DNA of 61,188 nucleotides from Candidatus Nealsonbacteria bacterium (GTDB taxonomy: Bacteria > Patescibacteriota > Minisyncoccia > Minisyncoccales > GWA2-46-15), in assembly GCA_016207115.1 (NCBI GenBank), contig JACQQI010000026.1:1-61188 (forward strand). The letters are read 5' to 3'. The translations under genes were made by a program, and so were the position numbers. Within the stretch, counting starts at the first letter, position 1; each line of letters opens with the position of its first letter. The notes under the pieces were generated by a model. It did not search any database. It worked only from the letters and a program-made list of their open reading frames with translations, and had not been told where the DNA came from. This document shows, piece by piece, positions 1 through 61,188 of the stretch.

Positions 1-976
1 GGTGCCAGGCGCAGACGCTGACCATGGCCGCGTTGTCGGTCAGAAGTTTGTCGTCGTAGGGAAGGAAAACTTTTAAATTGAACTGCCGGGCCACCCTTCT
101 AGCTTCTTTTTTCAATCTTAAATTATTGATGACTCCCCCGCCCAGAACGATTTGTTTAGGCCGGTATGATTTAATCGCTCTCCTCAATTTGATCATCAAG
201 GATTCAACCAAGACTTTTTCAAAGGAGGCGGCAAAGTCGCAGTAGAATTGTTTATCCCAAGGCCGAGATAATTTCTGCAGCTTATACAAACAAGCGGTCT
301 TTAATCCGGAGAAACTGAAGTTGAGGTCGCCGGAATTGACCATGGCCACGGGTAGTTCATATTTTGGTTGGCCAGTTTTGGCCAACTCGGAGATGATGGG
401 GCCGCCCGGATAGCCCAGTCCCAGCATCTTGGCTACCTTGTCGAAAGCTTCGCCGGCCGCGTCATCTAACGTCTCCCCTAAAAGCCGGTAGTCTCCGAAA
501 TTCTTCATCCAGACCAGCTGGGTGTGACCGCCAGAAACCAGCAGTCCCAGGATCGGAAAGCGCGGTTCAGCTTCGGAAAAGGCTCCTTGGCCTTGGGAAT
601 TCCGGGCAAAGGAAGAGAGAAGATGAGCTTCCATGTGATTGACGGCGATAACAGACTTACCCTGCTCCTTGGCCAGTCCCTTAACTCTCAAAATGCCCAC
701 TTCTAGGGCTGGGGCTAGGCCCGGCCCCGCGGTCACAGCCAAGGCGTTGATGTCTTTCCAGATAACTCGGCTTCGGCGCAAAGCTTCCCGGATGGCCGGG
801 TCAATGAATTCCTGATGCTTCCTCTTGGCCAGCATGGGATAGACCCCACCATACTCCTTGTGGAACTCCACCTGGGAAGAAATGACGTTAGACAAAACTC
901 GGTCGTCGCGGGTGACAGCGGCCGAGGTATCGTCACAGCTGGTATCGATGGCTAAAATGGTAAAATTCTTTTTCAC
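1..976 (-). CDS. tsaD: tRNA N6-adenosine threonylcarbamoyltransferase TsaD (Kae1/Gcp family); 3' end cut by window edge
   Basis: Own translation of the minus strand from GTG at 976 gives VKKNFTILAIDTSCDDTSAAV...NHMEAHL...SGGHTQL...TDNAAMVSVCAWH. It is absent from the ORF track because it runs off the window. The family metal-binding HxxxH and GGHT motifs are present. Confidence 0.85.
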   Translation of the reverse strand, partial: MKKNFTILAIDTSCDDTSAAVTRDDRVLSNVISSQVEFHKEYGGVYPMLAKRKHQEFIDPAIREALRRSRVIWKDINALAVTAGPGLAPALEVGILRVKGLAKEQGKSVIAVNHMEAHLLSSFARNSQGQGAFSEAEPRFPILGLLVSGGHTQLVWMKNFGDYRLLGETLDDAAGEAFDKVAKMLGLGYPGGPIISELAKTGQPKYELPVAMVNSGDLNFSFSGLKTACLYKLQKLSRPWDKQFYCDFAASFEKVLVESLMIKLRRAIKSYRPKQIVLGGGVINNLRLKKEARRVARQFNLKVFLPYDDKLLTDNAAMVSVCAWH

Positions 977-978
977 GG

Positions 979-2046
979 TTAATTCTGGTAACTGATTTTC
1001 CTTTTTGTTTCCGAAAGGTGTTTGATATTAACCCAGATGAGCTGGATTTTTTTGTTTTTGGCCAGACGAACCAGGACCGAACGCATTTTCTGTACCCATT
1101 CGATGGCCACGACGTTGCCCGGCTTCAGCATTTTCTCCAGACCTAAATCCAACAGCTCCTCCCCTTTTTCTAACCGCCAGGTATCGAGGTGATAGAAAAT
1201 TCTTTGTTTAAAAGGGTATTCTCGAATGATGGTAAAAGTCGGGGAGACGACATTGTCTCGTATTCCCAATGCTTTAGCCAAACCCTTGGCAAATTGTGTC
1301 TTGCCCGAACCCAGTTCTCCCTGCAGGGCAAAAACTAAGCATTTTGATTTGAGCATTTTTTCGTGTTCCTTGGAAATCTTCTGGGCGATTTCCTGCGTCT
1401 TCTCTTCTGATTCGGAGATAAAGGTATTTCTAGAACTCGCTTTGATCTTTATCTCCCCCTGGCGCAAAATCCGGGGCTCATTTAGAGTCGTATCCACCAC
1501 GGTGGAAGGCGAATTGTAGAGCAACTGGCCCGCGTCCAAAAACAGGTCAATTAAAGCCAAACGCTTTTGGGTGGTGTATTTTAAGACATCTTTCAGGCAA
1601 TAGGGTGTCTTTTTGCCTGAGGTATTGGCCGAGGTGGAAGTAATGGGTTTACCAAATCTCCTAATAATTTTCAGAGCCAGAGGATAATCAGGAATTCTAA
1701 TGCCTAACGTTTCTTTTCCCGCCTGCAAAACGGGGTCGGTTCTAGCTTTACTTTTAGAAACCACGGTCAGAGGTCCCGGCAGAAACTTTTGGTAAAGATT
1801 TCGGGCGGTTTCGTTGATTTCAACATATCTCTCGGCCATCTTTCTGTCCGAGACCGCCACAGAAACTGCTTTGCCGCCCCGGCTGCCCTTAAACTCTAAA
1901 AGTTTTTTGACCGCTTCAGTGTTGGTCGCGTCCGCGCCCAAGCCGTAACAAGTCTCGGTCGGATAAATGACCAAACCGCCATCCTTCAGGATGGCCACGG
2001 CTTTTTCAACGGCTCTCTTTTGATCTCTGGTTTTGACTATTTCCAT
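979..2046 (-). CDS. Fusion of YrdC/Sua5-type TsaC domain (N-terminal) with TsaE P-loop domain (C-terminal)
   Basis: 355-aa ORF. The N-terminal half has VIYPTETCYGLGADA, ITSTSAN and STVVD (YrdC fold). The C-terminal half has LQGELGSGKTQFAKGLAKALGI, SPTFTII, HLDTWRL and AIEW (TsaE/YjeE motifs). It sits directly upstream of tsaD. Confidence 0.8.
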   Translation of the reverse strand: MEIVKTRDQKRAVEKAVAILKDGGLVIYPTETCYGLGADATNTEAVKKLLEFKGSRGGKAVSVAVSDRKMAERYVEINETARNLYQKFLPGPLTVVSKSKARTDPVLQAGKETLGIRIPDYPLALKIIRRFGKPITSTSANTSGKKTPYCLKDVLKYTTQKRLALIDLFLDAGQLLYNSPSTVVDTTLNEPRILRQGEIKIKASSRNTFISESEEKTQEIAQKISKEHEKMLKSKCLVFALQGELGSGKTQFAKGLAKALGIRDNVVSPTFTIIREYPFKQRIFYHLDTWRLEKGEELLDLGLEKMLKPGNVVAIEWVQKMRSVLVRLAKNKKIQLIWVNIKHLSETKRKISYQN

Positions 2047-3254
2047 GTCGTGTTGTCTGGAATGTTCTCAAAGACGATTGTGCCCGGCCAGACCGTACAA
2101 TCCCGGCCCACCAAGACGCCGGGCATGACGCCAACCTGAACGCCAAACTGGCTGCGGTTGCCGACAACCGCGCCAAAATAAGTTGAACCCGTATCGATTT
2201 CCTCGCCCTTAACTTCAGTAGAAATGTTCTTCCGGTCGAGCCGGCGGTTGGCCGTGACCAGCCCCGCACCGAAGCGGCAATCAGGGCCGATTAAAGAATC
2301 GCCCAAATAGCCGGAATGGAAATGCGTGTTTTCGCCAACCAGACTGTGTTTAATTTCCATGAAGGCGCCCGTCTTGACGCCCCCTTCTAGGTCGAAAGGC
2401 CCCCTCAAGACATTACTGGCTCCGATCTCACAATCCTGACCAATATAGCCCGGGCCCTGGATGACGGTATTCGGGCCGATCCGGACGTTGTCGCTGACGA
2501 CGATCCGGCCGGAAATGACGACATTTTTGCCAATTTTGGCGGTTCTGGCAATCTTGGTTTTGAAATCTGTTCCGGTTAACCTCGCTTCCAGAATGGGAAA
2601 AAGATGCCAGGGATATTTTAAAGATAAAGTTTCTTCTTTGATTCTGACTAAACCGACCGGATTTTCTTTGGCATAAAGAGAAATCGCTTTAATCAAAGAG
2701 TAAGGATGCGAAGGAATTTTTTTTAAATGGCTAAGGAATTTCTTTGGCAAAAAATAATCACCAACAATTTTCAAGTTGCTCGGCTCTTTGCCTTCGGTCG
2801 GCTTCTCCACAACTTCAACAACTTTACCGTTTTCAATTTTCAGGACACCAAAGATCCAAGGTGTTCTGGTTGGGCTACCGACAACAATCAATTCGTTTTT
2901 AGTTTTTCGAAATTCTTTTAATATCAACTCCAGGCGATTTTTGATATTTTGCTGTTCGGCATTAAAGAGAAAAAACTGATCGTCCTTGATAAATTTTTCG
3001 GCTGCCAGCAACGCATCGCCAGTCCCGGTCGGATTTTTTTGAATGGCATATTTAGTCTTTTTATCCTTTAGCTCTTTTTCGATATCTCTTTTTGGGCCTT
3101 GGACAACGACAATGTTTTTCAGGCCGGTTTTCCGCAGATCTTCAATCAAAAATTCGATCAGCGGGCGGCCGCAAATTTTGGTCAATGTTTTGTGTTTTTC
3201 GTTGAGCGGCCAGAACCTTGAGCTCTCTCCGGCCGCGATGATGACGGCTTGCAT
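2037..3254 (-). CDS. Sugar-1-phosphate nucleotidyltransferase with C-terminal left-handed beta-helix (GlmU-like architecture)
   Basis: 405 aa. N-terminal AVIIAAGESSRFWPL nucleotidyltransferase loop and a C-terminal hexapeptide-repeat-like region (IG.N.VI repeats). Overlaps the downstream gene start by 10 nt. Confidence 0.6.
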   Translation of the reverse strand: MQAVIIAAGESSRFWPLNEKHKTLTKICGRPLIEFLIEDLRKTGLKNIVVVQGPKRDIEKELKDKKTKYAIQKNPTGTGDALLAAEKFIKDDQFFLFNAEQQNIKNRLELILKEFRKTKNELIVVGSPTRTPWIFGVLKIENGKVVEVVEKPTEGKEPSNLKIVGDYFLPKKFLSHLKKIPSHPYSLIKAISLYAKENPVGLVRIKEETLSLKYPWHLFPILEARLTGTDFKTKIARTAKIGKNVVISGRIVVSDNVRIGPNTVIQGPGYIGQDCEIGASNVLRGPFDLEGGVKTGAFMEIKHSLVGENTHFHSGYLGDSLIGPDCRFGAGLVTANRRLDRKNISTEVKGEEIDTGSTYFGAVVGNRSQFGVQVGVMPGVLVGRDCTVWPGTIVFENIPDNTTWK

Positions 3255-3257
3255 TGA

Positions 3258-4217
3258 TTAAACTAAACCGGTGATTATCTTTGCCAGTTTCTGGGAATCG
3301 TGTTCTAAGGGTCCCGATTTCAAGAAAAGGTTGGCGCCGATAAACTTAGCTTCGTTTAAATTATCATCGATCTTGACCAAGCTTATCAACTCCGGATGGT
3401 CTTTAAAATATTTCTTGATTCTCGAGGCGGGCGGGACAAAATTATTATAGACGACGTAGTCTGGGCTTGACCCGAGATATTTTTCGATCTCGTCACTGAA
3501 CTTCTGGACGGAAAAATCATTGGTCTCGCCGTACTTCGTCACCAGATTGCAGACGTAGACGGTTTTGGCCCGACTCTGGCGAACGGCTCGGGCCACGCCC
3601 TCGGTGAGAAGAATCTGCGCCAGTGAAGAATAAAGATCGCCGGGGCCGATCACAATTAAATCCGCTTCCCGGATGGCCTTGAGAGACGGAGAATAGGCCT
3701 TGATCTGAGGGCGCAAGAATACTTTCTTAATTTTCAAACGTCCATCGTGTTTGGGTTTGTCGATGTTGGTTTCTCCGGAGATAATCTTTCCGTTGGCCAA
3801 AACGGCAAAAAGAGTTGATTTCTCCAGGGTCACGGGCAGAACCTGATGGGCGACGTTCAAAAACTTGCTCATTTCGGACAAAACCTTCTGATAGTCATTG
3901 GTCGCCAGCTCCAGGGCGGTGATGAAAAGATTGGCCAGGTTATGCCCCTTCAACTGGCCATCTTCGAAACGGTAATTGAACAAATTCTCGATGATCGGCG
4001 AAGTATTAGCCAGAGCCAAAAAGGCCCGCCGAATATCTCCCGGAGAAACGATGCCATAGTCCTTTCTTAGACGCCCGGCTGATCCGCCCGTGTCGAGCAT
4101 GGCACAGACGGCCGAGATCCTGACCGGATAGTGCTTGAGACCAGCCAAAACCGCTTTGGGCATGGCGTTGCCGCCGCCCAGACAGACAATATGTTTTTGC
4201 TTAATCCGCTTTGACAT
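3258..4217 (-). CDS. YvcK/CofD-family protein (gluconeogenesis-factor-like)
   Basis: IVCLGGGNAMP and IGPGDLYSS motifs. Start set at ATG 4217 (MSKRIKQKH) rather than the longest ORF start at 4253. Confidence 0.7.
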   Translation of the reverse strand: MSKRIKQKHIVCLGGGNAMPKAVLAGLKHYPVRISAVCAMLDTGGSAGRLRKDYGIVSPGDIRRAFLALANTSPIIENLFNYRFEDGQLKGHNLANLFITALELATNDYQKVLSEMSKFLNVAHQVLPVTLEKSTLFAVLANGKIISGETNIDKPKHDGRLKIKKVFLRPQIKAYSPSLKAIREADLIVIGPGDLYSSLAQILLTEGVARAVRQSRAKTVYVCNLVTKYGETNDFSVQKFSDEIEKYLGSSPDYVVYNNFVPPASRIKKYFKDHPELISLVKIDDNLNEAKFIGANLFLKSGPLEHDSQKLAKIITGLV

Positions 4218-4276
4218 TATTCCTCTTTTTATCATAAAGTAGAAGATGAGCAAAGCTTAATTTTCAAGTCAAAATC

Positions 4277-5545
4277 ATGCCAGAAAAATTTCTCGTTCGG
4301 GGCGGAAAGCCCCTTCGGGGCGAAGTGCGGATCTCTGGTTCCAAAAATTCGGCGGCCGGACTGTTGCCCGCGACCCTACTGACCAGCGAAGCCTGTGAGA
4401 TCTCTAATCTGCCCCAGATCAGCGACGTTTTGAATCTGGTCGAAATTATCAAACAAATGGGAGCCGAGGTGAATTGGCTGGGAGAAAGAAAGGTCCGGAT
4501 CCGCGCCAAAGACGTTGACCCTTCAAAAATACCTTCGGAACTCTTTGAGAAGGCGCGCATGTCGGTTCTACTGATCGGCCCCCTCTTGAGCCGCTTCGCT
4601 TCTTTCAAAATCCCCCATCCCGGTGGCGACAAGATCGGTTTGCGGCCCATCACCACCCACTTGGAAGGACTGCAGTCTTTCGGCGCCCAAGTTCACAACA
4701 GCGGCCAATTTTACCACTTCGAAAGGCCAAAAAACCTGCGGGGAGCCAGGGTAGTTTTGAAAGAATTCAGCGTCACGGCCACGGAAAATGTCCTGCTGGC
4801 CGCCTCCTTGGCCAAGGGCAACACCCAGATAGAAATCGCCGCCGCCGAGCCCCACGTCCAAAAACTGGGCGAATTCCTGAGAAAAATGGGGCTGGAAATC
4901 GAGGGCGAGGGCACTCACACCATCAAGATCCAGGGTGCTAAAAAACTGCGGGGCGCCAAAGACGTTGTCCCGCCGGATTACATCGAGGCCGGCACCTTTT
5001 TGATCGCTCTGGCCATCACCGGCGGACAGGGGCTAATCAGAAACGCCGAAGCCCAGCATCTGAGCTTCTTTTTGGAAAGAATGAGGGAAATCGGCGTCAA
5101 TTTCCAGGTCCACGGCAAAACCATTCGGGTGGAGAAATCGAAAAGCCTCAAAGCGGCCCGAATCCAAGTTTTGCCCCATCCGGGCTTCCCGACCGACCTC
5201 CAGCCGCAAACCTGCGCCCTGCTAACCCAAGTCGAAGGAAAAAGCCTGGTCCACGATCCTTTATACGAGAACCGTTTCTCGCACTTGCACGAACTGCGCA
5301 AAATGGGCGCGGACATCGAAATCACCGATCCTCACCGCGCTTTAATTTTCGGCCCAACCAAACTCCTAGGAACCAAGGTTGATAGTACCGATATCCGTTG
5401 CGGCGCCTCTCTGGTTCTGGCGGCTTTGGCCGCCCAGGGCCAAACCCTCATCAGCGGAACGGAACAGGTTGACCGCGGTTACGAGAAAATCGAAGAAAAA
5501 CTCGGCGCGCTCGGCGCCCGAATCGAAAGGATCAAAGAGAATTAG
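4277..5545 (+). CDS. murA: UDP-N-acetylglucosamine 1-carboxyvinyltransferase
   Basis: 422 aa. KFLVRGGKPLRGEVRISGSKNSA N-terminus, full-length EPSP-synthase fold pattern, and a C-terminal DRGYEKIEEKL typical of MurA. Confidence 0.9.
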   Translation: MPEKFLVRGGKPLRGEVRISGSKNSAAGLLPATLLTSEACEISNLPQISDVLNLVEIIKQMGAEVNWLGERKVRIRAKDVDPSKIPSELFEKARMSVLLIGPLLSRFASFKIPHPGGDKIGLRPITTHLEGLQSFGAQVHNSGQFYHFERPKNLRGARVVLKEFSVTATENVLLAASLAKGNTQIEIAAAEPHVQKLGEFLRKMGLEIEGEGTHTIKIQGAKKLRGAKDVVPPDYIEAGTFLIALAITGGQGLIRNAEAQHLSFFLERMREIGVNFQVHGKTIRVEKSKSLKAARIQVLPHPGFPTDLQPQTCALLTQVEGKSLVHDPLYENRFSHLHELRKMGADIEITDPHRALIFGPTKLLGTKVDSTDIRCGASLVLAALAAQGQTLISGTEQVDRGYEKIEEKLGALGARIERIKEN

Positions 5546-5557
5546 GAAAGGATAAAT

Positions 5558-7984
5558 CTAGACGACGAAATTAATCAGTTTCCCCGGGACGAAAATAGTC
5601 CTTCTTATCTCTTTCCCCGTCAAATACTGCGCCACGCGCGGCTCTTTTTTGGCGACGGCCTCGACCTCACTCTGAATTACAGATCTACCGTTTTCAATCT
5701 GGACTTGCCCCCTTACCCGTCCGGTCACCTGAACGATGACCGTCAACATTTTCTCAACTATCAATTGAGGGTTATAGGTCGGCCACGGCTGCTGGTGGAC
5801 GGAAAACTGGTTGCCCAAAGTTTCGCACCAGATCTCTTCGGCGATGTGGGGAGCCGAAGGCGCCAGGATCTGCGCAAACAACTGGGCATCCTCCCGGGAC
5901 AGATAACTATCGCTCCAGTCATTGATGAATTCCATCAGGGAGGCGACCATCGTATTAAACTTTAAATCCTCTAAATCTTGGCCCACCTTTCTTATGGTTA
6001 AATGAAGCTTTCTCAATAAGTCGGCTGGGGTTTCTTCCGCCTTGACGTTGTTCTGGAACAGCTGCCAGACGCGGCCCAAAAACCGCGAACAGCCCTGCAA
6101 GCTTTGTTCCGACCAGGCGATGGCCTGGTCGAACGGCCCCATGAACATTTCATAGAGCCGCAAGGTATCGGCGCCGTACTTTAAAACTATTTCGTCCGGA
6201 TTGACGACGTTGCCAAAGCTCTTGGACATCTTACGGTTGTCCGGGCCCAAGACGATGCCGTGCGACCTTCTCTTGGCGTAGGGCTCGGGAGTATTGACCG
6301 CGCCAATGTCGTACAGAAACTTATGAATAAAGCGAGAGTACAAAAGATGCAGGGTCGTATGCTCAAAGCCGCCCTGGTAGAGGTCTACCGGCATCCAGTA
6401 TTTTATCTTTTGTGAATCGGCCAGAGATTTGTCGTTCTGGTTGTCCAAATAGCGCAAGAAATACCAGTTGGAACCGGCCCAGTTGGGCATGGTGTCGGTT
6501 TCCCTCTTGGCCAGACCGCCGCATCGCGGGCATTTGGTATTGACCCAGTCGGTCATCTTGGCCAGAGGCGACTCGCCCGTACCCGATGGCTCATACTTCT
6601 CAACATAAGGCAGCTCGACGGGCAGGTCTTTTTCCGACACCGGAACCGCACCGCACTTTGGGCAGTGCACCACCGGAATGGGCTCTCCCCAATAATGCTG
6701 CCGGGAGAAAATCCAATCCCGCAAATGAAAAATTGTCTGTCTCTTGCCCCACCCCTTTTGCTCAATGTAATCCATCATCCTCTTTGTCGCCGCTTTAATA
6801 TCCAAACCATTCAAAAAATCAGAATTGACCATCTTCCCCTCTTGCTCTTGAACTTGTTCTGGTTTAAAAATATCCGAGGTGTCACCGTCCGGACCGACAA
6901 CGACGCGGATGATTTTTAGGTCGAACTCTTTAGCAAATTCAAAATCACGAAGGTCGTGGCCGGGGACGCCAACAACGGCGCCGGTGCCAAAGCTCATCAA
7001 GGCAAAATCAGACACCCAGATCGGCATGCGCAAATTGGTCAGGGGATTTAAGGCATAACAACCGGTAAAGACGCCGGTTTTTTTGCGGCCTTGACTGATT
7101 CTTTCCTCTTCGGTTTTTGCCTTGGCCGCTGCAACATAATTTAACGTCTTTTCTTTGTATTCTTCAATGACGATTTTTTCAACGAGCGGATGCTCTGGCG
7201 CCAAGACAACAAAAGTCGCGCCAAAATTCGTGTCCGGCCGAGTGGTAAAAACGGTTACCTTTTCTTCCGTCTTTTCAATTTCATAAACAATGTTGATGCC
7301 TTCTTTTTTGCCGATCCAATTCACTTGCTGGATAGCGATTTTAGACGAGTAGTCAACCAACCTCAAATCGTCCAAAAGGCGCTGGGCGTATTGGGTGATT
7401 TTTAACAACCACTGCTCTTGCTGTCTCTTTTCGGTCGGCTGGCCGCATCTCTCGTGTAGGCCGTCGGCCAAAACTTCCTCGTCGGCTAGAGTCGTTTTGC
7501 AAAACGGACACCAGTTGACCGGCGTTTTGGCCCGATAGGCCAATCCTTTTTCTAGCAGCCGCAAGAAAATCCACTGGGTCCACTGGTAATACTTGGGGTC
7601 GGTCGTGTTGATTTCCCGCTCCCAATCAAAGGAAAACCCCAGATCCTGACACTGCTTCTTGAAACGAGCAATGTTTTCTGAAACGGTCTGAGAAGGATGC
7701 CGGCCCATCTTCAGGGCATAATTCTCGGCCGGCAGACCGAAAGCGTCCCAGCCAATCGGATAGAGAACATTAAAACCCTCCATCCTCTTTTTCCGAGAGA
7801 AGGCGTCCATGGCCGACCAGCTGCGGGCGTGGCCGACGTGCAAGCCGGCGCCCGAAGGATAAGGGAATTCGATCAGGGTGTAAAACTTGGGCTTCGGATC
7901 AAAATCAATTGCCCGATAGATCTTTTCTTTCTCCCATTTCTCTTGCCACTTTTTCTCGATTTTCTGCGGTTCGTAAGGGTTCAT
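5558..7984 (-). CDS. leuS: Leucyl-tRNA synthetase
   Basis: HVGH (GLHVGHARSW) and KMSKS (KMSKSFGN) class I motifs and a CP1 editing region. Start set at MNPYEPQKIEKKWQ (ATG 7984), 4 nt after the upstream stop. Confidence 0.95.
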   Translation of the reverse strand: MNPYEPQKIEKKWQEKWEKEKIYRAIDFDPKPKFYTLIEFPYPSGAGLHVGHARSWSAMDAFSRKKRMEGFNVLYPIGWDAFGLPAENYALKMGRHPSQTVSENIARFKKQCQDLGFSFDWEREINTTDPKYYQWTQWIFLRLLEKGLAYRAKTPVNWCPFCKTTLADEEVLADGLHERCGQPTEKRQQEQWLLKITQYAQRLLDDLRLVDYSSKIAIQQVNWIGKKEGINIVYEIEKTEEKVTVFTTRPDTNFGATFVVLAPEHPLVEKIVIEEYKEKTLNYVAAAKAKTEEERISQGRKKTGVFTGCYALNPLTNLRMPIWVSDFALMSFGTGAVVGVPGHDLRDFEFAKEFDLKIIRVVVGPDGDTSDIFKPEQVQEQEGKMVNSDFLNGLDIKAATKRMMDYIEQKGWGKRQTIFHLRDWIFSRQHYWGEPIPVVHCPKCGAVPVSEKDLPVELPYVEKYEPSGTGESPLAKMTDWVNTKCPRCGGLAKRETDTMPNWAGSNWYFLRYLDNQNDKSLADSQKIKYWMPVDLYQGGFEHTTLHLLYSRFIHKFLYDIGAVNTPEPYAKRRSHGIVLGPDNRKMSKSFGNVVNPDEIVLKYGADTLRLYEMFMGPFDQAIAWSEQSLQGCSRFLGRVWQLFQNNVKAEETPADLLRKLHLTIRKVGQDLEDLKFNTMVASLMEFINDWSDSYLSREDAQLFAQILAPSAPHIAEEIWCETLGNQFSVHQQPWPTYNPQLIVEKMLTVIVQVTGRVRGQVQIENGRSVIQSEVEAVAKKEPRVAQYLTGKEIRRTIFVPGKLINFVV

Positions 7985-7988
7985 GGAA

Positions 7989-8831
7989 TTAGATTTTGAA
8001 TAATCGGCGGGCATTTTCCGTCGTTATTCGGGCAACCTCTTCATAGCTCACTCCCTTTATTTTGGCAATCTCTTCGACGACAAAACGAACAAAGACGGGT
8101 TCGTTCCTCTCTCGGTCCGCTCGAGGCGGAGTTAAATAAGGAGCATCCGTTTCCACGAGTGTTTTTTCTAAAGGCGCGGCCTTAATTATCTCTGGCCAAT
8201 CAATTCCCGGAATCTGCCGGAAAATAATTCCGGTGAAACCGAGATATAGTCCTAAGCCCAGATATTCCTTCGCCTGCTCAACCGTTCCGGTAAAGCAGTG
8301 GATGACGCCACCCGACTCATGGCGGGGCTGACTTTTCAGGGTCTCAATCAGATCCGAGTGAGCCGAACGGCAATGGAAAATGATCGGCCGATTTAATTCC
8401 GCGGCCAAGCCCATTTGCTCTCCCAGGGCTTTTTTCTGTAAAGACTGAAACTCTTCCAGTCGGGCCTTGGTTTTGGGTTTGTAGTAATAATCCAGGCCGA
8501 TTTCGCCGATGGCCACCACTCTTTGCGAGCTCCGGGCCAATTTGCGATAATCTTCAATATTAAACTCTCCCAGTCTTTCCTGGCCAATCAACTCTTCCGG
8601 ATCCAGCTTGTTTTTCATTAAATGACCCGTAACGTGAATTGGGTGTAGGCCGATCGCAGCAAAAACGCCTTGAGGATATTTTTCGGCCAGCTCAACTGTT
8701 CTTCGGCTCGTTGCTAACTGCGAACCGACGTTGACGACCCAGACGTCATTATCCAAGCAACGCCGAATAATCTCGTCGGCGTCATTTTGGAAAGCCTGAA
8801 AGTTCAAATGAGCGTGGGTATCAATCAGCAT
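7989..8831 (-). CDS. TatD-family metal-dependent hydrolase/DNase
   Basis: 280 aa. MLIDTHAHLNF, GEIGLDYY, IFHCR and ETDAPYL motifs. The start ATG lies inside repeat copy A. Confidence 0.85.
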   Translation of the reverse strand: MLIDTHAHLNFQAFQNDADEIIRRCLDNDVWVVNVGSQLATSRRTVELAEKYPQGVFAAIGLHPIHVTGHLMKNKLDPEELIGQERLGEFNIEDYRKLARSSQRVVAIGEIGLDYYYKPKTKARLEEFQSLQKKALGEQMGLAAELNRPIIFHCRSAHSDLIETLKSQPRHESGGVIHCFTGTVEQAKEYLGLGLYLGFTGIIFRQIPGIDWPEIIKAAPLEKTLVETDAPYLTPPRADRERNEPVFVRFVVEEIAKIKGVSYEEVARITTENARRLFKI

Positions 8832-8870
8832 AGCGAGTACGATATATCGGGCGGTGTACCGCCCGCTATG
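8829..8870 (-). repeat. Family-1 structured palindromic repeat, copy A
   Basis: Plus strand reads CATAGCGagtaCGATATATCGGGCGGtgtaCCGCCCGCTATG. Outer arms CATAGCG/CGCTATG, inner hairpin GGGCGG/CCGCCC, palindrome CGATATATCG. It nearly fills the tatD / DUF475 intergenic gap, and its terminal ATG is the tatD start codon. Confidence 0.85.
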
Positions 8871-8874
8871 AAAC

Positions 8875-9789
8875 TTAAGAGTTGTTTAAAAGAATCCGAG
8901 AGCGCCAGAAAGCGACCCCGACCAAAAAGAAAGTGACTAGGGTGGGCAGGTAATCCGGCAGATTCAGGCCCAAGCTCTCGACAATCATGAAAATTCCCAG
9001 AAAACCGATCGAAGTCATGGCGCCATTCTTTAAAAATCTGTATTGGGCTACCCTATCGATCCCTTTGATGGTCAATTCTCTGACCACCAGAGCGCCCAGG
9101 CCGTTGCCGATCAAGATTAAAGGCAGAGAGGTGGTAAAAGCAAAGGCGCCGACGACGCCGTCCAAGCTGAAAGAAGTGTCGAGGACTTCCAGATACATTA
9201 ATTTGGAAAAATCCGACAGATGCGTGTCGCCCGTCAGCAGTTTTTGTTCTTGTTTTTGCGCCTGTTCCCGAAAGCCATAGAGAATGAAAAACAGGGCGTT
9301 GCCGATGGCCGCCGACAGCATCAGCAGGGGCGTGCCGCGGGCGATGTATAAAAGGCCAACGAGCAAAAGCGCGGCAAAAGCGAAAAACCAAATGCCGAAA
9401 TCGGCCGAGATCAGCCGGTCGGGCACAAAGAAGGGTGTCTTTTCCTCCAAGAACAACCAGTGCAGATACAAGAGCAGCAGGAACACGCCGGCGGCGATCA
9501 GGATTAGTCCCTTTCTCGCTTCCAAAAGATCGGCCACGTGAGGGTCGGAAGAAAAGAACATCTGGAAAACACCGCTCAAGCCGATCTCGGGCGCCGAAAG
9601 CCAAACAATGATCATGGGAAAAATTCCCCGGACGATAAAGACGGCCGTGAATATTCCCCAGACCAGAAAAATCTTGCGCCATCTCAAACTCATCGTCTTT
9701 AAGACGTGGGCGTTGACGATGGCATTGTCGATCGAATTGACCGTCTCGAAAACGACCAAACCCAGGATGACGATCAGAAAACTGAACAT
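8875..9789 (-). CDS. Integral membrane protein, DUF475 (TerC-related) family
   Basis: 304 aa with multiple TM segments. N-terminal ETVNSIDNAIVNAHVL resembles the DUF475 signature. A TACAAT box lies 6 nt upstream of the ATG, suggesting a leaderless mRNA. Confidence 0.55.
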   Translation of the reverse strand: MFSFLIVILGLVVFETVNSIDNAIVNAHVLKTMSLRWRKIFLVWGIFTAVFIVRGIFPMIIVWLSAPEIGLSGVFQMFFSSDPHVADLLEARKGLILIAAGVFLLLLYLHWLFLEEKTPFFVPDRLISADFGIWFFAFAALLLVGLLYIARGTPLLMLSAAIGNALFFILYGFREQAQKQEQKLLTGDTHLSDFSKLMYLEVLDTSFSLDGVVGAFAFTTSLPLILIGNGLGALVVRELTIKGIDRVAQYRFLKNGAMTSIGFLGIFMIVESLGLNLPDYLPTLVTFFLVGVAFWRSRILLNNS

Positions 9790-9827
9790 TTTAAAATTGT
9801 AGCGAAATCAAGGAAATTAATAAAGAG

Positions 9828-9863
9828 AAGAAGGCGCCCCGGTAATTTCTCGAGACGCCTTCT
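9828..9863 (-). terminator. Hairpin terminator after micro-ORF 1
   Basis: Minus strand reads AGAAGGCG-19 nt-CGCCTTCT followed by TCTCTTTATTAATTT. Confidence 0.5.
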
Positions 9864-9868
9864 GACCG

Positions 9869-9913
9869 CTAGTACCAAAAAGTACAGCGGCCACGGAAGG
9901 ACCAACGGATCAT
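9869..9913 (-). CDS. Micro-ORF 1, 14 aa: MIRWSFRGRCTFWY
   Basis: Hand translation; too short for the ORF track. AGAAAGGAGG lies 8 nt upstream of the ATG. It is paralogous to micro-ORFs 2 and 3, with only synonymous changes in the 7 core codons. Confidence 0.55.
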   Translation of the reverse strand: MIRWSFRGRCTFWY

Positions 9914-10080
9914 CAGCCACTCCTCCTTTCTAAAGAACTAAACTGGCCTTTTGAAAGACCAGTTTGAGAAAGTCGAAGTGATTCTAAGCAACCATTACCT
10001 CAACGCGCCAAAACTGGCCCCTAGAGTCCAGAGGTAATAGTAGTAATATCTAATTTTAATCATCTTGACCCTCATGAAAA
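9914..10080 (-). promoter_or_regulatory. Promoter plus structured leader of micro-ORF 1 (candidate riboswitch/attenuator)
   Basis: -35 TTTTCA (10080..10075), 16-nt spacer, -10 TAAAAT (10058..10053). P1 stem ATTACCTC/GAGGTAAT (10038..10031 with 10001..9994). CTTCGACTTTCT anti-SD. Hairpin AAACTGGTC/GGCCAGTTT (9965..9940). SD at 9930..9921. Confidence 0.5.
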
Positions 10081-10085
10081 TGGGT

Positions 10086-10121
10086 GGAGAGAGCGCCGAC
10101 GATCGACGCAACGCTCTCTCC
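10086..10121 (-). terminator. Hairpin terminator after micro-ORF 2
   Basis: 10-bp stem GGAGAGAGCG/CGCTCTCTCC with a 16-nt loop, followed by ACCCATTTTCA. Confidence 0.5.
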
Positions 10122-10130
10122 GTTTCGCCG

Positions 10131-10175
10131 CTACCCGAAGATATAGGTGCAGCGGCCCTTGTTGGACCAACGCAT
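10131..10175 (-). CDS. Micro-ORF 2, 14 aa: MRWSNKGRCTYIFG
   Basis: Hand translation. AGAAAGGAGG lies upstream with an 8-nt spacer. Paralog of micro-ORFs 1 and 3. Confidence 0.55.
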   Translation of the reverse strand: MRWSNKGRCTYIFG

Positions 10176-10376
10176 TGTTGGATCCTCCTTTCTTCTAACC
10201 CCAGAACGAAAAAACCGGCTTCAGGGGCCAGTTTCAGGAAGTCGAAGTTAAGAAATTCTCTCGCTTTAACTACCTAAAACTAGTCCCGGCCGATGAGCCT
10301 GGTAGCTAAAGTAAAAGAATTTCCTGGTCGACTGATTCATATACAGACATCATAACGCTATTTTTCCTAGTGTCAA
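10176..10376 (-). promoter_or_regulatory. Promoter plus structured leader of micro-ORF 2
   Basis: -35 TTGACA (10376..10371), 16-nt spacer, -10 TATGAT (10354..10349). P1 stem TTAGCTACC/GGTAGTTAA (10309..10266). Intrinsic terminator AAACTGGC-7 nt-GCCGGTTT plus TTTTTT (10234..10209) sits just before the SD. Confidence 0.55.
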
Positions 10377-10389
10377 GGAGGCTGAAGGA

Positions 10390-10419
10390 AAGGGGGCTCG
10401 GCATCTGCCAAGTCCCCTT
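10390..10419 (-). terminator. Hairpin after micro-ORF 3
   Basis: AAGGGGaCTTGGC-aga-GCCGAGcCCCCTT stem. The U-tract is weak (TTTCCTTC). The -35 of unit 2 follows immediately. Confidence 0.4.
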
Positions 10420-10425
10420 CTGGCG

Positions 10426-10473
10426 TCATAGCCATCGCCAGGTGCAACGGCCCCGGTATGACCAACGAACCAT
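10426..10473 (-). CDS. Micro-ORF 3, 15 aa: MVRWSYRGRCTWRWL
   Basis: Hand translation. AGAAAGGAGG lies 6 nt upstream of the ATG. Paralog of micro-ORFs 1 and 2. Confidence 0.55.
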   Translation of the reverse strand: MVRWSYRGRCTWRWL

Positions 10474-10708
10474 TGGCCTCCTCCTTTCTACTCCCAAATG
10501 AGGAGCAGGGAACTAAAAAACTGGCCCTCAAAAGGCCAGTTCTAGAAAGTTGAAGGAAGTAAGTTATTATCTCAACGCGCCAAAACTAGTCTCTGAAGAG
10601 TAAAGAGATAATAGTTGCCACCAGGCTGACATCGGTTTTGACAATTCTTGATTCATGGTTGACGAGGAGACTCTGTATTCATCATAAGCGCGAGCCGGCT
10701 TTTGTCAA
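10474..10708 (-). promoter_or_regulatory. Promoter plus structured leader of micro-ORF 3
   Basis: -35 TTGACA (10708..10703, 2 nt after the ROK stop), 16-nt spacer, -10 TATGAT (10686..10681). P1 stem TATTATCTC/GAGATAATA (10613..10565). Terminator AACTGGCC-7 nt-GGCCAGTT plus TTTT (10541..10515). Confidence 0.55.
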
Positions 10709-10709
10709 A

Positions 10710-11582
10710 TCAGGACAGAAGCGCGCCCAAACAGGCGGCGTGATCGATCGAAGAAGTAACGGCGTCTTGGAACTGGAAAAAACCAATGGTCTCTCTCCGA
10801 TAAATTTCCAGGGCTTGAGGTAAAAACAGGTCGGCGGATTCCTTCAAAGAACCGTTGAGAATAATCCTCTGGGGGTTGTAAAAATAGCTGACTTCGGCCA
10901 AAAACCGGGCTAAGTGACTGATAAAAATATCGATCGTCTTCCGGGCGATTGGATCTTCCTTTGAAACTGAAAAAATCTGTTGGGCCGTCAATTCCTTCTG
11001 GGCCAGCTCCCGATAAATATTGCTGACGCCCTTGCCGGAAAGGAAATCGTCGATCTTGAAAGATTTATAATTAAGCTCTGGAACAATCTCCTCTTTCTGT
11101 GAAATCTCGCCGGCGTTGTTGGTGAAGCCCGGAATCAGCTTCCCCCCAACCACGTAGCTGAGGCGCAGACCCGTGCCCAAATTAATTAGAAGAAAGCTCT
11201 GGCAATCCCGGCCCTGTCCGAATCGACTTTCCGCCAGAGCCATGGCGTTGACGTCGTTTTCGAGAGAAACGCCCAGGCCAAACTCTTTTGAGAATTCTTG
11301 GACCAGCGGGTATTCTGTCGGGCCACCCAAAAGAGAGCTGTGAGTGATGACTCCGTCTTTGACGATACAGTTGAAACTTACCCCCAGCCGGTCGATGCCC
11401 GGCGTTAGGTTGTCGGCGATCATCTTCTTGATCGACCGGAGGAACTCCGGGCTGCCCGCAGGAAAGTCCGAAGTGGCTATCTTATTGCTGGAAAGAAGGC
11501 GATAGTTTCCGTCGAATTTGCAAACTTCAATTTTGGTTCCGCCGACATCCAGAGACAAAAACTTGGCCGGAGGACTAGTCAT
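10710..11582 (-). CDS. ROK-family sugar kinase/regulator-like protein
   Basis: FLSLDVGGTKIEV ATP-binding motif, NDVNAMALAE and LINLGTGL. Start set at ATG 11582 (MTSPPAKF). That ATG overlaps the upstream stop in ATGACTAG, implying translational coupling. Confidence 0.7.
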   Translation of the reverse strand: MTSPPAKFLSLDVGGTKIEVCKFDGNYRLLSSNKIATSDFPAGSPEFLRSIKKMIADNLTPGIDRLGVSFNCIVKDGVITHSSLLGGPTEYPLVQEFSKEFGLGVSLENDVNAMALAESRFGQGRDCQSFLLINLGTGLRLSYVVGGKLIPGFTNNAGEISQKEEIVPELNYKSFKIDDFLSGKGVSNIYRELAQKELTAQQIFSVSKEDPIARKTIDIFISHLARFLAEVSYFYNPQRIILNGSLKESADLFLPQALEIYRRETIGFFQFQDAVTSSIDHAACLGALLS

Positions 11583-12708
11583 GGGCGATGTAATAGAATG
11601 GCTTATTCTCTCGATCTTGATCGAAGTAGACCAAGGTATAGTCGAGAGGACGACGCTTGATATCAATCAGATATTCGATCAGAAAAAGGTTCTTTTTCGG
11701 GTAACAGACGGGAACGCCATGATAGGGTAAGCGGATACATTCTTTATTGACCGGGATAATGCCCAAGCGGTTGGGCTTGGGTGAGACGGTCAAGGGTAAG
11801 GCGTGGGGCACGGCTCTGGCTAAATAATCAATGTCATCGCGCACTTTGAGGTAGGCGTGGTATTGGAAGATCGATTCGTGAGCCCGACTTTTGATGTCGC
11901 GGCGAATCTCTCTGGCTTCGGCCGATATTTCTTCGTCTTTGAGGCCTTCGTTGTAGACGTCTAAAAGCAGGCTTTCATCGTAACCCTTGGTCGAAACGAT
12001 GCGCAGCACCGATTCAAAAGTGCCCTGGTATTTTTTCAAAAACTCCGGATCTTGTTGTCGGTAAAGTTTTTTGAACTCTAAGGTCCTTTGTCGGTGGCGC
12101 TCGATAAAATCAGGCACGGTCTTTTCCATTTCGGACAGATCAACAATCTTTAAGGCGGGAGAGAAGGCTAGCCATTTGTTCAGAGCCTCCAAAAACTCGC
12201 GGTAGGCAATCCAGTCTGGTCGCGGCACGCCGGTAAACTGACCAAAAGCGCCCTCCGTGAAAATTGTCACCGTGGCTCCCGGCGGATAAATGTCTTTGAT
12301 GATATCGATGACGGTTTTCAATCTCGCCAGAGACAAAACTTCGCCTAGATCGGGTAAAACACGGTTGGTTTTTAAGGGTACGGGGATCTTGAAGGGAAAC
12401 CCCAGGATCGTCAGCTGGATCGGTTGGCTTTGATTGATGAAATAATTGAGTTTTTCGATCCAGAGGTTTTGATTCTCTTCGATGTATTCGGCGGGGCCGA
12501 AGCGGTAATTTTCGTCTTGGAAGATTGAAAGGATTTTTTCTGCCGTCGTCCCTCCTTCGATCCGGGGCCGGGAAACCGGAATTCGGTCGATGATCTCCTT
12601 TAGCTCTGCGATGGTGATGTTTTTCTGGTCGACAAAATTCTGACGGATGTTTTTATTCGCCAAGTTCTCAAAAGGGGTGTAGGGATAAACGTAAGGATTG
12701 GGCTTCAT
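11575..12708 (-). CDS. DIT1/PvcA (isocyanide synthase / pyoverdine-dityrosine biosynthesis) family-like protein
   Basis: 377 aa. From memory of PvcA: ILGFPFKIPVPLKTNRVLPDLGEVLSL..IYPPGATVTIFTEGAFG parallels LPAFPGKSPNP.KVLG..PD.AE...YPPGA.I...SDG.VF. C-terminal LTVSPKPNRLGI...LPYHGVPV parallels RLSIHPQ..KFGI..TPWHGVAV. The start overlaps the HAD stop (ATGA). Confidence 0.55.
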   Translation of the reverse strand: MKPNPYVYPYTPFENLANKNIRQNFVDQKNITIAELKEIIDRIPVSRPRIEGGTTAEKILSIFQDENYRFGPAEYIEENQNLWIEKLNYFINQSQPIQLTILGFPFKIPVPLKTNRVLPDLGEVLSLARLKTVIDIIKDIYPPGATVTIFTEGAFGQFTGVPRPDWIAYREFLEALNKWLAFSPALKIVDLSEMEKTVPDFIERHRQRTLEFKKLYRQQDPEFLKKYQGTFESVLRIVSTKGYDESLLLDVYNEGLKDEEISAEAREIRRDIKSRAHESIFQYHAYLKVRDDIDYLARAVPHALPLTVSPKPNRLGIIPVNKECIRLPYHGVPVCYPKKNLFLIEYLIDIKRRPLDYTLVYFDQDRENKPFYYIAHD

Positions 12709-13487
12709 ACTCTAAAAAATTGCTCTAAATTATCGACTATCATGTTAGCACGTTTTTTGAGCTCGTGAGAACGGTGACCGACTAAAACTTTCAGGCCAAA
12801 GCCTTTTTCAAAGAGGCTCTGGTCATTGTCGTCGTTACCGAAAATAGCCACCTGGCTGGCTTTTATCTTCAGCCTACGGCAGACAAAGTTGACGGCTTTT
12901 GCCTTGCTCACTCCCCGGCCGACGAAATTCAGAGTATCGTCGTTGTAAAGAGCGTTGGCGGCTCGGGGCGGAATCAATCTCGCTTTTGTTTTTATAAAGA
13001 TCAGTGACGGCTTCTCCAATTCGGCTCTGAGAAAGAATTCTTCTCTTGAAGAGATGAAGTTTTTGTGGATATTCGGATAACTCTTCTTTAGTTCTTTTTC
13101 AAAACGTTCATTGGCGGCGATAAAAACTCCTTTATTATCCGTCTGCCAGAAGCCGATGAACCCGACTTGTCTGCTCTTTTGCTCAACAAAATTTCTGGTC
13201 AGAACGATTTCTTCCCCTTTTAACCTCCGCAGAAAAATATTGTTCTTTTGGTAGGTGACAATAGCGCTCCCGTCGAGAATGATTAAAGGCGCATTAAATC
13301 GAATGGGCCTCGTGCCTTCGATCATCGTTTCGAAGCCGCGCCCCGTGGCCACGGTGCAAAAAACTCCCCTTTTTTGAAGGTTAATGATCGCCCGGCTCAC
13401 CCCGGCAGAAATGGGTTTACCCTTTTCTTTCAGGGTACCGTCGATATCAAAAACGCAAAGACGGATGTTTTTAAAATTATCGGTCAT
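12705..13487 (-). CDS. HAD-superfamily hydrolase, Cof-type (IIB) phosphatase
   Basis: 260 aa. CVFDIDGTL (motif I DxDGT), TGR (motif II) and GNDDND (motif IV). Confidence 0.75.
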   Translation of the reverse strand: MTDNFKNIRLCVFDIDGTLKEKGKPISAGVSRAIINLQKRGVFCTVATGRGFETMIEGTRPIRFNAPLIILDGSAIVTYQKNNIFLRRLKGEEIVLTRNFVEQKSRQVGFIGFWQTDNKGVFIAANERFEKELKKSYPNIHKNFISSREEFFLRAELEKPSLIFIKTKARLIPPRAANALYNDDTLNFVGRGVSKAKAVNFVCRRLKIKASQVAIFGNDDNDQSLFEKGFGLKVLVGHRSHELKKRANMIVDNLEQFFRV

Positions 13488-13512
13488 GATTTAACATAAC
13501 TGTCTGAAATTC

Positions 13513-13542
13513 AAAAGGCTGCCGCGCGCGGCGACAGCCTTT
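13513..13542 (-). terminator. Intrinsic terminator after the 533-aa gene
   Basis: Minus strand reads AAAGGCTGtcGCCGCG-cg-CGGCAGCCTTTTGAATTT. Confidence 0.65.
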
Positions 13543-13569
13543 CTACTAGCAGTGGCTTCCTCCTAGCCG

Positions 13570-15171
13570 CTACTTTGTGTAGTAAAAAACGTAATCGGGT
13601 CCGGCGAACCCGAAGTCTCGCGGTGAAACACGAACTGGTATGACGCCCGGGTGCTCGTTCGCCACACGACACTCGGGTACGATGTGCATCTTATGCCCGC
13701 CGTCCTGACTCCGGTAGACGACCGGCATCCCGTGGTTCAGGAGCGCGTTGGCCGTGACGTCGAAGACGATCCTGGCAACTTTATCGGTGATGCACGCATC
13801 GATAAAATTCTGTAGACCGGTCAGCTTGACGAACATACCCGCCTTTTTACGGTAGGCGAGATGTTGCGCGATGACCAGAGCCTTGGTCTCGGCCTCCCGC
13901 CACAACTCTTCTCCGATCAACCGACGGAGCGCGGCGTAGTCGCGATCGCGGTTGACATAGAGGTCAGCCATGGCGTCCACGCTGACCATAGCCGGCAGGC
14001 TGCAGGCAATGGCGTAGGTCTGGTCAAAGTCCACCCTGACCGAGATGGCTTCGACTTCTTGCCATGGAAAGAGATCCGACTTCAACTCTTTCACCTCCAC
14101 TGGCGCCTCGAGTTCTTTGAAGAGCCGACGGGAGATGGTCAGCATCTGATTCACCCCCTGGGGATCGACTCCCATCAGCGAAGCGAAGAGCGTTGCCTCG
14201 TCAAAGATCACGATTCGGAGACCGGGCTTGTAGATCGTTCTGACCTTCTCCTGCAGCAAGCGGAAGAAGAAAGCCAGATAGACCCAGCCGAGCGTCGGCA
14301 AGGAAACGATCTCGCGGAACTTCAGCGGGTTCGGGATCCGTGTGCCCAGGGCGAAGGACAGGGTGATCGGCACGGGCTGGCCGCGGCGAACGTAATCACC
14401 GATGACGCCAGTCAAACGCGCCGCTTCTGCCTTGGGCATTTCCACTTCCTCGCTGTGAGTCAGGAGAATTTGGAGAATGCCGTCCGGTACACTACCCTTT
14501 GGTGACTTGTAGCCGCTCATTCTCGTGGCCAGCAATGAGTGATAGAAAGCCAGTTCTCTAGCGAGAGTCGTTTTGCCGTCCGCCATGTCGGGCAGGGTAA
14601 TTCCCGGGCCTTTCGTGACCATAGTCACGCCCTTGGGTGCCTTGGCGGCTTTGTCGAGAATGCCGGTAAGGTCCGCGTGAAACCGTTGATTCGCACAGGG
14701 GACTCGCACTGGCAACTCTGTGCCGTCCACGGTGATCACCGCGGCTTCTTCCCTTATCCTTACCTCGATCAGGTGTCGGAAAAGATGAGGGCGCCGTGGC
14801 AACTTGTCCGAGACGAACACCTTTGCCCTTTCGATGCCCGGCGTCAGACTGACACAGCCATCCGGGTCGTAGACCCAACTGCTCTGGCTGAATAGTCCGA
14901 CCACCGCCTCTGGCTTCAAGCCCGATCCGTTCTTTTCGTCACCCTTCGGTTCACGGCAATGCAGATCCAGCTGTTGCAAGACGTCTGAGGCGAACCCGGT
15001 CGGTAGCACAAAAACCGTCTCGGTAAGTCGGTGACCATCGAAGGCTTTTGCCGAACCAACGTCCACCAGCCCGATCCAGAAGTCGTCTGCTTCCAATAAC
15101 TCTAATGCCACCTCGGTAGCATCGCCGCTCTCTGGAAGCCGAGAAGCGGCTACGTCCAACAGGATGTCCAT
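13570..15171 (-). CDS. Hypothetical protein; unknown N-terminal ~250 aa plus C-terminal DIT1/PvcA-like domain
   Basis: 533 aa. PITLSFALGTRIPNPLKF..LPTLGW...IYKPGLRIVIFDEATLFA and LLNHGMPVV...YVFYYTK align by eye with the 377-aa paralog (ILGFPFKIPVPLK..LPDLGE..IYPPGATVTIFTEGAFG; LPYHGVPV...PFYYIAHD). The region is visibly more GC-rich than its flanks and carries long antisense ORFs. Confidence 0.5.
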   Translation of the reverse strand: MDILLDVAASRLPESGDATEVALELLEADDFWIGLVDVGSAKAFDGHRLTETVFVLPTGFASDVLQQLDLHCREPKGDEKNGSGLKPEAVVGLFSQSSWVYDPDGCVSLTPGIERAKVFVSDKLPRRPHLFRHLIEVRIREEAAVITVDGTELPVRVPCANQRFHADLTGILDKAAKAPKGVTMVTKGPGITLPDMADGKTTLARELAFYHSLLATRMSGYKSPKGSVPDGILQILLTHSEEVEMPKAEAARLTGVIGDYVRRGQPVPITLSFALGTRIPNPLKFREIVSLPTLGWVYLAFFFRLLQEKVRTIYKPGLRIVIFDEATLFASLMGVDPQGVNQMLTISRRLFKELEAPVEVKELKSDLFPWQEVEAISVRVDFDQTYAIACSLPAMVSVDAMADLYVNRDRDYAALRRLIGEELWREAETKALVIAQHLAYRKKAGMFVKLTGLQNFIDACITDKVARIVFDVTANALLNHGMPVVYRSQDGGHKMHIVPECRVANEHPGVIPVRVSPRDFGFAGPDYVFYYTK

Positions 15172-15374
15172 CGCTCAGTCCTTTCTTGAGACTAGTGTCT
15201 TTGCCTCCGAACCGGCAAAGTCAATCAATCATTCTCGGCGCCGGTTCGGCGGCGCCAGATTCGTGCATAGGCACACCTCCATATGTGCGTTTTTTGGATT
15301 TTCAACGAACTGACCCAGGCTTCTGACCTGGGGCTGGCCACCGATCTCGACGGCCAACGTCCAAGTCAGGAGAC

Positions 15375-15407
15375 GAAAAACCTCCTGGTTTTGGGCCAGG
15401 AGGTTTA
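15375..15407 (-). terminator. Intrinsic terminator downstream of metG and a small ORF
   Basis: Minus strand reads AAACCTCCTGG-cccaaa-CCAGGAGGTTT followed by a T-run (TTTCG). Confidence 0.7.
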
Positions 15408-15429
15408 GGTTCGAGAAGATTCCTTAAGG

Positions 15430-15567
15430 TTAATCTATTTTGCGATTCTCTAAACCGGCTGGCCCTAAGCTAAAGATAATGACAAAAAGGACGCTAATAA
15501 GCATCCAGCCGAGATAAAGGTTGTTGAGACTGAAAACGCTATTCAGTTGGGGCAAAGCCAGATTCAT
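15430..15567 (-). CDS. Possible 45-aa small membrane protein
   Basis: Hand translation: MNLALPQLNSVFSLNNLYLGWMLISVLFVIIFSLGPAGLENRKID, with one predicted TM segment. It lies between the metG stop and the first terminator. No clear SD. Confidence 0.3.
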   Translation of the reverse strand: MNLALPQLNSVFSLNNLYLGWMLISVLFVIIFSLGPAGLENRKID

Positions 15568-15644
15568 GATGGTATCTAACAATTAACCACGACCCAGAAC
15601 ATAAGTCAAGCTTTTTTCTCGCTTCGCTCGAAATTAGTCAAGGG

Positions 15645-17072
15645 CTAATTCAATCGCGGGAAGAGATTTTCCTTTTTGTTCGTCAAAAGCTGCTGCTGTA
15701 TTTTCGCCGATGTCTCCGGCAAAAAGGGTACCAGGGAGTCAGCGACGGCGCCAATAACCAGCAGCAAGTCGCCGATAACCTGTTTCGACTGCTCTTTTTC
15801 CTCCCAGGGCTTGGTTTTATCGATGTAGCGGTCGCAAAAAGCGATCAACTGCCAGATGGCCAAAAGTGCTTCGTTGAATTTAAATTCCTGCATGGCTTTT
15901 CCGACTTTTTGCTTCATTTCCTCAACCGCCATCGCCAATTCTGGATTCGCTAACTTTGAACTTTGAATTTTGAACTTTGAACTTAACGTTATCACCCGCG
16001 CCACCAGATTGCCCAAGCCGCCGGCTAAATCGGTGTTATAGACCTCTTTCAGCTTACTCTCGGAGAAATCTCCATCTTCAAAGGGAGAAACTTTAGCTAA
16101 AAGATAATACCTCACCGGATCTGTCCCGTATTTTTCTACAAGCTCAATCGGGTTAATAACGTTCCCCAGGCTCTTGCTAATTTTTTGTCCGTCAATGGTT
16201 ATAAATCCATGGATAAATATTTGCTTTGAATTGGCGAGTCCTGCCGACATTAACATCGCTTGCCAGGTGGCCGTTTGTTGCCGAAGGTTATCCTTTCCGG
16301 CAAATTGCACAACCGGCCACCATGTTTTAAACTTCTTCATGTCGTCGGGCCAGCCAACCGCCGAAACATAATTCACCAGAGCGTCAAACCAAACGAACAT
16401 TACTTGCTCCGGATCATTAGGAACGTCTATCCCCCAAGGCATCTTATTCTTTAGCCTAGAAACACTAAAATCTTGTAAACCGTTTTTAACAAAGGTTTTA
16501 ATTTCGTTGAATTTCGACTCCGGTATCACAAAATCTGGAGTTTTATCGTAAAAATCCAAAAGCGGTTTTTGATATTTTGAAAATCTGAAAAAGTAGTTTT
16601 CTTCTTCAATGATTTCTAATTCTCGATTGGGATGGATGAGACAACGGCCATCTGTTAACTCGGAATCTGTTTTTTCTAATTCACATCCAACACAATATTT
16701 AGTTTTGTAGTTTTTCTTATAAATATCCCCTTTTCTGTCGCATTCTCTCCAAAATTCTTGAGCCGCTTTTATGTGGTGCTCGTCTGTTGTACGCACAAAG
16801 TTATTATAACTTAAATTAAGGGCTTTTTTTAAAGCCTCGAATTTAACGGCGTATTCGTCGCAATAACTCTGTGGCTCTTTGCCCGCTTCTACGGCTTTAC
16901 GATAGATTTTGAGGCCATGTTCGTCGACGCCAAAGTTGAAAAAGACATTCTTCCCTTGCAATCTCTGGTAACGAGCCAAGGCGTCAGCTTGCACAATTTC
17001 CAAGGCAAAACCGATGTGTGGCTCGGAATTCACATATGGTAGGGTCGTGGTGATATAAAATTTATTTGTCAT
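15645..17072 (-). CDS. metG: Methionyl-tRNA synthetase
   Basis: PYVNSEPHIGF (HIGH-type) and KISKSLGN (KMSKS-type). Start set at MTNKFYITT (ATG 17072), after the rsmI stop. Confidence 0.9.
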   Translation of the reverse strand: MTNKFYITTTLPYVNSEPHIGFALEIVQADALARYQRLQGKNVFFNFGVDEHGLKIYRKAVEAGKEPQSYCDEYAVKFEALKKALNLSYNNFVRTTDEHHIKAAQEFWRECDRKGDIYKKNYKTKYCVGCELEKTDSELTDGRCLIHPNRELEIIEEENYFFRFSKYQKPLLDFYDKTPDFVIPESKFNEIKTFVKNGLQDFSVSRLKNKMPWGIDVPNDPEQVMFVWFDALVNYVSAVGWPDDMKKFKTWWPVVQFAGKDNLRQQTATWQAMLMSAGLANSKQIFIHGFITIDGQKISKSLGNVINPIELVEKYGTDPVRYYLLAKVSPFEDGDFSESKLKEVYNTDLAGGLGNLVARVITLSSKFKIQSSKLANPELAMAVEEMKQKVGKAMQEFKFNEALLAIWQLIAFCDRYIDKTKPWEEKEQSKQVIGDLLLVIGAVADSLVPFLPETSAKIQQQLLTNKKENLFPRLN

Positions 17073-17085
17073 TGTTTTTAATCTA

Positions 17086-17766
17086 TCACCGAGTGGAAAC
17101 GATGACAACAAACTCCCCTCTCAAATCGGCTCCCTTTAATTGCTCTAAAACCTTATCGAGCCGGCCGCGGTAAGTCTTTTCGAACTTTTTGGTCAGCTCG
17201 TGGCAAACAACAACTCTCGCTTCTGGCCGCATCGCGGCCATCTCCGATAAAGTTTTTAAGATCCGGTGGGTCGATTCGTAAAGAATCACTGGATATTTTG
17301 AATTTAGAGCTTCTTCAAAAAATTTCTTTCTTTTTTTCTTAATCGGCGGGAACCCCAAGAACAGAAACTTGTCCATGGGAAAACCCGCGATTGAGGCCGC
17401 GGCGGCCAGAGCCGAACAGCCGGGAATGGGGACAATATTTAATCGGTCGCCCAAAGCCTCAATCGCCTTTTCTATCAGCTCGTTGCCCGGGTCGGCAATG
17501 CCGGGCGTGCCGGCGTCAGAAACTAGGGCGAGGTTTTTCCCCTCTTTTAAGAGCCCGACGATGTCGTCAACCTTTTGCAGCTGACTGTGCTGATGGTAGC
17601 TGATCAAGGGTTTCTGGATCTGGTAGCGCTCGAGCAGTCTTTTTGTCACCCGGGTATCCTCGGCCAAAATAAAATCAACCCCAGCCAGGGTTTGCCGCGC
17701 GCGCGAAGAGATGTCTTCGAGATTCCCGATCGGAGTCCCGACGATATAAAGAGTAGGCATGACCAT
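17086..17766 (-). CDS. rsmI: 16S rRNA (cytidine1402-2'-O)-methyltransferase
   Basis: 226 aa. LYIVGTPIGNLEDIS, SDAGTPGIADPG and YESTHR motifs of the tetrapyrrole-methylase-fold RsmI. Confidence 0.85.
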   Translation of the reverse strand: MVMPTLYIVGTPIGNLEDISSRARQTLAGVDFILAEDTRVTKRLLERYQIQKPLISYHQHSQLQKVDDIVGLLKEGKNLALVSDAGTPGIADPGNELIEKAIEALGDRLNIVPIPGCSALAAAASIAGFPMDKFLFLGFPPIKKKRKKFFEEALNSKYPVILYESTHRILKTLSEMAAMRPEARVVVCHELTKKFEKTYRGRLDKVLEQLKGADLRGEFVVIVSTR

Positions 17767-17769
17767 TTC

Positions 17770-18795
17770 TCACGACTCTTCGACAACTTCTTCCTTTTGC
17801 TTCTTGAGAAAATCGCGGGCAAACTCTAGAGAGATCCCGAGGAGCGGAATTCCCAAAATGGCTCCCCAGATTCCTCCGATGCTGCCGCCGATGGCGACGG
17901 AGATCAAAACCAGCGCCGGCGAGATGCCGATGAACTTTTTGCTCAAGATGGGCAGTAAAACATTGTTTTCGATCTGCTGAATCAGGATGAAGATGACGAT
18001 GGCCAGGACCGCCTTGACCGGACTGGTCAAAGAAAGGAGAAGAAAGATGAGCAGGCCGGTAAAGAAGGGGCCGACGATGGGAATAAAATTAGAAACGGCG
18101 GCCAGAAGGCCGAAGGAGAAGGGATAATCGCTCTGCAAGATCAAAAGAGAGAAATAGACTAGGCCGCCGACAAAAAGAGAGCTGAGGACGCGGCTGAGAA
18201 ACCAACCGCTCACTTTTTTCTGGCATCTCCGCCAGAGATCCAGAGCCATCTCCTCTGAGCCGGCCGGAAACAAAAGGAAAACCGATTTCTCGAAAGCTCG
18301 TTCCTCCAGGGAAAGGAAAAGGGCGAGGAAAATGACGAAAACCGTCGTCAGGATGCCGCCGAAAATGGAGAAGAGGGCGCTGAAAATGTTCTGAGCCGCC
18401 CGGGAAAGAGAACTTTCGGCCAAGTCGACGAAGCTCTCCAGGCTCTGAAAACCCTCGAGTCCCAGACCTCGGAGGGGCGGGGAAAGCTTTTCGAAATACT
18501 GAGAGAAAAACTGGGAAAAATGACTGGCCTCGATGATTAGGAGGGGAACAAAAAGATAAATCAGGATGGCAAAAAGTCCGAAAACGGAAAAGTAAACCGA
18601 GATTACCGCCAAGGTCCGCGGCACCTTCCTTTTCTGTAAATAATCGATGAGCGGGTTGAAGAGCAGAGAAATGATCAGGGCAAAAACGATCAGGAGCAGG
18701 ATCTCGCGCACCCGATAAATGGCGTAGAGAGACGCGACTAAAACCCCCATTCTCAGAATGGTTTCCCAGGAAAACTCAAAAGTGACTTTTTCCAT
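17770..18795 (-). CDS. AI-2E family transporter (PerM/UPF0118)
   Basis: 341 aa, about 8 TM segments, with the conserved region NFIPIVGPF...LIQQIENNVLLPIL. Confidence 0.75.
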   Translation of the reverse strand: MEKVTFEFSWETILRMGVLVASLYAIYRVREILLLIVFALIISLLFNPLIDYLQKRKVPRTLAVISVYFSVFGLFAILIYLFVPLLIIEASHFSQFFSQYFEKLSPPLRGLGLEGFQSLESFVDLAESSLSRAAQNIFSALFSIFGGILTTVFVIFLALFLSLEERAFEKSVFLLFPAGSEEMALDLWRRCQKKVSGWFLSRVLSSLFVGGLVYFSLLILQSDYPFSFGLLAAVSNFIPIVGPFFTGLLIFLLLSLTSPVKAVLAIVIFILIQQIENNVLLPILSKKFIGISPALVLISVAIGGSIGGIWGAILGIPLLGISLEFARDFLKKQKEEVVEES

Positions 18796-18826
18796 TTACC
18801 TTTTTTGGAAGGCTAAGCTTCGCTTA
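18793..18826 (-). repeat. Family-2 intergenic element, copy a
   Basis: Minus strand reads TAAGCGAAGCTTAGCCTTCCAAAAAAGGTAAATG. The first TAA is the M16 peptidase stop and the last ATG is the AI-2E transporter start. Confidence 0.7.
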
Positions 18827-20089
18827 CACCCGTAAAGCTTTAAGGAATTTTCTTCCGTCCTTCTGGGGTCCGACCAGGGCCAGGTTGATCTTTTCGGGCC
18901 GGAATATTTCTCTCGCTACCCTTAGAATATCATCCTGGCCGACTTTGGCAATCTCGGCGAATTCCTGCTCGGGAGTCTGGATTTTCTCATTCAGGACCTC
19001 CTGTAAGCCAAAGTAGGAGGCGATTTCGTCCGAGGTCTCCAATCCCAGGCTCAAGCGGCCCCTCAGGTTCTCCTTGGCTTTTTCCAGTTCTTTCAATCCA
19101 ACCTTTTCTTTTTTCAAGCGCCGGTATTCCCGGCAGATAACCTCGATCGCCGAGCTGACTTTCTCGTTAGCGATACCCGCGCGAGTCAGCAAATAGCCCG
19201 TGTCGGTATAATGTTCTGAAAGAGTGCTGAGGTAGTAGGCCAATCCTCTTTTTTCTCTGACTTCTTCAAAAAGCCGAGAGCTCATCATGCCACCCAGAAG
19301 AGCGACCAGAACGCTCAAGATGTGCTTCTGCGGCGAGCGGGCGCCGAAGGTTCTGACCCCCAAACAAAGATGAGTCTGGTCGGTCTTTTTAAAGCGGCGG
19401 AGGCCGGCGGGCTGCTTTTGCTTTTCCGTTACCCCTTCTTTTTTTAGAACCGGCTTATCGCTCAACTCCCCAAAGGTTCGGGCAATCTCTTCCTGGACGC
19501 CTGACCCCGTCAGCCGCCCGGCCACGACCACCAGAGATCCTCGGCCCACGAAAGATTTCTTCCGGTGTTCAAAAAGGTCTTTTTTAGAAATGCCATTGAC
19601 GCTTTCTTTGCTGCCGATCACCGGCCATCCGGCGGGCTGAGAACCGTACAGAAGCTCCTCCCAGAGCTCTAGGACGGCCAGAGAAGGATTGTCTTCTCTC
19701 ATATTGATTTCTTCCACGATCACTTTTTTCTCCTTGCGGATCTCTTCCGGCAAAAAGAGTGGTCGGGAAACCATATCGGCGATAATCTTGAGGGCCAACG
19801 ACAAATCTTTACTTTCCACCTTGGCCCAAATTCCCAGCATTTCCTTGTCGGTAAAGGCGTTGTAGAGACCGCCCACCGAGTCCAGTTCCCGGGCGATGGC
19901 GGCGGGTTCCGGCCAGTTCCGGGTTCCGCGGAAGACAAGGTGCTCTAACAGGTGAGAAATGCCGTTGAGCTTTTTGGTCTCGTATTTGGAGCCGGTTCTG
20001 GCCAAAAACAAAACCGTCAAGGCGCGGGTGCCCGCCATCGGGAGAAGAAGCAGGCGCAACCCATTTTTAAGAGTGGATCTTTTGAACAT
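18824..20089 (-). CDS. M16-family (pitrilysin/insulinase-like) zinc peptidase
   Basis: 421 aa with the HLLEHLVFRGT inverted zinc motif HxxEH. Confidence 0.85.
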   Translation of the reverse strand: MFKRSTLKNGLRLLLLPMAGTRALTVLFLARTGSKYETKKLNGISHLLEHLVFRGTRNWPEPAAIARELDSVGGLYNAFTDKEMLGIWAKVESKDLSLALKIIADMVSRPLFLPEEIRKEKKVIVEEINMREDNPSLAVLELWEELLYGSQPAGWPVIGSKESVNGISKKDLFEHRKKSFVGRGSLVVVAGRLTGSGVQEEIARTFGELSDKPVLKKEGVTEKQKQPAGLRRFKKTDQTHLCLGVRTFGARSPQKHILSVLVALLGGMMSSRLFEEVREKRGLAYYLSTLSEHYTDTGYLLTRAGIANEKVSSAIEVICREYRRLKKEKVGLKELEKAKENLRGRLSLGLETSDEIASYFGLQEVLNEKIQTPEQEFAEIAKVGQDDILRVAREIFRPEKINLALVGPQKDGRKFLKALRV

Positions 20090-20092
20090 AGG

Positions 20093-21418
20093 TTACCCTA
20101 ACTTTTCTTTCAAGACTTTCTCGAGATCTGAGATCTTGATCCTTTCCTGCTTGGTCGTGTCGCGGTCGCGAATCGTTATTGTTTCATCTTCCAAGGTTTG
20201 AAAATCGATCGTCAAGCAAAAGGGCGTGCCGATCTCGTCCTGACTATAATATCTCTTACCGATGTTGCCCCGGTCGTCCCAGGCCGTAGAGAAGTTGGAT
20301 TTCAGCAGATCAAAAACCTCCCGAGCCCTTTTAATCAGTTCTGGCTTGTTCGCCAAAAGCGGAAAAACCGCGGCCAGATACGGCGCCACCGACTTATCCA
20401 GGCGCAAAACGACCCTGTCTTTGTCTTCCGAATAGGCGTCAATTAAAACAGAAAGCATCAGTCTCTCGACGCCGACCGAAGGCTCGATGACGTAGGGGGT
20501 AAACTCTTCGTGGCTGACGGGATCGCGGTATTTCAGATCCTGACCGGAGTATTTGGCGTGTTGCTTGAGGTCGTAGTCGGTGCGATTGGCAATCCCCCAG
20601 ATTTCGCTCCAACCAAAGGGAAAATGATACTCGATGTCGGTCGTGGCCTTGGAGTAATGGGACAGTTTTTCCTTGGGGTGGTCGTAGAGACGCAGATTCT
20701 CTTTACGGACGCCCAGCGACGCGACAAAATCCAGGCAGGTCTTTCTCCACGTCGTGTGCCAGGTCTCGTCTTCTCCTGGTTTGACAAAAAACTCGATTTC
20801 CATCTGTTCGAATTCTCGGCTGCGGAAGAAATAATTGCCCGGGGTAATTTCGTTGCGGAAAGCCTTGCCTGCTTGGGCCAGACCAAAGGGCAGCCGGGGA
20901 GAAAAACTATTCAAAACGTTCTTAAAATTAACAAAAATACCCTGAGCGGTTTCGCCCCTCAGATAAGTTTGGGTCGAGCTGTCTTCGACCGGACCGATAA
21001 AAGTTTTGACGAGAATGTTAAAGCTCTTTTCTTCGGTCAGCTCGCCGTGACAATCCGGACAACGACCTTCTTTCAGATCGTCGCCACGGAAACGGTGATG
21101 ACATTTCTTGCATTCTCTCAAGGGGTCGGCGAAGCCTGGTCCGGTGTGGCCACTCGCCTCCCAGACTTTAGGATTCATGATGATAGCCGCGTCCAAGCCA
21201 TACATATCCTCCCTTTCCAAAACAAACTTTTTCCACCAAAGCCGTTTAATGTTACCGGCCAGAGCCACTCCCAGGGGCCCCTTATCCCAAAAACCGTTGA
21301 TTCCGCCGTAGATTTCCGATCCCGGAAAGATAAAGCCCCGCCTTTTGCAAAGGGAAACGACTTTTTCCATGGCGGGCGGGGTGCTCGGTATATTACTGGA
21401 CACGATTGAGTCTGACAT
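20093..21418 (-). CDS. glyQS: Glycyl-tRNA synthetase (dimeric class II type)
   Basis: MEKVVSLCKRRGFIFPGSEIYGG, FRNEITPG and GVERL motifs. An alternative start at ATG 21370 (MEKVV) is plausible. Confidence 0.9.
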   Translation of the reverse strand: MSDSIVSSNIPSTPPAMEKVVSLCKRRGFIFPGSEIYGGINGFWDKGPLGVALAGNIKRLWWKKFVLEREDMYGLDAAIIMNPKVWEASGHTGPGFADPLRECKKCHHRFRGDDLKEGRCPDCHGELTEEKSFNILVKTFIGPVEDSSTQTYLRGETAQGIFVNFKNVLNSFSPRLPFGLAQAGKAFRNEITPGNYFFRSREFEQMEIEFFVKPGEDETWHTTWRKTCLDFVASLGVRKENLRLYDHPKEKLSHYSKATTDIEYHFPFGWSEIWGIANRTDYDLKQHAKYSGQDLKYRDPVSHEEFTPYVIEPSVGVERLMLSVLIDAYSEDKDRVVLRLDKSVAPYLAAVFPLLANKPELIKRAREVFDLLKSNFSTAWDDRGNIGKRYYSQDEIGTPFCLTIDFQTLEDETITIRDRDTTKQERIKISDLEKVLKEKLG

Positions 21419-21420
21419 TG

Positions 21421-23070
21421 TTACTGGACAATTCCCTGTCCTCGAATAAAATTGGTATCGCTCAAAGAATTGCTGTTGAGGCCTTCGGCTTCGGCGGTCA
21501 AAGTTTCCTGGGTCCAGATATCGTCGCCAAAGGCTTTGGCGGGACCAATAATTTCGGCGGCCGAGCCAACCTGAGACGAACTCGGCTGTAGCTGTACCTG
21601 AAAAGAAAGGTTGGGGCCGGTCGAGCCGGCGTCAACTTCACCAACCTCCCAGACGATTTCCCGTGATTGAGAATCGAAGAGGAAATGTGATTCTCGAGGC
21701 AAAAGCTGACCGGTCAGGCTCACGGTCGGAGGCAGGACTGCCTTAACTTTAACATTTCTGAGGTTGTTGTAAAAATTCTTTAACTCCCAGGTCACGGTAA
21801 AAGTCGTTCCCTGGCCCGCCTGGGGCGGCCAGGGACCAGACTGGCCGAAAACTCCTTCGGAGAAATAGACCTTTGAAGCCAGGATCATTTTAGAATTAAC
21901 CTTAACCGAAAATTCTTCCCGAGCCGGAGACAAACTCAAGCTGTCTTTGAGAACCAGGTTCTGGGTCTGGGGTTCGCCCGGCCCTAACTCTTTCTTGAGG
22001 TTGATCCAAAATTCGACCCGGCCCTCTTCGCCTTCGCCCAAAAATCTCAGTTGGGGGTTTTTCTTCCAGTCCCAAACTAAAGATCGGTCGCCTTGATGAT
22101 AGTTGCTCGCTTCCGGCGCCCGCAGGCTGTTGAGGTCGAAGAAATTGCCGTCGAGGCCAACGACCAAAAAGAGGTTTTCGAAAACAGACCCGCCAATGTT
22201 CTTGAAAAAAACTTCGTAGTGGAGAGAATCGCCGGGACTAGCCGAGTAATCCGCCGAACCGTTGACGAGCTGCGAAAGATAGATGGTCGGCTTGATGATT
22301 TCGGCGGCCTTGGTCGCTTCCTTCAATAAAACAAATTTGCCTTCTTGCCAGAGGCCCAGGGTGGCCCGAAAAGTCTTCTGATCCCCGACGTCCCCTTTGA
22401 GACGCCCGGAAACATTGACGCGGCCGCCCTGCGCCTTATTCAAAATAGCCACCGACCATTCGTTCTTTTCTAGGGCCGCGGGCGTGCTCCCGACGAACTC
22501 GAATCCCGCCGGGTACTCTATTTTTACCCTCAGCTGGGAAAGAGGATAATCAATATTGGAAAAGTAGTTCAGCGAGAAGCTAAAATCTTTGTCGGCTTCG
22601 ACCCTCGTCGGTAAGTCCAGATCAAGGGTCAGGGGAGAGAATTTAATGGCCGCGGTCTGGCTCGTCGAGACTTCGTAGCGGGCTTTGAGATTCTTGGGCT
22701 GAAACTCGAGCCAAGCCTTGGCCACCTTCAGCTCGTTCTCCCGGCCCAAAATGCGGCCGGAGAAAGTCAACGTCTCTTCCTCGCCGGGGTAGATATCGTC
22801 CAGGCTCTTTTCCAGGCGCCGCTTTTCTCCCTCAATCAAAGATTCTTCCGGGTACTCGAAAGTCAGCTTGGCTTGAGTGAGGGTGATCTCGCCATTGTTC
22901 TTGTATTTCAGGGTGTAATCAACCCTTTGGCCAACTTCGACCGTCTCTGGTCCCAGGATATCCAGCTTCAAAGCCTCCTTAGAGAAAACGTTTCTCTGAA
23001 AATACCAAAAACCGAATCCCCCTAAGACGAGAACAAAAGCCAGAATTGAATAAACAAGTTTTTTACCCAT
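21421..23070 (-). CDS. Hypothetical membrane-anchored protein with repeated beta-sandwich (DUF11/CARDB-like) modules
   Basis: 549 aa. N-terminal TM segment (LVYSILAFVLVLGGFGFW) followed by repetitive Y.L.Y.N.G-type segments. No catalytic motif recognised. Confidence 0.4.
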   Translation of the reverse strand: MGKKLVYSILAFVLVLGGFGFWYFQRNVFSKEALKLDILGPETVEVGQRVDYTLKYKNNGEITLTQAKLTFEYPEESLIEGEKRRLEKSLDDIYPGEEETLTFSGRILGRENELKVAKAWLEFQPKNLKARYEVSTSQTAAIKFSPLTLDLDLPTRVEADKDFSFSLNYFSNIDYPLSQLRVKIEYPAGFEFVGSTPAALEKNEWSVAILNKAQGGRVNVSGRLKGDVGDQKTFRATLGLWQEGKFVLLKEATKAAEIIKPTIYLSQLVNGSADYSASPGDSLHYEVFFKNIGGSVFENLFLVVGLDGNFFDLNSLRAPEASNYHQGDRSLVWDWKKNPQLRFLGEGEEGRVEFWINLKKELGPGEPQTQNLVLKDSLSLSPAREEFSVKVNSKMILASKVYFSEGVFGQSGPWPPQAGQGTTFTVTWELKNFYNNLRNVKVKAVLPPTVSLTGQLLPRESHFLFDSQSREIVWEVGEVDAGSTGPNLSFQVQLQPSSSQVGSAAEIIGPAKAFGDDIWTQETLTAEAEGLNSNSLSDTNFIRGQGIVQ

Positions 23071-23120
23071 GATAATAAACAGGTTTTTTAATCATGATAA
23101 TAAACAAGTTTTTTACCCAT
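23046..23120 (-). repeat. 25-bp tandem repeat x3 covering the 5' end of the 549-aa gene
   Basis: Minus strand reads [ATGGGTAAAAAACTTGTTTATTATC][ATGATTAAAAAACCTGTTTATTATC][ATGGGTAAAAAACTTGTTTATTCAA]. The first two ATGs open 10-aa ORFs (MGKKLVYYHD, MIKKPVYYHG). The third ATG starts the gene. Confidence 0.85.
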
Positions 23121-23137
23121 AGCGCGAAGCGATATCG
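23118..23137 (-). repeat. Family-1 repeat, half copy J
   Basis: Minus strand reads CGATATCGCTTCGCGCTATG (compare CGATATATCGCTTCGCGCTATAG in copy D). Its terminal ATG is the first ATG of the 25-bp repeat array. Confidence 0.55.
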
Positions 23138-23143
23138 ATGTTG

Positions 23144-23860
23144 TTAGTGATGATAGAAATAATTCTGACTGATAACCTTGATTTCGCGGAGAACCAGCGG
23201 CTCCGCCTTTAGCCGTCGGACCATCGGCCATTCGTGAGTTAAGAAGAAGCGGATGATTTTAATCGCCGGGGCGCTGACAGAGCGGGGCCGGGGCGCGGAT
23301 CGCCCAGAGCAATTTCGACAAATCAGACCGCCGTCGCGAGATTGCCAAAAGGTTTCAGGCGCCGCGATCTTCCGCCGGCAGAAAACGCAACGATAGAGCT
23401 CGGGGCGATAGCCCAGCGCGGTCAAAAGACGCCAGAAGGAAAAGTAGTAAAAGAGCTGAGCCTTGTTTGGAAGAAAACTGGCGTCGTCGATCTCGGAAAA
23501 AAACCGACTGAGTCTTTGCCAGAGAGCCTCCTCGGCGATCGGGCTCTTCACCAGGTGGCAAAAGATTCGGACAAAGCGGTGGGCCAGACGAAGCTTCAAA
23601 AAACTTTCCCTCAGGCCGGCAAATTTTTCCACCCGAACGGCGTCGACGAGAGTCTTCCGGCCGCGGCCCTGAACAAACTCAATCTCGGACAGGTAAAAAA
23701 CCTGAGTCGAGCCGCGCAGCTTTGAATTAAGCTTGCGAATTCCTTTGGCCATCACCGCGATCTTTCCGAAATCGCGGCTGTAAACCCAGAAAACCTGATC
23801 CGACTCGCCCCGGTTTTCGTGGCGCAAGATGAAGGCCTTGGTTCGATATTTTAAAAACAC
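23144..23860 (-). CDS. recO: DNA repair protein RecO
   Basis: 238 aa. N-terminal OB-fold-like region (AFILRHENRGESD) and a C-terminal zinc motif CVFC..13 aa..CRNC. Confidence 0.75.
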   Translation of the reverse strand: MFLKYRTKAFILRHENRGESDQVFWVYSRDFGKIAVMAKGIRKLNSKLRGSTQVFYLSEIEFVQGRGRKTLVDAVRVEKFAGLRESFLKLRLAHRFVRIFCHLVKSPIAEEALWQRLSRFFSEIDDASFLPNKAQLFYYFSFWRLLTALGYRPELYRCVFCRRKIAAPETFWQSRDGGLICRNCSGRSAPRPRSVSAPAIKIIRFFLTHEWPMVRRLKAEPLVLREIKVISQNYFYHH

Positions 23861-23862
23861 GG

Positions 23863-26739
23863 CTAGATTTTTTCAATTCTCAACCAGAATCTTTCTTCTT
23901 TTTGGGCCGTTTCTCTCTCGTCGGCAAAATCTTCTTCCCCTTTTAAAACCAGGTCGCGCGCGATCACTTCCCGGCAAATCATCTCCTTGTTTTCCTGCAG
24001 AATTTTCTGGACAGCGTCTGGCGCCTGGTAAAAAACCGTGATTTCGTCCTGGGGCTTCAATCCGGATTTCTTCCTTCTTTCCTGAACGCTCCGGATGAAG
24101 TCTCTTCTCAGGCCCTCTTCTCTTAATTGAGGGGTCAGTTCGGCGTTCAACGCGGTTTTCCCTCCGATTAAAACCTCTTTGACGTTAACCTCTTCTTTGA
24201 TGATCTCTAAGAATTCGGCGCCCAGGCTTTGGTTGATCGTCAGTGAAGATAAAGGCTGGCGGACTTTGATGCCCAGCTTTTTTCTTTCGGCCAGGGCCTC
24301 GGCCACCAATCCCTGGCTGATTCTCATTTGTTCTTCCAGTTTTTCATCGATCAGGTCAGTTTGAATTTCCGGCCAATCTTCCAAGTGGACCGATTCTTTC
24401 TTTCCCGCCAGTTCCCGGTAGATCTTCTCGGTGACGAAGGGTATCAAGGGAGCCGTAGTTTTGATCAGCAGGACCAAGACCCGGTAGAGAGTCGAAAGAG
24501 CCGCGAGATCCCCGGCTCTGAACCTCTTCCGGCTGCGGCGGATGTACCAGCGGGAAAGATCGTCCAGGAACTCCGGCAACGATCTGACCGCTTCAGGAAT
24601 GTGATAGTCGTCCAGGCAAGCGGTGAAGCTTTTCAGAAAACGATTGGCTCGGCTCAGGATCCAACGGTCGAGAACGTCGGTTGGGGTCAGCCTTTCCGAT
24701 CCGGCCGGGTCAAAACCGTGCAGGCCGGCAAAGGTGGTAAAGAAGTGATAGCAGTTCCAAAGAGTCATCAGAACGCTGCGCAGCTGTTCTTTGATGCCCT
24801 CTTCGGAAATGTTCATATCCTGGCCGGCCATGGTCGGACTGCCCATGAGATAGAGCCGCAGAGCGTCGCCGCCATACTTTTCGATGACGGCTCGGGGATC
24901 GGGAAAGTTATTGAAATGCTTGGACATCTTGCGGCCGTCCGTCCCCATGATGACGCCCGAGACGACAACGTTCTGGAAAGACGGCGAGTCGAACAGCGCG
25001 ACCGACAGGGCGTGCAGAACGTAAAACCAGGCTCTCACCTGGCCGGTGTATTCGGAGATGTAATCGGCCGGAAAGCTTTTTTCGAACTCCGTCTTGTTCT
25101 CGAAAGGATAATGGCGTGAAGCAAAGGGCATGGAGCCCGATTCCATCCAGCAGTCAAGAACGTCTTTGACTCTTTTCATCGTTCCCGGACACCGAGAGCA
25201 GGTAAAAATAATTTCGTCGATGAAGGGACGGTGCAGGTCATGGACTTTCTGACTGCTTCTCTGCTCGATCTCTTGGATCGAACCGAAGACTTCGCGGTTC
25301 GAACATTGGTCGCATTCCCAGACCGGCATGGCCGTGGCCCAATAGCGCGTTCTCGAAATGCCCCAGTCCGGGGCCGTTTCCAGCCCCTGAGTAAAGCGTC
25401 CATTTTTAAAATGTTCCGGCACCCAATGGATGTTTTGATTCTTCTCTAAAAGCTGGGGCTTGATCTTCTGAATGTCGATAAACCAGCTGTCCTGAGCCCG
25501 ATAGATGAGGGGCGTTTCGCAGCGGTAGCACAAAGGATAGGAGTGGATAATCTTTTCTTCTTTAAAAAGCAAGTTTCTGGCCTTCCAGTCGGCGATCAGC
25601 GTCTTTTCGGCTTCTTTGACATAGACACCCGGCGCGAGCGAAACCTCGGGAGTGAAGTGGCCTTCCTCGTCGACATTGACAATGACGGGCAAGTGGTATT
25701 TTTTAGCCGAGTCCATGTCGACGTCACCGAAAGCGCCGTTGATCGTCACGATGCCGCTACCCTCGGTTTCGGAGACATAATCCGCCGGCCAGGTTTTAAA
25801 GTCCTGAAACTTCTGATCGTAATAGCCATAGAGATGCTCGTACCTCAAGCCGAGTATTTCTTTTCCGTTCAGCTCTTTGAGGACGCGGTGCTCCAAGGAA
25901 CCCAGGACTTCGGCGACGCGCTTTTGGGCCACGAGATAGATTTCGTCCCCGGCTTCAACGAGTTGGTAGACAAAGTTTTCGTTGACAGCCAGGCCCATGA
26001 CGCTGACCGAGCTCCAGGGCGTCGTCGTCCAGGCCAAGAGATAGGCTGGCTTGGATATGGACAAGCCGTGTTTTTTGATAAACTCCGGGTCAACGATTTT
26101 GAACTTGAGGGTCACGGCCGTGTCTTCAAGGTTCGCGTAGGAATTGTCCATGGCGATTTCGAAGTTGGAAATCGGAGTGGAGCAACGAGGACAGAAAAGG
26201 GAGATGCGCAGACCTTTGTAGATTAGGCCACGGTCGTAGAGTTGTTTGAAAGCCCAGATGACCGATTCCATGTAGGTCAGGTCCATCGTTTTGTAGGCGT
26301 GTTCCAGATCGACCCAGCGGCCGACGCGGTCAACGTACCAGTTCCATTCTGCCGAGATCTCCAGGACGTATTTCTTGCATTCTTCGATAAACCTTAAAAG
26401 GCCGATCTTCTCGATGTCTCTGCGGTTTTTCAGGCCGAGCTTCTGCTCCACCTTGTTCTCGATGGGCAGACCGTGGCAGTCCCAACCCCAAACCCGCCTG
26501 ACTCTTTTACCCTTCATCGTCAGGTAGCGGGGAATAATGTCTTTGGCGATTGAGCCCAAAAGGTGGCCGTAGTGAGGCACGCCCGTAACAAAAGGCGGGC
26601 CGTCGTAGAAAGAAGCGGGATTATCCGGCGAACGGCTCTCGACGGATTTCTCGAAGATCTGATTTTCTTTCCAGAATTTCAGAATCTCCTCTTCCAGCTG
26701 AGGGAAATTGACGTTGGGAGAAACTTCTTTTGGCTCCAT
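23863..26739 (-). CDS. ileS: Isoleucyl-tRNA synthetase
   Basis: 958 aa. PPFVTGVPHYGHLLG (HIGH) and KMSKHFNN (KMSKS). Confidence 0.95.
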   Translation of the reverse strand: MEPKEVSPNVNFPQLEEEILKFWKENQIFEKSVESRSPDNPASFYDGPPFVTGVPHYGHLLGSIAKDIIPRYLTMKGKRVRRVWGWDCHGLPIENKVEQKLGLKNRRDIEKIGLLRFIEECKKYVLEISAEWNWYVDRVGRWVDLEHAYKTMDLTYMESVIWAFKQLYDRGLIYKGLRISLFCPRCSTPISNFEIAMDNSYANLEDTAVTLKFKIVDPEFIKKHGLSISKPAYLLAWTTTPWSSVSVMGLAVNENFVYQLVEAGDEIYLVAQKRVAEVLGSLEHRVLKELNGKEILGLRYEHLYGYYDQKFQDFKTWPADYVSETEGSGIVTINGAFGDVDMDSAKKYHLPVIVNVDEEGHFTPEVSLAPGVYVKEAEKTLIADWKARNLLFKEEKIIHSYPLCYRCETPLIYRAQDSWFIDIQKIKPQLLEKNQNIHWVPEHFKNGRFTQGLETAPDWGISRTRYWATAMPVWECDQCSNREVFGSIQEIEQRSSQKVHDLHRPFIDEIIFTCSRCPGTMKRVKDVLDCWMESGSMPFASRHYPFENKTEFEKSFPADYISEYTGQVRAWFYVLHALSVALFDSPSFQNVVVSGVIMGTDGRKMSKHFNNFPDPRAVIEKYGGDALRLYLMGSPTMAGQDMNISEEGIKEQLRSVLMTLWNCYHFFTTFAGLHGFDPAGSERLTPTDVLDRWILSRANRFLKSFTACLDDYHIPEAVRSLPEFLDDLSRWYIRRSRKRFRAGDLAALSTLYRVLVLLIKTTAPLIPFVTEKIYRELAGKKESVHLEDWPEIQTDLIDEKLEEQMRISQGLVAEALAERKKLGIKVRQPLSSLTINQSLGAEFLEIIKEEVNVKEVLIGGKTALNAELTPQLREEGLRRDFIRSVQERRKKSGLKPQDEITVFYQAPDAVQKILQENKEMICREVIARDLVLKGEEDFADERETAQKEERFWLRIEKI

Positions 26740-26744
26740 ATTAG

Positions 26745-27314
26745 TTAATTGATTTTCCTCAGCTCTCCTTTCTGAATGTATTCCTTTCTAATCCGAAGGA
26801 TATTAAGTAGTTCCTTCTGGCCCAGATTCTTCATAACTCCGTTGAGAAGCCACAAAGGGTCACCGTGGCCGACGACCAAGATGTTTTTCCCTTGGTACCT
26901 CTTTTCCGTCTCTTTAAGAAAGCGGGCGACCCTTTTCTTTAGATCATTCCAACTTTCGCCACCGCGCGGACTTTTTTGAAACCTGGTTTTCAGGGGCAGG
27001 TCGCGATAATACTCTTCTTTGGGGCGGCCGCAATAACGACCCAGCCGGACGTCCCTCAGCCTTCTGTCCCAGACGGGTTTTATTCCTAGGGCGCGGGAGA
27101 CGATTCCCGCGGTCTGCTTGGTCCGTAGATAATCTGAAGAAAAAATCAGATCGATCCCCTTTTGTTTTAGAACCGTCACCGCCCGCTCAACCTGCTTTTT
27201 TCCCTCTGGACTCAGACGAACCGAAGTCATGTTGTCGGCGGGATAAGATAGGTCAGTTCTGCGCCAAGTGGTTTGGCCATGCCGTAAAAAATAGTAATGG
27301 TTTTTTAATCGCAT
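26745..27314 (-). CDS. Histidine phosphatase (phosphoglycerate-mutase-like) family protein
   Basis: 189 aa. LRHGQT catalytic RHG motif and a C-terminal VVGHGD. -35 TTGAAA (27348..27343), 17-nt spacer, -10 TATTTT (27325..27320), which lies 5 nt before the ATG. Confidence 0.75.
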   Translation of the reverse strand: MRLKNHYYFLRHGQTTWRRTDLSYPADNMTSVRLSPEGKKQVERAVTVLKQKGIDLIFSSDYLRTKQTAGIVSRALGIKPVWDRRLRDVRLGRYCGRPKEEYYRDLPLKTRFQKSPRGGESWNDLKKRVARFLKETEKRYQGKNILVVGHGDPLWLLNGVMKNLGQKELLNILRIRKEYIQKGELRKIN

Positions 27315-27390
27315 TCTTTAAAATAGCACTTTTCTCGCTTCATTTCAACCTGAAAACAGGATGGCAGAACGGGTCCGAAGGAGGAAGAGG

Positions 27391-28974
27391 CTACATTTTC
27401 TCGGGCGCCGGGATTCCCATCAGGGCCAGAGCGTTTTTGAGAACCGTTTGAGTGGCCAGGAGCAGGGACAATCTCGCCTGGGTCAGGTCCGGATCTTGGT
27501 CGATGACCCGACAGTCTCGGTAAAACCGGTGGAAAGCCGCGGCCAAATCCAAGGCGTACTGAGGCAGGCGCTGAATTTGATAGTCCTGGGCGCTGTCTTC
27601 GATGACTTCGGGAAACCGGATGAGCTGTTTGATCAGCGCCAGTTCGCTGAGATGGTTCAACAGTTTTAAGCCCTGGCTCGTGGTTTTGTGCTTCAGATTT
27701 TGAGCCCGAACTTTGGCTAAGATGCTGCAGATTCGGGCGTGCGCATACTGCACGTAATAAACTGGGTTCTTCTCTGATTGCTCCCGGGCCAAATCGACGT
27801 CAAAATTCAAATGGGTATCGGCCGACTTTTGTAAAAAGAAGAAGCGGGTCGCGGGCAAACCGACCATCTCCAATAATTCCTCCATGGTCACATAAACACC
27901 GGCCCGCTTAGACATCTTCAACTCCTGTCCCTTTTCGATCAGGGTGACGAACTGGAGAAGGATGATCTCCAATTTGCCCGGGTGGCCCAGGGCTTCGACC
28001 ACGGCCATCAATCCCGGAACGTCGCCGTAGTGATCGGCCCCCCAGATGTTGATGACCCGATCGAACTTCTTCTCGTTAAATTTGTAGTAATGGAGTCCGG
28101 CGTCGCCGGCCAGATAGGTCTTCCACTCGTCTTTTTTGACGATCACCCGATCCCGCTGATCGCCAAACTGGGAAGACTTGAACCAAACCGCCGCGTCTTT
28201 CTCGTAGGTCAGGTCCTTCTTTTCCAAGAGGGCGAGGGCCTTCTCGACTCTTTTGGACTGGTGCAGCCAGGTTTCGGAGATCCACTCGTCATATTCAATT
28301 CCCATTTTAGCGACGGTCCTTCTGATCATTTCTTCGACGATCAAGCGAGCGGCCGCTTCTCCGGCGCGGTAAGGATCCTTCTCTCCGATCCTCTGGTGCA
28401 GCCAGTCGACGTATCCTCCTTTGTATTTGGCTTGGTCGTCTTTTAGAACCGAGTGTCCCAGGGTCATCACCTGCATACCATAGTCATTGACGTAATAGGC
28501 CTTTTCAACCTTAAAGCCGGCCGCTTTAAGCACGTTGCCCAAGACGTCACCCCAAAAGCCGCCCCGGGCATTACCGACGGTGAGGGGACCGGTCGGATTG
28601 GCCGAGATGAATTCGACCTGAACTTTCTGGTGGCGGCCAATTTTTAAACAGCCGTATTTACCTCCCTGCTTCAGAATCTGTTCGGCCTCCTTTTGTAAGC
28701 AGCTCGGAGACAGAAAGAAGTTGACGAAGCCTGGCGGGGCGACCTCAATCTTTTCCAGCAGGGCCGGGGCGGGCTTCAGGCCGAGGATTCGAGACTTGAG
28801 CCGCTGGGCCAAGGCCAGGGGATCTTCTTTGGTTTTTTTTGCCCAAGACAAGGCTAGGCTCGTGGCGTAATCGCCGTGGTTACCGACCAGAGGGGGGCTC
28901 AGAGAAAAACTGACCGCGAGATCATTTTCTTCGACGGCCGCCTGAATTAATTCTTGTAGTTCGCGGCGAATCAT
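27391..28974 (-). CDS. argS: Arginyl-tRNA synthetase
   Basis: 527 aa. FISANPTGPLTVGNARG and MSKRAG (KMSK-like), with a C-terminal anticodon-binding DALR-type region. Confidence 0.9.
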   Translation of the reverse strand: MIRRELQELIQAAVEENDLAVSFSLSPPLVGNHGDYATSLALSWAKKTKEDPLALAQRLKSRILGLKPAPALLEKIEVAPPGFVNFFLSPSCLQKEAEQILKQGGKYGCLKIGRHQKVQVEFISANPTGPLTVGNARGGFWGDVLGNVLKAAGFKVEKAYYVNDYGMQVMTLGHSVLKDDQAKYKGGYVDWLHQRIGEKDPYRAGEAAARLIVEEMIRRTVAKMGIEYDEWISETWLHQSKRVEKALALLEKKDLTYEKDAAVWFKSSQFGDQRDRVIVKKDEWKTYLAGDAGLHYYKFNEKKFDRVINIWGADHYGDVPGLMAVVEALGHPGKLEIILLQFVTLIEKGQELKMSKRAGVYVTMEELLEMVGLPATRFFFLQKSADTHLNFDVDLAREQSEKNPVYYVQYAHARICSILAKVRAQNLKHKTTSQGLKLLNHLSELALIKQLIRFPEVIEDSAQDYQIQRLPQYALDLAAAFHRFYRDCRVIDQDPDLTQARLSLLLATQTVLKNALALMGIPAPEKM

Positions 28975-29034
28975 GTCGTTTTAACTTTAACGTAATTCTG
29001 TTAAAATGTCTAAGGAAGCTAGGTTTACAAAAAC

Positions 29035-29475
29035 ATGCGGGTTTTCACGGAAAATCGCAAAGCCTCCTTCAGCTACGAGATCTTGGAAAGGTTCGAGGCC
29101 GGCCTCGTGCTTTTGGGTACCGAAGTGAAATCGATTAAGCTGGGGCGCGCGAGCCTGACCGGCAGCTACGTCGTCACCCAAGGAAATGAATTGTTCCTGA
29201 CCGGCGGCCACATTCCGGCCTATCAACCCAAGAACGCTCCCGCCGGCTATCTGCCCGAAAGGAACCGCAAGCTCCTTTTAACCAAAAAAGAGCTGAATTA
29301 TCTCCGGGGACGCCTCTCTCAGAAAGGATTGACATTTGTACCCTTGAGACTATATACTAATGACGAGAAAATAAAGCTGGGATTTGCCCTAGCCAAACCA
29401 CTCAAAAAGGCTGATCGTCGAGAGATCATCAAGAAGCGTGACGTCCGGCGCGAGATCAAAGACGCGCTAGGGTGA
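29035..29475 (+). CDS. smpB: SsrA-binding protein
   Basis: 146 aa. ENRKASFSYEILERFEAGLVLLGTEVKS, with a basic C-terminal tail. tmRNA lies immediately downstream. Confidence 0.9.
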   Translation: MRVFTENRKASFSYEILERFEAGLVLLGTEVKSIKLGRASLTGSYVVTQGNELFLTGGHIPAYQPKNAPAGYLPERNRKLLLTKKELNYLRGRLSQKGLTFVPLRLYTNDEKIKLGFALAKPLKKADRREIIKKRDVRREIKDALG

Positions 29476-29483
29476 AGACAAAA

Positions 29484-29803
29484 GGGGGCGAAAAGCTTCG
29501 ACAGAAATCGACCCCAAGAAAGGCAAGCCGAGTCGTCAGACCTCGTTAAAGCTGACACAGATAAATGCTAATTTATCTTCACAACCGGCTTTGGCTGTAG
29601 CTTAAAGCCGCGCCGACCCTAAGGATTCTCGATAATTAAGGTCGGTGTCATGGATCGAGAAAAGTGTTCTTTTTTTTGGCGCAAGCCAAGATTGGCGGGA
29701 AGACGAGCCTAACTGTCCTTCCCGCTTCAAAGAAAATTAGGCTAAGCTTGTAGTCTTTCTCTGGGAAAAATTTCTGGATCCGGGTGCAATCTCGGCGCCT
29801 CCA
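29484..29803 (+). ncRNA. ssrA: tmRNA (SsrA); predicted tag ANLSSQPALAVA
   Basis: The 5' GGGGGCGAAAAGCTTCGAC pairs with the 3' CGCCTCC-A (G3:U pair as in tRNA-Ala). T-arm-like GGATCCGGGTGCAATCTCGG. Tag reading frame GCT AAT TTA TCT TCA CAA CCG GCT TTG GCT GTA GCT TAA at 29577..29615. CCA is not encoded. Confidence 0.85.
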
Positions 29804-29828
29804 CTTCTAGTTTAAAAACTATCGAAAA

Positions 29829-30341
29829 ATTATCTTAAAACGAACGCCAGTCAATAATCAAATCCGGACGCCAGAAGTCAGGCTGATCGACGAAACAGGA
29901 AAACAGCTGGGAGTGGTCGGCTTGAGAGAAGCGCTCCAGCTCGCCCAGGAGCGCCACTTGGATTTAATCCAGGTCACCGAAAAAGTAGCTCCCCCGGTCT
30001 GTCGTCTGGGCGACTACGGCAAGTACCTTTACTGGCAGGAGAAAAAACAGAAAGAAGTCAAAAAACAAAGGGGCGGCCAGGTTAAGGGTATCCGACTTTC
30101 CTTCGCTATCTCCCCTCATGATCTGGAGATCCGGGCCAAACAGGCAGAAAAGTTTCTCAACGAAGGCAACAAGGTCTTCGTCGAAATGGTCCTGCGCGGT
30201 CGGGAAAAGGCCTTGAGTCACCTGGCCAGAGAGAAGGTCAATCAGTTCATGAAAATTCTTAACCAGAACGTCGCCATCCGACAGGAAACCGATTTTAAAA
30301 AGGGGCCCCGAGGATTCAACCTCATCATCACCAAGCAATGA
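29829..30341 (+). CDS. infC: Translation initiation factor IF-3, probable ATT start
   Basis: The in-frame region upstream of the track ORF (GTG 29913) reads I-ILKRTPVNNQIRTPEVRLIDETGKQLGVVGLREALQLAQ. That includes the conserved IF-3 N-domain start (INxxIRxxEVRLID). The frame opens after TAG 29808. ATT at 29829 is the only plausible initiator. Confidence 0.75.
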   Translation: MILKRTPVNNQIRTPEVRLIDETGKQLGVVGLREALQLAQERHLDLIQVTEKVAPPVCRLGDYGKYLYWQEKKQKEVKKQRGGQVKGIRLSFAISPHDLEIRAKQAEKFLNEGNKVFVEMVLRGREKALSHLAREKVNQFMKILNQNVAIRQETDFKKGPRGFNLIITKQ

Positions 30342-30342
30342 C

Positions 30343-30519
30343 ATGCGAAAATCAATCTTAAAACGTTTCAAAATCACTAAAAGCGGCAAGGTTTTGCGCC
30401 GACGGATCGGCCTGAATCACTATTTGGCCAAGAAATCGGGTAAGAGGATCCGCCAAAAGAGAAAGATGGTTCGTCTGTCCAAGTCCGAATTGAAGAGAAT
30501 TAAAAAATTCATTCACTAA
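30343..30519 (+). CDS. rpmI: 50S ribosomal protein L35
   Basis: Hand translation, 58 aa: MRKSILKRFKITKSGKVLRRRIGLNHYLAKKSGKRIRQKRKMVRLSKSELKRIKKFIH. It sits in the canonical infC-rpmI-rplT position. Confidence 0.85.
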   Translation: MRKSILKRFKITKSGKVLRRRIGLNHYLAKKSGKRIRQKRKMVRLSKSELKRIKKFIH

Positions 30520-30521
30520 AC

Positions 30522-30872
30522 ATGGCCCGGGTTAAAGGTGGAAAAATCAGTCAAAAGAGAAGAAAGAACATCTTGAGACAGACGAAGGGTTTTCGTTGGG
30601 GTAGGAAATCCAAACTAAGGCTGGCCAAAGAAGCCATCTTCCACGCGGGAAGATACGCCTTCCGCGATCGACGAGCCAAAAAAAGAGAGTTCCGCCGCCT
30701 CTGGCAGATAAAGATCGGCGCGGCCGCCAAAAGCCTTGGTTTTTCTTACAGCCGCCTGCAGCATGGCCTCAAACAAAAAAATATCGAGATCGACCGCAAG
30801 ATTCTCTCGCAGCTCGCACAGAAACATCCTGAAATCTTCCGGCAAATCGTCGAGACAGCCAAGGCTAAATGA
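30522..30872 (+). CDS. rplT: 50S ribosomal protein L20
   Basis: 116 aa. MARVKGG...RRKNILRQTKGFRWGRK...FRRLWQIKIGAAAK. Confidence 0.9.
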   Translation: MARVKGGKISQKRRKNILRQTKGFRWGRKSKLRLAKEAIFHAGRYAFRDRRAKKREFRRLWQIKIGAAAKSLGFSYSRLQHGLKQKNIEIDRKILSQLAQKHPEIFRQIVETAKAK

Positions 30873-30884
30873 TCAACTCAAAAC

Positions 30885-30924
30885 AAAAACCACCCTCGCG
30901 GACTGAGCGGGGGTGGTTTTGTTT
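30885..30924. terminator. Bidirectional intrinsic terminator between rplT and polX
   Basis: AAAACCACCCtCGC-ggactga-GCGgGGGTGGTTTTGTTT, with A- and T-runs on both sides. Confidence 0.75.
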
Positions 30925-30938
30925 AGTCTCTTGGAATC

Positions 30939-32654
30939 TTAAGGCTTGAAGAAACCTCGAAGCCGAGCCAAGGGCCAACAATTAATGATGTCGGCGGGTT
31001 CGGCCCAGCCTCGCCGGGCCTGAGCGATGCCCAGGTCGATAAATTTCATCTGCTCCTTGGCGTGAGAATCGGTGCTGATGACCATTTTGACACCTGACTC
31101 CCCGGCGCGACGGATGTTGGCGTCTTTCAGGTCAAGCCTCTCCGGAGAAGCGTTGATCTCCAGGACGGTTTTTGTTTCTCGGGCGGCCCTCAAAATCGAG
31201 TCGAAATCGATCTGATACTCGTCGCGCCTCTGTAAAAGACGGCCGGTCGGATGAGAAATGATATCCACGTGAGGATTTCTCGTGGCCCGGATCAAGCGTC
31301 GAGTCATCTCGGCTTTGGCCATCTTAAGGCTGGAGTGGACTCCGGCGATGACGAAATCCAGTTTAGCCAGGGCGCTGTCTTTAATGTCGATGGAGCCGTC
31401 GTTCAAAATGTTGGCTTCGCAGCCCTGCAATATTTGGAATCTGTAGAATTTCGCGTTTAACTTATCGATTTCTTTCCGCTGTCTCAAAAGCTGTCTTTCG
31501 TCCAAGCCTCGTTCGATTTTTAAAAACTGAGTGTGGTCGCTGATTCCGAGGTAGTGATAGCCTCTCTTTTGGGCGGCCCGAGCCATTTCTAAAATCGTGT
31601 TCCGGCCCCCGTCCCAGTCAGAGTGGCAGTGGAGATCTCCCTGAATCTCTCCGTAGCCGATGATGCGCGGCAGCTGTCCTCGCTGGGCCGCCTGGATTTC
31701 TCCCTGGTTTTCTCTCAATTCGGGCTCGATCAACGGCAATCCCAGGGCGCGATAGACATCTTCTTCACTTTGGCTGGCGATCATTCTTCGGCCACGAAAA
31801 AGACCGTATTCGTTGAGCTTGAGCCCTTTTTCCAGGGCCAGTTTTCTGGTCAGAATGTTGTGCTCCTTGGAGCCGGTAAAATACTGAAGAGCGGCGCCGT
31901 AACTCTCTCGAGGCACGATTCTCAGATCAATGTCGATCCCCCGCCTCAGCCGGATAGAGGCCTTGGTCGTGCCTTGTCCCCAGACCTTAACGACACCCGG
32001 CAGGGTGACGAAAAAATCGACGACTTTTCGCGGGTTCTGACTGACGACCAGAATGTCGGCGTCGCCGATCGTTTCTTTGCGCCGCCTCAGTGATCCGGCC
32101 AGGCTGATCCTCTCTACCTCTTTCAGCTCTCTGAGTTTAAGCATCATTTCCTCCGTCTCGGGCAAAATTTCCCCCAACAAAAAACGACCGGATTGGCGCC
32201 GTAAAAATTCCAGGCCCTGCAGGATGTTCTTTTCTGTTTTCTCGCCGAAATTGGCCAGGGCGCGGATTTTTCCCGCCCGCGCCGCCCTTTCCAGGTCTTT
32301 CGGGTTTTTTATCCCCAGGCGAAGATAGAGTTCTTTGATAGTTTTTGGCCCGATGCCTTCGACGGCCAGCAGTCCGGCCAAATCAACCGGCATCTTTTTT
32401 CTGAGCTCGCGATAGTATTTGATCTGGCCAGTTTTCAGGTACTCCTCGATTCTCTCGGCCAAAGTTTCCCCCACGCCCGGAATCTTCTTTAAGCCAGCGA
32501 CGCCCTCTTTTTGATAGATCTGCGCGACATCCTGCTCTAAGGCTTCCAGGGCCAAAGCCGCCTTCTCGTAGGCCTGAGGTCGGAAGGCAATGTCGTCCAT
32601 TTCGAGGAAGATGGCGATTTCAGAAAAGATTTTGACCAATTCCTGGTTCTTCAT
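30939..32654 (-). CDS. polX: Family X DNA polymerase with C-terminal PHP domain (PolX)
   Basis: HhH N-terminus (GVGETLAERIEEY, GIGPKTIKEL), GSLRRRKETIGDADILV nucleotidyltransferase motif and PHP GDLHCHSDWDGG. Start set at MKNQELVKIF (ATG 32654). The longer track ORF start merely translates repeat D. Confidence 0.85.
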   Translation of the reverse strand: MKNQELVKIFSEIAIFLEMDDIAFRPQAYEKAALALEALEQDVAQIYQKEGVAGLKKIPGVGETLAERIEEYLKTGQIKYYRELRKKMPVDLAGLLAVEGIGPKTIKELYLRLGIKNPKDLERAARAGKIRALANFGEKTEKNILQGLEFLRRQSGRFLLGEILPETEEMMLKLRELKEVERISLAGSLRRRKETIGDADILVVSQNPRKVVDFFVTLPGVVKVWGQGTTKASIRLRRGIDIDLRIVPRESYGAALQYFTGSKEHNILTRKLALEKGLKLNEYGLFRGRRMIASQSEEDVYRALGLPLIEPELRENQGEIQAAQRGQLPRIIGYGEIQGDLHCHSDWDGGRNTILEMARAAQKRGYHYLGISDHTQFLKIERGLDERQLLRQRKEIDKLNAKFYRFQILQGCEANILNDGSIDIKDSALAKLDFVIAGVHSSLKMAKAEMTRRLIRATRNPHVDIISHPTGRLLQRRDEYQIDFDSILRAARETKTVLEINASPERLDLKDANIRRAGESGVKMVISTDSHAKEQMKFIDLGIAQARRGWAEPADIINCWPLARLRGFFKP

Positions 32655-32667
32655 TTCCTTTTTATTA

Positions 32668-32749
32668 TATAGCGAAGACGATATATCGGGCAATTCTGCC
32701 CGCTATAGCGGGCGGTACGCCGCCCGATATATCGCTTCGCGCTATAGCG
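32668..32749. repeat. Family-1 repeat, copy D: two inverted units sharing a central CGCTATAGCG
   Basis: TATAGCGaagaCGATATATCGGGCaattctGCCCGCTATAGCGGGCGGtacgCCGCCCGATATATCGcttcgCGCTATAGCG. Confidence 0.85.
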
Positions 32750-32804
32750 GTTACGACAATTAAAAAACCCGCTCGCCGGCGGGAAAAGTTTCTCCGACAA
32801 TCTC

Positions 32805-33449
32805 CTAATCTCGGGCGGGAAACTCTTTGGCCAGAGCTTCCATGAACTTAATCAAAACCGGCTCGTCGATTCTTTCTTTTGAGCCAACCCACCAAGATTT
32901 GTAAACGCGGATCTTTTCTTCTCGACCATACTCCAAAGCCTGAAGAAGAGCCTCTAAACGATTAATTTGTTTGACGAACCTGGCCTCTTTGGTCAAACCT
33001 TTTTCGTATTCGGACCAGCTGCCCTTGATTTCTTTCTGGATGGCTCGAGGTAGGCCCTGAAGTAACCTATCAATGGCTTTTCCCTCTTGCTTGTATTTCT
33101 GTTCGACTCGTCTCTTTTTCTCCTGAGCCGTCAGCCGGGGCCAGTGATCAAACAGTTCCGGCCACTTCTTTTTGTCCTGGGGCAGAATCGTTTTGTGGTC
33201 GTAAGGGCTCTTGTCGCCGGTGTAGAGTTCGCAGAGATCATGAACCAAAGCCATCTCTAAAACCTTGGTCATGTTCAAGTTCCCATTTTTCTCCCGGCCC
33301 AAAACTAAAGTCATGAGGGCCGCGCGGAAAAGGTGGTCGGTGATTGAAGAGGGCGATTTCGAGCCGATCAGCACGCCGCCCCGCCGCAAGACCTTCCGCA
33401 GCCGGCCGGCTTCGGTGAAAAATCGAATGAAAGGCTTCATTTCTCCCAT
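32805..33449 (-). CDS. HD-domain phosphohydrolase (YfbR-like 5'-nucleotidase type)
   Basis: 214 aa. SITDHLFRAA and VHDLCELYTGD metal-binding HD motifs. Confidence 0.7.
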   Translation of the reverse strand: MGEMKPFIRFFTEAGRLRKVLRRGGVLIGSKSPSSITDHLFRAALMTLVLGREKNGNLNMTKVLEMALVHDLCELYTGDKSPYDHKTILPQDKKKWPELFDHWPRLTAQEKKRRVEQKYKQEGKAIDRLLQGLPRAIQKEIKGSWSEYEKGLTKEARFVKQINRLEALLQALEYGREEKIRVYKSWWVGSKERIDEPVLIKFMEALAKEFPARD

Positions 33450-33451
33450 CT

Positions 33452-33919
33452 CTAGTACTTAATCTTTTTTATCTTATAGACGATCTTCGGATTGACGCCG
33501 ACGACGACTTCGTCGCCCACCCTGTGCCCCATCAAGCCCCTCCCAACCGGACATTCGTTGCTGATCCGGCCCAGAGAAGGGTTGGCTTCGAGACTACCGA
33601 TAATCTCCAGCTCATCGGTCTCGCCGTCGATCTCCACCATTACCTTAGCCCCCAAACCGACGACGCCCTGTTGGTCTTTGGCTGGAAGCTTAATCAATTG
33701 GACGTCCTTTAAGATTTCCTCGAGTTCGATGATGCGCGCATCTAAGAGGTCCATGTCTTCCTGGAAAGCCAAAAACTCCGGATTGATATCCTCGGAGTGA
33801 AAGATTCGCGGTGATTCGCCCCTGGTTTTAAAAACCTTGAGCCGTAAAAGTTCAGTGAATTCTTTCTCCAATCTCGCCCTCCCCTCCTTGGTCAGGAAAA
33901 ACTTACCCCGGTTACCCAT
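33452..33919 (-). CDS. greA: Transcription elongation factor GreA/GreB family
   Basis: 155 aa. N-terminal coiled-coil (LTKEGRARLEKEFTELL) and a C-terminal ISNECPVGRGLMGHRVGDEV. Confidence 0.8.
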   Translation of the reverse strand: MGNRGKFFLTKEGRARLEKEFTELLRLKVFKTRGESPRIFHSEDINPEFLAFQEDMDLLDARIIELEEILKDVQLIKLPAKDQQGVVGLGAKVMVEIDGETDELEIIGSLEANPSLGRISNECPVGRGLMGHRVGDEVVVGVNPKIVYKIKKIKY

Positions 33920-33959
33920 ATTGGTTCTTTAAGTGATAATCTGGAAACTTGCCCTTGCT

Positions 33960-33988
33960 ATCTTAAATCCGCTCCGTTTTTGTGTCAA
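33960..33988 (-). promoter_or_regulatory. Sigma70-like promoter upstream of greA
   Basis: Minus strand reads TTGACA (33988..33983), a 17-nt spacer, then TAAGAT (33965..33960). Confidence 0.5.
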
Positions 33989-34061
33989 TCCTGCCTACCT
34001 CAAATTCCCATATCCTAGGACAAAACAACCGGCTCGTCAAGGCGAGTGTTTTTCGGCAAAG

Positions 34062-34084
34062 AAAAAACGGGCCGCTGGGGCCCG
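34062..34084 (-). terminator. Intrinsic terminator after the CxxC mini-protein gene
   Basis: Minus strand reads CGGGCC-ccagc-GGCCCG followed by TTTTTT. Confidence 0.65.
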
Positions 34085-34130
34085 CTTCCTCTTTTGGTCT
34101 ACCTCGCTCGCATCGAGGCTAAGACCTCTC

Positions 34131-34262
34131 TTATCTGCCAAAAGATTGCCTTCTTTTCGCGTGGCAGTCTCGACAGAAGATGTCGCGACCGGGCGAGGGC
34201 TCAAAGGGGAGTTCGGTGATCTTGGCTCCGCACTCGGAGCAAGCCCAGTCCCCTTGATACAT
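34131..34262 (-). CDS. CxxC-x17-CxxC zinc-ribbon mini-protein
   Basis: Hand translation: MYQGDWACSECGAKITELPFEPSPGRDIFCRDCHAKRRQSFGR. A possible GTG start at 34307 adds (M)FQKFDPAGRGFERK. The pattern C-x2-C..PF.P...R...C-x2-C matches the family common in CPR genomes. The track ORF 34037..34294 is a different frame. Confidence 0.65.
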   Translation of the reverse strand: MYQGDWACSECGAKITELPFEPSPGRDIFCRDCHAKRRQSFGR

Positions 34263-34488
34263 CTTCCGTTCGAAACCTCTTCCGGCAGGATCAAATTTCT
34301 GAAACACTCTGATTTGAAGAAGTCCTTAGAAAATTCTGTTTTTGTCGAACTTCTTCTTTTACTGGTTTACAAAAGCGACCTTTGCCTGAAAGCCGCTTAA
34401 CTTTACTTTGTTTTCGAGTCGCTCTTCGAGCGCCTCAGAAATTCAAAACAAATTTAGATTAAGACGATACTTCTCGGCTGATCAGATA

Positions 34489-34531
34489 ATAACGGACAGG
34501 GTGCCCGATATATCGGATCTTATCCGTTATA
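34489..34531 (+). repeat. Family-1 repeat, copy E
   Basis: ATAACGGacagggtGCCCGATATATCGgatcttatCCGTTATaa, with arms ATAACGG/CCGTTAT. Confidence 0.65.
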
Positions 34532-34561
34532 ACTCATTATTAACCAGATGTCAAGAGTTTC

Positions 34562-37060
34562 TCAGAAGAGGCTCTTTTGCTTGCTAATTATTTTTTGTTC
34601 TCCCTGGTTAAAAATTCTGACCCGGCCGTAGAGGCCGTCGTAGCCGGGTTCGATTACCAATCGACCCTCTCTGACTCGAGAAATACCTTCGGCAATTTCG
34701 GGTAGAGTTAGGGCGGTCAGATCAGAGAGACTGGCTTCAGTCAAAATGCTGAACTCGCTGCCCATCTTTTTGATCAAACTATGATATTCTTCCTCAACTT
34801 TCTTGGCGCCCGGCAACAAACCCAGGGCCTCGGCGATGATCTCTTCCAGGGGCACCAGGCTTTTGAAAGGGATTCTCCCGACGGGACTCGAACCTTCGGG
34901 CCGATCCGCCAATTCCTCAACCCGGCTCAGAACGCCGATAGTCAAAGATTTGCCGCAGACCGGGCAGGTTCCGCCAGATTTCTTTGTCTGTTCGGGTGAG
35001 AAGGAAACTTGACAAAGCCGATGACCGTCGTAATGGTATTTGCCCTCTTCGGGAAAAAACTCGATGGTATAAATCAGCTTCAGGTTCTGGCCCATCTTCT
35101 TGATAGCCTTAATGACCTCGGGATAGCTCAGGGCCGCACCTTCAAAAACGTTGGCTTCCCGGCCAATCTTTCGGAGCGAGTGAGAATCGCTATTAGAAAT
35201 CAGGGTGTATTGGTCGAGCGCCGAGAGCCGCCAATTCATCTTCGGATCTGAGGATAAGCCCGTTTCCAGGGCGAAAATGTATCTCGAATAATCCTCGAAG
35301 CACTCTTCGACCGAGTCGAATCCCGACTTGGAACCGAAGACCGAGAACCACGGAGTCCAGCAATTATGGACGGTGGCGAATTCGGTAATATAAGAATTGT
35401 CTTCTTTTACCTCTAGATTAAAAACGTCACCGCGATAACTATTTTTATCTATATTTCTGACCGGCAGGTAGATATAATTTTCATCTATCCAGCCGTTTTT
35501 TCTGATGGTTTTGTAATTTGATTGCGCAAACTCCTTTTCCCTCAAGAGATTAAATTTATCCTCGAAGAAAGATAATCTTGAGAACATGAATAAATCGTTA
35601 TTCGCTGAAATCTTTCTTCCATTTATGAAATGCCTACCTCGTTTTTCATACTGAGCTCTAGTATTAACGTTGATTGACGGTACCACGCCTAACCGCAAAA
35701 GAATAATCTTCATCTGGTTCATCAATGTCCGAGAAACTGTCGAACCGTGGTCTCCACGCCACCATCCCCGGAAGATTTCCACCTGTTTTTCTAACGGTAA
35801 TTCCAACATCCAGGTCGGCAGCATTTTCGAATGGGCCTTTTTATCAGACAAACTGTAGAATAAATGACCAAAAGCGTTGTATAAAATCTTTGAAAAATAA
35901 ATAATCTCGACTCCGCCGACGCCTTCCTTTTGGACAATCCGGCTTGGCTCAATGTCAAATATTTTTTTCATCAAAGACTGGAGATCGGCGATATATTCTT
36001 TTTCTCTATCAGAAAAACAAAATGCGATTGCGTCGCGATTATTAGTATAACCCTCAGATAAATAGTAGCCGACTAAACGACAAAAATCTTTGTCAACCGT
36101 TATCGCTTGAGGCAACCAAGTAACCTTAAAACCAATGGGGGCAATTTTATTTTCTTTAAATTTGATCGGGATCGGATTAACAACTTGAGTCAAATCCAAA
36201 AACTCTTGATCTTTAATGTTCCGGAATCGCGGAAATAGTAAAATATCCCCGATCTTGATTTTATCGGCCGGAATCCATTGCGGTTTTGTTCCTCGAAAAT
36301 ATTCCCGTTTTAGTTGCTCGCCATAATAATTAGATTGTCCCTGATAACAGTCGTTCCGCATAGCCAAATAGGGATGTTCAGGAGTTGTGGCCAAACCCAA
36401 CCTGAAGTAAGACGGTCTAATCGTATAAATCAAGCCGTGATATGCTCTCTTGAGAACGTTTTCTACTCTTTTTGTCTTTCCGGTATGCGTGTAGACAAAA
36501 TCACCGATTTTAATATCCTTAATCTGTCTCATGCCGGTTTTAGAATGAATATAGGCATCGGGCAACAAGCAATGCGCCGGCACGACGACCGAGGCGGGCG
36601 AGAGCTGAAGAATGATTTTGGTCAATTCTTTAGCGTCGATTCCCAAGATCGGCCGGCCATCCGCCTTCAGATTACCCACCCACTCGAGCCGAGAATTGAT
36701 CTTTTCTACCGACTCCAGGCTAGGAGAAATGACCAGGAGGTGAATCTTGCGCACGCGATTGTTTTTGCTGTAAATGCAGCTGATTTCGGTCGTCAGGATG
36801 AAGCGAGTTCCTTCGGCTCCCGCGCCGAAACCATTGTTGATTTTCGCTCGCGTTTTTGGCTTTAATTTAAAAAGACCGGGCTCGGCCGGTTCTAGTCCTT
36901 CTTTTAATTCTTTAAACCAAACGGGATGAGTGAAGTCGCCCGTGCCCAAAAGACTGATACCCTTAACGCTCGCCCACCTGGCCAGATTCTCAAGATTTAT
37001 CTCTTTAGAAGTGGCGCGGGAAAAACGAGAATGAATATGAAAATCGGCGACGAATTTCAT
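34562..37060 (-). CDS. endoQ: Endonuclease Q (PHP-domain, TIGR00375-like) interrupted by an intein
   Basis: 832 aa. Extein N-terminus MKFVADFHIHSRFSRATSK...LLGTGDFTHPVW. Extein resumes at CWTPWFSVFGSKSGFDS. C-terminal zinc motif CPVCGK. The extein total of 429 aa fits EndoQ size. Confidence 0.65.
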   Translation of the reverse strand: MKFVADFHIHSRFSRATSKEINLENLARWASVKGISLLGTGDFTHPVWFKELKEGLEPAEPGLFKLKPKTRAKINNGFGAGAEGTRFILTTEISCIYSKNNRVRKIHLLVISPSLESVEKINSRLEWVGNLKADGRPILGIDAKELTKIILQLSPASVVVPAHCLLPDAYIHSKTGMRQIKDIKIGDFVYTHTGKTKRVENVLKRAYHGLIYTIRPSYFRLGLATTPEHPYLAMRNDCYQGQSNYYGEQLKREYFRGTKPQWIPADKIKIGDILLFPRFRNIKDQEFLDLTQVVNPIPIKFKENKIAPIGFKVTWLPQAITVDKDFCRLVGYYLSEGYTNNRDAIAFCFSDREKEYIADLQSLMKKIFDIEPSRIVQKEGVGGVEIIYFSKILYNAFGHLFYSLSDKKAHSKMLPTWMLELPLEKQVEIFRGWWRGDHGSTVSRTLMNQMKIILLRLGVVPSINVNTRAQYEKRGRHFINGRKISANNDLFMFSRLSFFEDKFNLLREKEFAQSNYKTIRKNGWIDENYIYLPVRNIDKNSYRGDVFNLEVKEDNSYITEFATVHNCWTPWFSVFGSKSGFDSVEECFEDYSRYIFALETGLSSDPKMNWRLSALDQYTLISNSDSHSLRKIGREANVFEGAALSYPEVIKAIKKMGQNLKLIYTIEFFPEEGKYHYDGHRLCQVSFSPEQTKKSGGTCPVCGKSLTIGVLSRVEELADRPEGSSPVGRIPFKSLVPLEEIIAEALGLLPGAKKVEEEYHSLIKKMGSEFSILTEASLSDLTALTLPEIAEGISRVREGRLVIEPGYDGLYGRVRIFNQGEQKIISKQKSLF
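35363..36571 (-). mobile_element. Intein (403 aa) with LAGLIDADG homing-endonuclease domain
   Basis: Residues 164-566: CLLPDAY (block A), TTPEHPY (block B TxxH), LVGYYLSEGYT and FRGWWRGDHGS (two LAGLIDADG-type motifs), VFNLEV...ATVHN followed by +1 Cys (blocks F/G). It is inserted between PAH and CWTPW of the PHP active-site region. Confidence 0.85.
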
Positions 37061-37069
37061 TCTGAAAAA

Positions 37070-37435
37070 TTAATCTTTGAGCAACTTTATTCCCAGCCCC
37101 GCGACCTGGCTACCGGCAAAAATGAGAAGGCTCGTGAAAACCGACCAGCTGAGGAGATTTAAAAGCTTGGGCAGATAGTCGGCCGGAAGAATCTTCTGGA
37201 TTTCCCCGCCCATCACTTTTCCGACATCAATCCCGACTAAACCGCCGAGTAAGCCACTGATCCCCGCTTCGGATCCGTTCGAGGCTGGCTTTTGGGTTGA
37301 GGTTGGCGAGACGACAAAAATCGTCGGTGGTTGAGTCGCGTTGGTAAAAACCTGATAGGAAGAGAAGATCCCGTAGAAGATTAGGGCTAGTCCTAAAAGA
37401 AGCAAAAGTAAACCCAACGCCTTGGTTAATTTCAT
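37070..37435 (-). CDS. Hypothetical small membrane protein
   Basis: 121 aa with N- and C-terminal TM segments. No recognisable motif. Confidence 0.4.
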   Translation of the reverse strand: MKLTKALGLLLLLLGLALIFYGIFSSYQVFTNATQPPTIFVVSPTSTQKPASNGSEAGISGLLGGLVGIDVGKVMGGEIQKILPADYLPKLLNLLSWSVFTSLLIFAGSQVAGLGIKLLKD

Positions 37436-37447
37436 TCTGTAGAGAGG

Positions 37448-37726
37448 TTATAGCTTGTAAACCCGATAGCCGTCTTTGACTTTTTCGTTCACCTTCAATC
37501 CGACCGAATCCCCGGCCTTAGCCTGTTCGATCTTCTGGTGTTCAACCTCCATCGAATCGATCGGTTGGGTGAATGAAGTGCCTTCTCCGCCCTCAATGCG
37601 GATAGTGTCGCCGACCTTCAGGGGCTTGGTCAGATCAACGACGGCCACGCCCACGCGGTCAAAGTAATGAGTCACCTTACCGATTAATTCCCCCTCTGGA
37701 TGAGTTTCGCAAGTACCACAGCTCAT
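37448..37726 (-). CDS. Small EF-Tu-domain-2-like (translation elongation factor-like) protein
   Basis: 92 aa. N-terminal CGTC followed by a beta-barrel-like VGDTIRIEG...AKAGDSVGLKV. The start ATG lies within repeat copy B. Confidence 0.45.
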   Translation of the reverse strand: MSCGTCETHPEGELIGKVTHYFDRVGVAVVDLTKPLKVGDTIRIEGGEGTSFTQPIDSMEVEHQKIEQAKAGDSVGLKVNEKVKDGYRVYKL

Positions 37727-37766
37727 AGCAAGTATGATATATCGGGCGGCGTCCCGCCCGCTATAG
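37724..37766 (-). repeat. Family-1 repeat, copy B
   Basis: CATAGCAagtatGATATATCGGGCGGcgtcCCGCCCGCTATAG. The terminal ATG is the start of the 92-aa gene. Confidence 0.85.
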
Positions 37767-37797
37767 TAAAAGGCTTTATGATTTTTTAAAACGACCT

Positions 37798-38487
37798 TTA
37801 AACTGACTCATGACGAACAAAGCAAGAAGGTATTTTCTTTAGAATGGCGAGGGCTTGTTTTTCGTTATCGACAACTCTCCAAAAAAAGAACTCTGACTTA
37901 AGAATGGCCCGATGTTTTTCCATCGGCATTCTTTTCAGCCACTTTTTCAAAGAATTCCAATAATCCCTACCCATAAGGACGATTGGGATTTGCCGGTAGA
38001 TTTTTTCCGTCACGACCAGAGTGGCAATTTCAAAAAATTCGTCGAGGGTACCGAATCCTCCAGGAAAAAACACATAAGCCTGAGAGGCGTGGGCCAACAT
38101 CACCCTTCTGACAAAAAGGTAATGAAGACAAATGCTTTCTTTAACGTAAGAATTTCTTTGCTCCTGTCGGCCCAATTCCAGGTTGATGCCCACGGATTGA
38201 CCGCCCGCTTCAAAGGCGCCCCGGTTGGCGGCTTCCATCGCTCCCGGTCCGCCGCCGGTCAGAACGACTATTTTTTCTTTGGCCAAAAGGCCTCCCAACC
38301 TTCTCGCTTGTTCGTACTCCCTTTCCCCCTCTTTATCTAAATGAGAGCCGAAGATGGAAACGGTTCGTTCGTTTTCAAATCTTTTGAGAAAATTAAAGCC
38401 TTTTTGGAACTCGGCCATCACCCTTTTGAGGCGCTGCTTATCCCCCGGATCGTAGTCGTAAAATGGAAAATCGTTACGAGATTTCAT
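37798..38487 (-). CDS. LOG-family (TIGR00730) nucleotide phosphoribohydrolase-like protein
   Basis: 229 aa. TGGGPGAMEAANRGA and PGGFGTLDEFFE signature. Confidence 0.8.
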   Translation of the reverse strand: MKSRNDFPFYDYDPGDKQRLKRVMAEFQKGFNFLKRFENERTVSIFGSHLDKEGEREYEQARRLGGLLAKEKIVVLTGGGPGAMEAANRGAFEAGGQSVGINLELGRQEQRNSYVKESICLHYLFVRRVMLAHASQAYVFFPGGFGTLDEFFEIATLVVTEKIYRQIPIVLMGRDYWNSLKKWLKRMPMEKHRAILKSEFFFWRVVDNEKQALAILKKIPSCFVRHESV

Positions 38488-38696
38488 GTTGATACCTCAT
38501 TTTACCATACCGGGTAATAAAAACCACAAACCGCGCCAATCGGCACGGTTTCTGGTTGAGAAGGGAGGAATAGTCTTGATGAATTCGGCATGTCTTTTGA
38601 TCCCGCCGGACATGGCAGGAAAGGCGCCCTTAGTCTCCTTCATTAAAACTATTTGTCCTTAGAGAATAGCATCTCGCACCCCCTTCTCGATCCCAG

Positions 38697-38729
38697 TATA
38701 GCGCCCGACGATATATCGGGCAAGTACCG
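38697..38729 (-). repeat. Family-1 repeat, partial copy F next to the tRNA 3' end
   Basis: TATAGCGcccgaCGATATATCGGGCAagtaCCG. The second arm is missing. Confidence 0.55.
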
Positions 38730-38738
38730 TACTTTAAG

Positions 38739-38810
38739 TGTCCCCACGAGGATTCGAACCTCGATCTCGACCTCCGGAGGGTCGCGCCTTATCCATTAGG
38801 CAATGGGGAC
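38739..38810 (-). tRNA. tRNA-Arg (anticodon CCG)
   Basis: Hand-folded cloverleaf of GTCCCCA TT GCCT AATGGATA AGGC G CGACC CTCCGGA GGTCG AGAT CGAGG TTCGAAT CCTCG TGGGGAC A. CCA is not encoded. Confidence 0.9.
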
Positions 38811-39500
38811 TTTTCGAGCGATCAGGTAAAGGTTTAATCTTCGGCCCTTTTCGCTCTTTGCAACGCCTGATTTAACGATTTCTAGGCCCGAGTTTCTAAT
38901 GAGTCTCTGCAATTCTTTCAACCGAAAAAGATGATAATACCTTTTTGTCTTTCTGCCCCAGGGGATCATTACATCCAGCCAGTCTAGTTTTGATCTTCTA
39001 ATTAATTTCAGAAAGCTATGCTTCAAAACCGATTTAACTAAGACGAAAAAGCGGGGACGCCAAACGCTCAAAAACAATAATCCGCCGGGCTTCAAAACTC
39101 TGACGGCCTCGCCGACAACTCTTCTTTGTAGTTCCTTACCAGGAATGTGATGCAAGACCGAAACCAGAAAGACTTTGTCAAAAGAATCATCAAGAGAAGG
39201 CAGTCGAGTAGCGTTGGCCAATGAGAAACTCCTATCTGGGTGTCTTCTCTTTGCCTCTTGCAGTTGTCCAGCAGAACTATCGATGCCTAAATATTCTATG
39301 TCTTTATGACCAATGATTTCTAGGAGCCGTCCAATACCACAACCAACGTCAAGAATCTTATCTTCGTTTTTGGTATAATCATTAAAGATGCTAAATAATT
39401 CGGGCCAAAGGTTATAGTTTGCCCGAGAGAAGTCTTCGATAATCAAATCGTAATCTTTCTTGGTCTTTTCTAATAATTCTCTCGCCAGTTTCTCTTCCAT
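38796..39500 (-). CDS. Class I SAM-dependent methyltransferase
   Basis: ILDVGCGIGRL motif I. Start set at MEEKLAREL (ATG 39500). The last 15 nt overlap the tRNA-Arg 5' end. Confidence 0.7.
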   Translation of the reverse strand: MEEKLARELLEKTKKDYDLIIEDFSRANYNLWPELFSIFNDYTKNEDKILDVGCGIGRLLEIIGHKDIEYLGIDSSAGQLQEAKRRHPDRSFSLANATRLPSLDDSFDKVFLVSVLHHIPGKELQRRVVGEAVRVLKPGGLLFLSVWRPRFFVLVKSVLKHSFLKLIRRSKLDWLDVMIPWGRKTKRYYHLFRLKELQRLIRNSGLEIVKSGVAKSEKGRRLNLYLIARKVPIA

Positions 39501-41097
39501 GGATGTTTCTGAAATAATCGTCAAAAAATTAGTTAAAAACCGGGTCGTCAAGCCGGAGGACTTGGCGTCATTAAAGCGGGCGTTCGCCAAAGAGTATCAT
39601 CTCTCCTGTCCGAAGAGTTCATCTCTGCTTCAAGCCTATCATAACTTGGTTGACGAAGGAAAGATCGGACGCAGTGAAAATCTGGAAAAACTCTTGCGCA
39701 CGAGAAAAATGCGCTCTCTCTCGGGCATTGTCTCGGTCTCGGTCCTAACCAAGCCCTATCCTTGTCCCGGGTCTTGCCTTTACTGTCCGACTCAAAAAGG
39801 ATTGCCGAAAAGCTATCTGGATGGAGAGCCGGCCGTCATGAGAGCCCTGGCCAACCGATTTGACCCCTATCTCCAGGTCAGAAACCGCCTGGACTCTCTG
39901 CGGGCCACGGGTCACGAGACCGGCAAGATCGAATTAATCATCATTGGCGGTACCTGGTCGGCCCTGCCGGCCCGTTACCAGGAATGGTTCGTGAAAGAAT
40001 GCTTCCGAGCCGCTAACCACCGCCTTCGGTCCACCTCTTTGATTGATGAACAAAAAAAGAATGAGAAAGCGAGACACCGAATAATTGGCGTCACGATAGA
40101 AACCCGGCCCGACTTCATCAACGGAGAGGAGGTAAAAAGACTGAGGAAATTAGGCATCACCCGGGTCGAACTGGGTGTTCAGAGTCTGCGCAATGACGTT
40201 CTCAAAAAGAACCTCCGGGGACACCTCGTTTCTGAAACCATCCGGGCGACCCGCCTTCTCAAAGAGTCGGGATTTAAGGTTTGCTATCATCTCATGCCCA
40301 ACCTCCTCGGGTCCAGCCTGAAAAAAGATGAGGAGATGTTTTCTGAAGTTTTCCAGAACCCCGATTTCCGGCCCGATTTCCTGAAAATTTATCCCTGCGT
40401 CGTCGTCAAAGAAGCGCCCCTCTATCGTCTCTGGCTAAAGAAAAAATACCGATCCTACTCCGACCGCCAGTTGATTGATCTTTTAAAGAAGGTGAAGCAA
40501 AAGATTCCGGTCTGGTGCCGCGTCATTCGCGTCTACCGCGACATCCCATCTTCCTACGTCGTTGCCGGCAGTAAGGTCTCTAACCTGAGGGAAGTCGTCC
40601 TGAAAGAAATGGAGAAAGAGGGCAAAAAATGCCGCTGCATCCGCTGTCGAGAAGCCAAACAGGGTTTCTCTTCTAGAGAAGATCTTCAGCTCTTCCGCCA
40701 GGACTACTCGGCTTCGGACGGCCAAGAGATCTTTCTCAGCTTCGAGGACAAAAAAAGACGATACCTCTACAGCCTTCTTCGTCTTCGGCTGCCTCGGGGA
40801 GATCAAAAAGAAGCGGTCTTTCCGGTCCTAGAGAAAGCCACCCTCATCCGAGAAATCCATACCTATGGACAAGCTTTAGCTCTGGGTGAAAAAACCCGAC
40901 ACTCCCCCCAGCATCAAAGCCTGGGGAAAGATTTGATCAAAGAGGCAGAGAGAATTGCCCAAAAAGAAGGTTTCTCCAAAATGGCGATCATCGCCGGTGT
41001 CGGCACCCGCGGCTATTACCGCCGGCTCGGCTACCGCCTCCGCGACACCTACATGATTAAGCGGCTTTCCGTTTGGACTGCCGAGAGCCGGCGCTAA
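39499..41097 (+). CDS. elp3: Elp3-like radical SAM / GNAT tRNA-modification enzyme
   Basis: CPGSCLYCP radical-SAM cluster motif, IETRPD, KCRCIRCRE and a C-terminal GNAT QHQSLGKDLIKEAERIA. Start set at MDVSEII (ATG 39499). The alternative is TTG 39460. Confidence 0.8.
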   Translation: MDVSEIIVKKLVKNRVVKPEDLASLKRAFAKEYHLSCPKSSSLLQAYHNLVDEGKIGRSENLEKLLRTRKMRSLSGIVSVSVLTKPYPCPGSCLYCPTQKGLPKSYLDGEPAVMRALANRFDPYLQVRNRLDSLRATGHETGKIELIIIGGTWSALPARYQEWFVKECFRAANHRLRSTSLIDEQKKNEKARHRIIGVTIETRPDFINGEEVKRLRKLGITRVELGVQSLRNDVLKKNLRGHLVSETIRATRLLKESGFKVCYHLMPNLLGSSLKKDEEMFSEVFQNPDFRPDFLKIYPCVVVKEAPLYRLWLKKKYRSYSDRQLIDLLKKVKQKIPVWCRVIRVYRDIPSSYVVAGSKVSNLREVVLKEMEKEGKKCRCIRCREAKQGFSSREDLQLFRQDYSASDGQEIFLSFEDKKRRYLYSLLRLRLPRGDQKEAVFPVLEKATLIREIHTYGQALALGEKTRHSPQHQSLGKDLIKEAERIAQKEGFSKMAIIAGVGTRGYYRRLGYRLRDTYMIKRLSVWTAESRR

Positions 41098-41246
41098 AAC
41101 GATAGCGCGAAGGCAGTTTTTTGATCTGCGAACCAGACCAAAGGCGATCGGGGGTGCGGAAAGCGGTTTTCCCTTTTTGGGCGCGATTGGAGGAATAGTT
41201 TTTCATCGTGGTAAATTCATCTTAGCAGATTTATTGACTGGAATGA

Positions 41247-41280
41247 AAACAACCGCTCGGTCTTCTGAGCGGCTGTTTTG
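41247..41280. terminator. Bidirectional hairpin between elp3 and the lipoprotein gene
   Basis: AACAACCGCTC-ggtcttct-GAGCGGCTGTTTTG, flanked by A-runs and T-runs. Confidence 0.55.
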
Positions 41281-41286
41281 CTTTGC

Positions 41287-41712
41287 CTATGCTTGGGGGT
41301 CCTTCTTGAAATACTCCAATGATTGCCACGATTTGCCGTCGTAGCGGAGGAAGATCCGGACGGTCGCCCCTTCGCACGAGAGCGACAATTCCACGGCTTC
41401 CCCAGCGACGGCTTTAACCGCGACTATTTGAGAGCCTTTCTGGGCGGTGTAGCCTCCTAGCCCAAACGAGATTCTCACTTCACCGGCATAGACGATAGTC
41501 GCCCCCTCCTCTTTGATCGCCGACCAGTTGCTGACCGGCGACCAGCGCTGCCCGATCCCCTGGGCCTGCGCCTCCGGAGAAAGCGATGGCTCTTTCTTTT
41601 CTAGCGCGATGCTGCACGTCGGCTGAGCCGTTGACGGCTTTGCCGGTGACGGGGTCGGCGCCGCGCAGGCAGAAAGAGCAAACAACAAGAACAAACAGAT
41701 CCAGCGGTTCAT
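41287..41712 (-). CDS. Putative lipoprotein
   Basis: Start set at MNRWICLFLLFALSACAAP (lipobox LSAC), with SD GGAAGGA upstream. No other motif. Confidence 0.5.
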   Translation of the reverse strand: MNRWICLFLLFALSACAAPTPSPAKPSTAQPTCSIALEKKEPSLSPEAQAQGIGQRWSPVSNWSAIKEEGATIVYAGEVRISFGLGGYTAQKGSQIVAVKAVAGEAVELSLSCEGATVRIFLRYDGKSWQSLEYFKKDPQA

Positions 41713-41828
41713 GGCTATCCTTCCTTTCGGGATTTGAGATGGGCCAACTCTACTAAGAATAATCCCAGATGTCAAGAAAGCAAAAACCCGCTCACGCGGG
41801 CTAAATAAAAACAGAAACAATTACGCCG

Positions 41829-42776
41829 CTACTTAACTCTTGAAATACGAATCAGGCCAGAACAAGGAATGATTTCGATTCCCTGTTTTTCCAATTCGTC
41901 CAGGAAAAGGTTGACTCCTAATGAATCGGAAGACATGTGGCCGGCGATGACGACGTTGAGGTTGGCCGCTTCCGCCTCTTTCTTGCCCTCTTCAGACATA
42001 TGCATGCCGGCGACGGTACCGATACCGGCAATGGCCATTTTTTCGTAGAGTTTGGGTGAGCCCTCGGTTCCGCCCGTAATCTCGGTCAGGGCGATCCGGC
42101 CGCAACGGTTATCAGGCTGACCGACAAAGATTTTCGGACCGGCACAGAGCTTCGTCGCTTCCTGGTATTCCTTAATCCCTCGCAAAAGTCTCATTAAATC
42201 GCTGATCCTCTCTGGATTATCTTTCTCGATCTTTTCTTTGAGGAAGCGGGCGGCCAGGTTGTCGGCCACCGTGTGTAGGCACATCAAATTGAAGCCCAAC
42301 AATTTGGCCGTGTCCACGACTTGCTGATGGTTGCCCGAGCTGACCCGCCGGGCGACTTCAGAAATTCTTTCCCGCATCAGGCCCTCGGCCACGTTGATGG
42401 GCACACCATACTGGCTGAGAACGTCGCACTGCAATTCCATGACTTCGTGCAGGCTGGCGAGGGCTTGGCCCAGAGGATGATGGGAAATGATCAAGTCGAT
42501 CTGGCCCAATTCTTTGGCCAATAAAATCTCGGCAGGATCAATGTCGATGCCGACCAAAACCCGCCGAATCTCTTTATTTTGGGCCACGTTCAAAATTCGG
42601 CTGTCGGAGTAGGGATTTTTTAGAGACGCGCTATCGAATTCCGCCTTCTCTTCCAGAGACAACTTATCAAACTTTTCCTGGCGCCAACTTAAAAGCTTGT
42701 CGATGTGGTCCGCTGGGCGGAAGTCCGCCTCTCGGCCCATCTTGATCGCTAGGTTGTAGAGGGCTTCGGTCTGCAT
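41829..42776 (-). CDS. NIF3/YbgI-family dinuclear metal-centre protein
   Basis: 315 aa. DLIISHHPL and IIAGHMSSD motifs. Confidence 0.7.
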   Translation of the reverse strand: MQTEALYNLAIKMGREADFRPADHIDKLLSWRQEKFDKLSLEEKAEFDSASLKNPYSDSRILNVAQNKEIRRVLVGIDIDPAEILLAKELGQIDLIISHHPLGQALASLHEVMELQCDVLSQYGVPINVAEGLMRERISEVARRVSSGNHQQVVDTAKLLGFNLMCLHTVADNLAARFLKEKIEKDNPERISDLMRLLRGIKEYQEATKLCAGPKIFVGQPDNRCGRIALTEITGGTEGSPKLYEKMAIAGIGTVAGMHMSEEGKKEAEAANLNVVIAGHMSSDSLGVNLFLDELEKQGIEIIPCSGLIRISRVK

Positions 42777-42940
42777 CAGCTTTTGTTTTCAGAAACCGGG
42801 TTTCTGAATTTCAAATATGGACGGTAGAGCTCTTGGATGAGCTCTTCTTGCTTCTTCAAATCCAAAACCCCGCGGCGGATCCGCGCCTTCTGCTGACGAA
42901 TAAATTTCCGGATTGATTTGGACAATCTCTTTTTTTTCAT
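42776..42940 (-). CDS. Possible 54-aa basic protein, translationally coupled to the NIF3 gene
   Basis: Hand translation: MKKKRLSKSIRKFIRQQKARIRRGVLDLKKQEELIQELYRPYLKFRNPVSENKS. Its stop overlaps the NIF3 ATG (TGATG). Confidence 0.4.
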   Translation of the reverse strand: MKKKRLSKSIRKFIRQQKARIRRGVLDLKKQEELIQELYRPYLKFRNPVSENKS

Positions 42941-42980
42941 TTTCACTTTTGGGCCCGAAGTTTAACATTCTTGGCTTTAA

Positions 42981-44429
42981 TTACTCTCCTTTAATAACCG
43001 CCAGGGGTTTCAACCTCGCCACCCTTCTCGCCAGATTGGCTTGCTGAACAACTTCTACGATACTTTCAATATCTTTATAGGCTATTGGCGCTTCTTCGGC
43101 AATACCCTGAACGCTTTCACAGCGAACGATGATCCCTTGCTGCTGAAGCTGTCTGACCACGGCTGGTCCGCTGACCGTTCGCAGCGCTTGGTGACGCGAC
43201 ATGGCGCGACCGGCGCCGTGGGCCGCGCTGAAAAAGGATGCTTCTCCTCCAGGGGTGCCGACTAAAACATAGGAGGCCGTTCCCATCGAACCCGGGATCA
43301 GAACGGGCTGGCCCAGCGGACGATACTTTTCCGGAATCTCAGGGCTCCCGGGCGGGAAAGCCCGGGTCGCCCCCTTGCGATGAACCGCCACCTCAACCTC
43401 CCGTCCTTCAATTGGATATTTCTCTTTTTTGATGATGTTGTGCGCCACATCGTAGAGGAGATCGAGCCGACCGCCTTTTTCTCCTAAGACATTCTGCCAG
43501 GCCTGCCGGACGAAAAAAGTGATCATCTGACGATTAGCCCAGGCGAAATTGGCGGCGGCGGCCATGGCGCTGAAATATCTCTGACCTTCGGGAGAAGCAA
43601 AGGGGACGCCGGCGAACTCCCGATCCGAGACCTGAATTTTATACTTCCCTTCCATTAAAGGAATGAACTCTTTCAGGTAATCGGTGCAGACCTGGTGTCC
43701 CAAACCGCGGGAACCGCAATGGACCATGAGCACGACCTGGTCCTTGAATAGGCCGAAACCCTGAGCGATGGTTTCGTCAAAGATCTCGGCGACCTTCTGG
43801 ACTTCGAGGAAATGATTACCCGACCCCAGGGTGCCCACTTGATCGCGGCCACGGTCTCGGGCGCGACGAGAAACCATCCGGCTGTCAGCCCAAGGCAGCC
43901 GGCCACTGGCTTCACAGCTTTCTTCGTCTTCTGGGTTGGCGTAACCCTTCGAAACGAGAGACTTGACTCCTTCTTCTAAAATCCCGTCGATCTCCTTGTT
44001 AGAAAGTTTGATTTGTCGGCCCTGGCCCAAACCAGAAGGCACTCTTTTCTGGATCTCAACGGCTAATTTATCAAGGTAGGGACGGAGACTGTTTTCGTTC
44101 TGGGCCGACCTGAGTAGCCGGACGCCGCAGTTGATGTCGTAGCCACACATGCCGGGCGAGACGATCCCTTCCGCTGTTTCGATGGCGGCCACGCCGCCGA
44201 TGGGAGAAGCATAGCCTTCGTGCATGTCCGGCATGACCAAGGCATATTTCTGGATTCCGGGCAGGGTCGCCACGTTCATCGCCTGAAACAAAGAGTTGTC
44301 CTTGAATGCTTCGGCGAGCATTTCCTCGGAAACATAAACCCGCACCGGCACCCTCATATCGGCCCGAAAATCCTGGGGCAACTCCCAAAGCCAATCATTA
44401 ATCTTATGAAAGTCTTTTTGACTCACCAT
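42981..44429 (-). CDS. rtcB: RNA-splicing ligase RtcB
   Basis: 482 aa. GYDINCGVR, GSGNHFLE, HCGSRGLGH and AHGAGR motifs. Confidence 0.9.
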   Translation of the reverse strand: MVSQKDFHKINDWLWELPQDFRADMRVPVRVYVSEEMLAEAFKDNSLFQAMNVATLPGIQKYALVMPDMHEGYASPIGGVAAIETAEGIVSPGMCGYDINCGVRLLRSAQNENSLRPYLDKLAVEIQKRVPSGLGQGRQIKLSNKEIDGILEEGVKSLVSKGYANPEDEESCEASGRLPWADSRMVSRRARDRGRDQVGTLGSGNHFLEVQKVAEIFDETIAQGFGLFKDQVVLMVHCGSRGLGHQVCTDYLKEFIPLMEGKYKIQVSDREFAGVPFASPEGQRYFSAMAAAANFAWANRQMITFFVRQAWQNVLGEKGGRLDLLYDVAHNIIKKEKYPIEGREVEVAVHRKGATRAFPPGSPEIPEKYRPLGQPVLIPGSMGTASYVLVGTPGGEASFFSAAHGAGRAMSRHQALRTVSGPAVVRQLQQQGIIVRCESVQGIAEEAPIAYKDIESIVEVVQQANLARRVARLKPLAVIKGE

Positions 44430-45768
44430 GATTATTTCTTAACTTCTCATATTCTTCCCGCACTACCTTCCGATCGTCCCAAAGAATTCTTTGCCCCCCG
44501 GCCAGACACATTGACGGCTCACAGCCCTTGCCAGTAATAATCATCACGTCGCCCGGCTGGGTCAAGCTCAATCCTTTATTTATCGCTGAGCGCCGATCGA
44601 TCACCTTATAGCAGGCAGGCTTGCCTGATATATCGTCCCCGCTATAGACCGTCGGTTGACGTTGGCCCAATTCGACACCCGCCGCGATTTGATCAATAAT
44701 TGCCTGCGGGTCTTCGTCGTAGGGATCTTCATTGGTCAAAATTATCTCCTGACAGTGCTGCCCCGCAATCCTTCCCAACACCGGTCTTTTCCATTTGTCC
44801 CGACCACCGCCGCAAGAACCCAAAATGCAGACTAGTTTTTGAGCAGACGACTGACGATGGGTGCTCGCAACGCGATAAACTTTTTCTAAGGCGTTGGGGG
44901 TGAAGGCATAATCAACAAAAGCCGTAAAAGGACTGGTGATCACTTTTTCCAGTCGTCCGGGCAATCCCTCAACTTTATCCAAGGCCCTCTGGCAAACGTC
45001 TAGACCAATCCCTTGGGATCGAGCCAGGCTGACCGCGGCCAGGGCGTTGTAGATATTAAACTCGCCCAATAATTTCAATCTGAATTCCTGACCATCGATG
45101 ATAAATCTTGATCCATCGACTAAAATTTCGACGCGGCCCGCTCTGACGGTTCGAAGTCCGGGGTTTGAAGAAATCTTCAAGCCGTATCCCCACTTCTCTT
45201 TAGCCGGGAACTGCAAAAAGAATTCACTGTTCTCGTCGTCTAAATTAACAATGTGAATTTTTGAGGTGGCTTTGAATAATTCTCCTTTGGCCCGACGGTA
45301 ATTCTCGAACCCGCCGTGGCTTTCAATGTGTTCTGGACTCAGATTGGTAAAGACGACCGCGTCAAAAGTGATGAAGCGATGACGATGCTGCTTGATGCCC
45401 TCAGAGGTGACTTCCAAAACCAGGTAACGACAGCCGGCCCGAATGGCTCGACTCAAGAAACGCTGAACGAAAAAACGACCGGGCATGGTCATGCGTTTGT
45501 CGTTAATCTCTACCTGGTCGCCGATCTGAAAACGGATCGAAGACAGGGAAGCGGTGGGATACCCGGCTTCAATCAGGATGCGCGAGATCATCTCCACCAC
45601 GCTTGATTTGCCGTTGGTGCCGGTGACGCCGATAACTTTTATCTTCTGGCCCGGGAATCGATAGAATAAAGCCGCGATAAAAGCCAGGGTAAAATGGTAC
45701 CCGCTGATCAAAAAGGATGGCAGAAACCTCTTGGCAATGGATTTTATCTGATACAATAACCCCTTCAT
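44404..45768 (-). CDS. murE: Mur ligase, UDP-MurNAc-tripeptide synthetase (MurE-type)
   Basis: 454 aa. GVTGTNGKSS P-loop and ITGKGCE near the C-terminus. Contains repeat copy I in frame. Confidence 0.8.
   Translation of the reverse strand: MKGLLYQIKSIAKRFLPSFLISGYHFTLAFIAALFYRFPGQKIKVIGVTGTNGKSSVVEMISRILIEAGYPTASLSSIRFQIGDQVEINDKRMTMPGRFFVQRFLSRAIRAGCRYLVLEVTSEGIKQHRHRFITFDAVVFTNLSPEHIESHGGFENYRRAKGELFKATSKIHIVNLDDENSEFFLQFPAKEKWGYGLKISSNPGLRTVRAGRVEILVDGSRFIIDGQEFRLKLLGEFNIYNALAAVSLARSQGIGLDVCQRALDKVEGLPGRLEKVITSPFTAFVDYAFTPNALEKVYRVASTHRQSSAQKLVCILGSCGGGRDKWKRPVLGRIAGQHCQEIILTNEDPYDEDPQAIIDQIAAGVELGQRQPTVYSGDDISGKPACYKVIDRRSAINKGLSLTQPGDVMIITGKGCEPSMCLAGGQRILWDDRKVVREEYEKLRNNHGESKRLS
44607..44647 (+). 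repeat. Family-1 repeat, copy I, inside the murE coding sequence
   Basis: TATAGCAGGCAGGcttGCCTGATATATCGtcccCGCTATAG. In murE it is translated as VYSGDDISGKPACYK. Confidence 0.7.
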
Positions 45769-45770
45769 GC

Positions 45771-45808
45771 TATAACGGCAGGGTGCCCGATATATCGCTT
45801 TGCGCTAT
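45771..45808 (+). repeat. Family-1 repeat, copy G in the murE/uvrB divergent intergenic region
   Basis: TATAACGGCAgggTGCCCGATATATCGctttgCGCTAT. Confidence 0.8.
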
Positions 45809-45820
45809 TATGATTGTAGC

Positions 45821-47764
45821 ATGAAACTTAAACTCATTTCTCCTTTTAAGCCGGCGGGCGACCAGCCGCAGGCCATCGGAAAACTGACGGCGAACCTTGA
45901 AGCCGGCGTTAAGCACCAGGTCTTTTTGGGCGTCACGGGATCGGGCAAAACCCTGACCATAGCCAACGTCATCGAAAAACTCCAAAGACCAGCCCTGATC
46001 ATCTCTCCCAATAAGACTCTCGCCGCTCAGCTCTATCAAGAATTCAGAGAGTTTTTTCCCCACGATCCGGTCCATTATTTTGTCTCTTACTACGACTACT
46101 ACCAACCCGAAGCCTACATCCCCCAGACCGATACCTATATCGAAAAGGATGCCAGCGTCAATCAAGAAATCGATCGATTGCGCCACCAGGCCGTTCAGGA
46201 ACTGCTCTCGTTCCAGGGAGCGATCGTCGTCGCTTCCGTCTCCTGCATTTATAACCTGGGGGCGCCGGAAACCTACCAGAAGATTCGGTTGGAGATCCGA
46301 GCCGGACAGAAAGTGAGCCGAAGAGAACTCCTGGAGCAACTCGTCTTCTTGCAATACCAGAGAAACGACGTCGATCTCCAGCCTGGCTCTTTTCGCGTTC
46401 GCGGGGAAACCGTGGAGATAGCCGTCGTCACCGGACGGGAGATCATCCGGGTCGAATTCGAGAAGAAGGCAATTAGCGGCCTCTCCGTGGCGCCTCTCGG
46501 CCTGGTCACGAGTTACAAACCTCTGAGTAATTATCTCCTCTATCCGGCCAAATTTTGGATCGCTCCCGAGGATAAATTAAGATTAGCCATGGAGAATATC
46601 CGAATTGAGCTGAGGGAAAGAGCGGCTTTCTTTAAAAAAGAAAAGAAGTTTCTGGAAGCCGAAAGGCTGGAACAAAGGACCAATTTTGATTTACAGATGA
46701 TGTCCGAGACGGGTTATTGTCGCGGGATTGAAAACTACTCCCGGCACCTGGAGTTCCGTCCGCCTAACCAAGCTCCTTTCACTCTGCTGGATTATTTCCG
46801 CCTGGCCAATCCTAACTTTTTAGTCTTTCTGGACGAATCCCATCTGACCTGCTCTCAAATCAAAGCCATGTCGACTCAGGACCGGGCCCGCAAAAAAATC
46901 CTCATCGACTATGGCTTTCGCCTGCCCTCGGCCTTTGATAACCGACCTCTGACCTATGCCGAGTTTGAACAAAAGTCGCCCCAAATTACCTACGTCTCGG
47001 CCACGCCGGAAGAATTCGAAAAACAGCGCTCCCGCGGCTGCCTCGTTGAACAATTGATCCGGCCGACCGGACTCTTGGAACCGGGGATCGAGATCCGCTC
47101 TACTCAGAACCAGGTGAATGATTTGGTCGACGAGATTCGAATGCGGACCCAGAAACAAGAACGAGTCTTGGTCATCACTCTCACTAAAAGACTGGCCGAA
47201 GACCTGAACGACTTCCTCCGGGAAAAAGGCATTTTGAGCCATTGGCTGCATTCAGAAACAAAAACGCTCGAGAGGCCACGGCTTCTCGGCGAACTAAGAA
47301 AAGGCAAGGTTAATGTCTTGGTCGGGATCAACCTTTTAAGAGAGGGGCTGGATCTGCCCGAAGTCAGCCTGGTGGCCATTCTCGACGCCGACAAAGAAGG
47401 TTTCCTGAGGTCGGAAACGACCCTGATTCAGACCATGGGCCGGGCCAGCCGTCACCTGGAAGGACGGGTCATCCTCTACGCCGATCGGCTAACCGGTTCC
47501 ATGGATCGGGCCATAAAAGAGATTGCCCGACGCAGGCAGACTCAGCTGGATTACAATGAAAAACACGGAATTTCGCCCCGGACCATCAGCAAACCCATCC
47601 GTGACTGGTCCTTCGGACAAGAGGAAAAATCGATCGAAGCGGAACTGATGGTCGTCCACGACCTGAAACTCCTGGAAAGAGAGATGCGCCAGGCGGCCGA
47701 AGCCTGGGATTTTGAAAGGGCCGCGCAAATCCGTGACTTGATCAAGAAACTCAAGGGTAATTGA
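45821..47764 (+). CDS. uvrB: Excinuclease ABC subunit B
   Basis: GVTGSGKT, YYDYYQPEAY beta-hairpin region, helicase motifs and a C-terminal UVR domain FERAAQIRD. Start at ATG 45821 (MKLKLISPFKPAGDQ), with TATGAT 6 nt upstream. Confidence 0.95.
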   Translation: MKLKLISPFKPAGDQPQAIGKLTANLEAGVKHQVFLGVTGSGKTLTIANVIEKLQRPALIISPNKTLAAQLYQEFREFFPHDPVHYFVSYYDYYQPEAYIPQTDTYIEKDASVNQEIDRLRHQAVQELLSFQGAIVVASVSCIYNLGAPETYQKIRLEIRAGQKVSRRELLEQLVFLQYQRNDVDLQPGSFRVRGETVEIAVVTGREIIRVEFEKKAISGLSVAPLGLVTSYKPLSNYLLYPAKFWIAPEDKLRLAMENIRIELRERAAFFKKEKKFLEAERLEQRTNFDLQMMSETGYCRGIENYSRHLEFRPPNQAPFTLLDYFRLANPNFLVFLDESHLTCSQIKAMSTQDRARKKILIDYGFRLPSAFDNRPLTYAEFEQKSPQITYVSATPEEFEKQRSRGCLVEQLIRPTGLLEPGIEIRSTQNQVNDLVDEIRMRTQKQERVLVITLTKRLAEDLNDFLREKGILSHWLHSETKTLERPRLLGELRKGKVNVLVGINLLREGLDLPEVSLVAILDADKEGFLRSETTLIQTMGRASRHLEGRVILYADRLTGSMDRAIKEIARRRQTQLDYNEKHGISPRTISKPIRDWSFGQEEKSIEAELMVVHDLKLLEREMRQAAEAWDFERAAQIRDLIKKLKGN

Positions 47765-47810
47765 TTTTTTCTCTCTTTGTGCTAATATCTACTTATCGCA
47801 TCAGACTATC

Positions 47811-48095
47811 ATGCCCATAACCGAATCAGCCAAAAAGGCTCTCCGACAGAGCCGGAAAAGAAGGAAACAAAATCAGCGAGTTAAGGAAGACATCAAAAAG
47901 CTCGAGAAAACCATCGAGTCGCTTTTGGCCCAGAAGAAAACCAGCGAAGCCAAAAACCTCCTGCCCCAGATCGCCCGAGCCTTGGATAAAGCCGCGAAGA
48001 TCGGTGTGATTAAAAAGAATAAAGCCTCCCGGAAGAAATCACGGATCGGTCGTCGGCTAAATCGTCCAGCCGCCGCTCCGGAGAACAAGAAGTGA
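47811..48095 (+). CDS. rpsT: 30S ribosomal protein S20
   Basis: 94 aa, basic and helical. ESAKKALRQSRKRRKQNQ. Confidence 0.8.
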   Translation: MPITESAKKALRQSRKRRKQNQRVKEDIKKLEKTIESLLAQKKTSEAKNLLPQIARALDKAAKIGVIKKNKASRKKSRIGRRLNRPAAAPENKK

Positions 48096-48102
48096 GACCG
48101 AG

Positions 48103-49038
48103 TTAAATTCCGGAGATTAACAACTCCAAGCCCTGACGGGGAGAAACTTTCCCCGTTTTTATTTTGAAATCGGTATCGAGAATTTGAGAATAGATTTCTT
48201 TGAGTCTTGAGAAAGTAAATTTCTGCGAAAGAGCGGAACACTGGCGAGCGACGAAGGGATTGAGTCGGGCCAATTTGGCAATGGCCTCCGGAGAGTTCTT
48301 TTTCTCGAGAAGGCCTTTGACCAAGAGGAGATTACGGAACTGGTAATTGATCATGGCCAAAAGATAGACTGGCGAATCCCCTTCGGCCAGGTGTCGGCCG
48401 ATCAGCCCCAGGGCCTTCTTTCGGTCGCCGCGGGCCGCTTCTTCGATCGTCTTGAAAATATTGACCTCTATCTTGGGTCGAGCTAGGGAGTTGATGTCCG
48501 AAACCTCAATCTTTTGTCTGTCCTTGAGGCTAGCCAGCTTCCCGATCTCATTGCTCAGAAGCCAGAGATCATTGCCGAGGAGAGCCGCCAATCGGTCGAG
48601 GGCCAAACTATCGATCTCCGCTCCTTGCTCCTTGACCGCCTGCCTGATCCAGGATTTCAGGGCCGGCAAGTCCAGGGGCTCAAACTCCTGGGTTTGAGCC
48701 GTCTTTTTTAAGAAGACGAAAAGAGGATTCTTGGAATCACCATCCCCTCCTTCAAAAAAGATTAAAATGTCGGTCGAATCCCTTTTTTTCTGGAGGTGAG
48801 TGAGAAACGATTGGCTCAAACCACGGTCGGTCAAGACGTTCTCCATGACGAAAAGCCTCTTCTCGCCGAAGAGAGAGCGAGCTTCGGACTGGTCACGAAA
48901 ATTATCGAAAGAATCCTCGGCTGAGTCGTAATGAAAAAAATTAAGTCCGTGCTGGCGGACTTTTTGATACTGCTCAATAATTTCTTTCAATTTCTTTCGC
49001 GACCGAAAGTTGTCCCGTCCGTAGAGAAAAAAGATCAT
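48103..49038 (-). CDS. holA: DNA polymerase III delta subunit
   Basis: 311 aa. Size and pattern (FLYGRDNF..., LSNEIGKL) are consistent with HolA. The call rests on weak motifs. Confidence 0.55.
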   Translation of the reverse strand: MIFFLYGRDNFRSRKKLKEIIEQYQKVRQHGLNFFHYDSAEDSFDNFRDQSEARSLFGEKRLFVMENVLTDRGLSQSFLTHLQKKRDSTDILIFFEGGDGDSKNPLFVFLKKTAQTQEFEPLDLPALKSWIRQAVKEQGAEIDSLALDRLAALLGNDLWLLSNEIGKLASLKDRQKIEVSDINSLARPKIEVNIFKTIEEAARGDRKKALGLIGRHLAEGDSPVYLLAMINYQFRNLLLVKGLLEKKNSPEAIAKLARLNPFVARQCSALSQKFTFSRLKEIYSQILDTDFKIKTGKVSPRQGLELLISGI

Positions 49039-49061
49039 TTTACCTTTTTGAAATAAAAAGG

Positions 49062-49439
49062 CTAAGTCTTGCTTAGAAGAATAGCCGATATCTTTTCGAC
49101 GATTTCTCCGGGAGTAAAATGGGCCTTGATTAAATAATCGACGGCGCCGAGCTTCAGACCCCTTTCGATGTCTTCTTTCTGCCCCAAATTAGAAAGGACG
49201 ATGACCGGGGTGGCGGCGATCTCGATATCCTGTTTTATTCGCGTCAAGACCTCAAAGCCGTCAATCCCGGGCAGGATTAGATCGAGCAAAACCAGGTCGG
49301 GCTTCTCTGATTTGACGCTCCGAATCCCTTCTTCCCCGTCGGTGGCTCCAGAAATCTGATATCCTTCGCCGGTCAGCTTCTTGGACATCAGTTCCCTTAA
49401 GAACCGGTCGTCCTCGATGATGAGAATTTTTTTAGCCAT
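49062..49439 (-). CDS. Single-domain response regulator (receiver only)
   Basis: 125 aa. IEDD, DLVLLDLILPGIDG and a conserved K (LIKAHF). Confidence 0.85.
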   Translation of the reverse strand: MAKKILIIEDDRFLRELMSKKLTGEGYQISGATDGEEGIRSVKSEKPDLVLLDLILPGIDGFEVLTRIKQDIEIAATPVIVLSNLGQKEDIERGLKLGAVDYLIKAHFTPGEIVEKISAILLSKT

Positions 49440-49478
49440 GGTAATTTGACAAATTTATTTCCTCGAAATCGAATTTGC

Positions 49479-49847
49479 CTATTCGCCCAACTGAACTTTT
49501 ATCTTTTCCACTAATTTTCGTGGGTCGAACTCCGTCTTGACCAACCAATCTCGCGCCCCCAGCTGTCTCGCCCGGCTGAGCTCGACGGGCTGCCCAGAAT
49601 TGGAGACAATGATGATGGGTATCTTGGACAAAGACTCGTCTTTTTGGATCTCGGCCATGACCGAAAAGCCGTCTCGCTTGGGCATGACGACGTCGAGTAA
49701 AATTAAATCGGGCCGGCTTTCTTTGATCTTTTGTAATCCTTCTTCTCCATCTCTGGCCACGACCACTCCATAACCCGCACTCACCAGCTTGCGCTGGAGC
49801 AGATCGAGCATAATCTCTTCATCTTCGATGATGATGATTTTCTTCAT
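49479..49847 (-). CDS. Single-domain response regulator (receiver only)
   Basis: 122 aa. IEDE, DLILLDVVMPKRDG and LVKTEF. Confidence 0.85.
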   Translation of the reverse strand: MKKIIIIEDEEIMLDLLQRKLVSAGYGVVVARDGEEGLQKIKESRPDLILLDVVMPKRDGFSVMAEIQKDESLSKIPIIIVSNSGQPVELSRARQLGARDWLVKTEFDPRKLVEKIKVQLGE

Positions 49848-49856
49848 ACTTCTTGG

Positions 49857-49898
49857 CTATAACGAGTACGATATATCGGGCGGTTTACCGCCCGCTAT
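49857..49898 (-). repeat. Family-1 repeat, copy C
   Basis: CTATAACGagtaCGATATATCGGGCGGtttaCCGCCCGCTAT. It ends 9 nt upstream of the response-regulator ATG. Confidence 0.85.
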
Positions 49899-49956
49899 CA
49901 ACTGCCTTAATTGTAGCAAAAAGGCTTGTCAAAAGGAAGCCATTGAATCTTACTCT

Positions 49957-51474
49957 TTAAGATTGGGCGGGTAGGACAAAATAGAAGGTCGTCCCCTGGC
50001 CGACTTTCGAAGCAAAGCCGATTTCTCCGCCGTGGCCCTCAATAATATTCTTGGCCATGTAGAGACCGAGTCCGCTGCCGGCCGGCTCAATTAGGACCGC
50101 TTCGGTCGTACGGAAGAATTTAGAGAAGACTCTCTTCTGTTCTTTTTCGGCGATGCCAATCCCCGAATCCTTAACCTCTAGTCGCACACCCTGATTGGCT
50201 ACCTTTAGTGACAGGGAAACACGGCCACCCTTGGCGGTATATTTTAGGGCGTTGTCCAGCAAATTTTGGATAACCAGTTTTAGTTTTTCTGCGTCGGCGG
50301 AAACCTGGATGGCTTTCTGATCCGGCTTTTTGAAGCTGAAATTGACTCCTTTGTTCTTGAAAGATTCTTCGCTCGGGTCGATCACCGACTGACAAAGATT
50401 AACAATGTCGACCGGGGCCAGGCTCAGGGCGTACTTGCCCTCTTCGATCCGGGCCAGGTTTAATAGATCATTGATCAGCGCAATCATTCTCTCGTTGGAC
50501 TGATAGGTTTTTTGCAAAATGTCTTTCTGGTTTTTATTGATAGGGCCAAGGTCCCCGTCCAGAAGCATCATCAGACTCCACTTGATGGCCGAAAGCGGTG
50601 TTCTCAATTGATGAGCCGATAGGGAAACGAATTCCGTCTTAAGTCTTTCCACCATTTTCTCTCGGCTGACGTCGTGAAGGACGACCAGGTCACCGAGATC
50701 GGCTTCGTCGCGCCTCATCGAAATGACCGAGACCTCGAAGATAGAATCCTCGGCTAACATAAATTCTTTCCGCGAAATCTCTTTTATCTCTTCTCCCAGG
50801 AATTCGATCAGGGAATGAAGGTTGGGCAGACGGTGGAGTTTTTCAATCGATTCTCCGGTCACTTCTTCTTTGTCGATCTTGAAAAAGTTCTCGGCCTGAG
50901 GATTAATTATGGCCAAGCGATGATCTCGATCAAAAAAGAAAAGGGCGTCGGTAAAGTTGGTGATGATCGCTTGAGTCTTGTTCTTTTCTTCCTCGGCTTT
51001 CCGTCGCGCCTCTTCGGTGTCTTCCAGGATGTTGAGCAGGGCCGCCTGGACTCTTTTTAGCTCGGCTTCGGTTTTCTTAATCCCGCTCAAATCAAGCAGG
51101 CTCAGAAAATAGCCGACGACCTCGCCTTTTTCGTCCTTGCGGGTGCGGGTAAAAACCTGAGTCGTGATCTCCTGGCCAGTCTTGGGGAAAAATCGCAACT
51201 CCTTACCGTCGACAAACCCCTCCCCCAGCGTTTCCTTGACGAGGGGACCGATCTCTTCTTTTTTGAAAACCCGCTCCAGCGATTCGCCCACGATTTCTTC
51301 CATTTTGAATCCGGAAACTTTTTCCATGGCCGGATTCACTTCCAAAACCACTCCCACGGGGCTGACGAAACAAATGGGCAAAGGCGAGAAGCTAAAGAGA
51401 TCGTGGATATATTCCTCGAGGGCCGTGAGGTCGTCGAGCAGTAAAGAAAGTTGACCTTCTTCTTTTGTTCCCAT
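49957..51474 (-). CDS. PAS-domain sensor histidine kinase
   Basis: H-box FVSLSAHQLRTPLSAI, N box LDNALKYT, G boxes DSGIGI and GSGLGL, with two PAS-like segments upstream. Start set at MGTKEEGQ (ATG 51474). Confidence 0.85.
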   Translation of the reverse strand: MGTKEEGQLSLLLDDLTALEEYIHDLFSFSPLPICFVSPVGVVLEVNPAMEKVSGFKMEEIVGESLERVFKKEEIGPLVKETLGEGFVDGKELRFFPKTGQEITTQVFTRTRKDEKGEVVGYFLSLLDLSGIKKTEAELKRVQAALLNILEDTEEARRKAEEEKNKTQAIITNFTDALFFFDRDHRLAIINPQAENFFKIDKEEVTGESIEKLHRLPNLHSLIEFLGEEIKEISRKEFMLAEDSIFEVSVISMRRDEADLGDLVVLHDVSREKMVERLKTEFVSLSAHQLRTPLSAIKWSLMMLLDGDLGPINKNQKDILQKTYQSNERMIALINDLLNLARIEEGKYALSLAPVDIVNLCQSVIDPSEESFKNKGVNFSFKKPDQKAIQVSADAEKLKLVIQNLLDNALKYTAKGGRVSLSLKVANQGVRLEVKDSGIGIAEKEQKRVFSKFFRTTEAVLIEPAGSGLGLYMAKNIIEGHGGEIGFASKVGQGTTFYFVLPAQS

Positions 51475-51488
51475 TCGTATTATGAGGA

Positions 51489-52094
51489 TTACCAGGTGAC
51501 CAGATATTCGTGCGACTCTCCGCCGCTGAACGGGCACTTTATCTCCCGAGAATTCGTAGAGCGGCCCACCGTCATTTGGACTACGGTGGAGAAATAACCT
51601 TCGAGATATTTACACAGGATCGGATGGAGATTAAAATCGCGGAGGCGGAGAATGATCCTCCTCTCTTTCTCGTTTATCTCCACGATCGTCAATTGGCCGG
51701 CTCGATAATGCCTTTCCCACATCGCCGGCGCCTGCCGGGCCGTGAGGGTGATCGAGAGGAAGTATTTCGTGAAAAGTTTGATGATTAAAGAAAACTTAGG
51801 GGCGGCCTGGCCGATCTTTTTGATCTCTTCGTCGGAAAAACCAAAGATGTCTTTGATCGCCAAAAGGGAAATGACCCTCAACCCAATCGGGTAAAAATCC
51901 AGGGCATTGATTTCGGCGTACCTGATTGGGCGGCCAATTTCTCGGAATTTATCTTCCAATTTTTCCATCCCTTCCTTCCCTTCCCGATTCAAAATGTATT
52001 CAAAGTCCGTCTTAAAGACGACGCCCCTTACCTCGCCCTTAAGCTGCATCGATCTTTTTACCTCGGTCGCGCTGAGGAGTTGCTTTGGCTCCAT
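51489..52094 (-). CDS. Putative ligand-binding sensor protein (H-NOX/V4R/DUF2378-like)
   Basis: 201 aa. N-terminal LKGEVRGVVFK and a C-terminal REIKCPFSGGESHEYLV resemble the fold pattern of these sensor modules. Weak evidence. Confidence 0.3.
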   Translation of the reverse strand: MEPKQLLSATEVKRSMQLKGEVRGVVFKTDFEYILNREGKEGMEKLEDKFREIGRPIRYAEINALDFYPIGLRVISLLAIKDIFGFSDEEIKKIGQAAPKFSLIIKLFTKYFLSITLTARQAPAMWERHYRAGQLTIVEINEKERRIILRLRDFNLHPILCKYLEGYFSTVVQMTVGRSTNSREIKCPFSGGESHEYLVTW

Positions 52095-53040
52095 CTAATT
52101 GAGTTTTTAATTTTTTAATATCTTTTTTCAATTCGATCATCTTCAGCTCTCGATCGACGGCCAGTTTATTGAACTTCTCTAGTTGTCCCATTTTCTCTTG
52201 CAGGTCCTTGGTTCTTTCCTTGACCTGGCTTTCCAGCCCCAGGGCCAAATCCTCCAATTCTTTGGTTCGGGCACTCACTCGGATCTCTAAAATTTCTTTC
52301 GACTCTTCCAGGCTCTGGCGCGAAGCCCTTAGGTCTTCCAGCATTTTGTTAAAAGTTTCGGCCAGCTCTCCGATTTCCATCTGCCAGCCAACCTCGGTCC
52401 GGACGTCAAGATTGCCCCGCCGGACGTCTTCGCAGGTCGCCGTCATTCTCCGAATCGGATCAACGACACTCCGCAAAATGGCCAGGAGAGCTAGGCTGAG
52501 GAGCAGTAAAGCCGCCAGAGCGATGAAGAAATAACGACGCAGAAGGTTTTGGGCCAGGGCCTCGGTCTCCTTAAAGGAGAAACCGATCCAGATCGTTTGG
52601 TTTTCGTAGCCAGGATAGATGAGGAGCTTCACTTCTTCGTTTTGAAAAACGTCGTTCCTGATCAAGGGTTGCCCCGACTGGATAACTTTGACGACGTTGG
52701 GCTCTTTAATCCTTTTCCCCGTTTCTCCGGGCAGAGAGCTCTGATAAATCTCTCCGTCGATTTTAACGATACGGATGAAGCGAACGTCCTTAAACCGAGA
52801 CAAGCCGGCGATCAATCCCTTTTCGAGATCTTTTAAAAGAGAGATCTGATAAAACCAAGAGGGAGAGGCCACCGTCTCTTTTATCATTTCGGCTAGCTTG
52901 ACTTTCTCTTCGACGGCCGATTGAAAGAGGTCCTGGCGCTGCTGGATCAAGGAAAAGTAAACCAGGCCGGCGCCGACCAGCGTGGCCGCCGCGAAAACCG
53001 CCAGAATGATATTATAGATCGAGATTCGTTTTGCTCGCAT
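52039..53040 (-). CDS. Membrane sensor protein with HAMP domain and coiled coil
   Basis: 333 aa. Two TM segments flank a periplasmic-type domain. HAMP region (IRRMTATCEDVRRGNLDVR...IGELAETFNKMLEDL) followed by a long coiled coil. No kinase domain. Confidence 0.6.
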   Translation of the reverse strand: MRAKRISIYNIILAVFAAATLVGAGLVYFSLIQQRQDLFQSAVEEKVKLAEMIKETVASPSWFYQISLLKDLEKGLIAGLSRFKDVRFIRIVKIDGEIYQSSLPGETGKRIKEPNVVKVIQSGQPLIRNDVFQNEEVKLLIYPGYENQTIWIGFSFKETEALAQNLLRRYFFIALAALLLLSLALLAILRSVVDPIRRMTATCEDVRRGNLDVRTEVGWQMEIGELAETFNKMLEDLRASRQSLEESKEILEIRVSARTKELEDLALGLESQVKERTKDLQEKMGQLEKFNKLAVDRELKMIELKKDIKKLKTQLDGAKATPQRDRGKKIDAA

Positions 53041-53070
53041 AGTTCATTTTACCCCGGCCGAGTGGCAAAC

Positions 53071-53976
53071 TCAATCGACTCCTCCAACGGGCAGCTTGTC
53101 CAGCAGGCTGAAAAACCGCAGGCCCCGCAAAGCCTGGATGGCTTTATCCTGATCATATTCCCCCCAACGGCACGCCTCTAAGTCGAAGTCGATCTCCACG
53201 TCCCGCCGGATCTCGGCCAATCCCCGGCTCAAAAAAGCGCGGTCTTTCTGCTGGGATAATTTGTTATAAAGAGATTCTCTCAGTAGAGATTTATTTCGCT
53301 CGACGGTCTGATAAATATTTTCTAAATTTTGGAAGCGGTTAATCAGTTCGATGGCCGTCTTCTCCCCGATTCCCAAAACTCCGGGGATGTTATCCGAAGG
53401 ATCGCCCCGGAGAGCCTTATAGTCGATCAGTTGCCGGGGGCTGAGGCCCCGGTACTTTTCCCGCACCGCCGGGCCGTCGTAGAGGACTGTCTGGCTCACT
53501 CCTTTCTTCAAAATCATGGCTCTGGTTTTTTCGTCGACCAGCTGCAGCACGTCGGCGTCGCTGCTCAGGATGATCGTCTCTGGATTGAACCGGGTATTTC
53601 TCTCGGCTAAAATCGCGATGGTCCCGATCAGGTCGTCGGCCTCAAAGCCTTCTTTCTCGAAAGTTTTGATAGACAGAGTAGCGAGGAAGTCTTTGATCAG
53701 CGGTATTTGTCGATAAAATTCTTCGGGCGCCTTTTCCCGCTTGGCTTTATAATCGGGAAAATTCTGATGGCGAAAGGTGGGAGAGGGCAAATCAAAAGCC
53801 ACGACCACGAAGTCCGGTTTTAGTTCTCGGAGGGTTTTAAAGAGAATGGAGAGAAAGCCGTAAACCGCATTAATGATTTGGCCGTTTGGGGCCGTGAGGG
53901 GGGGTAGGGCATGAAAGGCCCGGTGGATGATCGAGTGGGCGTCGATAATGACCAAGAGTTGCTTTTTGTTTTCCAT
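53071..53976 (-). CDS. Stand-alone 5'-3' exonuclease (Pol I N-terminal / FEN domain)
   Basis: Start set at MENKKQLLVIIDAHSIIHRAFHAL (ATG 53976). SSDADVLQL and GDPSDNIPGVLGIGEKTA motifs. No polymerase domain. Confidence 0.85.
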   Translation of the reverse strand: MENKKQLLVIIDAHSIIHRAFHALPPLTAPNGQIINAVYGFLSILFKTLRELKPDFVVVAFDLPSPTFRHQNFPDYKAKREKAPEEFYRQIPLIKDFLATLSIKTFEKEGFEADDLIGTIAILAERNTRFNPETIILSSDADVLQLVDEKTRAMILKKGVSQTVLYDGPAVREKYRGLSPRQLIDYKALRGDPSDNIPGVLGIGEKTAIELINRFQNLENIYQTVERNKSLLRESLYNKLSQQKDRAFLSRGLAEIRRDVEIDFDLEACRWGEYDQDKAIQALRGLRFFSLLDKLPVGGVD

Positions 53977-54039
53977 TTGACTATTTAAATAAATCGATAT
54001 AGGGTGTAGAAATGTCTCCCAGCTTAATTCTAAATTATA

Positions 54040-55347
54040 ATGGTTAACTCCACCACTCCCAAAAAAGTTAGCGGAGAGATTCAAGTTTCTCGGCTCGGTT
54101 ATCCGGAAAAAATCAAGAGCATTCCGACTTTTGCGAGGACGATTGCGCAGATCGCCAAACAAAACGTCAGTGAACTCCTAGAGGCTATCTTTATCGGTGC
54201 CATTGACCTCGGCGCTTCTGATGTCCACATTGAGACCGAAGAAAAGCAAGTCAAGATTCGCCTGAGGATCGACGGCGTTCTCCAGGATCTCGTCGAGATT
54301 TCACACGAAGATTATCGGCCCCTTCTCTCCCGCCTCAAGCTGATTTCGGGGACCAAATTGAATATTAGCGACCGGCCCCAAGATGGTCGGTTTTCTATTG
54401 TCGACAACCAAAAAGGCATCGAGGTACGCTCCTCGACTCTGCCCGCCGAATACGGTGAATCGATCGTCTTGAGGGTTCTAAACTCGGAAGATCTGATCAG
54501 CCTAGAACAGCTCGGCCTACGGCCCGATCTTTTAGCGACTTTCCGTAAAGAAATCGCCAAGCCCAACGGGATGATTATCGTCACCGGCCCGACCGGCTCC
54601 GGCAAAACCACGACTCTCTACGCTTTCCTCAAGGAGGTGCAGAGTTCCGAAATCAAAATCATTACCATCGAGGATCCGATCGAATATCGGCTCAGCGGCA
54701 TATCTCAAACCCAAGTCGATCCAGCTAAGGGCTATGATTTTGCCTCGGGGCTGAGGGCCATCGTTCGGCAAGATCCGGACGTTATTTTGGTCGGAGAGAT
54801 TCGGGACCTGGAAACGGCCGAAATTGCCCTACAGGCCGCCCTGACGGGCCATCTCGTCTTCTCGACTCTACACGCTAATGACGCGGCCGGCACCGTCGCC
54901 CGGTTGACTGACCTCGGCGCCAATACGCCGTCGGTGGCCGCCGCCATCAATTCAACCATCGCCCAAAGACTGATCAGAAAAGTCTGTCCAAAATGCGTCG
55001 AATTAAAAACCATTACCCCCGACCTCTTGGACAAAATCAGCCGCGCCCTAGCCAATCTGCCTCCGAGCATTGAAATTCCTCCCCTAACCAAGGAGACTCG
55101 AATCCCGACGGCCAAGGGCTGTGAAAATTGCAGCTTGACCGGTTATCGAGGGAGGATCGGCATCTTCGAAGCCTTCTTGATTGACGAAGAGATGGAAAGA
55201 TTCATCCTTAAGAACCCGGCCACCAGCGACCTGAGAGAGAGGGCGACCGGAAAAGGCATGGTTTCTATGTACCAAGACGGCCTCATCCGAATTCTGGAAG
55301 GCATTACGACGATTGAGGAGTTAGAAAGAATCGTCGGTCAAGAGTAA
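54040..55347 (+). CDS. Type II/IV secretion / type IV pilus assembly ATPase (GspE/PilB family)
   Basis: 435 aa. Walker A GPTGSGKTTT, VGEIRD and a tetracysteine CPKC...CENC. Confidence 0.85.
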   Translation: MVNSTTPKKVSGEIQVSRLGYPEKIKSIPTFARTIAQIAKQNVSELLEAIFIGAIDLGASDVHIETEEKQVKIRLRIDGVLQDLVEISHEDYRPLLSRLKLISGTKLNISDRPQDGRFSIVDNQKGIEVRSSTLPAEYGESIVLRVLNSEDLISLEQLGLRPDLLATFRKEIAKPNGMIIVTGPTGSGKTTTLYAFLKEVQSSEIKIITIEDPIEYRLSGISQTQVDPAKGYDFASGLRAIVRQDPDVILVGEIRDLETAEIALQAALTGHLVFSTLHANDAAGTVARLTDLGANTPSVAAAINSTIAQRLIRKVCPKCVELKTITPDLLDKISRALANLPPSIEIPPLTKETRIPTAKGCENCSLTGYRGRIGIFEAFLIDEEMERFILKNPATSDLRERATGKGMVSMYQDGLIRILEGITTIEELERIVGQE

Positions 55348-55381
55348 GCAGAGCTTAGCCTCGAAAAGAGCGGGGTAAAAT
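55345..55381 (+). repeat. Family-2 intergenic element, copy d
   Basis: TAAGCAGAGCTTAGCCTCgaaaaGAGcGGGGTAAAAT. The TAA is the ATPase stop codon. Confidence 0.6.
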
Positions 55382-55588
55382 AAAAACCCCTTCAGGTAGG
55401 GGCATACCCGGACGCCAGTCGCGAGTCTCAAATTTTCCTGAGGAAGATTCTAGTATAAAATACCGGAGTCTCCTTCGCGGAAAATTCTCCCCGAAAGGGT
55501 GCCCCAACCTGAAAAGGCTTTTTAGCTACGACTAGATTAACTCTCTGAGGAGTAATCTCTGCGTAGATTATAACAAACTATTAATACT

Positions 55589-56371
55589 TTGTCAAGGCCA
55601 CGGAAACTTTCCTCCGTCCTCCTCCTTCTTCTTTCTTTCCCCTTCGGAGGCCTAGCCGCCAATCCCCCAGACGTTGTTTTCAACGAAATTGCCTGGATGG
55701 GGACAGAGCTTTCGGCCAACAAGGAATGGATCGAGCTTTACAATAACACCGATAATCTGATAGATCTAGAGGGTTGGCAGATCAGGGCCGTGGACGGCGT
55801 TCCCAAAGTCAATTTAACTGGCAAGGTTGTCGCCCGGAGCTTCTACCTTCTAGAGCGCACGAATGACGATACCGTTCCGGAGGTCAGTTCTCAGCAAATC
55901 TATACCGGCGCCCTAGAAAACAACGGTGAAGACCTCCGCCTCTTCGATGAGAAGGGCAATCTAGTTGACGAGGTTCGGGGCGAAGCTGGCTGGCCGGGCG
56001 GCGATAATTCCACCAAACAGACTCTGATCAGAGAGGGTTCATCTTGGTTAACTAGTTCTGTACCCGGCGGCAGTCCGGGAGTAAAAAATAAAGCGTTGGC
56101 CTCGACCGAATCTGACGCAGGAAAACAGGAGCCCGAAAGCACCACGGTTAAAGCAGCAGATCTAAAAGAGACACCGTCAGGAAAAAAGCGACCGGCGAGC
56201 CTGGCCCTGGCGGCCGTCGGTCAGTCAAAAGCACTTCCTTCGACCGCCCCGATCATCAAAAGACAAATTTCTTCTCCCCTGGGAGCGCTCGGACTACCTC
56301 TTTTCTTGGGCGCCCTTTCAGGAATCATTGTTTTAATGTTAAAAGTAGTTAAAGATAAAGAACGGTCTTAA
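55589..56371 (+). CDS. Secreted/anchored lamin-tail-domain (LTD) protein
   Basis: 260 aa with a TTG start. Signal-like LLLLLSFPFGGLA. LTD signature VVFNEIAWMG...NKEWIELYN...GW. C-terminal TM anchor. Confidence 0.65.
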   Translation: MSRPRKLSSVLLLLLSFPFGGLAANPPDVVFNEIAWMGTELSANKEWIELYNNTDNLIDLEGWQIRAVDGVPKVNLTGKVVARSFYLLERTNDDTVPEVSSQQIYTGALENNGEDLRLFDEKGNLVDEVRGEAGWPGGDNSTKQTLIREGSSWLTSSVPGGSPGVKNKALASTESDAGKQEPESTTVKAADLKETPSGKKRPASLALAAVGQSKALPSTAPIIKRQISSPLGALGLPLFLGALSGIIVLMLKVVKDKERS

Positions 56372-56380
56372 TCCAAAGCT

Positions 56381-57115
56381 ATGTCTGGACACTCTCACGC
56401 CAAAACCATCGCCCATCAGAAAGCTATCACCGATCAGAAAAGAGGGCAGATTTTTTCTAAGATGGTGCGGTTGATCACCATCGCCGTCAGAGAAGGCGGC
56501 CCCAACGTTGAGACCAACTACAAGCTCAAGGTGGCCATTGAAAGAGCTCGCTCTTTTAATACGCCGAATGACAATATCGAGAGGGCCATCAAACAGGCTG
56601 GCGGTGGCCTAGAGGGTAAAGAGTTAAACGAATTCCTTTTTGAGGCCTACGGTCCCGGCGGCATCGCCCTGATCATTGAAGGGATTACCGACAACAAAAA
56701 TAGAACTCTGGGGGAAATAAAGCAGATCTTGGCCCAGTACGGCGGCAAACTCGCCCAGGAAGGCTCGGTCCGTTGGCTCTTCGAGAGAAAAGGAGTGATT
56801 GCCCTGATCCTGGAGAATCAGGAAGGTGATTGGAAAAATAAAGAGACTCTAGAACTCAAGGCGATCGAGGCTGGGGCTCAAGACTTCGTCTGGCGAGATG
56901 ATCTTCTCGAAATCCACGTCCCCGTTGACAATCTTCATTCAACCAAGGCCAGCCTAGAAAAAGAAGGGGCAAAGATTGATTCGGCTTCGGCCGACTGGGT
57001 TGCCAAAGACGAATTTCCGATCGCCGAGACGGACCAGAATCTGGCAGAAAAACTTTTCAGCGCCCTCGACGAAAACAGCGACGTCCAAGACACCTATTCT
57101 AACCTTAAAGATTAA
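56381..57115 (+). CDS. yebC: YebC/PmpR-family transcriptional regulator
   Basis: 244 aa. MSGHSHAKTIAHQKA...GGPNVETNYKL. Confidence 0.9.
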   Translation: MSGHSHAKTIAHQKAITDQKRGQIFSKMVRLITIAVREGGPNVETNYKLKVAIERARSFNTPNDNIERAIKQAGGGLEGKELNEFLFEAYGPGGIALIIEGITDNKNRTLGEIKQILAQYGGKLAQEGSVRWLFERKGVIALILENQEGDWKNKETLELKAIEAGAQDFVWRDDLLEIHVPVDNLHSTKASLEKEGAKIDSASADWVAKDEFPIAETDQNLAEKLFSALDENSDVQDTYSNLKD

Positions 57116-57121
57116 CACGCT

Positions 57122-57640
57122 ATGATCGTTCTCGGCATTGACCCCGGCACGGCCACCATCGGCTACGGAGTTTTGAAAACATCCGGGCCGCGGAAGGGAC
57201 AAACTCGTTGTTTGGCTTACGGATTGATCGAAACAACGCCAGACCATCTTTTTCCTCAACGACTGGAGAAAATCAGTCGCGACCTAGATGATTTGATTGA
57301 AAAATATCGGCCGGAATTGATTGCCATTGAAAGTGTTTTCTTTTTTAGAAATCAGAAGACGCTCATTCCTGTCAGCCGGGCCTCGGGCGTCATTATTCTC
57401 GGCGCCGCCAAGAGAAAGGTTCCCGTCATTGAATTTACTCCGATTCAGGTCAAGGCCCGGGTGGCTAACTATGGACGCGCCGAAAAGGAGGAGGTTCAGA
57501 GAAGAATCGTCGAGATCTTGGGACTGAAGAGCGTGCCTCGGCCCGACGATGTCGCCGATGCCCTCGGCGTTGCCCTCTGTGGAGTCTTTTCTCTGACCCA
57601 AAAAGCCATCTCTCCGAAACGCCGCGGCAAAAAGAGTTAA
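57122..57640 (+). CDS. ruvC: Holliday junction resolvase RuvC
   Basis: 172 aa. MIVLGIDPGTATIGYGVL and DDVADALGVALC. Confidence 0.9.
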   Translation: MIVLGIDPGTATIGYGVLKTSGPRKGQTRCLAYGLIETTPDHLFPQRLEKISRDLDDLIEKYRPELIAIESVFFFRNQKTLIPVSRASGVIILGAAKRKVPVIEFTPIQVKARVANYGRAEKEEVQRRIVEILGLKSVPRPDDVADALGVALCGVFSLTQKAISPKRRGKKS

Positions 57641-57644
57641 GAGG

Positions 57645-57683
57645 TATAGCGAGCGAGGTCGCTCGATATATCGTACCCGCTAT
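57645..57683 (+). repeat. Family-1 repeat, copy H
   Basis: TATAGCGAGCGAggTCGCTCGATATATCGtaccCGCTAT. The inner hairpin GAGCGA/TCGCTC covaries relative to GGGCGG/CCGCCC in other copies. Confidence 0.75.
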
Positions 57684-57710
57684 TGACAAGATCTTTTAAG
57701 AAATTAAAAT
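57683..57710 (+). promoter_or_regulatory. Sigma70-like promoter overlapping the end of repeat H
   Basis: TTGACA (57683..57688), a 16-nt spacer, then TAAAAT (57705..57710). Confidence 0.5.
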
Positions 57711-57723
57711 TGCTCTTAGATAC

Positions 57724-57759
57724 CATTTACCTCGCCCTAGCGAGGCTAAGCTCCGCTTA
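57724..57759 (-). repeat. Family-2 intergenic element, copy b (no flanking genes on this strand)
   Basis: Minus strand reads TAAGCGGAGCTTAGCCTCGCtaggGCGAGGTAAATG. Confidence 0.65.
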
Positions 57760-57827
57760 AATAACGAAAAAGGTCGAGTTGGATAATTATTTAGGGCTTG
57801 AACAACTATTCACCGACATAAATTACT

Positions 57828-57977
57828 ATGTCACTGGACAAAGATATCTCCTTGCTTTTGAATACTCAGGGTGAGTGGGGAGAAGAAAGCGAAGAACCAG
57901 AAGAAGCCGAAGTGGAAGAAGGAACTGGCGCCGTCGAAGAAGACGACGACGAGGGGGCAGAGGACGAACTCGAGTAA
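57828..57977 (+). CDS. Possible 49-aa highly acidic protein
   Basis: Hand translation: MSLDKDISLLLNTQGEWGEESEEPEEAEVEEGTGAVEEDDDEGAEDELE. It lies between a predicted promoter and a terminator. No SD. Confidence 0.4.
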   Translation: MSLDKDISLLLNTQGEWGEESEEPEEAEVEEGTGAVEEDDDEGAEDELE

Positions 57978-58016
57978 ACAGAGCTTAGCCTTTTCACGAA
58001 GCTAAAAGGTAAATCG
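57975..58016 (+). repeat. Family-2 intergenic element, copy c
   Basis: TAAACAGAGCTTAGCCTTTTcacgaaGCTAAAAGGTAAATCG. The TAA is the stop of the acidic ORF. Confidence 0.6.
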
Positions 58017-58045
58017 ATTCTATTTGTTATTTTGAAAACGACAAG

Positions 58046-58071
58046 ACCCCGCCGAGCGGGGTTTTGTATTT
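58046..58071 (+). terminator. Intrinsic terminator
   Basis: ACCCCGC-cga-GCGGGGT followed by TTTTGTATTT. Confidence 0.7.
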
Positions 58072-58138
58072 GCGGCTGAACCTTTAAATCGGCGAGAAAA
58101 TCTATTAGAATGAGGAGAGATTAAGAAGACCGAACGGT

Positions 58139-60091
58139 ATGGCCGAAAGAAAATTTTATCGCCGGGTCTACCAAAGAACCAGAAAAAAGAGGCTGTTTTT
58201 TCTCTGTCTAAAACTCCTTGGTTTCGGCCTTTTGTCTCTCTTCGCTGTCGGCCTCTTTCTTGTCATCAGTTATGCCAAAGACCTGCCCCGGCCCGATGAT
58301 TTTAAAGAAAAAGTTGTCGCTCAGTCGACTAAAATTTATGCCCGGGATGGCCAAACTGTCCTCTATGAAATCTATGGCGAAGAGAAGAGAACGGTCGTCT
58401 CTCTGGATCAGGTTTCGCCGTACCTGAAAGACGCTCTCTTGGCGGCCGAAGACGCTGATTTCTATCACCATCGCGGGGTGAGCTTAAAGGGGATCGCCCG
58501 AGCCGTCCTGGCCGATCTAAAATTCCTCTCGCCGTCCCAGGGCGCCTCGACCATCTCCCAGCAGCTCATCCGATCCTCTTACTTGGGCCGGGAAAAAACC
58601 GGTGCCCGGAAAACTCGGGAAGTGATTCTGACCTTGGAGTTGGAAAGGCGTTATTCCAAAGAGCAAATCTTGGAATTCTATCTGAATCAGATTCCTTTTG
58701 GGCGGAACGCCTACGGCATTGAATCGGCCAGTCAAAGCTATTTTCAAAAGAGTGCGCGAGATCTTTCCTTGGCCGAAGCCGCCGTCCTCGTCTCTTTGAT
58801 CAAGGCGCCGGGCCACCTCTCTCCCGACGGGCCCTATCGGGATGAACTCTTCAGCCGAAAGGATTACGTCCTTCAGCGAATGATTGATCTAAAATTCATC
58901 ACTCCCGCCGAGGGCCAGTTGGCCAAAGAACAGATTCTGAAATTTGCCAAAATCAGCCAGAAAATCAGAGCGCCTCATTTCGCCCTCTGGATCAAAAGTC
59001 TTCTGGAGGAAAAGTACGGTGAGGACTTCTTAAAAGAAAAAGGGTTAAAGGTTTACACTACTCTCGATTGGAAACTCCAAGAATCGGCGGAAAAGATCGT
59101 CGAAGAAAGGGTGAAGATAAACCAGTCTTACCATTCCTACAATGCGGCGGTGGTCATTCTTGATCCCAGAAATGGAGAAATCCTCGCCCTGGTTGGCTCT
59201 AAAGATTTCTTCGCCGATTCCTATCCGTCGGATTGCCAGTCGGGCAAAAATTGTCTTTTTGAGCCTCAATTCAACGTTGCCCTAGCTTCCCGCCAACCCG
59301 GTTCGTCTTTCAAGCCTTTTGTCTACGCCACGGCTTTTAAAAAAGGCTTTGACGATAAAACCGTTGTTATCGACGAGCAAACAAACTTTGGCGAATGGGG
59401 AGGAAAGGACTATATCCCGCAAAACTATGACGGACTATTTCGCGGGGCCGTCACCCTTCGGCGAGCCCTGGCCCAATCATTGAACATCCCTTCGATCAAA
59501 GTCCTCTTGAATCTGGCCGGCCTAGAAGACAGCATTCAGACGGCCAAAGACTTGGGCCTGACGACCTTAAAACCGCCCTTCGGGCCATCGATCGTCTTGG
59601 GCGGGTATGAGACAAAACTATTAGAGATGGCCTCGGCTTACGGCGCTTTTGCCAATAACGGACTCTGGCTGAAACCAGTCTCAATCCTAAGAATCGAGGA
59701 CGATAAGGGCAAGGTCATTGAAGAGAATAAAACTTCGCCCCGACGAGTTCTCGAAACGAGGGTCACGGCCCTGATCAACGATATCCTTTCGGATAATGAG
59801 GCCCGGTCGGCCATGTTCGGTCCGAGGTCTCTGCTCTTTTTCGAAAATTATCGCGTCGCCGTCAAAACCGGAACGACTCAAAGTTTTCGCGACGGCTGGA
59901 CGATCGGTTATACCCCCTCGGTCGTCATCGGGGTCTGGACGGGTAACAACGACAATTCTCCAATGAGAAAAGAGCCGGGCATTGTCTTTGCCGGCCCGAT
60001 TTTCCATGAGTTAATGGCCAACTCGCTATCTCGGTCATTACCCGAACCCTTTCCTGAACCCGAATCACTAAATCCGGAGAGGCATCAATAG
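58139..60091 (+). CDS. Class A penicillin-binding protein (PBP1A-type transglycosylase/transpeptidase)
   Basis: 650 aa. N-terminal TM segment. GT51 motifs EDADFYHHRG and GASTISQQL. Transpeptidase SSFKP (SxxK), SLN (SxN) and KTGT. Confidence 0.9.
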   Translation: MAERKFYRRVYQRTRKKRLFFLCLKLLGFGLLSLFAVGLFLVISYAKDLPRPDDFKEKVVAQSTKIYARDGQTVLYEIYGEEKRTVVSLDQVSPYLKDALLAAEDADFYHHRGVSLKGIARAVLADLKFLSPSQGASTISQQLIRSSYLGREKTGARKTREVILTLELERRYSKEQILEFYLNQIPFGRNAYGIESASQSYFQKSARDLSLAEAAVLVSLIKAPGHLSPDGPYRDELFSRKDYVLQRMIDLKFITPAEGQLAKEQILKFAKISQKIRAPHFALWIKSLLEEKYGEDFLKEKGLKVYTTLDWKLQESAEKIVEERVKINQSYHSYNAAVVILDPRNGEILALVGSKDFFADSYPSDCQSGKNCLFEPQFNVALASRQPGSSFKPFVYATAFKKGFDDKTVVIDEQTNFGEWGGKDYIPQNYDGLFRGAVTLRRALAQSLNIPSIKVLLNLAGLEDSIQTAKDLGLTTLKPPFGPSIVLGGYETKLLEMASAYGAFANNGLWLKPVSILRIEDDKGKVIEENKTSPRRVLETRVTALINDILSDNEARSAMFGPRSLLFFENYRVAVKTGTTQSFRDGWTIGYTPSVVIGVWTGNNDNSPMRKEPGIVFAGPIFHELMANSLSRSLPEPFPEPESLNPERHQ

Positions 60092-61188
60092 ATACAAATA
60101 ATCGGCGGCTTCTTCTTTTGATTTTAGGACGGCCGGTCCCTCGTTTTTACTCAAGGCAAAAACGAACTCCTTGTCTCGAATCTGATTTAAGCCATCGACC
60201 AAGAATCGCCAATTGAAAGAGATTTCCGCCGCCTCTTTTTCGCCCTCAATTTGGGCACTAAAAACACTGTTCGATCTTCCGACCTCGGGATTCTGCCCCT
60301 CGATCTCCATTTCTTGCTTAGTTGGTCTGATTTTTATCTTTATTTCGTTTATCTTATTGCTGAAAAGACTGACCGTTTTGAGGCGCTGCAAGAATTCTCC
60401 TTTTTGCAGAAAAACCTTGAAGCGGAACTCTTTCGGAATAATCTCTTGATAGTTTGGATACTCTCCTTCAATCAGGCGGGTAAAAAATTGGATTCTCGGG
60501 TGAGGCGTTTCCATCATCAGAGATTCTATGATGACCTGATTCGGAGAAAGATAGAACCTTAAGTCTTCTTCTTTTCCCCCAAAGGCGTTAATGATCTCCC
60601 GACAAGCCCGTTGGGGTAGAATGAAAGAAGCTTCTTTTTCTAGTTGATTGTCTAAGAGGATTGTTTTTTCGGCTAAACGAAAACTATCCGTCGCCACCAT
60701 TTTTAATCGGTTCTCTTTAAAATTAAAATGGACGCCAGAGATTTCCGGCTTAACCAGGGAGGTGGCGGCCATTTCCACTACTTGAGACAATCCTTCAATA
60801 AACCGTGAGTTCTTAATAACGAAGCTGATCTTGTCTTCGGGTTCGGGAATAATCGGAAATTCTTCTGCGTCCAGGCCGTTGATTTGAGCCTGAAATCCGT
60901 CGGCTTCTAACAAGAGCCTCTTTTCTTCTGTCTTTAAAGATAATTTTTCTGATGGCAAAGAATCAATCAAGGACTGCAAAACTCTTAAAGAGCAGGCGAT
61001 TTTCCCTTCTTTTTCGACTTTAGATAAAACCCACCATTTCATGCCCATCTCCAGGTCGGTGGCTTTGAGACAGAGAAAACTTTTTTCACAAGACAGTAGA
61101 ACAGAATTAAGAATGGGTAAGGAAAGATTCTTTTGCGCGATTCGACCGACGATCCCCAGACCTTCCCTAAGATTTTCTTTAAGGATGA
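60068..61188 (-). CDS. dnaN: DNA polymerase III beta sliding clamp; 5' end beyond the window edge
   Basis: The frame stays open to the window end: ILKENLREGLGIVGRIAQKNLSLPILNSVLLSCEKSFLCLKATDLEMGMKWW..., continuing into the track ORF 60068..61048. Typical DnaN N-terminal pattern. Confidence 0.85.
   Translation of the reverse strand, partial: ILKENLREGLGIVGRIAQKNLSLPILNSVLLSCEKSFLCLKATDLEMGMKWWVLSKVEKEGKIACSLRVLQSLIDSLPSEKLSLKTEEKRLLLEADGFQAQINGLDAEEFPIIPEPEDKISFVIKNSRFIEGLSQVVEMAATSLVKPEISGVHFNFKENRLKMVATDSFRLAEKTILLDNQLEKEASFILPQRACREIINAFGGKEEDLRFYLSPNQVIIESLMMETPHPRIQFFTRLIEGEYPNYQEIIPKEFRFKVFLQKGEFLQRLKTVSLFSNKINEIKIKIRPTKQEMEIEGQNPEVGRSNSVFSAQIEGEKEAAEISFNWRFLVDGLNQIRDKEFVFALSKNEGPAVLKSKEEAADYLYLLMPLRI

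Follow-up and report, generated by a model that had tools for sequence, protein, structure and literature searches.

A short hairpin repeat in a Candidatus Nealsonbacteria genome as a probable miniature mobile element of the REP/REPIN kind

Copies of the repeat in the window

In this work, a dispersed repeat, here called family 1, was followed through a stretch of 61,188 nucleotides from Candidatus Nealsonbacteria bacterium (the window, meaning the whole stretch that was analysed), where it lies beside genes for TatD, PolX, a Mur ligase, UvrB, a two-component system and RuvC. The repeat is real: ten matches to its core CGATATATCG at no more than one mismatch were found in the window against 1.11 expected, and none of 100 shuffles reached ten. 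The ten sites listed in an earlier note on this sequence were all present where it had placed them. A covariance model was built from 33 distinct copies of the window and its relatives, and a search of the window with filters off returned nine strong copies (A, D1, D2, E, B, I, G, C, and H; E = 3e-15 to 5e-6) (Table 1). The density of copies was highest in the window. With five copies on each strand, it departs from the expectation of a pure lagging-strand, IS608-like bias.

Table 1. Copies of family 1 in the window, in order of position.
Copy	Position	Strand	Length (nt)	Remarks
A	8830..8869	-	40	covariance model, 61 bits
J	23118..23137	-		fragment, right half only (CGATATCG-CTTCG-CGCTAT); missed by covariance model
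D1	32669..32706	-	38	covariance model
D2	32705..32745	+	41	covariance model
E	34489..34530	+		two-hairpin variant (ATAACGG...CCGTTAT); covariance model, 29.5 bits; fold -16.1 kcal/mol
B	37725..37764	-	40	covariance model, 52 bits
F	38698..38737	-		degenerate left arm; weak match (11.9 bits, E = 0.7)
I	44608..44645	+	38	in frame within Mur ligase gene, antisense to gene
G	45772..45808	+	37	covariance model
C	49859..49898	-	40	covariance model; between histidine kinase and response regulator genes
H	57646..57683	+	38	covariance model, 51.8 bits

Copy A sits 5 nt after the stop of a TerC-like gene and is followed by TatD; the G after its terminal AT completes the TatD start codon, and the TatD Pfam match begins at residue 3 (MLIDTHAH). 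Copy B is placed at the AT of the ATG with which a 92-aa gene begins. The end of D1 lies 13 nt upstream of the PolX ATG and forms TTGCCC-18-TATAAT, with the box 9 nt before the ATG. D2 stands head-to-head with D1 as an inverted pair with one AT common to both, and it points toward the terminator of a convergent HD gene. Copy E lies in a convergent gap, and a similar variant was found at L016 6412. Copy F directly follows tRNA-Arg, forms TTGCCC-17-TATACT, and has a TAT end that coincides with the -10 of an RNA which is conserved but unannotated. Copy G occupies most of the 52-nt divergent gap between the Mur ligase and UvrB genes, and TATGAT precedes the ATG of UvrB by 6 nt. Copy C is downstream of a conserved TACAAT box and probably in a 5'UTR, and copy H lies 5 nt after the RuvC stop, directly before a conserved TTGACA-16-TAAAAT stretch. 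Fragment J adjoins a tandem repeat (3 x 25 bp), matches D2 over the 13-mer CGCTTCGCGCTAT and has some of the core as well, and judged by these matches is probably a 5'-truncated fragment. Its ATG, which had been taken as the start of a 25-bp repeat ORF, opens merely a 10-codon ORF.

Architecture, coding copies, and relation to gene starts

The copy alignment bears out the layout proposed earlier, namely ATAGCG, a hairpin, CGATATATCG, four to five variable nucleotides (N4-5), and CGCTAT. Copies are 35-41 nt long, most of them begin with TATAGCGG, and each of the 36 full copies carries ATAG (or ATAA) as its end tag. The ATAGCG, CGATATATCG, and CGCTAT blocks, which are palindromic, do not vary. 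The termini are inverted over AGCG or ATAGCG only; ATAGCG..CGCTAT is constant, yet the preceding base is not T in 7 of 30 copies. AT always borders the element on both sides. As an imperfect palindrome, the skeleton (AGCG, hairpin, CGAT-AT-ATCG, a hairpin collapsed to N4-5, and CGCT) can be read as an inverted doublet with one arm collapsed, and both hairpins are retained in E and L016 6412.

The covariation of the inner hairpin claimed earlier was confirmed, with compensatory changes at all five pairs and 95.7% of cells paired; 0 of 500 shuffles equalled the observed score, and slid controls were 22-46% paired. The compensatory changes are nearly all Watson-Crick, and the hairpin is conserved as structure, not as sequence. 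The outer arms are indeed complementary, but they are invariant and so give no covariation evidence. Predicted folds (-11 to -16 kcal/mol) are dominated by the hairpin, z-scores computed for the folds of individual copies are modest (-0.4 to -3), and Rfam contained no family matching the element.

Eight of 36 copies lie in frame in real genes, that is, the Mur ligase gene of the window and, in other genomes, GlmS (two copies), MnmA, NUDIX, and DHH genes, besides two others. All eight belong to the 38-nt length class (12 codons), against 2 of the 28 other copies (Fisher p = 1.5e-6), and they are mostly antisense to the host gene. Copy I encodes approximately YSGDDISGKPACY in a disordered loop of the Mur ligase (pLDDT <50 at residues 370-381), an insert missing from 19 aligned homologues, and the GlmS insert is located in the linker between the SIS subdomains.

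The earlier note had placed a gene start at or just after the CGCTAT end. This is the case for A and B, with the ATG at the end itself, and for D1, G, and C. On the other hand, D2 and E face convergent gene ends, F precedes an RNA, H is 455 nt from the next ORF, and I is intragenic. The link to start codons is nonetheless real, as insertion at AT dinucleotides regenerates ATG in a genome with ~6% intergenic DNA. Copies appear to supply start codons because insertion at AT rebuilds the ATG; the rebuilding of ATG and TATNNT boxes explains the pattern, which needs no dedicated function. Likewise, the TANNNT hexamer 7 nt before the ATG is not independent evidence of a promoter, since it belongs to the conserved core and spacer of every copy.

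A combined terminator and promoter cassette does not describe the family in general, as there is no T-run and copies occur in genes, in the 5'UTR (C), and at operon junctions. Directly after the hairpin stands GATATATCG or GCTAT, and no copy has a T-run terminator; the sole terminator flag, at the hairpin of E, is weak and owing to T-rich flanking DNA. Only D1 and F passed a scan with the sigma-70 consensus (-35 and -10 hexamers 16-18 nt apart), and these two may now serve as co-opted promoters. In the region as a whole, 17 promoter-like sites were counted against 14.5 in shuffles, which is not above chance, and CGCTATAAT was present in 5 of 31 non-tandem copies. In same-strand gene gaps, the element runs along transcription at 15-17 sites and against it at 5 (p = 0.02-0.04), and this bias suggests that selection acts to some degree on the transcript or the promoter.

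Occurrence in relatives and insertion sites

Family 1 was also found in four other Patescibacteria MAGs, among them Ca. Wildermuthbacteria GWA2_46_15, the closest relative of the window (Mur ligase identity 70%). Copies in the other MAGs are 90-97% identical, whereas coding DNA is 65-71% identical, and the G+C of the sampled loci ranges from 38 to 50%. Loop sequences are identical across species, which could be functional constraint and not recent spread. In slightly more distant relatives (Mur ligase identity 47-56%), 0 matches were obtained in 947 kb from 80 loci. Across the sequence sampled, the element appears confined to a narrow group of ultra-small Wildermuthbacteria-like bacteria.

Insertion positions were almost never orthologous between the window and its relatives. 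The syntenic locus L101 has no copies at the C, G, B, D, and I sites, and the window has none at sites where L012 and L018 carry them. For copy H, the filled site of the window is GG-TAT[AGCG..CGCT]AT-TGACA and the empty site of L101 is GG-TAT-TGACA; reciprocally, L101 is filled at TTGCT-AT[AGCG...CGCT]GT-TAGATAC where the window is empty, TTGCT-CT-TAGATAC. This pair lies in one conserved promoter-like stretch, with a net gain of 36 nt at AT in each direction; all filled/empty comparisons are between species (~70% protein identity), and polymorphism of an insertion within a population was not seen. Copy B sits exactly at the orthologous ATG, and the L101 start (ATCAAC ATG AGT TGC) is without the element. 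The -10 of F is equivalent in position to GATAAT of L101, both 6 nt before the conserved RNA start GAG(A/G)AGGGGG. The left flank is enriched in T, both at -1 (77%, p = 2e-7) and at -2 (70%, p = 7e-6), and 9 of 10 window sites fall within the 6.4% of intergenic DNA (p = 2e-10). Moreover, tandem arrays with a 35-36-nt period and the junction CGCT-AT-AGCG are common to L006, L007, and L013, and in composite copies other mini-repeats are nested in the core.

Interpretation and comparison with known systems

The non-orthologous sites, the reciprocal filled and empty sites, the arrays, the in-frame copies, and the narrow clade strongly support one suggestion of the earlier note, a REP/MITE-like selfish element. 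We consider it likely that family 1 belongs with REP/REPIN as a miniature mobile element that is not autonomous. A transposase whose gene lies elsewhere in the genome would recognise the G+C-rich hairpin and the invariant flanking bases; by analogy it would most likely be of the HUH/Y1 type, RAYT or IS200/IS605, acting on a single-stranded hairpin. Insertion would take place at AT, with TT-AT-(A/T)(A/G) as the favoured context. The net gain of 36 nt in the commonest in-frame class could arise as 34 nt with a 2-nt AT duplication, as 36 nt between A and T, or as 36 nt 3' of TAT. Copies would survive only where harmless, that is, in the ~6% of intergenic DNA, in protein surface loops if the copy length is divisible by three and the core is read as GAT-ATA-TCG, or at the AT of ATG or TATAAT, where the signal would persist because the 3'-side AT and the last T of the element rebuild it. 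The 3' arm of the hairpin (TTGCCC) lies 16-18 nt upstream of the rebuilt TATNNT, so that promoter activity may by now have arisen in a few copies.

No transposase was detected by Pfam scans in the window or beside copy clusters, and phmmer with E. coli RayT gave no match (E <= 10) among ORFs of at least 60 aa in 1.17 Mb, ~230 kb of it from element-bearing genomes. It is also conceivable, though rather doubtful, that family 1 is an undescribed class of ultra-small (34-36 nt) mobile element of a Wildermuthbacteria-related CPR clade, mobilised by an enzyme other than a known RAYT or IS transposase; multi-copy wHTH and Cas2-like (PaaX_M) proteins beside copies would be a weak candidate for this enzyme. 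If true, the AT-targeting chemistry of the element would lead to harmless insertion into start codons, -10 boxes, and protein loops, and it would thereby spread despite genomes only 6% non-coding, possibly between species by natural transformation.

Other readings would have the copies retained for a function. As a portable promoter module, the element would offer a weak -35 (TTGCCC/TAGCCC, the 3' arm of the hairpin), a core spacer of 16-18 nt, and the first half of a -10 (TAT), kept to drive leaderless or short-leader mRNAs. The boxes of D1 before PolX and of F, the position that F shares with the L101 box, the placement of G before UvrB, the CGCTATAAT copies, and the orientation bias would fit such a module, and Correia elements create promoters at their own ends (PMC2649163). 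We nevertheless regard it as unlikely, given eight copies within coding frames, others (A, B, and L004) at operon junctions, C downstream of its TACAAT box, and D2 and E at convergent ends; moreover, the hairpin arms are mostly poor -35 boxes (CCGCCC), promoter-like sites are no more numerous than chance allows, and orthologous genes in relatives manage without the element.

A role as cis-acting RNA seems very unlikely. Once transcribed, the hairpin would act in mRNA stability or processing, or would maintain stop-start translational coupling at operon junctions, which would agree with its covariation and its dominance of the fold, with the bias along transcription, with A, B, and L004 lying between a stop and the next ATG without a Shine-Dalgarno, and with C in a 5'UTR. 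However, nearly all-Watson-Crick changes fit DNA hairpins equally, five intergenic sites run against transcription, the in-frame copies are mostly antisense, the z-scores and the Rfam search lend no help, and the sites are unconserved between species. Still more improbable, to the point of being nearly discounted, is the proposed operator for a dimeric DNA-binding protein (a regulator, nucleoid, or segregation protein), since the hairpin varies in sequence and length with its pairing kept, copies occur in tandem arrays, nested composites, and coding frames, there is no conserved position upstream of orthologous genes, and the window, with the highest copy density, has no PaaX-like gene. The invariant palindromic blocks would suit an operator, as would the wHTH and PaaX_M/Cas2-like genes near copies at 4 of 20 loci, of which the L016 gene lies between inverted copies.

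The mobile element of the REP/REPIN kind may be compared with several known systems. Family 1 shares with REP/REPIN and their RAYT (PMC3733652, PMC3116915, PMC2817692) an imperfect palindrome in many copies (20-40 bp in REP, 35-41 nt here) whose stem is G+C-rich (3-7 bp) and whose loop has 3-5 nt, a short unpaired tag beside the stem, a mostly extragenic placement with head-to-head dimers and clusters, some intragenic units, and repeat ends that overlap codons of flanking ORFs; intragenic REP units and REP ends supplying stop codons are documented (PMC3733652). As in a REPIN, the whole element is readable as an inverted doublet of REP-like units. It differs in that the doublet has one of its units reduced to CG-N4/5-CG, for a total of only ~36 nt, in its centre, an invariant 10-bp palindrome, with AT at both ends, in the lack of a RAYT in the 1.17 Mb examined, and in its host, a member of the CPR/Patescibacteria, from which the searchable REP surveys report none. 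The described REP superfamilies carry an unpaired GTAG or CGTC at one end (PMC3733652), and the ATAG tag of family 1, being neither, counts against the REP reading.

The Correia elements (CREE/NEMIS) of Neisseria (PMC2649163) have the same first 8 terminal bases, TATAG(C/T)GG, an 8-nt match that could be chance. They also have AT-rich dinucleotide targets, a placement that varies between related genomes, promoter boxes created at their ends, transcription as a hairpin, and no known transposase. However, CREE measure 104-157 bp, their inverted repeats are 26 bp long, and they contain an IHF site and have a duplicated TA, whereas family 1 has ~36 nt and termini of 4-6 nt. An IS630/Tc1-type MITE with TA duplication was rejected, as the H site (filled GG-TATAGCG..CGCTA-TTGACA, empty GG-TA-TTGACA) falls one TA short of TA + TAGCG..CGCTA + TA, and such a MITE needs termini of at least 10-26 bp and ~100-160 bp in all, against AGCG/ATAGCG and 35-41 nt.

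The palindromic elements of Rickettsia (RPE; cited in PMC3733652, PMC1779305) are likewise palindromic repeats in frame in housekeeping genes of a reduced-genome bacterium, with an added peptide loop that is apparently tolerated. RPE-1 has 100-150 bp (30-50 residues) against exactly 12 codons per family-1 copy, the two probably lack sequence similarity, and family 1 is mostly intergenic. The small dispersed repeats (SDR) of heterocystous cyanobacteria, described by Elhai et al. in 2008, a study listed among the references of PMC3116915, are reportedly mobile hairpin repeats of 21-27 nt that insert into intergenic DNA, genes, and each other, with mobility inferred from filled and empty orthologous sites. 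They resemble family 1 in their very small size, hairpin, mobility, and filled/empty-site reasoning, and differ in sequence, host phylum, and architecture.

Elements of the IS200/IS605 type insert 3' of a fixed 4-5-nt target without duplication, and their orientation is tied to the replication strand. In such a peel-and-paste scheme the hairpin would be the likely recognition feature of family 1 as well, and insertion 3' of (T)TAT without duplication is a consistent reading in which the CGCTAT end recreates the target, which would explain the direct tandem arrays. The asymmetric flank preference (TT-AT enriched on the left) and the filled and empty sites are compatible with it. On the other hand, the sequence examined holds no TnpA or TnpB, the window, with dnaN at its right end, has no strand bias, and no IS end pair comes near the element in shortness. 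The best reading of family 1 is that of a REP/REPIN-like mobile element.

Repeat family and its inner hairpin

The 61,188-nt window has a G+C content of 50% and a coding share of 93.6% on a curated gene list, with housekeeping genes crowding it (LeuRS, IleRS, ArgRS, MetRS, TatD, PolX, RecO, UvrB, RtcB, RuvC, PBP1, dnaN, and SmpB/tmRNA). In this DNA, the core CGATATATCG was matched ten times with at most one mismatch, against 1.11 matches expected, and none of 100 shuffles reached ten. All ten matches fall inside the copies listed in the earlier note. In one orientation (P), the copies run ATAGCG, a stem-loop, CGATATATCG, 4-5 nt, and CGCTAT, which confirms the layout given there. The covariance model that the note had proposed was made from 33 distinct copies and searched with filters off; it recovers nine window copies (A, D1, D2, E, B, I, G, C, and H) with E-values from 3e-15 to 5e-6. 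The repeat family is thus real. The list of ten stood less evenly, because copy F scores weakly (11.9 bits) and fragment J, which the model does not detect, was dropped as a full member. Since J has the 13-mer CGCTTCGCGCTAT and a shortened core in common with D2, we read it as a truncated right half of the element. The inner hairpin covaries as claimed, with compensatory changes at all five pairs (G-C to A-T; GGC/GCC to GAC/GTC or GTT/AAC). Its cells are 95.7% paired, compared with 22-46% in slid controls, and its score was not matched in 500 shuffles. Although complementary, the outer arms ATAGCG/CGCTAT show essentially no variation, so their pairing is only potential.

Insertion sites and target

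Locus L101 from Ca. Wildermuthbacteria GWA2_46_15 is syntenic with the window from 57.6 to 30.9 kb, and none of its sites corresponding to C, G, B, D or I carries a copy. Conversely, the window lacks copies where the KR13 genome has them (between SmpB and ArgRS; upstream of CofD). Only upstream of rplJ do two genomes, GWA2 and C20, share a place, and there the junctions lie 8 nt apart. The comparison of orthologous gaps suggested earlier gave differing presence and absence of copies, and the insertion sites are not orthologous. After RuvC, the window and L101 both keep a promoter-like stretch, TTGACAAGATCT(T/C)TTAAGAAATTAAAATTGCT. Copy H is inserted just before it in the window (GAGG-TAT[AGCG...CGCT]AT-TGACA), where L101 is empty (CAGG-TAT-TGACA), with a net gain of 36 nt. 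Just after the stretch the situation is reciprocal: L101 is filled (TTGCT-AT[AGCG...CGCT]GT-TAGATAC) and the window is empty (TTGCT-CT-TAGATAC), although the L101 copy cannot be sized owing to a second mini-repeat nested in it. Copy B lies exactly on an orthologous start codon, the window reading TTTACT-AT[AGCG..TGCT]ATG-AGC-TGT (MSCGTC) and L101, without the element, ATCAAC-ATG-AGT-TGC (MSCGHC). Direct tandem arrays with a period of 35-36 nt and the junction CGCT-AT-AGCG were found in L006 (two copies), L007 (three), and L013 (two), and D is an inverted pair with one AT in common. In three composite copies another mini-repeat is nested at CGA^TATATCG.

In the regex-defined set, AT stands on both sides of every full copy. 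Beyond this AT, the left flank favours TT, with T in 77% of cases at -1 (p = 2e-7) and in 70% at -2 (p = 7e-6), and the right flank has a weaker preference for A or T and then a purine. Three descriptions would fit all junctions: a 34-nt AGCG..CGCT with duplication of AT, a 36-nt TAGCG..CGCTA cut in between A and T, and a 36-nt AGCG..CGCTAT placed 3' of (T)TAT. A symmetric element with TA duplication, as in Correia elements and IS630, does not fit the filled and empty sites at H. Insertion at the AT of ATG would leave CGCT-ATG intact, and this arrangement was seen at A (TatD, MLIDTHAH), B, L004, and L014. Likewise, insertion at the AT of xATAAT would give CGC-TATAAT, which is present in 5 of 31 non-tandem copies. 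At F, the TAT of the element falls exactly where, in L101, a conserved RNA that lacks annotation has its -10 box (TTGACT-16-GATAAT-6-GAGGAGGGGG in L101; TTGCCC-17-TATACT-6-GAGAAGGGGG in the window). Because intergenic DNA amounts to just 3.9 kb in the window and start codons number about 55, insertions that target AT and survive are expected to hit an ATG or a -10 box often. The idea that the element supplies start codons thus describes A and B correctly, but AT-targeting accounts for the pattern and a dedicated start-codon function is not needed. Copy C lies downstream of a conserved TACAAT box and so is probably carried within a 5'UTR.

Several other features were observed in passing (coordinates in the table). 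The second mini-repeat is about 30 nt long and has two small hairpins, CCTCGCyCTAGCGAGG and then CTAAGCnnnGCTTA. Its positions differ between the window and L101, it is nested in family-1 copies of L003 and L101 at the same CGA^TATATCG site, and its second half forms a 16-nt tandem array in L101. Between tRNA-Arg and the LOG gene lies a stretch of about 165 nt that is near-identical to its L101 counterpart, although identity in the flanking coding DNA is no more than about 70%. This stretch has a stable predicted fold (z = -4.4) and no match in Rfam. A Shine-Dalgarno sequence and an ORF of 7 codons (MLFSKDK) stand at its start, and it probably represents a structured RNA or a leader that annotation has missed. 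Directly after H, the window carries TTGACA-16-TAAAAT, which is conserved in L101; the next 400 nt or so, up to the PBP1 gene, are free of ORFs. This region has no credible Rfam match and may be the promoter of an unannotated RNA or a long leader. Rfam at the gathering threshold gave only tmRNA and tRNA, and in E-value mode nothing credible around F and H. Three paralogous units of about 280 nt lie in the ORF-poor region that adjoins genes of the ROK kinase and DIT1_PvcA-like types. Each unit combines an ORF of 14-15 codons with a strong Shine-Dalgarno sequence (AGAAAGGAGGAG) and a terminator-like hairpin; the encoded peptides are MIRWSFRGRCTFWY, MRWSNKGRCTYIFG, and MVRWSYRGRCTWRWL, and the region may be a small-peptide gene triplet. 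Fragment J adjoins the outermost of three tandem 25-bp repeats, each of which duplicates the start codon and first seven codons of a 549-aa DUF11-like gene.

Positions of additional features in the window and in sampled loci of other genomes
Feature	Sequence	Position	Strand
Second mini-repeat	Window	57730-57770; 18788-18827; 34092-34123; 55354-55385	
Second mini-repeat	L101	1-130; 18170-18200	
Second mini-repeat	L003	2329-2360	
Second mini-repeat	L010	4026-4060	
PaaX_M/Cas2-like gene	L003	1304-1876	
PaaX_M/Cas2-like gene	L016	4416-4994	
PaaX_M/Cas2-like gene	L007	6684-7217	
PaaX_M/Cas2-like gene	L012	7004-7588	
PaaX_M/Cas2-like gene	L099	4819-5358	
Stretch between tRNA-Arg and LOG gene	Window	~38505-38675	-
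Counterpart of that stretch	L101	14835-15000	
Region after copy H	Window	57684-58138	
Paralogous small-ORF units	Window	9790-10720	-
Tandem 25-bp repeats	Window	23049-23120	
DUF11-like gene	Window	21421-23070	-
Extra genes relative to GWA2_46_15	Window	34562-37060; 42981-44429; 45821-47764	
Single element copy	L005 (CAZKCH010000001.1)	651-687	
Read-through ORF	L019	2-1867	

Copies within genes and possible functions

Copy I lies within the Mur ligase gene, and the YSGDDISGKPACY stretch encoded by it is missing from 19 aligned homologues; in the predicted structure this insert would sit in a coil (pLDDT <50). In other genomes, in-frame copies were found in MnmA, GlmS, a NUDIX hydrolase, a DHH protein, a coiled-coil ORF, and at codon 2 of a 405-aa ORF. 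GlmS has two tandem copies, giving YSEYDISGNSAR twice in the linker between the SIS subdomains. Essential enzymes (MurE-like ligase, GlmS, and MnmA) have gained loops of 12 residues from the element. The 38-nt class, with a net gain of 36 nt or 12 codons, comprises 8/8 in-frame copies versus 2/28 others (Fisher p = 1.5e-6), and the core is read as GAT-ATA-TCG in all eight. Such a pattern is what random insertion followed by selective filtering leaves behind, and not the mark of a designed regulatory site. The L019 copy was rejected as an in-frame insertion: it is an intergenic 40-nt copy with one frame free of stops, which only joins a GH-like gene and glutamate dehydrogenase in a 621-aa read-through ORF. 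Gene callers will misplace starts and invent such fused ORFs at copies. As a separate observation, the window's extra genes relative to the syntenic GWA2_46_15 region encode an 832-aa intein/LAGLIDADG protein, RtcB, and UvrB. RtcB overlaps the Mur ligase stop in the window, and an archease domain is fused to several Mur ligase homologues in relatives (P0003, P0014, and P0015).

The earlier note had also offered a combined terminator and promoter cassette. The terminator part fails because the hairpin is not followed by a T-run, and no copy is terminator-like. A general promoter role was likewise rejected; the count of promoter-like sites in the region is not above that of shuffles. D1 and F do form consensus-like promoters. 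In same-strand gaps, P runs with transcription at 15-17 sites and against it at 5 (p = 0.02-0.04), and G occupies a 52-nt divergent gap. From this orientation bias, the D1 and F boxes, and the filling of the divergent gap by G, we think that certain copies were co-opted or that, at the least, one orientation does less harm; the element marks places of possible promoter rewiring. The selfish, REP/MITE-like reading of the note agrees with the non-orthologous sites, the filled and empty pairs, the arrays, and the in-frame copies.

Distribution and relation to known mobile repeats

Streamlining and a scarcity of mobile DNA are usually ascribed to CPR/Patescibacteria genomes. The element occupies about a tenth of the intergenic DNA in the 61-kb window and lies at different positions in sister species; it illustrates how a selfish element can survive with almost no neutral DNA, by landing on AT and rebuilding the interrupted signal (ATG or TATAAT). 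A pattern scan with one genome per species found it in four MAGs, none of them the source of the window: Ca. Wildermuthbacteria GWA2_46_15, 'bacterium C20_maxbin.116', Patescibacteria KR13_S3.mb.140, and a MAG labelled Saccharibacteria with one copy. Elements are 90-97% identical between the window and relatives, compared with 65-71% for shared coding DNA, and the G+C content of the sampled loci ranges from 38 to 50%. By Mur ligase, the nearest relative is GWA2_46_15 (70% identity). An exact-protein search with TatD matched no record. A Mur ligase scan of metagenomes for near-identical strains gave a best match of 56% identity, and those loci served as negative controls. Because neither regex nor covariance model found a copy in 80 loci (947 kb) of relatives with 47-56% Mur ligase identity, and viral contigs gave no element match, the family is restricted to a narrow Wildermuthbacteria-like clade, for which it is a sharp marker, also in strain typing. 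The single well-formed copy in the MAG labelled Saccharibacteria (L005, 43% G+C) adjoins genes that match nothing in the other DNA compared; it could be due to horizontal transfer, a binning error or a mislabel.

Pfam scans found no transposase within the window or beside copy clusters, where the genes are housekeeping only (arginase, SecA, MreC, SSB, L10, MetK, and AlaRS). In a phmmer search, E. coli RayT matched none of the stop-to-stop ORFs of 1.17 Mb, including about 230 kb from element-bearing genomes. A multi-copy protein family of about 190 aa, with an N-terminal hydrophobic helix, a winged helix, and a PaaX_M/Cas2-like domain, is a weak lead as an element-binding candidate. Its genes occur in 4 of 20 element-bearing loci, in one of which (L016) inverted copies flank the gene within 27-61 nt; the window has none, and L099, from a lineage without the element, has one. 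A transposase, if found, would help to explain how REP-like repeats move.

The element most resembles REP/REPIN-RAYT and IS200/IS605 systems in its structure-conserving hairpin changes, its short ATAG tag beside the stem, and a skeleton that can be read as an inverted doublet (PMC3733652, PMC3116915, PMC2817692); from these likenesses we infer, by analogy, their biology as the working mechanism. No description of the element was found in the searchable literature on REP or MITE in Patescibacteria/Wildermuthbacteria. Its kind is already known: REPs, RPEs, and Correia elements are small palindromic mobile repeats with occasional in-frame units and with ends that may overlap codons or create promoters (PMC3733652, PMC2649163). 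It differs from them in layout, in that an invariant 10-bp palindrome forms the centre of a collapsed doublet only about 36 nt long, in its AT junction, and in its host, a CPR lineage, and its tag is ATAG in place of the GTAG or CGTC of REPs.

What the first reader, a model, noticed from the sequence alone, without database searches (positions are those of the whole stretch)
9828..10708. Three tandem micro-genes encoding paralogous 14-15 aa Trp/Arg-rich peptides with an RWSx[RK]GRCT core
Reading the minus strand between the ROK gene and the DUF475 gene reveals three cassettes of 230-330 bp. None is in the ORF track because the ORFs are too short.

Each cassette has:
- a sigma70-like promoter with an identical 16-nt spacer (TTGACA-16-TATGAT twice, TTTTCA-16-TAAAAT once);
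- a conserved structured leader;
- the strongest Shine-Dalgarno sites in the window (AGAAAGGAGG, 6-8 nt from the ATG);
- a tiny ORF followed by its own hairpin.

The peptides are MIRWSFRGRCTFWY (9913..9869), MRWSNKGRCTYIFG (10175..10131) and MVRWSYRGRCTWRWL (10473..10426).

Across the seven core codons (R W S, G R C T) the three copies differ only at synonymous third positions: TCC/TCC/TCA, CGC/CGC/CGT, TGT/TGC/TGC and ACT/ACC/ACC. The flanking codons diverge. That pattern is expected for selection on the peptide, not only on an RNA.

The peptides are cationic and aromatic. Each has one invariant Cys placed 4-5 residues from the C-terminus, followed by aromatic or hydrophobic residues.

Speculative roles are a Trp/Arg-type antimicrobial or membrane-active peptide, a minimal RiPP-like substrate, or an AIP-like thiolactone signal (Cys plus a 4-residue ring). 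I do not recognise the peptides as any described family.
Basis: partly seen in the sequence, partly recalled or inferred. Interest (0 to 1): 0.85.

Follow-up and report, generated by a model that had tools for sequence, protein, structure and literature searches.

The report
Starvation-switched micro-genes for aromatic peptides
Three tiny genes (14-15 codons) in a candidate-phyla-radiation bacterium really do encode a conserved peptide, and each sits behind a classic leader-peptide "attenuator" that should switch it on when tryptophan, phenylalanine or tyrosine runs short, an arrangement not described before.

Summary
The three micro-ORFs, their GAAAGGAGG ribosome-binding sites and their 3' hairpins are at the stated coordinates. 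Two further CPR genomes (L001, L020) carry five more copies.

Across all eight copies the core [R/Q]W[S/T]x[R/K]GRCT shows near-saturated synonymous change and almost no amino-acid change. Ser even switches between TCN and AGT. No RNA structure explains this, so the peptide itself is under selection.

It is a ribosome-mediated transcription attenuator made of:
- a short leader ORF with a run of aromatic codons (WW; FFYFSY; YYYYY);
- a 1:2 hairpin;
- an antiterminator supported by covariation;
- an intrinsic terminator.

The cassettes run in the order Trp, Phe, Tyr in both genomes that hold all three. The last conserved residue of each peptide (W+10) is the amino acid its own leader senses.

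The same attenuator type also precedes ordinary genes in relatives (PvcA-like enzymes, a dipeptidase operon).

What the peptide does is unresolved. The AIP-type ring is not supported. AMP-like or RiPP roles are untested. No described family matches. I rate this a new variant of a known regulatory kind driving a new micro-protein family.

The parts
10681..10708 (-). Promoter of the Trp cassette (TTGACA-16-TATGAT)
   Evidence: 11 of 12 matches. Coordinates.
10567..10656 (-). Trp leader ORF, MNQELSKPMSAWWQLLSLYSSETSFGALR*. The tandem Trp codons are at 10623..10618.
   Evidence: The orthologue in L001 keeps the WW pair (MKIFYVLNSSWWQNQ...). The stop codon lies in the conserved GTTGAGATAA block.
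10515..10594 (-). Trp attenuator switch. Antiterminator 5' strand 10594..10583. Shared strand 10542..10531. Terminator hairpin plus U tract 10543..10515.
   Evidence: Covariation. Energies: antiterminator -16.1, terminator -16.0 kcal/mol. CM R1 scores 101.7 bits.
10477..10488 (-). Shine-Dalgarno site GAAAGGAGGAGG of the Trp micro-ORF. It can also pair with an upstream CUCCUC.
10426..10473 (-). Micro-ORF W: MVRWSYRGRCTWRWL*
10392..10417 (-). GC-rich 3' hairpin of the Trp cassette, followed by UUUCCUU
10349..10376 (-). Promoter of the Phe(+Tyr) transcription unit (TTGACA-16-TATGAT). The leader ATG starts 9 nt after the -10 hexamer, so the leader ORF is leaderless or nearly so.
   Evidence: The same layout occurs in L001: TTGACA-16-TAAGAT with the ATG 8 nt downstream.
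10266..10340 (-). Phe leader ORF, MNQSTRKFFYFSYQAHRPGLVLGS*. The FFYFSY codons are at 10319..10302.
   Evidence: Orthologues keep FFYFSYFY (L001) and FFYFNYFY (L020).
10209..10288 (-). Phe attenuator switch. Antiterminator 5' strand 10288..10277. Shared strand 10234..10223. Terminator plus U tract 10234..10209.
   Evidence: antiterminator -27.5 kcal/mol. CM R1 scores 97.4 bits.
10182..10192 (-). Shine-Dalgarno site GAAAGGAGGAT of the Phe micro-ORF
10131..10175 (-). Micro-ORF F: MRWSNKGRCTYIFG*
10086..10121 (-). 3' hairpin of the Phe cassette with no U tract, so it is probably read through into the Tyr leader
   Evidence: The L001 counterpart also lacks a U tract and ends 8 nt before the Tyr leader ATG.
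9995..10063 (-). Tyr leader ORF, MIKIRYYYYYLWTLGASFGALR*. A GAGGG SD-like motif lies upstream, and an alternative ATG is at 10075. The YYYYY codons are at 10048..10034.
   Evidence: Both orthologues keep YYYYY.
9932..10021 (-). Tyr attenuator switch. Antiterminator 5' strand 10021..10011. Shared strand 9965..9954. Terminator plus U-rich tail 9965..9932.
   Evidence: antiterminator -24.9, terminator -13.4 kcal/mol. CM R1 scores 113.6 bits.
9919..9930 (-). Shine-Dalgarno site GAAAGGAGGAGT of the Tyr micro-ORF
9869..9913 (-). Micro-ORF Y: MIRWSFRGRCTFWY*
9819..9862 (-). Terminator-like 3' hairpin plus U tract that ends the array, just upstream of the DUF475/TerC gene (8875..9789)

Best explanation
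The region is an array of three amino-acid-starvation switches. The only cargo of each switch is a translated micro-gene.

**Layout of one cassette**
- A short leader ORF holds a run of codons for one aromatic amino acid: WW for Trp, FFYFSY for Phe with some Tyr, YYYYY for Tyr.
- An RNA segment follows that can fold in three ways. One fold is a 1:2 hairpin that buries the aromatic codons. The second is an antiterminator. The third is an intrinsic terminator that shares a strand with the antiterminator.
- A very strong Shine-Dalgarno site comes next.
- Then comes a 14-15-codon ORF (up to 27 codons in relatives), followed by a GC-rich hairpin.

**Inferred mechanism (as in trpL and pheL)**
- When the cognate charged tRNA is scarce, the ribosome stalls on the aromatic codons. 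The 1:2 hairpin cannot form, the antiterminator forms, and RNA polymerase reads into the micro-ORF.
- When supply is good, the ribosome reaches the leader stop codon. That stop always lies inside the antiterminator's inner stem, so the antiterminator is blocked, the terminator forms and the micro-ORF is not transcribed.
- The Phe and Tyr cassettes appear to share one transcript. The Phe leader also holds Tyr codons, so a Tyr shortage can pass both gates.

**The product**
- The micro-ORF is translated. Its conserved 12-residue module [R/Q]-W-[S/T]-x-[R/K]-G-R-C-T-aromatic-x-aromatic is what selection acts on.
- The last residue of the module is the amino acid that the cassette's own leader senses. 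Making the peptide is therefore both induced by, and dependent on, that amino acid.
- I think the peptide most likely acts in trans as an amino-acid-specific cationic/aromatic effector or regulator. Its target is unknown.

**Shown here by computation on the sequences:** the anatomy, the conservation, the peptide-level selection and the alternative RNA folds.

**Inferred:** the direction of regulation, co-transcription of the Phe and Tyr cassettes, and everything about what the peptide does.
For: **Coding**
- Eight micro-ORFs come from three genomes whose TatD proteins are only 61-73% identical.
- GRCT is invariant at first and second codon positions and variable at all four third positions. 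Ser switches between the TCN and AGT codon families.
- Across the nine-codon core pS is 0.15-1.0 (median about 0.7) against pN 0-0.33.
- The ORF region has no consensus RNA structure (-0.58 kcal/mol).
- A GAAAGGAGG-type SD precedes seven of the eight copies; L20_Phe has AGAAAGGAGA.

**Attenuator**
- Intrinsic terminators lie between leader and SD.
- The antiterminator helices are 95.8% paired, against 29-60% when the partner is slid, and four pairs show compensatory changes.
- The antiterminator is at least as stable as the terminator in all ten type-1 cassettes whose terminator was folded correctly (equal in W_Trp, 4-20 kcal/mol stronger in the others). The 5' arm of the 1:2 hairpin is the aromatic codon run itself.

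**Leader ORFs**
- WW, FFYFSY and YYYYY are each conserved between genomes.
- The leader stop codon always falls in the GTTRAG(GTAA) block, although the reading frame relative to that block differs between cassettes (SFGALR* versus LVLGS*). This is the pattern expected if the stop position matters and the peptide sequence does not.

**Generality**
- A covariance model of the leader finds three more copies in front of ordinary genes, with mixed aromatic leaders such as FWFYYPF.
- A second attenuator type with leader [K/Q][F/Y]WFYSYFL occurs in the same genomes.

**Cognate rule**
- The residue at W+10 is W/W in the Trp cassettes, F/F/F in the Phe cassettes and Y/Y/Y in the Tyr cassettes. The residue before it varies freely.
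Against: - Only three genomes carry the cassettes. Most close relatives lack them at the syntenic site. Pattern scans of the genome, metagenome and viral collections found only L001 and chance hits.
- There are no expression, ribosome-profiling or peptide data.
- Most leader ORFs lack a Shine-Dalgarno site. They are leaderless, have a short 5' UTR, or in one case overlap the upstream gene's stop codon (ATGA).
- The L001 Trp terminator has no U tract.
- It is paradoxical to induce a peptide rich in the scarce amino acid.
- No partner, exporter or modifying enzyme is conserved next to the cassettes. The neighbours differ: DUF475/TerC in the window, small single-pass membrane ORFs in L001 and L020.
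- The cognate-residue rule rests on three independent classes (chance about 1/27 if any aromatic residue were allowed). Orthologues are not independent observations.
Confidence: 0.75

Rival explanations
1. The micro-ORF is a second, cis-acting sensor and not a gene for a free peptide. The conserved nascent chain RWSxRGRCT sits in the exit tunnel when the ribosome reaches the cognate aromatic codon at W+10. There it strengthens or reports stalling, and this changes the fate of the downstream RNA: the 3' hairpin, the next leader, or the membrane-protein gene that follows.
For: - Peptide-level selection is equally expected for arrest peptides.
- The conserved module ends exactly at the cognate codon, and what follows is free to vary by 0-13 residues.
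- The invariant Trp lies about 10 residues from that codon. From my own knowledge, this spacing resembles that of the critical Trp in TnaC and SecM.
- A hairpin starts 11-18 nt after the cognate codon in six of eight copies, by my reading.
- A membrane-protein ORF follows the Tyr cassette in all three genomes.
Against: - No consistent downstream target exists. The Trp cassette is followed by a new promoter.
- The Tyr-cassette hairpins look like plain terminators.
- The distance from the cognate codon to the hairpin ranges from 11 to 26 nt. The distance from the stop codon to the hairpin ranges from inside the ORF to +9 nt.
- The very strong SD suggests the peptide is made in quantity.
Confidence: 0.15
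2. The peptides are generic Trp/Arg-type membrane-active or antimicrobial effectors. The cell releases them when starved, to damage a host or neighbour and free nutrients. The adjacent small membrane proteins act as immunity or export partners.
For: - Net charge is +3 to +6 and four to six of the first 14-17 residues are aromatic, as seen directly in the sequences.
- A single-pass membrane ORF (MKNRKIIL...PWW...) lies inside the Phe cassette in L020 and after the Tyr cassette in L001.
- Co-regulated genes in relatives include peptidases, which suggests nutrient scavenging.
Against: - No signal peptide, processing site or exporter gene is present.
- The membrane ORF is absent from the window.
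- A generic effector would not need three separately gated paralogues with a cognate residue, especially since the lineage also has mixed-aromatic attenuators.
- No family match was found.
Confidence: 0.1
3. The micro-ORFs are minimal RiPP precursors, comparable to biarylitide-type micro-genes. An enzyme cross-links the C-T-aromatic-x-aromatic motif or the Cys. The neighbouring PvcA/DIT1-like enzymes might be involved.
For: - The invariant Cys and the aromatic-x-aromatic motif are conserved.
- Two PvcA/IsnA-fold proteins lie just upstream in the window and in L020.
Against: - No P450, radical-SAM, YcaO or lanthipeptide-type enzyme lies within about 5 kb in any of the three genomes.
- PvcA-type enzymes act on free amino acids (my own knowledge).
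- L001 has no PvcA gene in the 8 kb held.
- Amino-acid-specific gating is not a known feature of RiPP clusters.
Confidence: 0.05
4. The whole cassette is a non-coding RNA, either a riboswitch or a protein-binding leader plus sRNA. The micro-ORF and the leader ORF are incidental.
For: - The leader RNA is well conserved and structured.
- Terminated leaders could act as sRNAs, as rnTrpL does (PMC7968998).
Against: - Third-position saturation with invariant first and second positions, plus the Ser codon-family switch, cannot be explained at the RNA level.
- The ORF region has no consensus structure.
- There is no Rfam match.
- In-frame aromatic codon runs, each specific to one cassette, are conserved across genomes.
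Confidence: 0.03

Closest known systems
Ribosome-mediated (leader-peptide) transcription attenuators of amino-acid operons: E. coli trpL, pheL (pheA) and pheM (pheST)
   Same: All have a short leader ORF with tandem codons for the sensed amino acid. All have mutually exclusive 1:2, 2:3 (antiterminator) and 3:4 (intrinsic terminator) folds. In all, the leader stop codon is placed so that a terminating ribosome masks the antiterminator. The pheM leader (from memory, ...FRFFFYFST) even resembles FFYFSY.
   Different: Here the regulated cistron is a 14-27-codon ORF, not a biosynthetic, tRNA-synthetase or transport gene. The host is a CPR/Patescibacteria MAG. Three separate sensors (Trp, Phe, Tyr) stand in tandem. 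A Tyr-only YYYYY attenuator is unusual. Several leader ORFs are leaderless or lack an SD.
Leaderless polycysteine short ORFs acting as Cys-responsive attenuators in mycobacteria (bioRxiv 10.1101/834739)
   Same: Both use leaderless short ORFs whose codon content senses one amino acid and controls downstream expression.
   Different: The mycobacterial ORFs control ordinary operon genes. The sensed amino acid differs, and no conserved micro-protein is the cargo.
peTrpL / rnTrpL of Sinorhizobium meliloti (PMC7298713, PMC7968998)
   Same: A 14-aa peptide linked to a Trp attenuator has a function of its own in trans. The attenuator RNA can also act as an sRNA. This is a precedent for attenuator loci that produce functional micro-peptides.
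   Different: peTrpL is the leader peptide itself, and it is made when Trp is plentiful. Here the conserved peptide is the downstream, starvation-induced ORF. The two share no sequence similarity.
Regulatory arrest peptides (TnaC, SecM, Erm leaders)
   Same: These are short ORFs conserved at the amino-acid level. They have a critical Trp about 10-12 residues from the stall site and basic residues near the peptidyl-transferase centre.
   Different: The cassettes have no consistent downstream gene or RNA switch coupled to the ORF. They share no sequence similarity with arrest peptides. Stalling is not shown.
Trp/Arg-rich cationic antimicrobial peptides (indolicidin, tritrpticin, lactoferricin core) and leaderless cytolytic peptides (phenol-soluble modulins)
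   Same: Size, net positive charge and high aromatic content are similar. Like the phenol-soluble modulins, the peptides are translated directly without a signal peptide.
   Different: There is no homology, no exporter and no activity data. An invariant G-R-C-T core and amino-acid-specific gating are not features of those peptides.

Membership tests
Leader-peptide transcription attenuators (trpL/pheL type) | Short translated leader ORF with clustered codons for the sensed amino acid | tested here: met
   WW, FFYFSY and YYYYY lie in ATG-initiated ORFs of 22-29 codons. Each run is conserved in the orthologous cassettes of L001 and L020. Translation itself is not shown.
Leader-peptide transcription attenuators (trpL/pheL type) | Mutually exclusive antiterminator and intrinsic terminator, plus a 1:2 hairpin involving the regulatory codons | tested here: met
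   Terminators. Antiterminator covariation. All three folds with energies. One of eight terminators (L001 Trp) lacks a U tract.
Leader-peptide transcription attenuators (trpL/pheL type) | Leader stop codon positioned so that a terminating ribosome masks the antiterminator strand | tested here: met
   In all eight micro-ORF cassettes the stop falls inside the GTTRAG(GTAA) inner-stem block, whatever the reading frame. In the three type-1 attenuators that precede ordinary genes it lies at the equivalent position, just before the 3' arm of the 1:2 hairpin.
Leader-peptide transcription attenuators (trpL/pheL type) | Controls genes for biosynthesis, charging or uptake of the sensed amino acid | tested here: not met
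   The cargo is the micro-ORF. In relatives the same attenuator type precedes PvcA-like enzymes, a dipeptidase operon and proteins of unknown function.
Leader-peptide transcription attenuators (trpL/pheL type) | Read-through increases when the amino acid is limiting | not testable with these tools
   This needs in vitro transcription-translation or reporter assays.
AIP/AgrD-type thiolactone signals | Cys at a fixed distance (4 residues) from the processed C-terminus, with AgrB-type processing | tested here: not met
   Cys lies 4-17 residues from the C-terminus across the eight copies. No AgrB-like gene is nearby.
RiPP precursors with minimal genes (biarylitide type) | Modifying enzyme (P450, radical SAM and similar) encoded next to the precursor | tested here: not met
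   Pfam on neighbours in the three genomes finds ROK, DIT1_PvcA, HAD, DUF475, TatD, amidohydrolase, GNAT and M19 peptidase. None is a known peptide cross-linking enzyme.
Trp/Arg-rich antimicrobial peptides | Cationic, aromatic-rich short peptide | tested here: met
   Net charge +3 to +6 and four to six aromatic residues, read directly from the sequences.
Trp/Arg-rich antimicrobial peptides | Secretion or export route and membrane or antimicrobial activity | not testable with these tools
   No signal peptide or exporter gene was seen. Activity needs synthetic peptide assays.
Regulatory arrest peptides (TnaC/SecM/Erm type) | Stalling coupled to a downstream RNA switch or gene | tested here: inconclusive
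   A hairpin follows every ORF, but its spacing is variable. Downstream elements also differ: a promoter, the next leader, or a membrane-protein gene.
Any Rfam RNA family, Pfam family or PDB sequence | Significant match to a curated model | tested here: not met
   Rfam at gathering and E-value thresholds gives no credible hit. Pfam on the 27-aa copy gives none. A PDB profile search gives none.

The most novel reading that the evidence does not exclude
The peptides are amino-acid-specific starvation tokens. A common core (RWSxRGRCT) is joined to a tail whose last conserved residue names the amino acid that is lacking. Each peptide is made only when its own attenuator opens. Two readings remain open. 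In one, the tokens act as specific signals or regulators, inside the cell or towards a host. In the other, they are nascent-chain sensors that read tRNA charging a second time. Either way this would be a previously unknown way of encoding which amino acid is missing, in a lineage that cannot make its own amino acids.
Probability: 0.25. Interest if true: 0.9.

Novelty: new variant of a known kind. Interest (0 to 1): 0.75.

Why it matters
**New setting for an old mechanism.** Leader-peptide attenuation is a textbook mechanism, but it is known as a control of amino-acid biosynthesis, tRNA charging or transport genes. My library searches found no paper combining leader-peptide attenuation with CPR or Patescibacteria. 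Here it appears in reduced CPR genomes, in a tandem Trp/Phe/Tyr array. Its sole cargo is one of the shortest conserved protein-coding genes one could annotate.

**What could be tested directly.**
- How an organism that depends on others for amino acids senses and answers shortage of individual amino acids.
- Whether micro-peptides of 14 residues can carry amino-acid-specific information.

**Practical gains.**
- The covariance model built here and the cognate-residue rule give a handle for finding such invisible genes in metagenomes.
- The work also flags a lineage-specific aromatic-starvation regulon: PvcA-like enzymes, peptidases and small membrane proteins.

Tried and rejected
- **Rfam.** The whole window at gathering threshold and the region at E<=10 gave only chance-level hits.
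- **Leader DNA pattern in GTDB representative genomes.** No hits, not even the source genome.
- **Degenerate SD+ATG+core pattern.** One true hit in genomes (L001). Eight hits in JGI metagenomes were all unrelated GC-rich chance matches. No hits in viral contigs.
- **Exact-protein look-up of the DUF475 protein.** Not on record.
- **Synteny walks.** Via ROK homologues (L010-L013) and TatD homologues (L014-L019, L022-L026): no micro-ORF cassettes. L020/L021 was positive.
- **PDB profile and Pfam searches on the peptides and small membrane ORFs.** Nothing.
- **RNA hairpin UGGUC...GGCCG inside the ORF as the cause of conservation.** Rejected, because it is not kept in L001-Phe and there is no consensus fold.
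- **T-box, TRAP-type or riboswitch leader.** Rejected. There was no Rfam hit and I saw no T-box specifier or TRAP-type triplet repeats when reading the leaders, whereas in-frame aromatic codon runs are present.
- **A productive promoter for the Tyr cassette.** Rejected, because it overlaps the leader start in two genomes and is absent in the third.
- **Literature.** No paper combines leader-peptide attenuation with CPR or Patescibacteria, or describes Tyr-codon attenuators of this kind.
Full report
**1. The observation**

Reading the minus strand of 9600-10900 confirms three tiny ORFs at the stated coordinates:
- MVRWSYRGRCTWRWL, 10473..10426
- MRWSNKGRCTYIFG, 10175..10131
- MIRWSFRGRCTFWY, 9913..9869

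The degenerate core pattern matches exactly three times in the 61-kb window. Allowing up to 3 mismatches gave 6 matches against 0.58 expected, and no shuffle reached 6. GAAAGGAGG occurs only three times in the window, each just upstream of one of these ATGs. The promoter scan finds TTGACA-16-TATGAT twice and TTTTCA-16-TAAAAT once. Every ORF is followed by a GC-rich hairpin. Rfam has no credible match. According to the names attached to its proteins, the window is a complete contig of an NCBI MAG labelled Candidatus Nealsonbacteria.

**2. What the leader is**

The terminator scan places an intrinsic terminator (AAACTGGcc...ggCCAGTTTTTT) between each conserved leader and the SD of the micro-ORF. 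Upstream of it each cassette holds a short ATG-initiated ORF with a run of aromatic codons:

| Cassette | Leader ORF |
|---|---|
| Trp | MNQELSKPMSAWWQLLSLYSSETSFGALR* |
| Phe | MNQSTRKFFYFSYQAHRPGLVLGS* |
| Tyr | MIKIRYYYYYLWTLGASFGALR* |

- The aromatic codons form the 5' arm of a long hairpin (1:2).
- A segment inside the loop of that hairpin (AGAGACUAGUUU plus GUUGAG) can instead pair with the 5' arm of the terminator and the block CUUCGAC. This forms a two-stem antiterminator.
- On an alignment of eight leaders, the antiterminator is 95.8% paired, against 29-60% when the partner is slid by 1-3 columns. Four pairs show compensatory changes.
- ViennaRNA finds all three folds in every copy. 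The antiterminator (-16 to -34 kcal/mol) is at least as stable as the terminator (-10 to -16) in every cassette whose terminator was folded correctly: equal in the window's Trp cassette and 4-20 kcal/mol stronger in the rest.
- The leader stop codon always falls in the GTTRAG(GTAA) inner-stem block. The reading frame relative to that block differs between cassettes (...SFGALR* versus ...LVLGS*). So the stop position is conserved and the peptide sequence is not.

This is the classical trpL/pheL design. A stall on the regulatory codons gives the antiterminator and read-through. Completed leader translation, or no translation, gives termination. The direction of regulation is an inference from the anatomy.

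**3. Relatives**

| Search | Result |
|---|---|
| Leader-based pattern, GTDB representative genomes | nothing |
| SD+ATG+core pattern, genomes | L001, a MAG labelled Saccharibacteria |
| More degenerate pattern, JGI metagenomes | eight chance hits |
| Same pattern, viral contigs | nothing |
| Synteny walk, ROK homologues (L010-L013) | negative |
| Synteny walk, TatD homologues (L014-L019, L022-L026) | negative |
| Synteny walk, TatD homologue L020/L021 (GCA_030693425.1) | positive |

L001 carries the same three cassettes in the same order:

| Cassette | Leader | Peptide |
|---|---|---|
| Trp | ...SSWWQNQ... | MKRWTFRGRCTWQWT |
| Phe | ...FFYFSYFYGLF... | MSRITQWSFRGRCTFNF |
| Tyr | ...LIYYYYYPS... 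| MVRWSFRGRCTFRYRLRIS |

L020 carries a Phe and a Tyr cassette:

| Cassette | Leader | Peptide |
|---|---|---|
| Phe | ...FFYFNYFYSLF... | MRRWTFRGRCTFWFIGQSEDRIIYPPH |
| Tyr | ...AYYYYYPL... | MVRWSFRGRCTFRYGPWAS |

The TatD proteins of the three genomes are 61-73% identical, so these are not near-identical strains. In all three genomes the cassettes sit in a variable island between MetRS and TatD-LeuRS.

**4. Is the micro-ORF coding?**

- Across the eight copies, G, R, C and T are invariant at first and second codon positions, while all four third positions vary.
- Arg uses all four CGN codons, Thr all four ACN and Gly three codons. Ser switches between TCN and AGT.
- Pairwise pS is 0.15-1.0 (median about 0.7) against pN 0-0.33 for the nine-codon core.
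- RNAalifold finds essentially no consensus structure in the ORF region (-0.58 kcal/mol). The small hairpin UGGUC...GGCCG seen in some copies is not kept in L001-Phe.
- The SD is kept in every copy, as GAAAGGAGG in seven of the eight and AGAAAGGAGA in L20_Phe.

I conclude that the amino-acid sequence is under purifying selection, so the ORFs are translated. The conserved module is [R/Q]-W-[S/T]-x-[R/K]-G-R-C-T-aromatic-x-aromatic. After it, 0-13 unconserved residues follow. In L020-Phe the ORF simply reads through the 3' hairpin.

**5.

The last conserved residue, ten positions after the invariant Trp, is W in both Trp cassettes, F in all three Phe cassettes and Y in all three Tyr cassettes. 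The residue before it varies freely (R, Q, I, N, W, W, R, R). With three independent classes, the chance of a full match among aromatic residues is about 1/27. That is suggestive, not conclusive. It does argue against a generic effector and for some amino-acid-specific role of either the residue or its codon.

**6. Transcription units**

- The Trp and Phe cassettes have strong promoters in the window. The Phe leader ATG lies 8-9 nt after the -10 hexamer in the window and L001 and about the same distance after a weaker TTGACA/TAATTT pair that I read by eye in L020, where the scan made no call. So this leader ORF is leaderless or nearly so.
- The Tyr leader starts 8-22 nt after the U-tract-less hairpin of the Phe micro-ORF. 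It has no usable promoter of its own in any genome, because the predicted hexamers overlap the leader ATG. Phe and Tyr cassettes are therefore probably one transcript.
- This fits the presence of Tyr codons in the Phe leader.
- In L001 the Trp leader ATG overlaps the stop codon of the upstream amidohydrolase gene (ATGA).

**7. The attenuator is a wider device in this lineage**

A covariance model of the leader finds three further copies:

| Locus | Leader | Downstream genes |
|---|---|---|
| L001, 7748..7600 | ...AFWFYYPFIS... | 242-aa protein, M19 dipeptidase, GNAT, amidohydrolase |
| L020, 751-900 | ...SFWFYYPFIS... | 505-aa protein and DIT1_PvcA |
| L022-L024 | ...FCFNAFWAVYFYCYSH... | 445-aa protein |

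A second attenuator type, with leader [K/Q][F/Y]WFYSYFL..., stands in tandem upstream in L001 and L020 and before an AstE/AspA-like gene in L022.

The window has a homologue of the 505-aa protein (13570-15171, 51% identity) with no attenuator in front of it. Its model (pLDDT 69, higher in the C-terminal part) matches PvcA/IsnA isonitrile synthases (Foldseek E about 1e-11). So two PvcA-fold proteins, a HAD phosphatase and a ROK kinase lie just upstream of the cassettes.

**8. What the peptide does**

Nothing tested here settles this. No Pfam or PDB relative exists.

- **AIP-like thiolactone.** Disfavoured, because the distance from Cys to the C-terminus is variable and there is no AgrB.
- **RiPP.** Lacks any neighbouring cross-linking enzyme.
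- **Generic Trp/Arg antimicrobial peptide.** Fits the composition. It also fits the small single-pass membrane ORFs linked to the cassettes in L001 and L020. It does not explain the three separately gated paralogues or the cognate residue.
- **Cis-acting arrest peptide.** Fits the fact that the conserved module ends at the cognate codon. It lacks a consistent downstream target.

My preferred reading is a trans-acting, amino-acid-specific micro-protein whose synthesis is induced by, and also needs, the sensed amino acid. I hold this part with low confidence. The regulatory anatomy and the coding status I hold with high confidence.

**9. Comparison with what is known, and novelty**

The regulatory part meets the structural criteria of leader-peptide attenuators. 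It fails the usual criterion on cargo, which is normally a biosynthesis, charging or transport gene. The closest precedents for peptides linked to attenuators are:
- peTrpL of Sinorhizobium, where the leader peptide itself acts in trans (PMC7298713, PMC7968998);
- leaderless polycysteine sensor ORFs in mycobacteria (10.1101/834739).

Neither has a conserved downstream micro-gene as cargo. Literature searches for attenuation in CPR or Patescibacteria returned nothing. I rate this a new variant of a known kind. The micro-peptide family is new and is so far seen in only three genomes.

Noticed in passing
window 13570-15171 (-), with 12705-13487, 11575-12708 and 10710-11666: A 533-aa 'hypothetical' protein has a C-terminal half that folds like PvcA/IsnA isonitrile synthase (Foldseek E about 1e-11). 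It carries an extra N-terminal beta-rich domain of about 200 aa. It sits in an apparent operon with a HAD phosphatase, a canonical DIT1_PvcA protein and a ROK kinase. This could be an isonitrile-type small-molecule cluster in a CPR genome. The family is rare: 9 proteins in 5.8 billion. In L020 the homologous pair lies behind the aromatic attenuators.
   Followed up: partly
L001 7960..7800 (-); L020 540-700 (+); L022 2336-2480 (+): A second class of leader-peptide attenuator has the conserved leader MKK...[K/Q][F/Y]WFYSYFL[T/I]L[A/S]GGNLLT..* and its own terminator (AAACCUCC...GGAGGUUUU type). In L001 and L020 it stands in tandem directly upstream of the first-type attenuator.
   Followed up: partly
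L022 1700-2240 (+): A strong promoter (TTGACA-16-TATTAT) is followed by a short ORF with YYYNNNN and a terminator-like hairpin. Downstream is a 67-aa very basic, Trp-containing protein (..KGKRRWWSIFWKK..). This may be another attenuator-gated small basic protein in the same MetRS-TatD island. L018 holds a different small basic protein (..PRGWGRYSNNHRSRK..) at the same site.
   Followed up: no
L001 3283..3140 (-); L020 about 3858-3995 (+) and about 4470-4610 (+): Small single-pass membrane ORFs are linked to the cassettes. MKNRKIIL...IPWW... (45-47 aa) lies after the Tyr cassette in L001. In L020 it lies between the Phe attenuator and the micro-ORF. L020 has a second such ORF (MIPYGLSAIACDPC...) after the Tyr cassette. 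The window has no homologue and carries DUF475/TerC in that position.
   Followed up: partly
window 15645-17111 to 5558-8014, compared with L014-L026: The stretch between MetRS and TatD-LeuRS is a variable island in this clade. It is nearly empty in L025/L026. It holds PEP-mutase and an aminotransferase in L015-L018, peptidases in L022, and PvcA-like genes plus cassettes in the window and L020. The flanks are conserved: M16 peptidase, AI-2E transporter, RsmI-like methylase and MetRS on one side, and TatD, LeuRS, an EPSP-synthase/MurA-family gene and CofD on the other.
   Followed up: partly
window 10489-10515 (-): Only in the window's Trp cassette, a CUCCUC stretch between the terminator and the SD can pair with the GAGGAG of the SD. 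This would add a possible translational block on top of attenuation.
   Followed up: no
window 29484-29806 (+) and 38739-38810 (-): A tmRNA gene (Rfam 96.6 bits) and a tRNA gene are the only Rfam matches in the window at gathering threshold.
   Followed up: no
window 15230-15290 (-): A short ORF (MHESGAAEPAPRMID* or an overlapping frame) and a hairpin-rich 5' region precede the 533-aa PvcA-like gene. No aromatic attenuator is present here, unlike in L020.
   Followed up: no

Follow-up and report, generated by a model that had tools for sequence, protein, structure and literature searches.

Three tandem units at ~9,820–10,710 on the minus strand of the window (the whole 61,188-nt stretch of Candidatus Nealsonbacteria DNA that was analysed) each comprise two hairpins, the second with a U tail and a conserved block between them, followed by a strong Shine–Dalgarno (SD) sequence and a micro-ORF. 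Each unit is very probably a transcription attenuator of the trpL/pheL type, in which a ribosome translating a leader peptide controls termination. In all likelihood it is this translating ribosome that acts as the sensor, i.e. charged tRNA-Trp, tRNA-Phe and tRNA-Tyr. The attenuation mechanism is already known; what is new here is the lineage and the target. The suggestion of a new riboswitch-like RNA, made in an earlier sequence-only reading of the region, is thereby replaced by a testable textbook mechanism.

Organization of the leader units

The sequence elements quoted in that reading are all found on the minus strand where it had placed them, including the (C/T)AGTTTT(G/A)G...GTT(G/A)A block, CTTC(G/A)ACTT(T/C)CT, AGAAAGGAGG, the three micro-ORFs and the AAACTGG(Y)C...G(R)CCAGTTT hairpin with its T-rich tail. 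The whole leaders fold better than shuffled sequences (z = −3.7, −4.1 and −2.2 for the three window leaders). Each of them also contains a small upstream reading frame (uORF; 22–29 codons in the window), overlooked previously, which runs across the 5′ arm of the first hairpin (P1) and has its stop codon where the conserved block ends. All of the features described below lie on the minus strand.

Unit 3 (Trp type) is preceded by a sigma-70-like promoter, TTGACA-16-TATGAT (10681..10708; 11 of 12 matches), and its leader-peptide uORF MNQELSKPMSAWWQLLSLYSSETSFGALR (10567..10656) carries tandem Trp codons at 10623–10618. Segment 1, the 5′ arm of P1 (10605..10613), pairs with GAGATAATA at 10573–10565. 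Segment 2, consisting of the P1 loop and 3′ arm (10570..10594), is the 5′ strand of a 22-bp antiterminator, the 3′ strand of which is segment 3, the `anti-SD' together with the terminator 5′ arm (10531..10555). The 3:4 terminator hairpin, GAACUGGCCUU/AGGGCCAGUUU, has 11 bp and a U-rich tail (10511..10542) and is followed by the SD AGAAAGGAGG (10489–10480) and the micro-ORF MVRWSYRGRCTWRWL (10473–10426), together spanning 10426..10489. A hairpin with a weak U tract, read from the sequence, lies immediately 3′ of the micro-ORF (10388..10421).

Unit 2 (Phe type) has the same promoter layout, TTGACA-16-TATGAT (10349..10376), as does its orthologue in the related genome L007, and with 8 nt between the end of the −10 box and the ATG of the uORF the transcript is probably leaderless. 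The uORF MNQSTRKFFYFSYQAHRPGLVLGS (10266..10340) contains the FFYFSY codons at 10319–10302, and the antiterminator is formed by segments 2 (5′ strand, 10264..10288) and 3 (3′ strand, 10223..10247). The 3:4 terminator hairpin with its U tract (10205..10235) precedes the SD GAAAGGAGG (10192–10184) and the micro-ORF MRWSNKGRCTYIFG (10175–10131), which occupy 10131..10192; a further hairpin, GAGAGAGCG...CGCTCTCTC, was read from the sequence 3′ of the micro-ORF (10087..10120).

Unit 1 (Tyr type) lacks a convincing separate promoter. Its uORF MIKIRYYYYYLWTLGASFGALR (9995..10063) includes five Tyr codons at 10048–10034, and segment 1, ACUAUUACCUC (10031..10041), is composed of Tyr codons and pairs with GAGGUAAUGGU at 10001–9991. 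Segments 2 (9998..10022) and 3 (9954..9978) provide the 5′ and 3′ strands of the antiterminator, and the terminator-like 3:4 hairpin (9931..9965) has 11 bp and a weaker U-rich tail. The SD GAAAGGAGG (9930–9922) and the micro-ORF MIRWSFRGRCTFWY (9912–9868) span 9868..9930 and are followed by a terminator, AGAAGGCG...CGCCTTCT with a T-rich tail (9821..9863), which is located upstream of a DUF475/TerC gene (9789–8875).

The P1 hairpin had been described as a stem with compensatory changes. Its arms are ATTACCTC/GAGGTAAT in unit 1 (10038–10031/10001–9994), TATTATCTC/GAGATAATA in unit 3 (10613–10605/10573–10565) and TTAGCTACC/GGTAGTTAA in unit 2 (10309–10301/10274–10266). Units 1 and 3 do share one register and differ by one compensatory pair, but unit 2 uses another register (i+j = 96 versus 105 in alignment A2). 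P1 is a conserved ability to pair and not one homologous covarying helix.

Leader peptides and aromatic codon runs

Two related metagenome-assembled genomes, L007 and L028, keep the Trp, Phe and Tyr unit types. All eight micro-ORF leaders (three in the window, three in L007 and two in L028) have an ATG-to-stop uORF of 22–36 codons with a run of YYYYY, FFYF(S/N)Y(FY) or WW; the window uORFs carry YYYYY in unit 1, FFYFSY in unit 2 and WW in unit 3. The order Trp, Phe, Tyr is identical in the window and L007, and the three leader types are retained in the orthologues despite synonymous changes (TAT/TAC). Three short ORFs with an aromatic run were observed in the 883-nt region, compared with a mean of 0.04 in 1000 shuffles, none of which reached three. 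YYYYY occurs once in the six frames of the window, in the uORF of unit 1, and the aromatic content of the uORFs is 14–32%, compared with 9.2% for long ORFs across the window. Matches to FFWFF at 57.9–58.2 kb were also considered and are unrelated, out-of-frame translations.

A recognisable SD is absent from most of the uORFs, GAGGG being found in unit 1 only, 5 nt upstream of the start. Unit 2 and leader LB appear to be leaderless, unit 3 has a 17-nt leader with no SD, and in leader LA an ATGA overlap couples the uORF to the gene upstream. The reading frame across the conserved nucleotides is not the same in all units, two being used (...SFGALR* versus ...LVLER*/LVLGS*); conservation of the block is therefore at the RNA level, and the uORF need only stay open there.

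Among 12 leaders from five contigs, the end of the aromatic cluster lies 5–23 nt before the 2:3 helix, and in all 12 the uORF stop is found 20–35 nt past the start of this helix, i.e. at the end of its 25-nt 5′ strand or just beyond.

Alternative helices and folding

The mutually exclusive terminator and antiterminator folds proposed previously are supported, although the alternative pairing is a 22-bp helix that extends far beyond the 7 nt originally recognized: the P1 loop and 3′ arm pair with the `anti-SD' and the terminator 5′ arm. A homologue collection and covariance model, of the kind advised in the sequence-only reading, recovered related leaders in which it is this 2:3 helix that covaries. 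In the 12 leaders 92.7% of the cells are paired, compared with 36–58% in slid registers, and ten of the 22 pairs have changed on both sides. None of 500 shuffles matched the observed value on any of five measures with the 12 leaders (a version with eight sequences was also run), a comparison to be read with the caveat that common descent alone can let sequences outperform column shuffles, even where structure imposes no constraint. As the long helix also matches the reverse strand, the covariance-model alignment was restricted to the forward strand (A5), which replaced the earlier alignment A4.

The RNAalifold consensus for the leaders is likewise the 2:3 helix and not P1, and the segment 2–segment 3 duplex gives z = −3.6 to −7.1 against shuffles. 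All eight leaders can form each of the helices, with energies of −12 to −24 kcal mol−1 for 1:2, −17 to −30 kcal mol−1 for 2:3 and −10 to −25 kcal mol−1 for 3:4. The sets 1:2 plus 3:4 and 2:3 are mutually exclusive, which gives the layout of a trpL/pheL-type attenuator. The intrinsic-terminator hairpin that had been placed before the SD is borne out, with a hairpin of 8–11 bp followed by 4–6 U within the next 8 nt in 11 of the 12 leaders; the weakest U tract in the window is that of unit 1, and the orthologue LA (L007) has none.

In footprint-constrained folding, a ribosome placed on the codon run shifts the minimum-free-energy structure to 2:3 in five of eight leaders, while a ribosome at the stop codon leaves the terminator in all eight. 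Equilibrium folding gave no switch in three of the eight micro-ORF leaders (w1, w3 and M2) nor in the FWFYYPF leaders, for which the L028 coordinates were mis-set in the run. Given these non-switching leaders, the model needs kinetics, with 2:3 presumably being formed before segment 4 is made. The suggestion that CTTTCT acts as an anti-SD fared less well: the CUUUCU/AGAAAG complementarity is real in some copies, but constraint folding produced no consistent difference in SD pairing between the ON and OFF states.

These results bear directly on the ligand-binding, riboswitch-like sensor that had been put forward, in which P1 and its conserved loop would be an aptamer and a ligand would select the CCAGUUU/AAACUGG pairing or the terminator. 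Such an RNA would be in keeping with conserved nucleotides in a large hairpin loop, with mutually exclusive folds and with the lack of an Rfam match, but it is very unlikely here, as the 22-bp 2:3 helix accounts for all of the conserved nucleotides and no conserved unpaired core remains. The loop pairs with segment 3, and P1 is not one aptamer helix: its register and length vary between the types, and in LA it draws on a different part of segment 2. A riboswitch would also leave unexplained the amino-acid-specific codon run of the uORF, which is found at the attenuator-required position, on or just before segment 1, in every leader, with the stop codon at the 3′ end of segment 2.

The earlier reading could not match the leader to a riboswitch class. 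Searches of the region against Rfam 15 gave no match at gathering thresholds and, with E ≤ 10, sub-threshold chance matches only (≤22 bits); the relatives' leaders also gave no matches. The terminator/antiterminator layout is compatible with a trans-acting factor that binds the conserved block, be it a T-box-like tRNA or a TRAP- or PyrR-like RNA-binding protein, and it may be speculated that Arg/Trp-rich micropeptides could in principle bind RNA. Attenuation of this kind is nevertheless hardly to be expected here, since both the T-box core motif and an Rfam T-box match are absent from the leaders, the longest (G/U)AG chain comprises three repeats at 2–3-nt spacing rather than the 9–11 needed for TRAP, and the codon runs would again be left unexplained.

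Proposed mechanism

The model of leader-peptide attenuation builds on features that were observed directly (the uORFs with their codon runs, three alternative helices, the 2:3 covariation, the geometry and the conservation in two other genomes), and we infer the translation of the uORFs, read-through as the outcome of stalling and an ON state in starvation. The 5′ end of the RNA would carry the uORF of 22–29 codons. When the cognate charged tRNA is plentiful, the ribosome would reach the uORF stop at the 3′ end of segment 2 and mask this segment, so that segment 3 would pair with segment 4; the resulting U-tailed terminator just upstream of the SD would end transcription. With zero translation 1:2 and 3:4 would both form, and the unit would likewise be OFF. 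Scarcity of charged tRNA (Trp for unit 3, Phe/Tyr for unit 2 and Tyr for unit 1) would cause the ribosome to stall at the aromatic codon run, on or just before segment 1. The free segment 2 would then zip with segment 3 into the 22-bp antiterminator, also tying up the CUUUCU stretch, and RNA polymerase would read through, allowing the micro-ORF behind its strong SD to be transcribed and translated.

Relatives and distribution

The covariance model of the 2:3 helix identified further leaders, with the uORFs FWFYYPF and FCFNAFWAVYFYCY, which precede an M19 dipeptidase/amidohydrolase operon and an operon of a 505-aa gene and DIT1_PvcA; one further leader precedes a 445-aa gene directly after an AstE/AspA deacylase gene. 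Leaders of the same family in relatives adjoin peptidase and deacylase genes, either before or directly after them. A scan of genome contigs with an SD-plus-ORF pattern returned 22 matches, 21 of which are chance matches in high-GC genomes, L007 being the only real one. Metagenome contigs gave no matches to the leader pattern and 11 matches, all chance, to a relaxed P2-plus-SD-plus-ORF pattern, and the four matches in viral contigs were also all chance. A synteny walk along TatD homologues found micro-ORF units in L028/L029 only and none in L023–L027, L041, L042, L044, L048, L049 and L054; the family is thus uncommon and of scattered occurrence within the reachable data. The sequences are few and related because only three genomes carry micro-ORF units.

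This narrow distribution, the paralogous nature of the units and the fact that kinship alone can outdo column shuffles would all fit a history without regulation, in which the similarity is no more than the shared ancestry of three small duplicated genes whose 5′ UTRs are structured, the uORFs and alternative helices being incidental. The pattern of divergence makes this reading highly improbable. The three unit types persist across genomes in which the TatD proteins are only 61–64% identical, and what has been retained in the leaders is the codon run, the reading frame, the place of the stop codon and the pairing of 2:3 and of 3:4, whereas divergence has been free in segment 1 and in the N-terminal part of the uORF. 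In addition, the slid-register controls fall to 36–58% paired and the aromatic runs are far beyond chance.

Micropeptides

The micro-ORF products have 14–15 residues in the window and share the motif (R/Q)W(S/T)x(R/K)GRCT..., which occurs three times in the window compared with 0.00 expected. These 14–15-residue micro-ORFs are real coding sequences under protein-level selection. The sensed amino acid recurs at a fixed position of the micropeptide: CTFxY in Tyr units, CTWxW in Trp units and CT(Y/F)xF in Phe units. The products have no known link to aromatic amino-acid supply, and a literature search with the peptide motif FRGRCT found no papers.

Two other roles were considered and rejected. 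For the micro-ORF as a second attenuator, in which a stall at the cognate codon would melt the hairpin after the ORF, the codon lies at least 23 nt before the hairpin in LC, M2 and M1. For the micropeptide as a RiPP precursor serving the neighbouring DIT1_PvcA or 533-aa genes, L007 has the units and lacks those genes.

The best guess is that the micropeptides act as effectors in the response of an amino-acid-scavenging organism to starvation for aromatic amino acids. It is further proposed, as a tentative idea with the odds against it, that peptides of 14–27 residues with the pattern (R/Q)W(S/T)x(R/K)GRCT-x-x-aromatic constitute a new class of amino-acid-specific starvation micropeptides of host-dependent Patescibacteria, each made only when one aromatic aminoacyl-tRNA is short. 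If so, they could be Arg/Trp-rich autoregulators that bind the 2:3:4 RNA, the sequence of which is strongly conserved, or, alternatively, signals or membrane-active agents directed at uptake or at the host, and the three tandem attenuators would be a per-amino-acid sensing array rather than a simple on/off leader.

Comparison with known systems and implications

The units share with the classical attenuators of amino-acid operons (Escherichia coli trpL, pheL/pheA, pheM/pheST, hisL, leuL, thrL and ilvL; surveyed in PMC3082878 and PMC1262725) a short uORF in which codons for the sensed amino acid are clustered, four segments of which 1:2 and 3:4 (the intrinsic terminator) oppose 2:3 (the antiterminator), a stop codon positioned where a non-stalled ribosome masks segment 2 and a predicted induction when charged tRNA is short. 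They differ in their host, a Patescibacteria (Parcubacteria/Nealsonbacteria-labelled) genome that is probably unable to make most amino acids, and in their targets, which are 14–15-codon micro-ORFs rather than biosynthetic or aminoacyl-tRNA synthetase operons. Here, moreover, three amino-acid-specific attenuators of one 2:3:4 sequence family stand in tandem, most of the uORFs lack an SD, the uORF spans the whole of segment 2, and there is no sequence or covariance-model similarity to the Rfam leader families, such as Trp_leader, Phe_leader and His_leader.

The trpL attenuator of Sinorhizobium meliloti, with its trans-acting sRNA rnTrpL and 14-aa peptide peTrpL (PMC7298713, PMC7968998), is also an attenuator locus with a small Trp-containing peptide of ~14 aa, and both this peptide and the RNA product have functions of their own. 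In S. meliloti, however, the functional peptide is the leader peptide, whereas here the regulated product is a separate, well conserved micro-ORF 3′ of the terminator. Riboswitch and T-box leaders also place exclusive terminator and antiterminator helices upstream of the SD, but the present leaders have no conserved aptamer core, specifier, T-box motif or Rfam match, and the proposed sensing element is a translated codon run.

A full-text literature search found no paper on leader-peptide attenuation in Patescibacteria. Parcubacteria have been reported to be host-attached and to lack most amino-acid biosynthesis (bioRxiv 10.1101/2022.04.20.488981). A separate readout of tRNA-Trp, tRNA-Phe and tRNA-Tyr charging would show how such reduced cells sense the nutrient supply of their partner, and the conserved micropeptides, missed by gene callers, offer a concrete starting point for work on small proteins in uncultivated bacteria.

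Organization of the three units

Three tandem units occupy positions ~10,710 to 9,820 of the window on the minus strand. In each, a structured leader is followed by an AAACUGGYC...GRCCAGUUU hairpin ending in a U-rich tail, a strong SD (AGAAAGGAGG), a micro-ORF and a further hairpin. The micro-ORFs, of 14-15 codons, lie at 10426-10473 (minus) in unit 3, the most upstream (MVRWSYRGRCTWRWL), 10131-10175 (minus) in unit 2 (MRWSNKGRCTYIFG) and 9868-9912 (minus) in unit 1 (MIRWSFRGRCTFWY), and the window has three occurrences of their motif where 0.00 are expected. Near-consensus promoters (TTGACA-16-TATGAT) lie at the 5' end of units 3 and 2; unit 1 lacks an evident promoter and its U tract is weak. 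The three window leaders fold more stably than shuffled sequences (z = -3.7, -4.1 and -2.2). The neighbours on the same strand are, from upstream to downstream, MetRS, a 533-aa protein with no Pfam match, a HAD hydrolase, a DIT1_PvcA-family protein, a ROK kinase, the three units, DUF475/TerC, TatD and LeuRS. The MAG carries the label Candidatus Nealsonbacteria on the strength of the window TatD protein, which matches an NCBI entry of that name at 100% identity.

The sequence strings quoted in the sequence-only reading, which had proposed a new cis-regulatory RNA, were all found in place, and Rfam 15 gave no matches in the region at gathering thresholds and chance-level matches only in E-value mode. 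Elsewhere in the window the Rfam scan identified an ordinary tmRNA (29484-29806, plus strand, 96.6 bits) and an ordinary tRNA (38739-38810, minus strand).

Occurrence in relatives

A pattern scan of the genome collection returned a single real match, L007 (a MAG labelled Saccharibacteria), and scans of JGI metagenomes (two) and viral contigs (one) produced chance matches only. Walking TatD homologues through their contigs located units in one more place, L028/L029; closer TatD relatives (69-75% identity) have none. L007 carries three units (LA, LB and LC) and L028 two (M1 and M2), at the same site between MetRS and TatD. Across the relatives L023-L029 and L041-L047 the MetRS-TatD/LeuRS interval is a variable island with syntenic flanks, its cargo being PEP mutase and an aminotransferase, DIT1_PvcA, dipeptidase/amidohydrolase, M20 peptidase and AstE/AspA, a PhdYeFM antitoxin or almost nothing. 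The units are accompanied by a small membrane ORF (MKNRKIILIV...), which in L028 (3858-3995) separates the Phe-type leader from its micro-ORF and in L007 (3283-3140, minus) comes after the Tyr unit.

Structure of the leader RNA

The RNAalifold consensus of these eight leaders is a 22-bp helix between segment 2 (the conserved P1 loop and 3' arm) and segment 3 (the anti-SD and the terminator 5' arm); the hairpin P1 was not returned. Per leader, predicted energies are -12 to -24 kcal/mol for helix 1:2 (P1), -17 to -30 kcal/mol for the antiterminator 2:3 and -10 to -25 kcal/mol for the terminator 3:4, and, compared with shuffles, the duplex of segments 2 and 3 reaches z = -3.6 to -7.1. A covariance model built on the 2:3 helix recovered all eight leaders as well as four that are more distant, from L028, L007, L043 and L045. 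Covariation was tested on a forward-strand alignment of these 12 leaders, with an 8-sequence version also run. Across the 12, the 2:3 helix is 92.7% paired versus 36-58% in slid registers and shows both-sided changes at 10 of the 22 pairs, and no column shuffle (0/500) reaches the observed value by any measure. In 11/12 leaders the 3:4 hairpin, of 8-11 bp, is trailed by 8 nt that include 4-6 U; in L045 one of its pairs has changed on both sides, from U-A to C-G. The proposed terminator/antiterminator logic is borne out, the 3:4 and 2:3 helices being mutually exclusive and the latter supported by covariation. P1 as a covarying stem stood in part: units 1 and 3 pair in a common register, one compensatory pair apart, but unit 2 uses another register and LA pairs elsewhere in segment 2. 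P1 is therefore not one homologous helix, which is expected of segment 1 of an attenuator, unlike an aptamer stem.

Putative leader peptides

A second small ORF (uORF), overlooked in the sequence-only reading, is present in all leaders. It begins close to the 5' end, crosses the 5' arm of P1 and terminates at the TAA/TGA within a conserved GTT(G/A)AGGTAA. The peptides are MIKIRYYYYYLWTLGASFGALR, MNQSTRKFFYFSYQAHRPGLVLGS and MNQELSKPMSAWWQLLSLYSSETSFGALR in units 1, 2 and 3 of the window, ...SSWWQ..., ...FFYFSYFY... and ...YYYYY... in LA, LB and LC, and FFYFNYFY and YYYYY in M1 and M2; from these codon runs the eight units therefore fall into three types, Trp, Phe/Tyr and Tyr. The types and their order are kept across genomes whose TatD is 61-64% identical to that of the window, and synonymous TAT/TAC changes distinguish the Tyr runs of different units. 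Translated in six frames, the whole window contains YYYYY only once, and three short ORFs with an aromatic run were observed where 1000 shuffles of the region average 0.04. The frame in which the conserved segment 2 nucleotides are read differs between units (SFGALR* versus LVLER*/LVLGS*), so this block is conserved as RNA; the uORF is just kept open across it. Most uORFs lack an SD (that of unit 1 has GAGGG), and in LA the uORF start and the stop of the preceding gene overlap in ATGA. In unit 2 and its orthologue LB a -10 box lies 7-8 nt before the uORF ATG, a spacing that suggests leaderless mRNAs.

In 12/12 leaders, 5-23 nt separate the end of the aromatic cluster from the 2:3 helix downstream, and the uORF stop lies 20-35 nt past the helix start, where the 25-nt 5' strand of the helix ends or slightly further on. 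A 28-nt ribosome footprint placed on the codon run changed the MFE fold from terminator to antiterminator in five of the eight micro-ORF leaders; placed at the stop codon instead, it allowed the terminator to form in all eight. Equilibrium folding gave no switch in the remaining three, nor apparently in the FWFYYPF leaders described below, and the model leans there on kinetics; 2:3 is the stable fold while segment 4 is still untranscribed. The anti-SD role proposed earlier may still apply but gave no consistent signal in footprint-constrained folding.

The window leaders are very probably aromatic leader-peptide attenuators, this being the best explanation, with a mechanism modelled on trpL/pheL logic. 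When the cognate charged tRNA is short, a ribosome would stall on segment 1, allowing segment 2 to pair with segment 3, RNA polymerase to read through and the micro-ORF to be expressed; with sufficient tRNA, or no translation, 3:4 would terminate transcription. Structure, covariation and geometry are observed in the present analysis; uORF translation and the response to starvation are inferred. The riboswitch-like sensor envisaged earlier was a misidentification: P1 varies in register and is not a homologous helix, the 2:3 pairing accounts for the conserved segment 2 block, and every leader has an aromatic uORF. T-box and TRAP-target identities were rejected on feature tests of the leaders.

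Micropeptides

The nine-codon core of the micropeptides, (R/Q)W(S/T)(F/Y/N)(R/K)GRCT, shows 108 synonymous versus 39 non-synonymous pairwise codon differences and encodes Ser by TCN as well as AGT; this synonymous excess and the mixed Ser codons indicate that the micropeptides are coding. In 8/8 units (window; L007 3349-4000; L028 4011-4400) the third residue beyond the conserved Cys-Thr is the same amino acid that the leader senses (CTFxY in Tyr, CTWxW in Trp and CT(Y/F)xF in Phe units), a match that is suggestive of meaning, with only three independent types. A role as a second attenuator was rejected on spacing, which is wrong in LC, M2 and M1, and one as a RiPP precursor because L007 has units without DIT1-type neighbours.

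Related leaders before longer genes

In relatives, leaders of the same 2:3:4 family with a mixed aromatic uORF (...NQI(S/A)FWFYYPFI... in L007, L028 and L043; FCFNAFWAVYFYCY in L045) stand ahead of longer genes. They precede an unknown 242-aa protein, an M19 dipeptidase, a GNAT protein and amidohydrolase_2 in L007, a 505-aa protein and DIT1_PvcA in L028, a 142-aa protein in L043, and in L045 a 445-aa protein whose gene immediately follows one for an AstE/AspA-type deacylase, an M20 peptidase being encoded further upstream on that contig. Amino acid biosynthesis is reported to be mostly absent in Parcubacteria (bioRxiv 10.1101/2022.04.20.488981), and amino-acid-releasing hydrolases as candidate targets are consistent with an aromatic starvation regulon in such an organism. 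The L028 505-aa protein is the orthologue of the window 533-aa protein (51% identity); the pair with DIT1_PvcA (window 11575-15171, minus; L028 929-3666) lies directly behind the FWFYYPF attenuator in L028 and is without that leader in the window.

A further attenuator family, unrelated to the first, lies immediately upstream of the FWFYYPF leader (L028 556-690; L007 7943-7810, minus; L043 2717-2855; L045 2338-2480); it comprises a TTGACA promoter, a uORF MKKIATAKFWFYSYFLTLAGGNLLTVR (variants YWFYSYF and FYFYFCF) and a terminator GAAGCCTCCCCAGAGGCCTTTTTT whose GCCTCCC can pair with GGGAGGC of the uORF. These four contigs thus appear to carry two aromatic attenuators in series. A conserved small ORF with a strong terminator also occurs right after MetRS (window 15380-15566, minus; L028 54-205; L027 3806-3990; L045 1768-1940). 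It reads ...LNL(T/I)INLLVINLG* in relatives, followed by a very basic 45-67-aa protein (..KGKRRWW..), and MNLALPQLNSVFSLNNLYLGWMLISVLFVIIFSLGPAGLENRKID followed by AAACCTCCTGGCCCAAAACCAGGAGGTTTTT in the window, and may be a Leu/Ile/Asn-type leader peptide.

Comparison with known systems

On every testable feature the window leaders agree in mechanism with leader-peptide attenuators, and with their relatives they belong to none of the Rfam leader families. Classical attenuators differ in lineage, lack three tandem amino-acid-specific copies of one RNA scaffold and regulate biosynthetic genes, whereas the window units would regulate conserved micropeptides. The 14-aa leader peptide and attenuator RNA of S. 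meliloti trpL act in trans (PMC7298713), which sets a precedent for attenuator loci with functional small products, although the active peptide there is the leader peptide itself. The literature search found no paper combining leader peptide, attenuation and Patescibacteria, and none with the micropeptide motif. The mechanism itself is already known, and the main interest of these units lies in their amino-acid-specific micropeptide targets and in the lineage that carries them.
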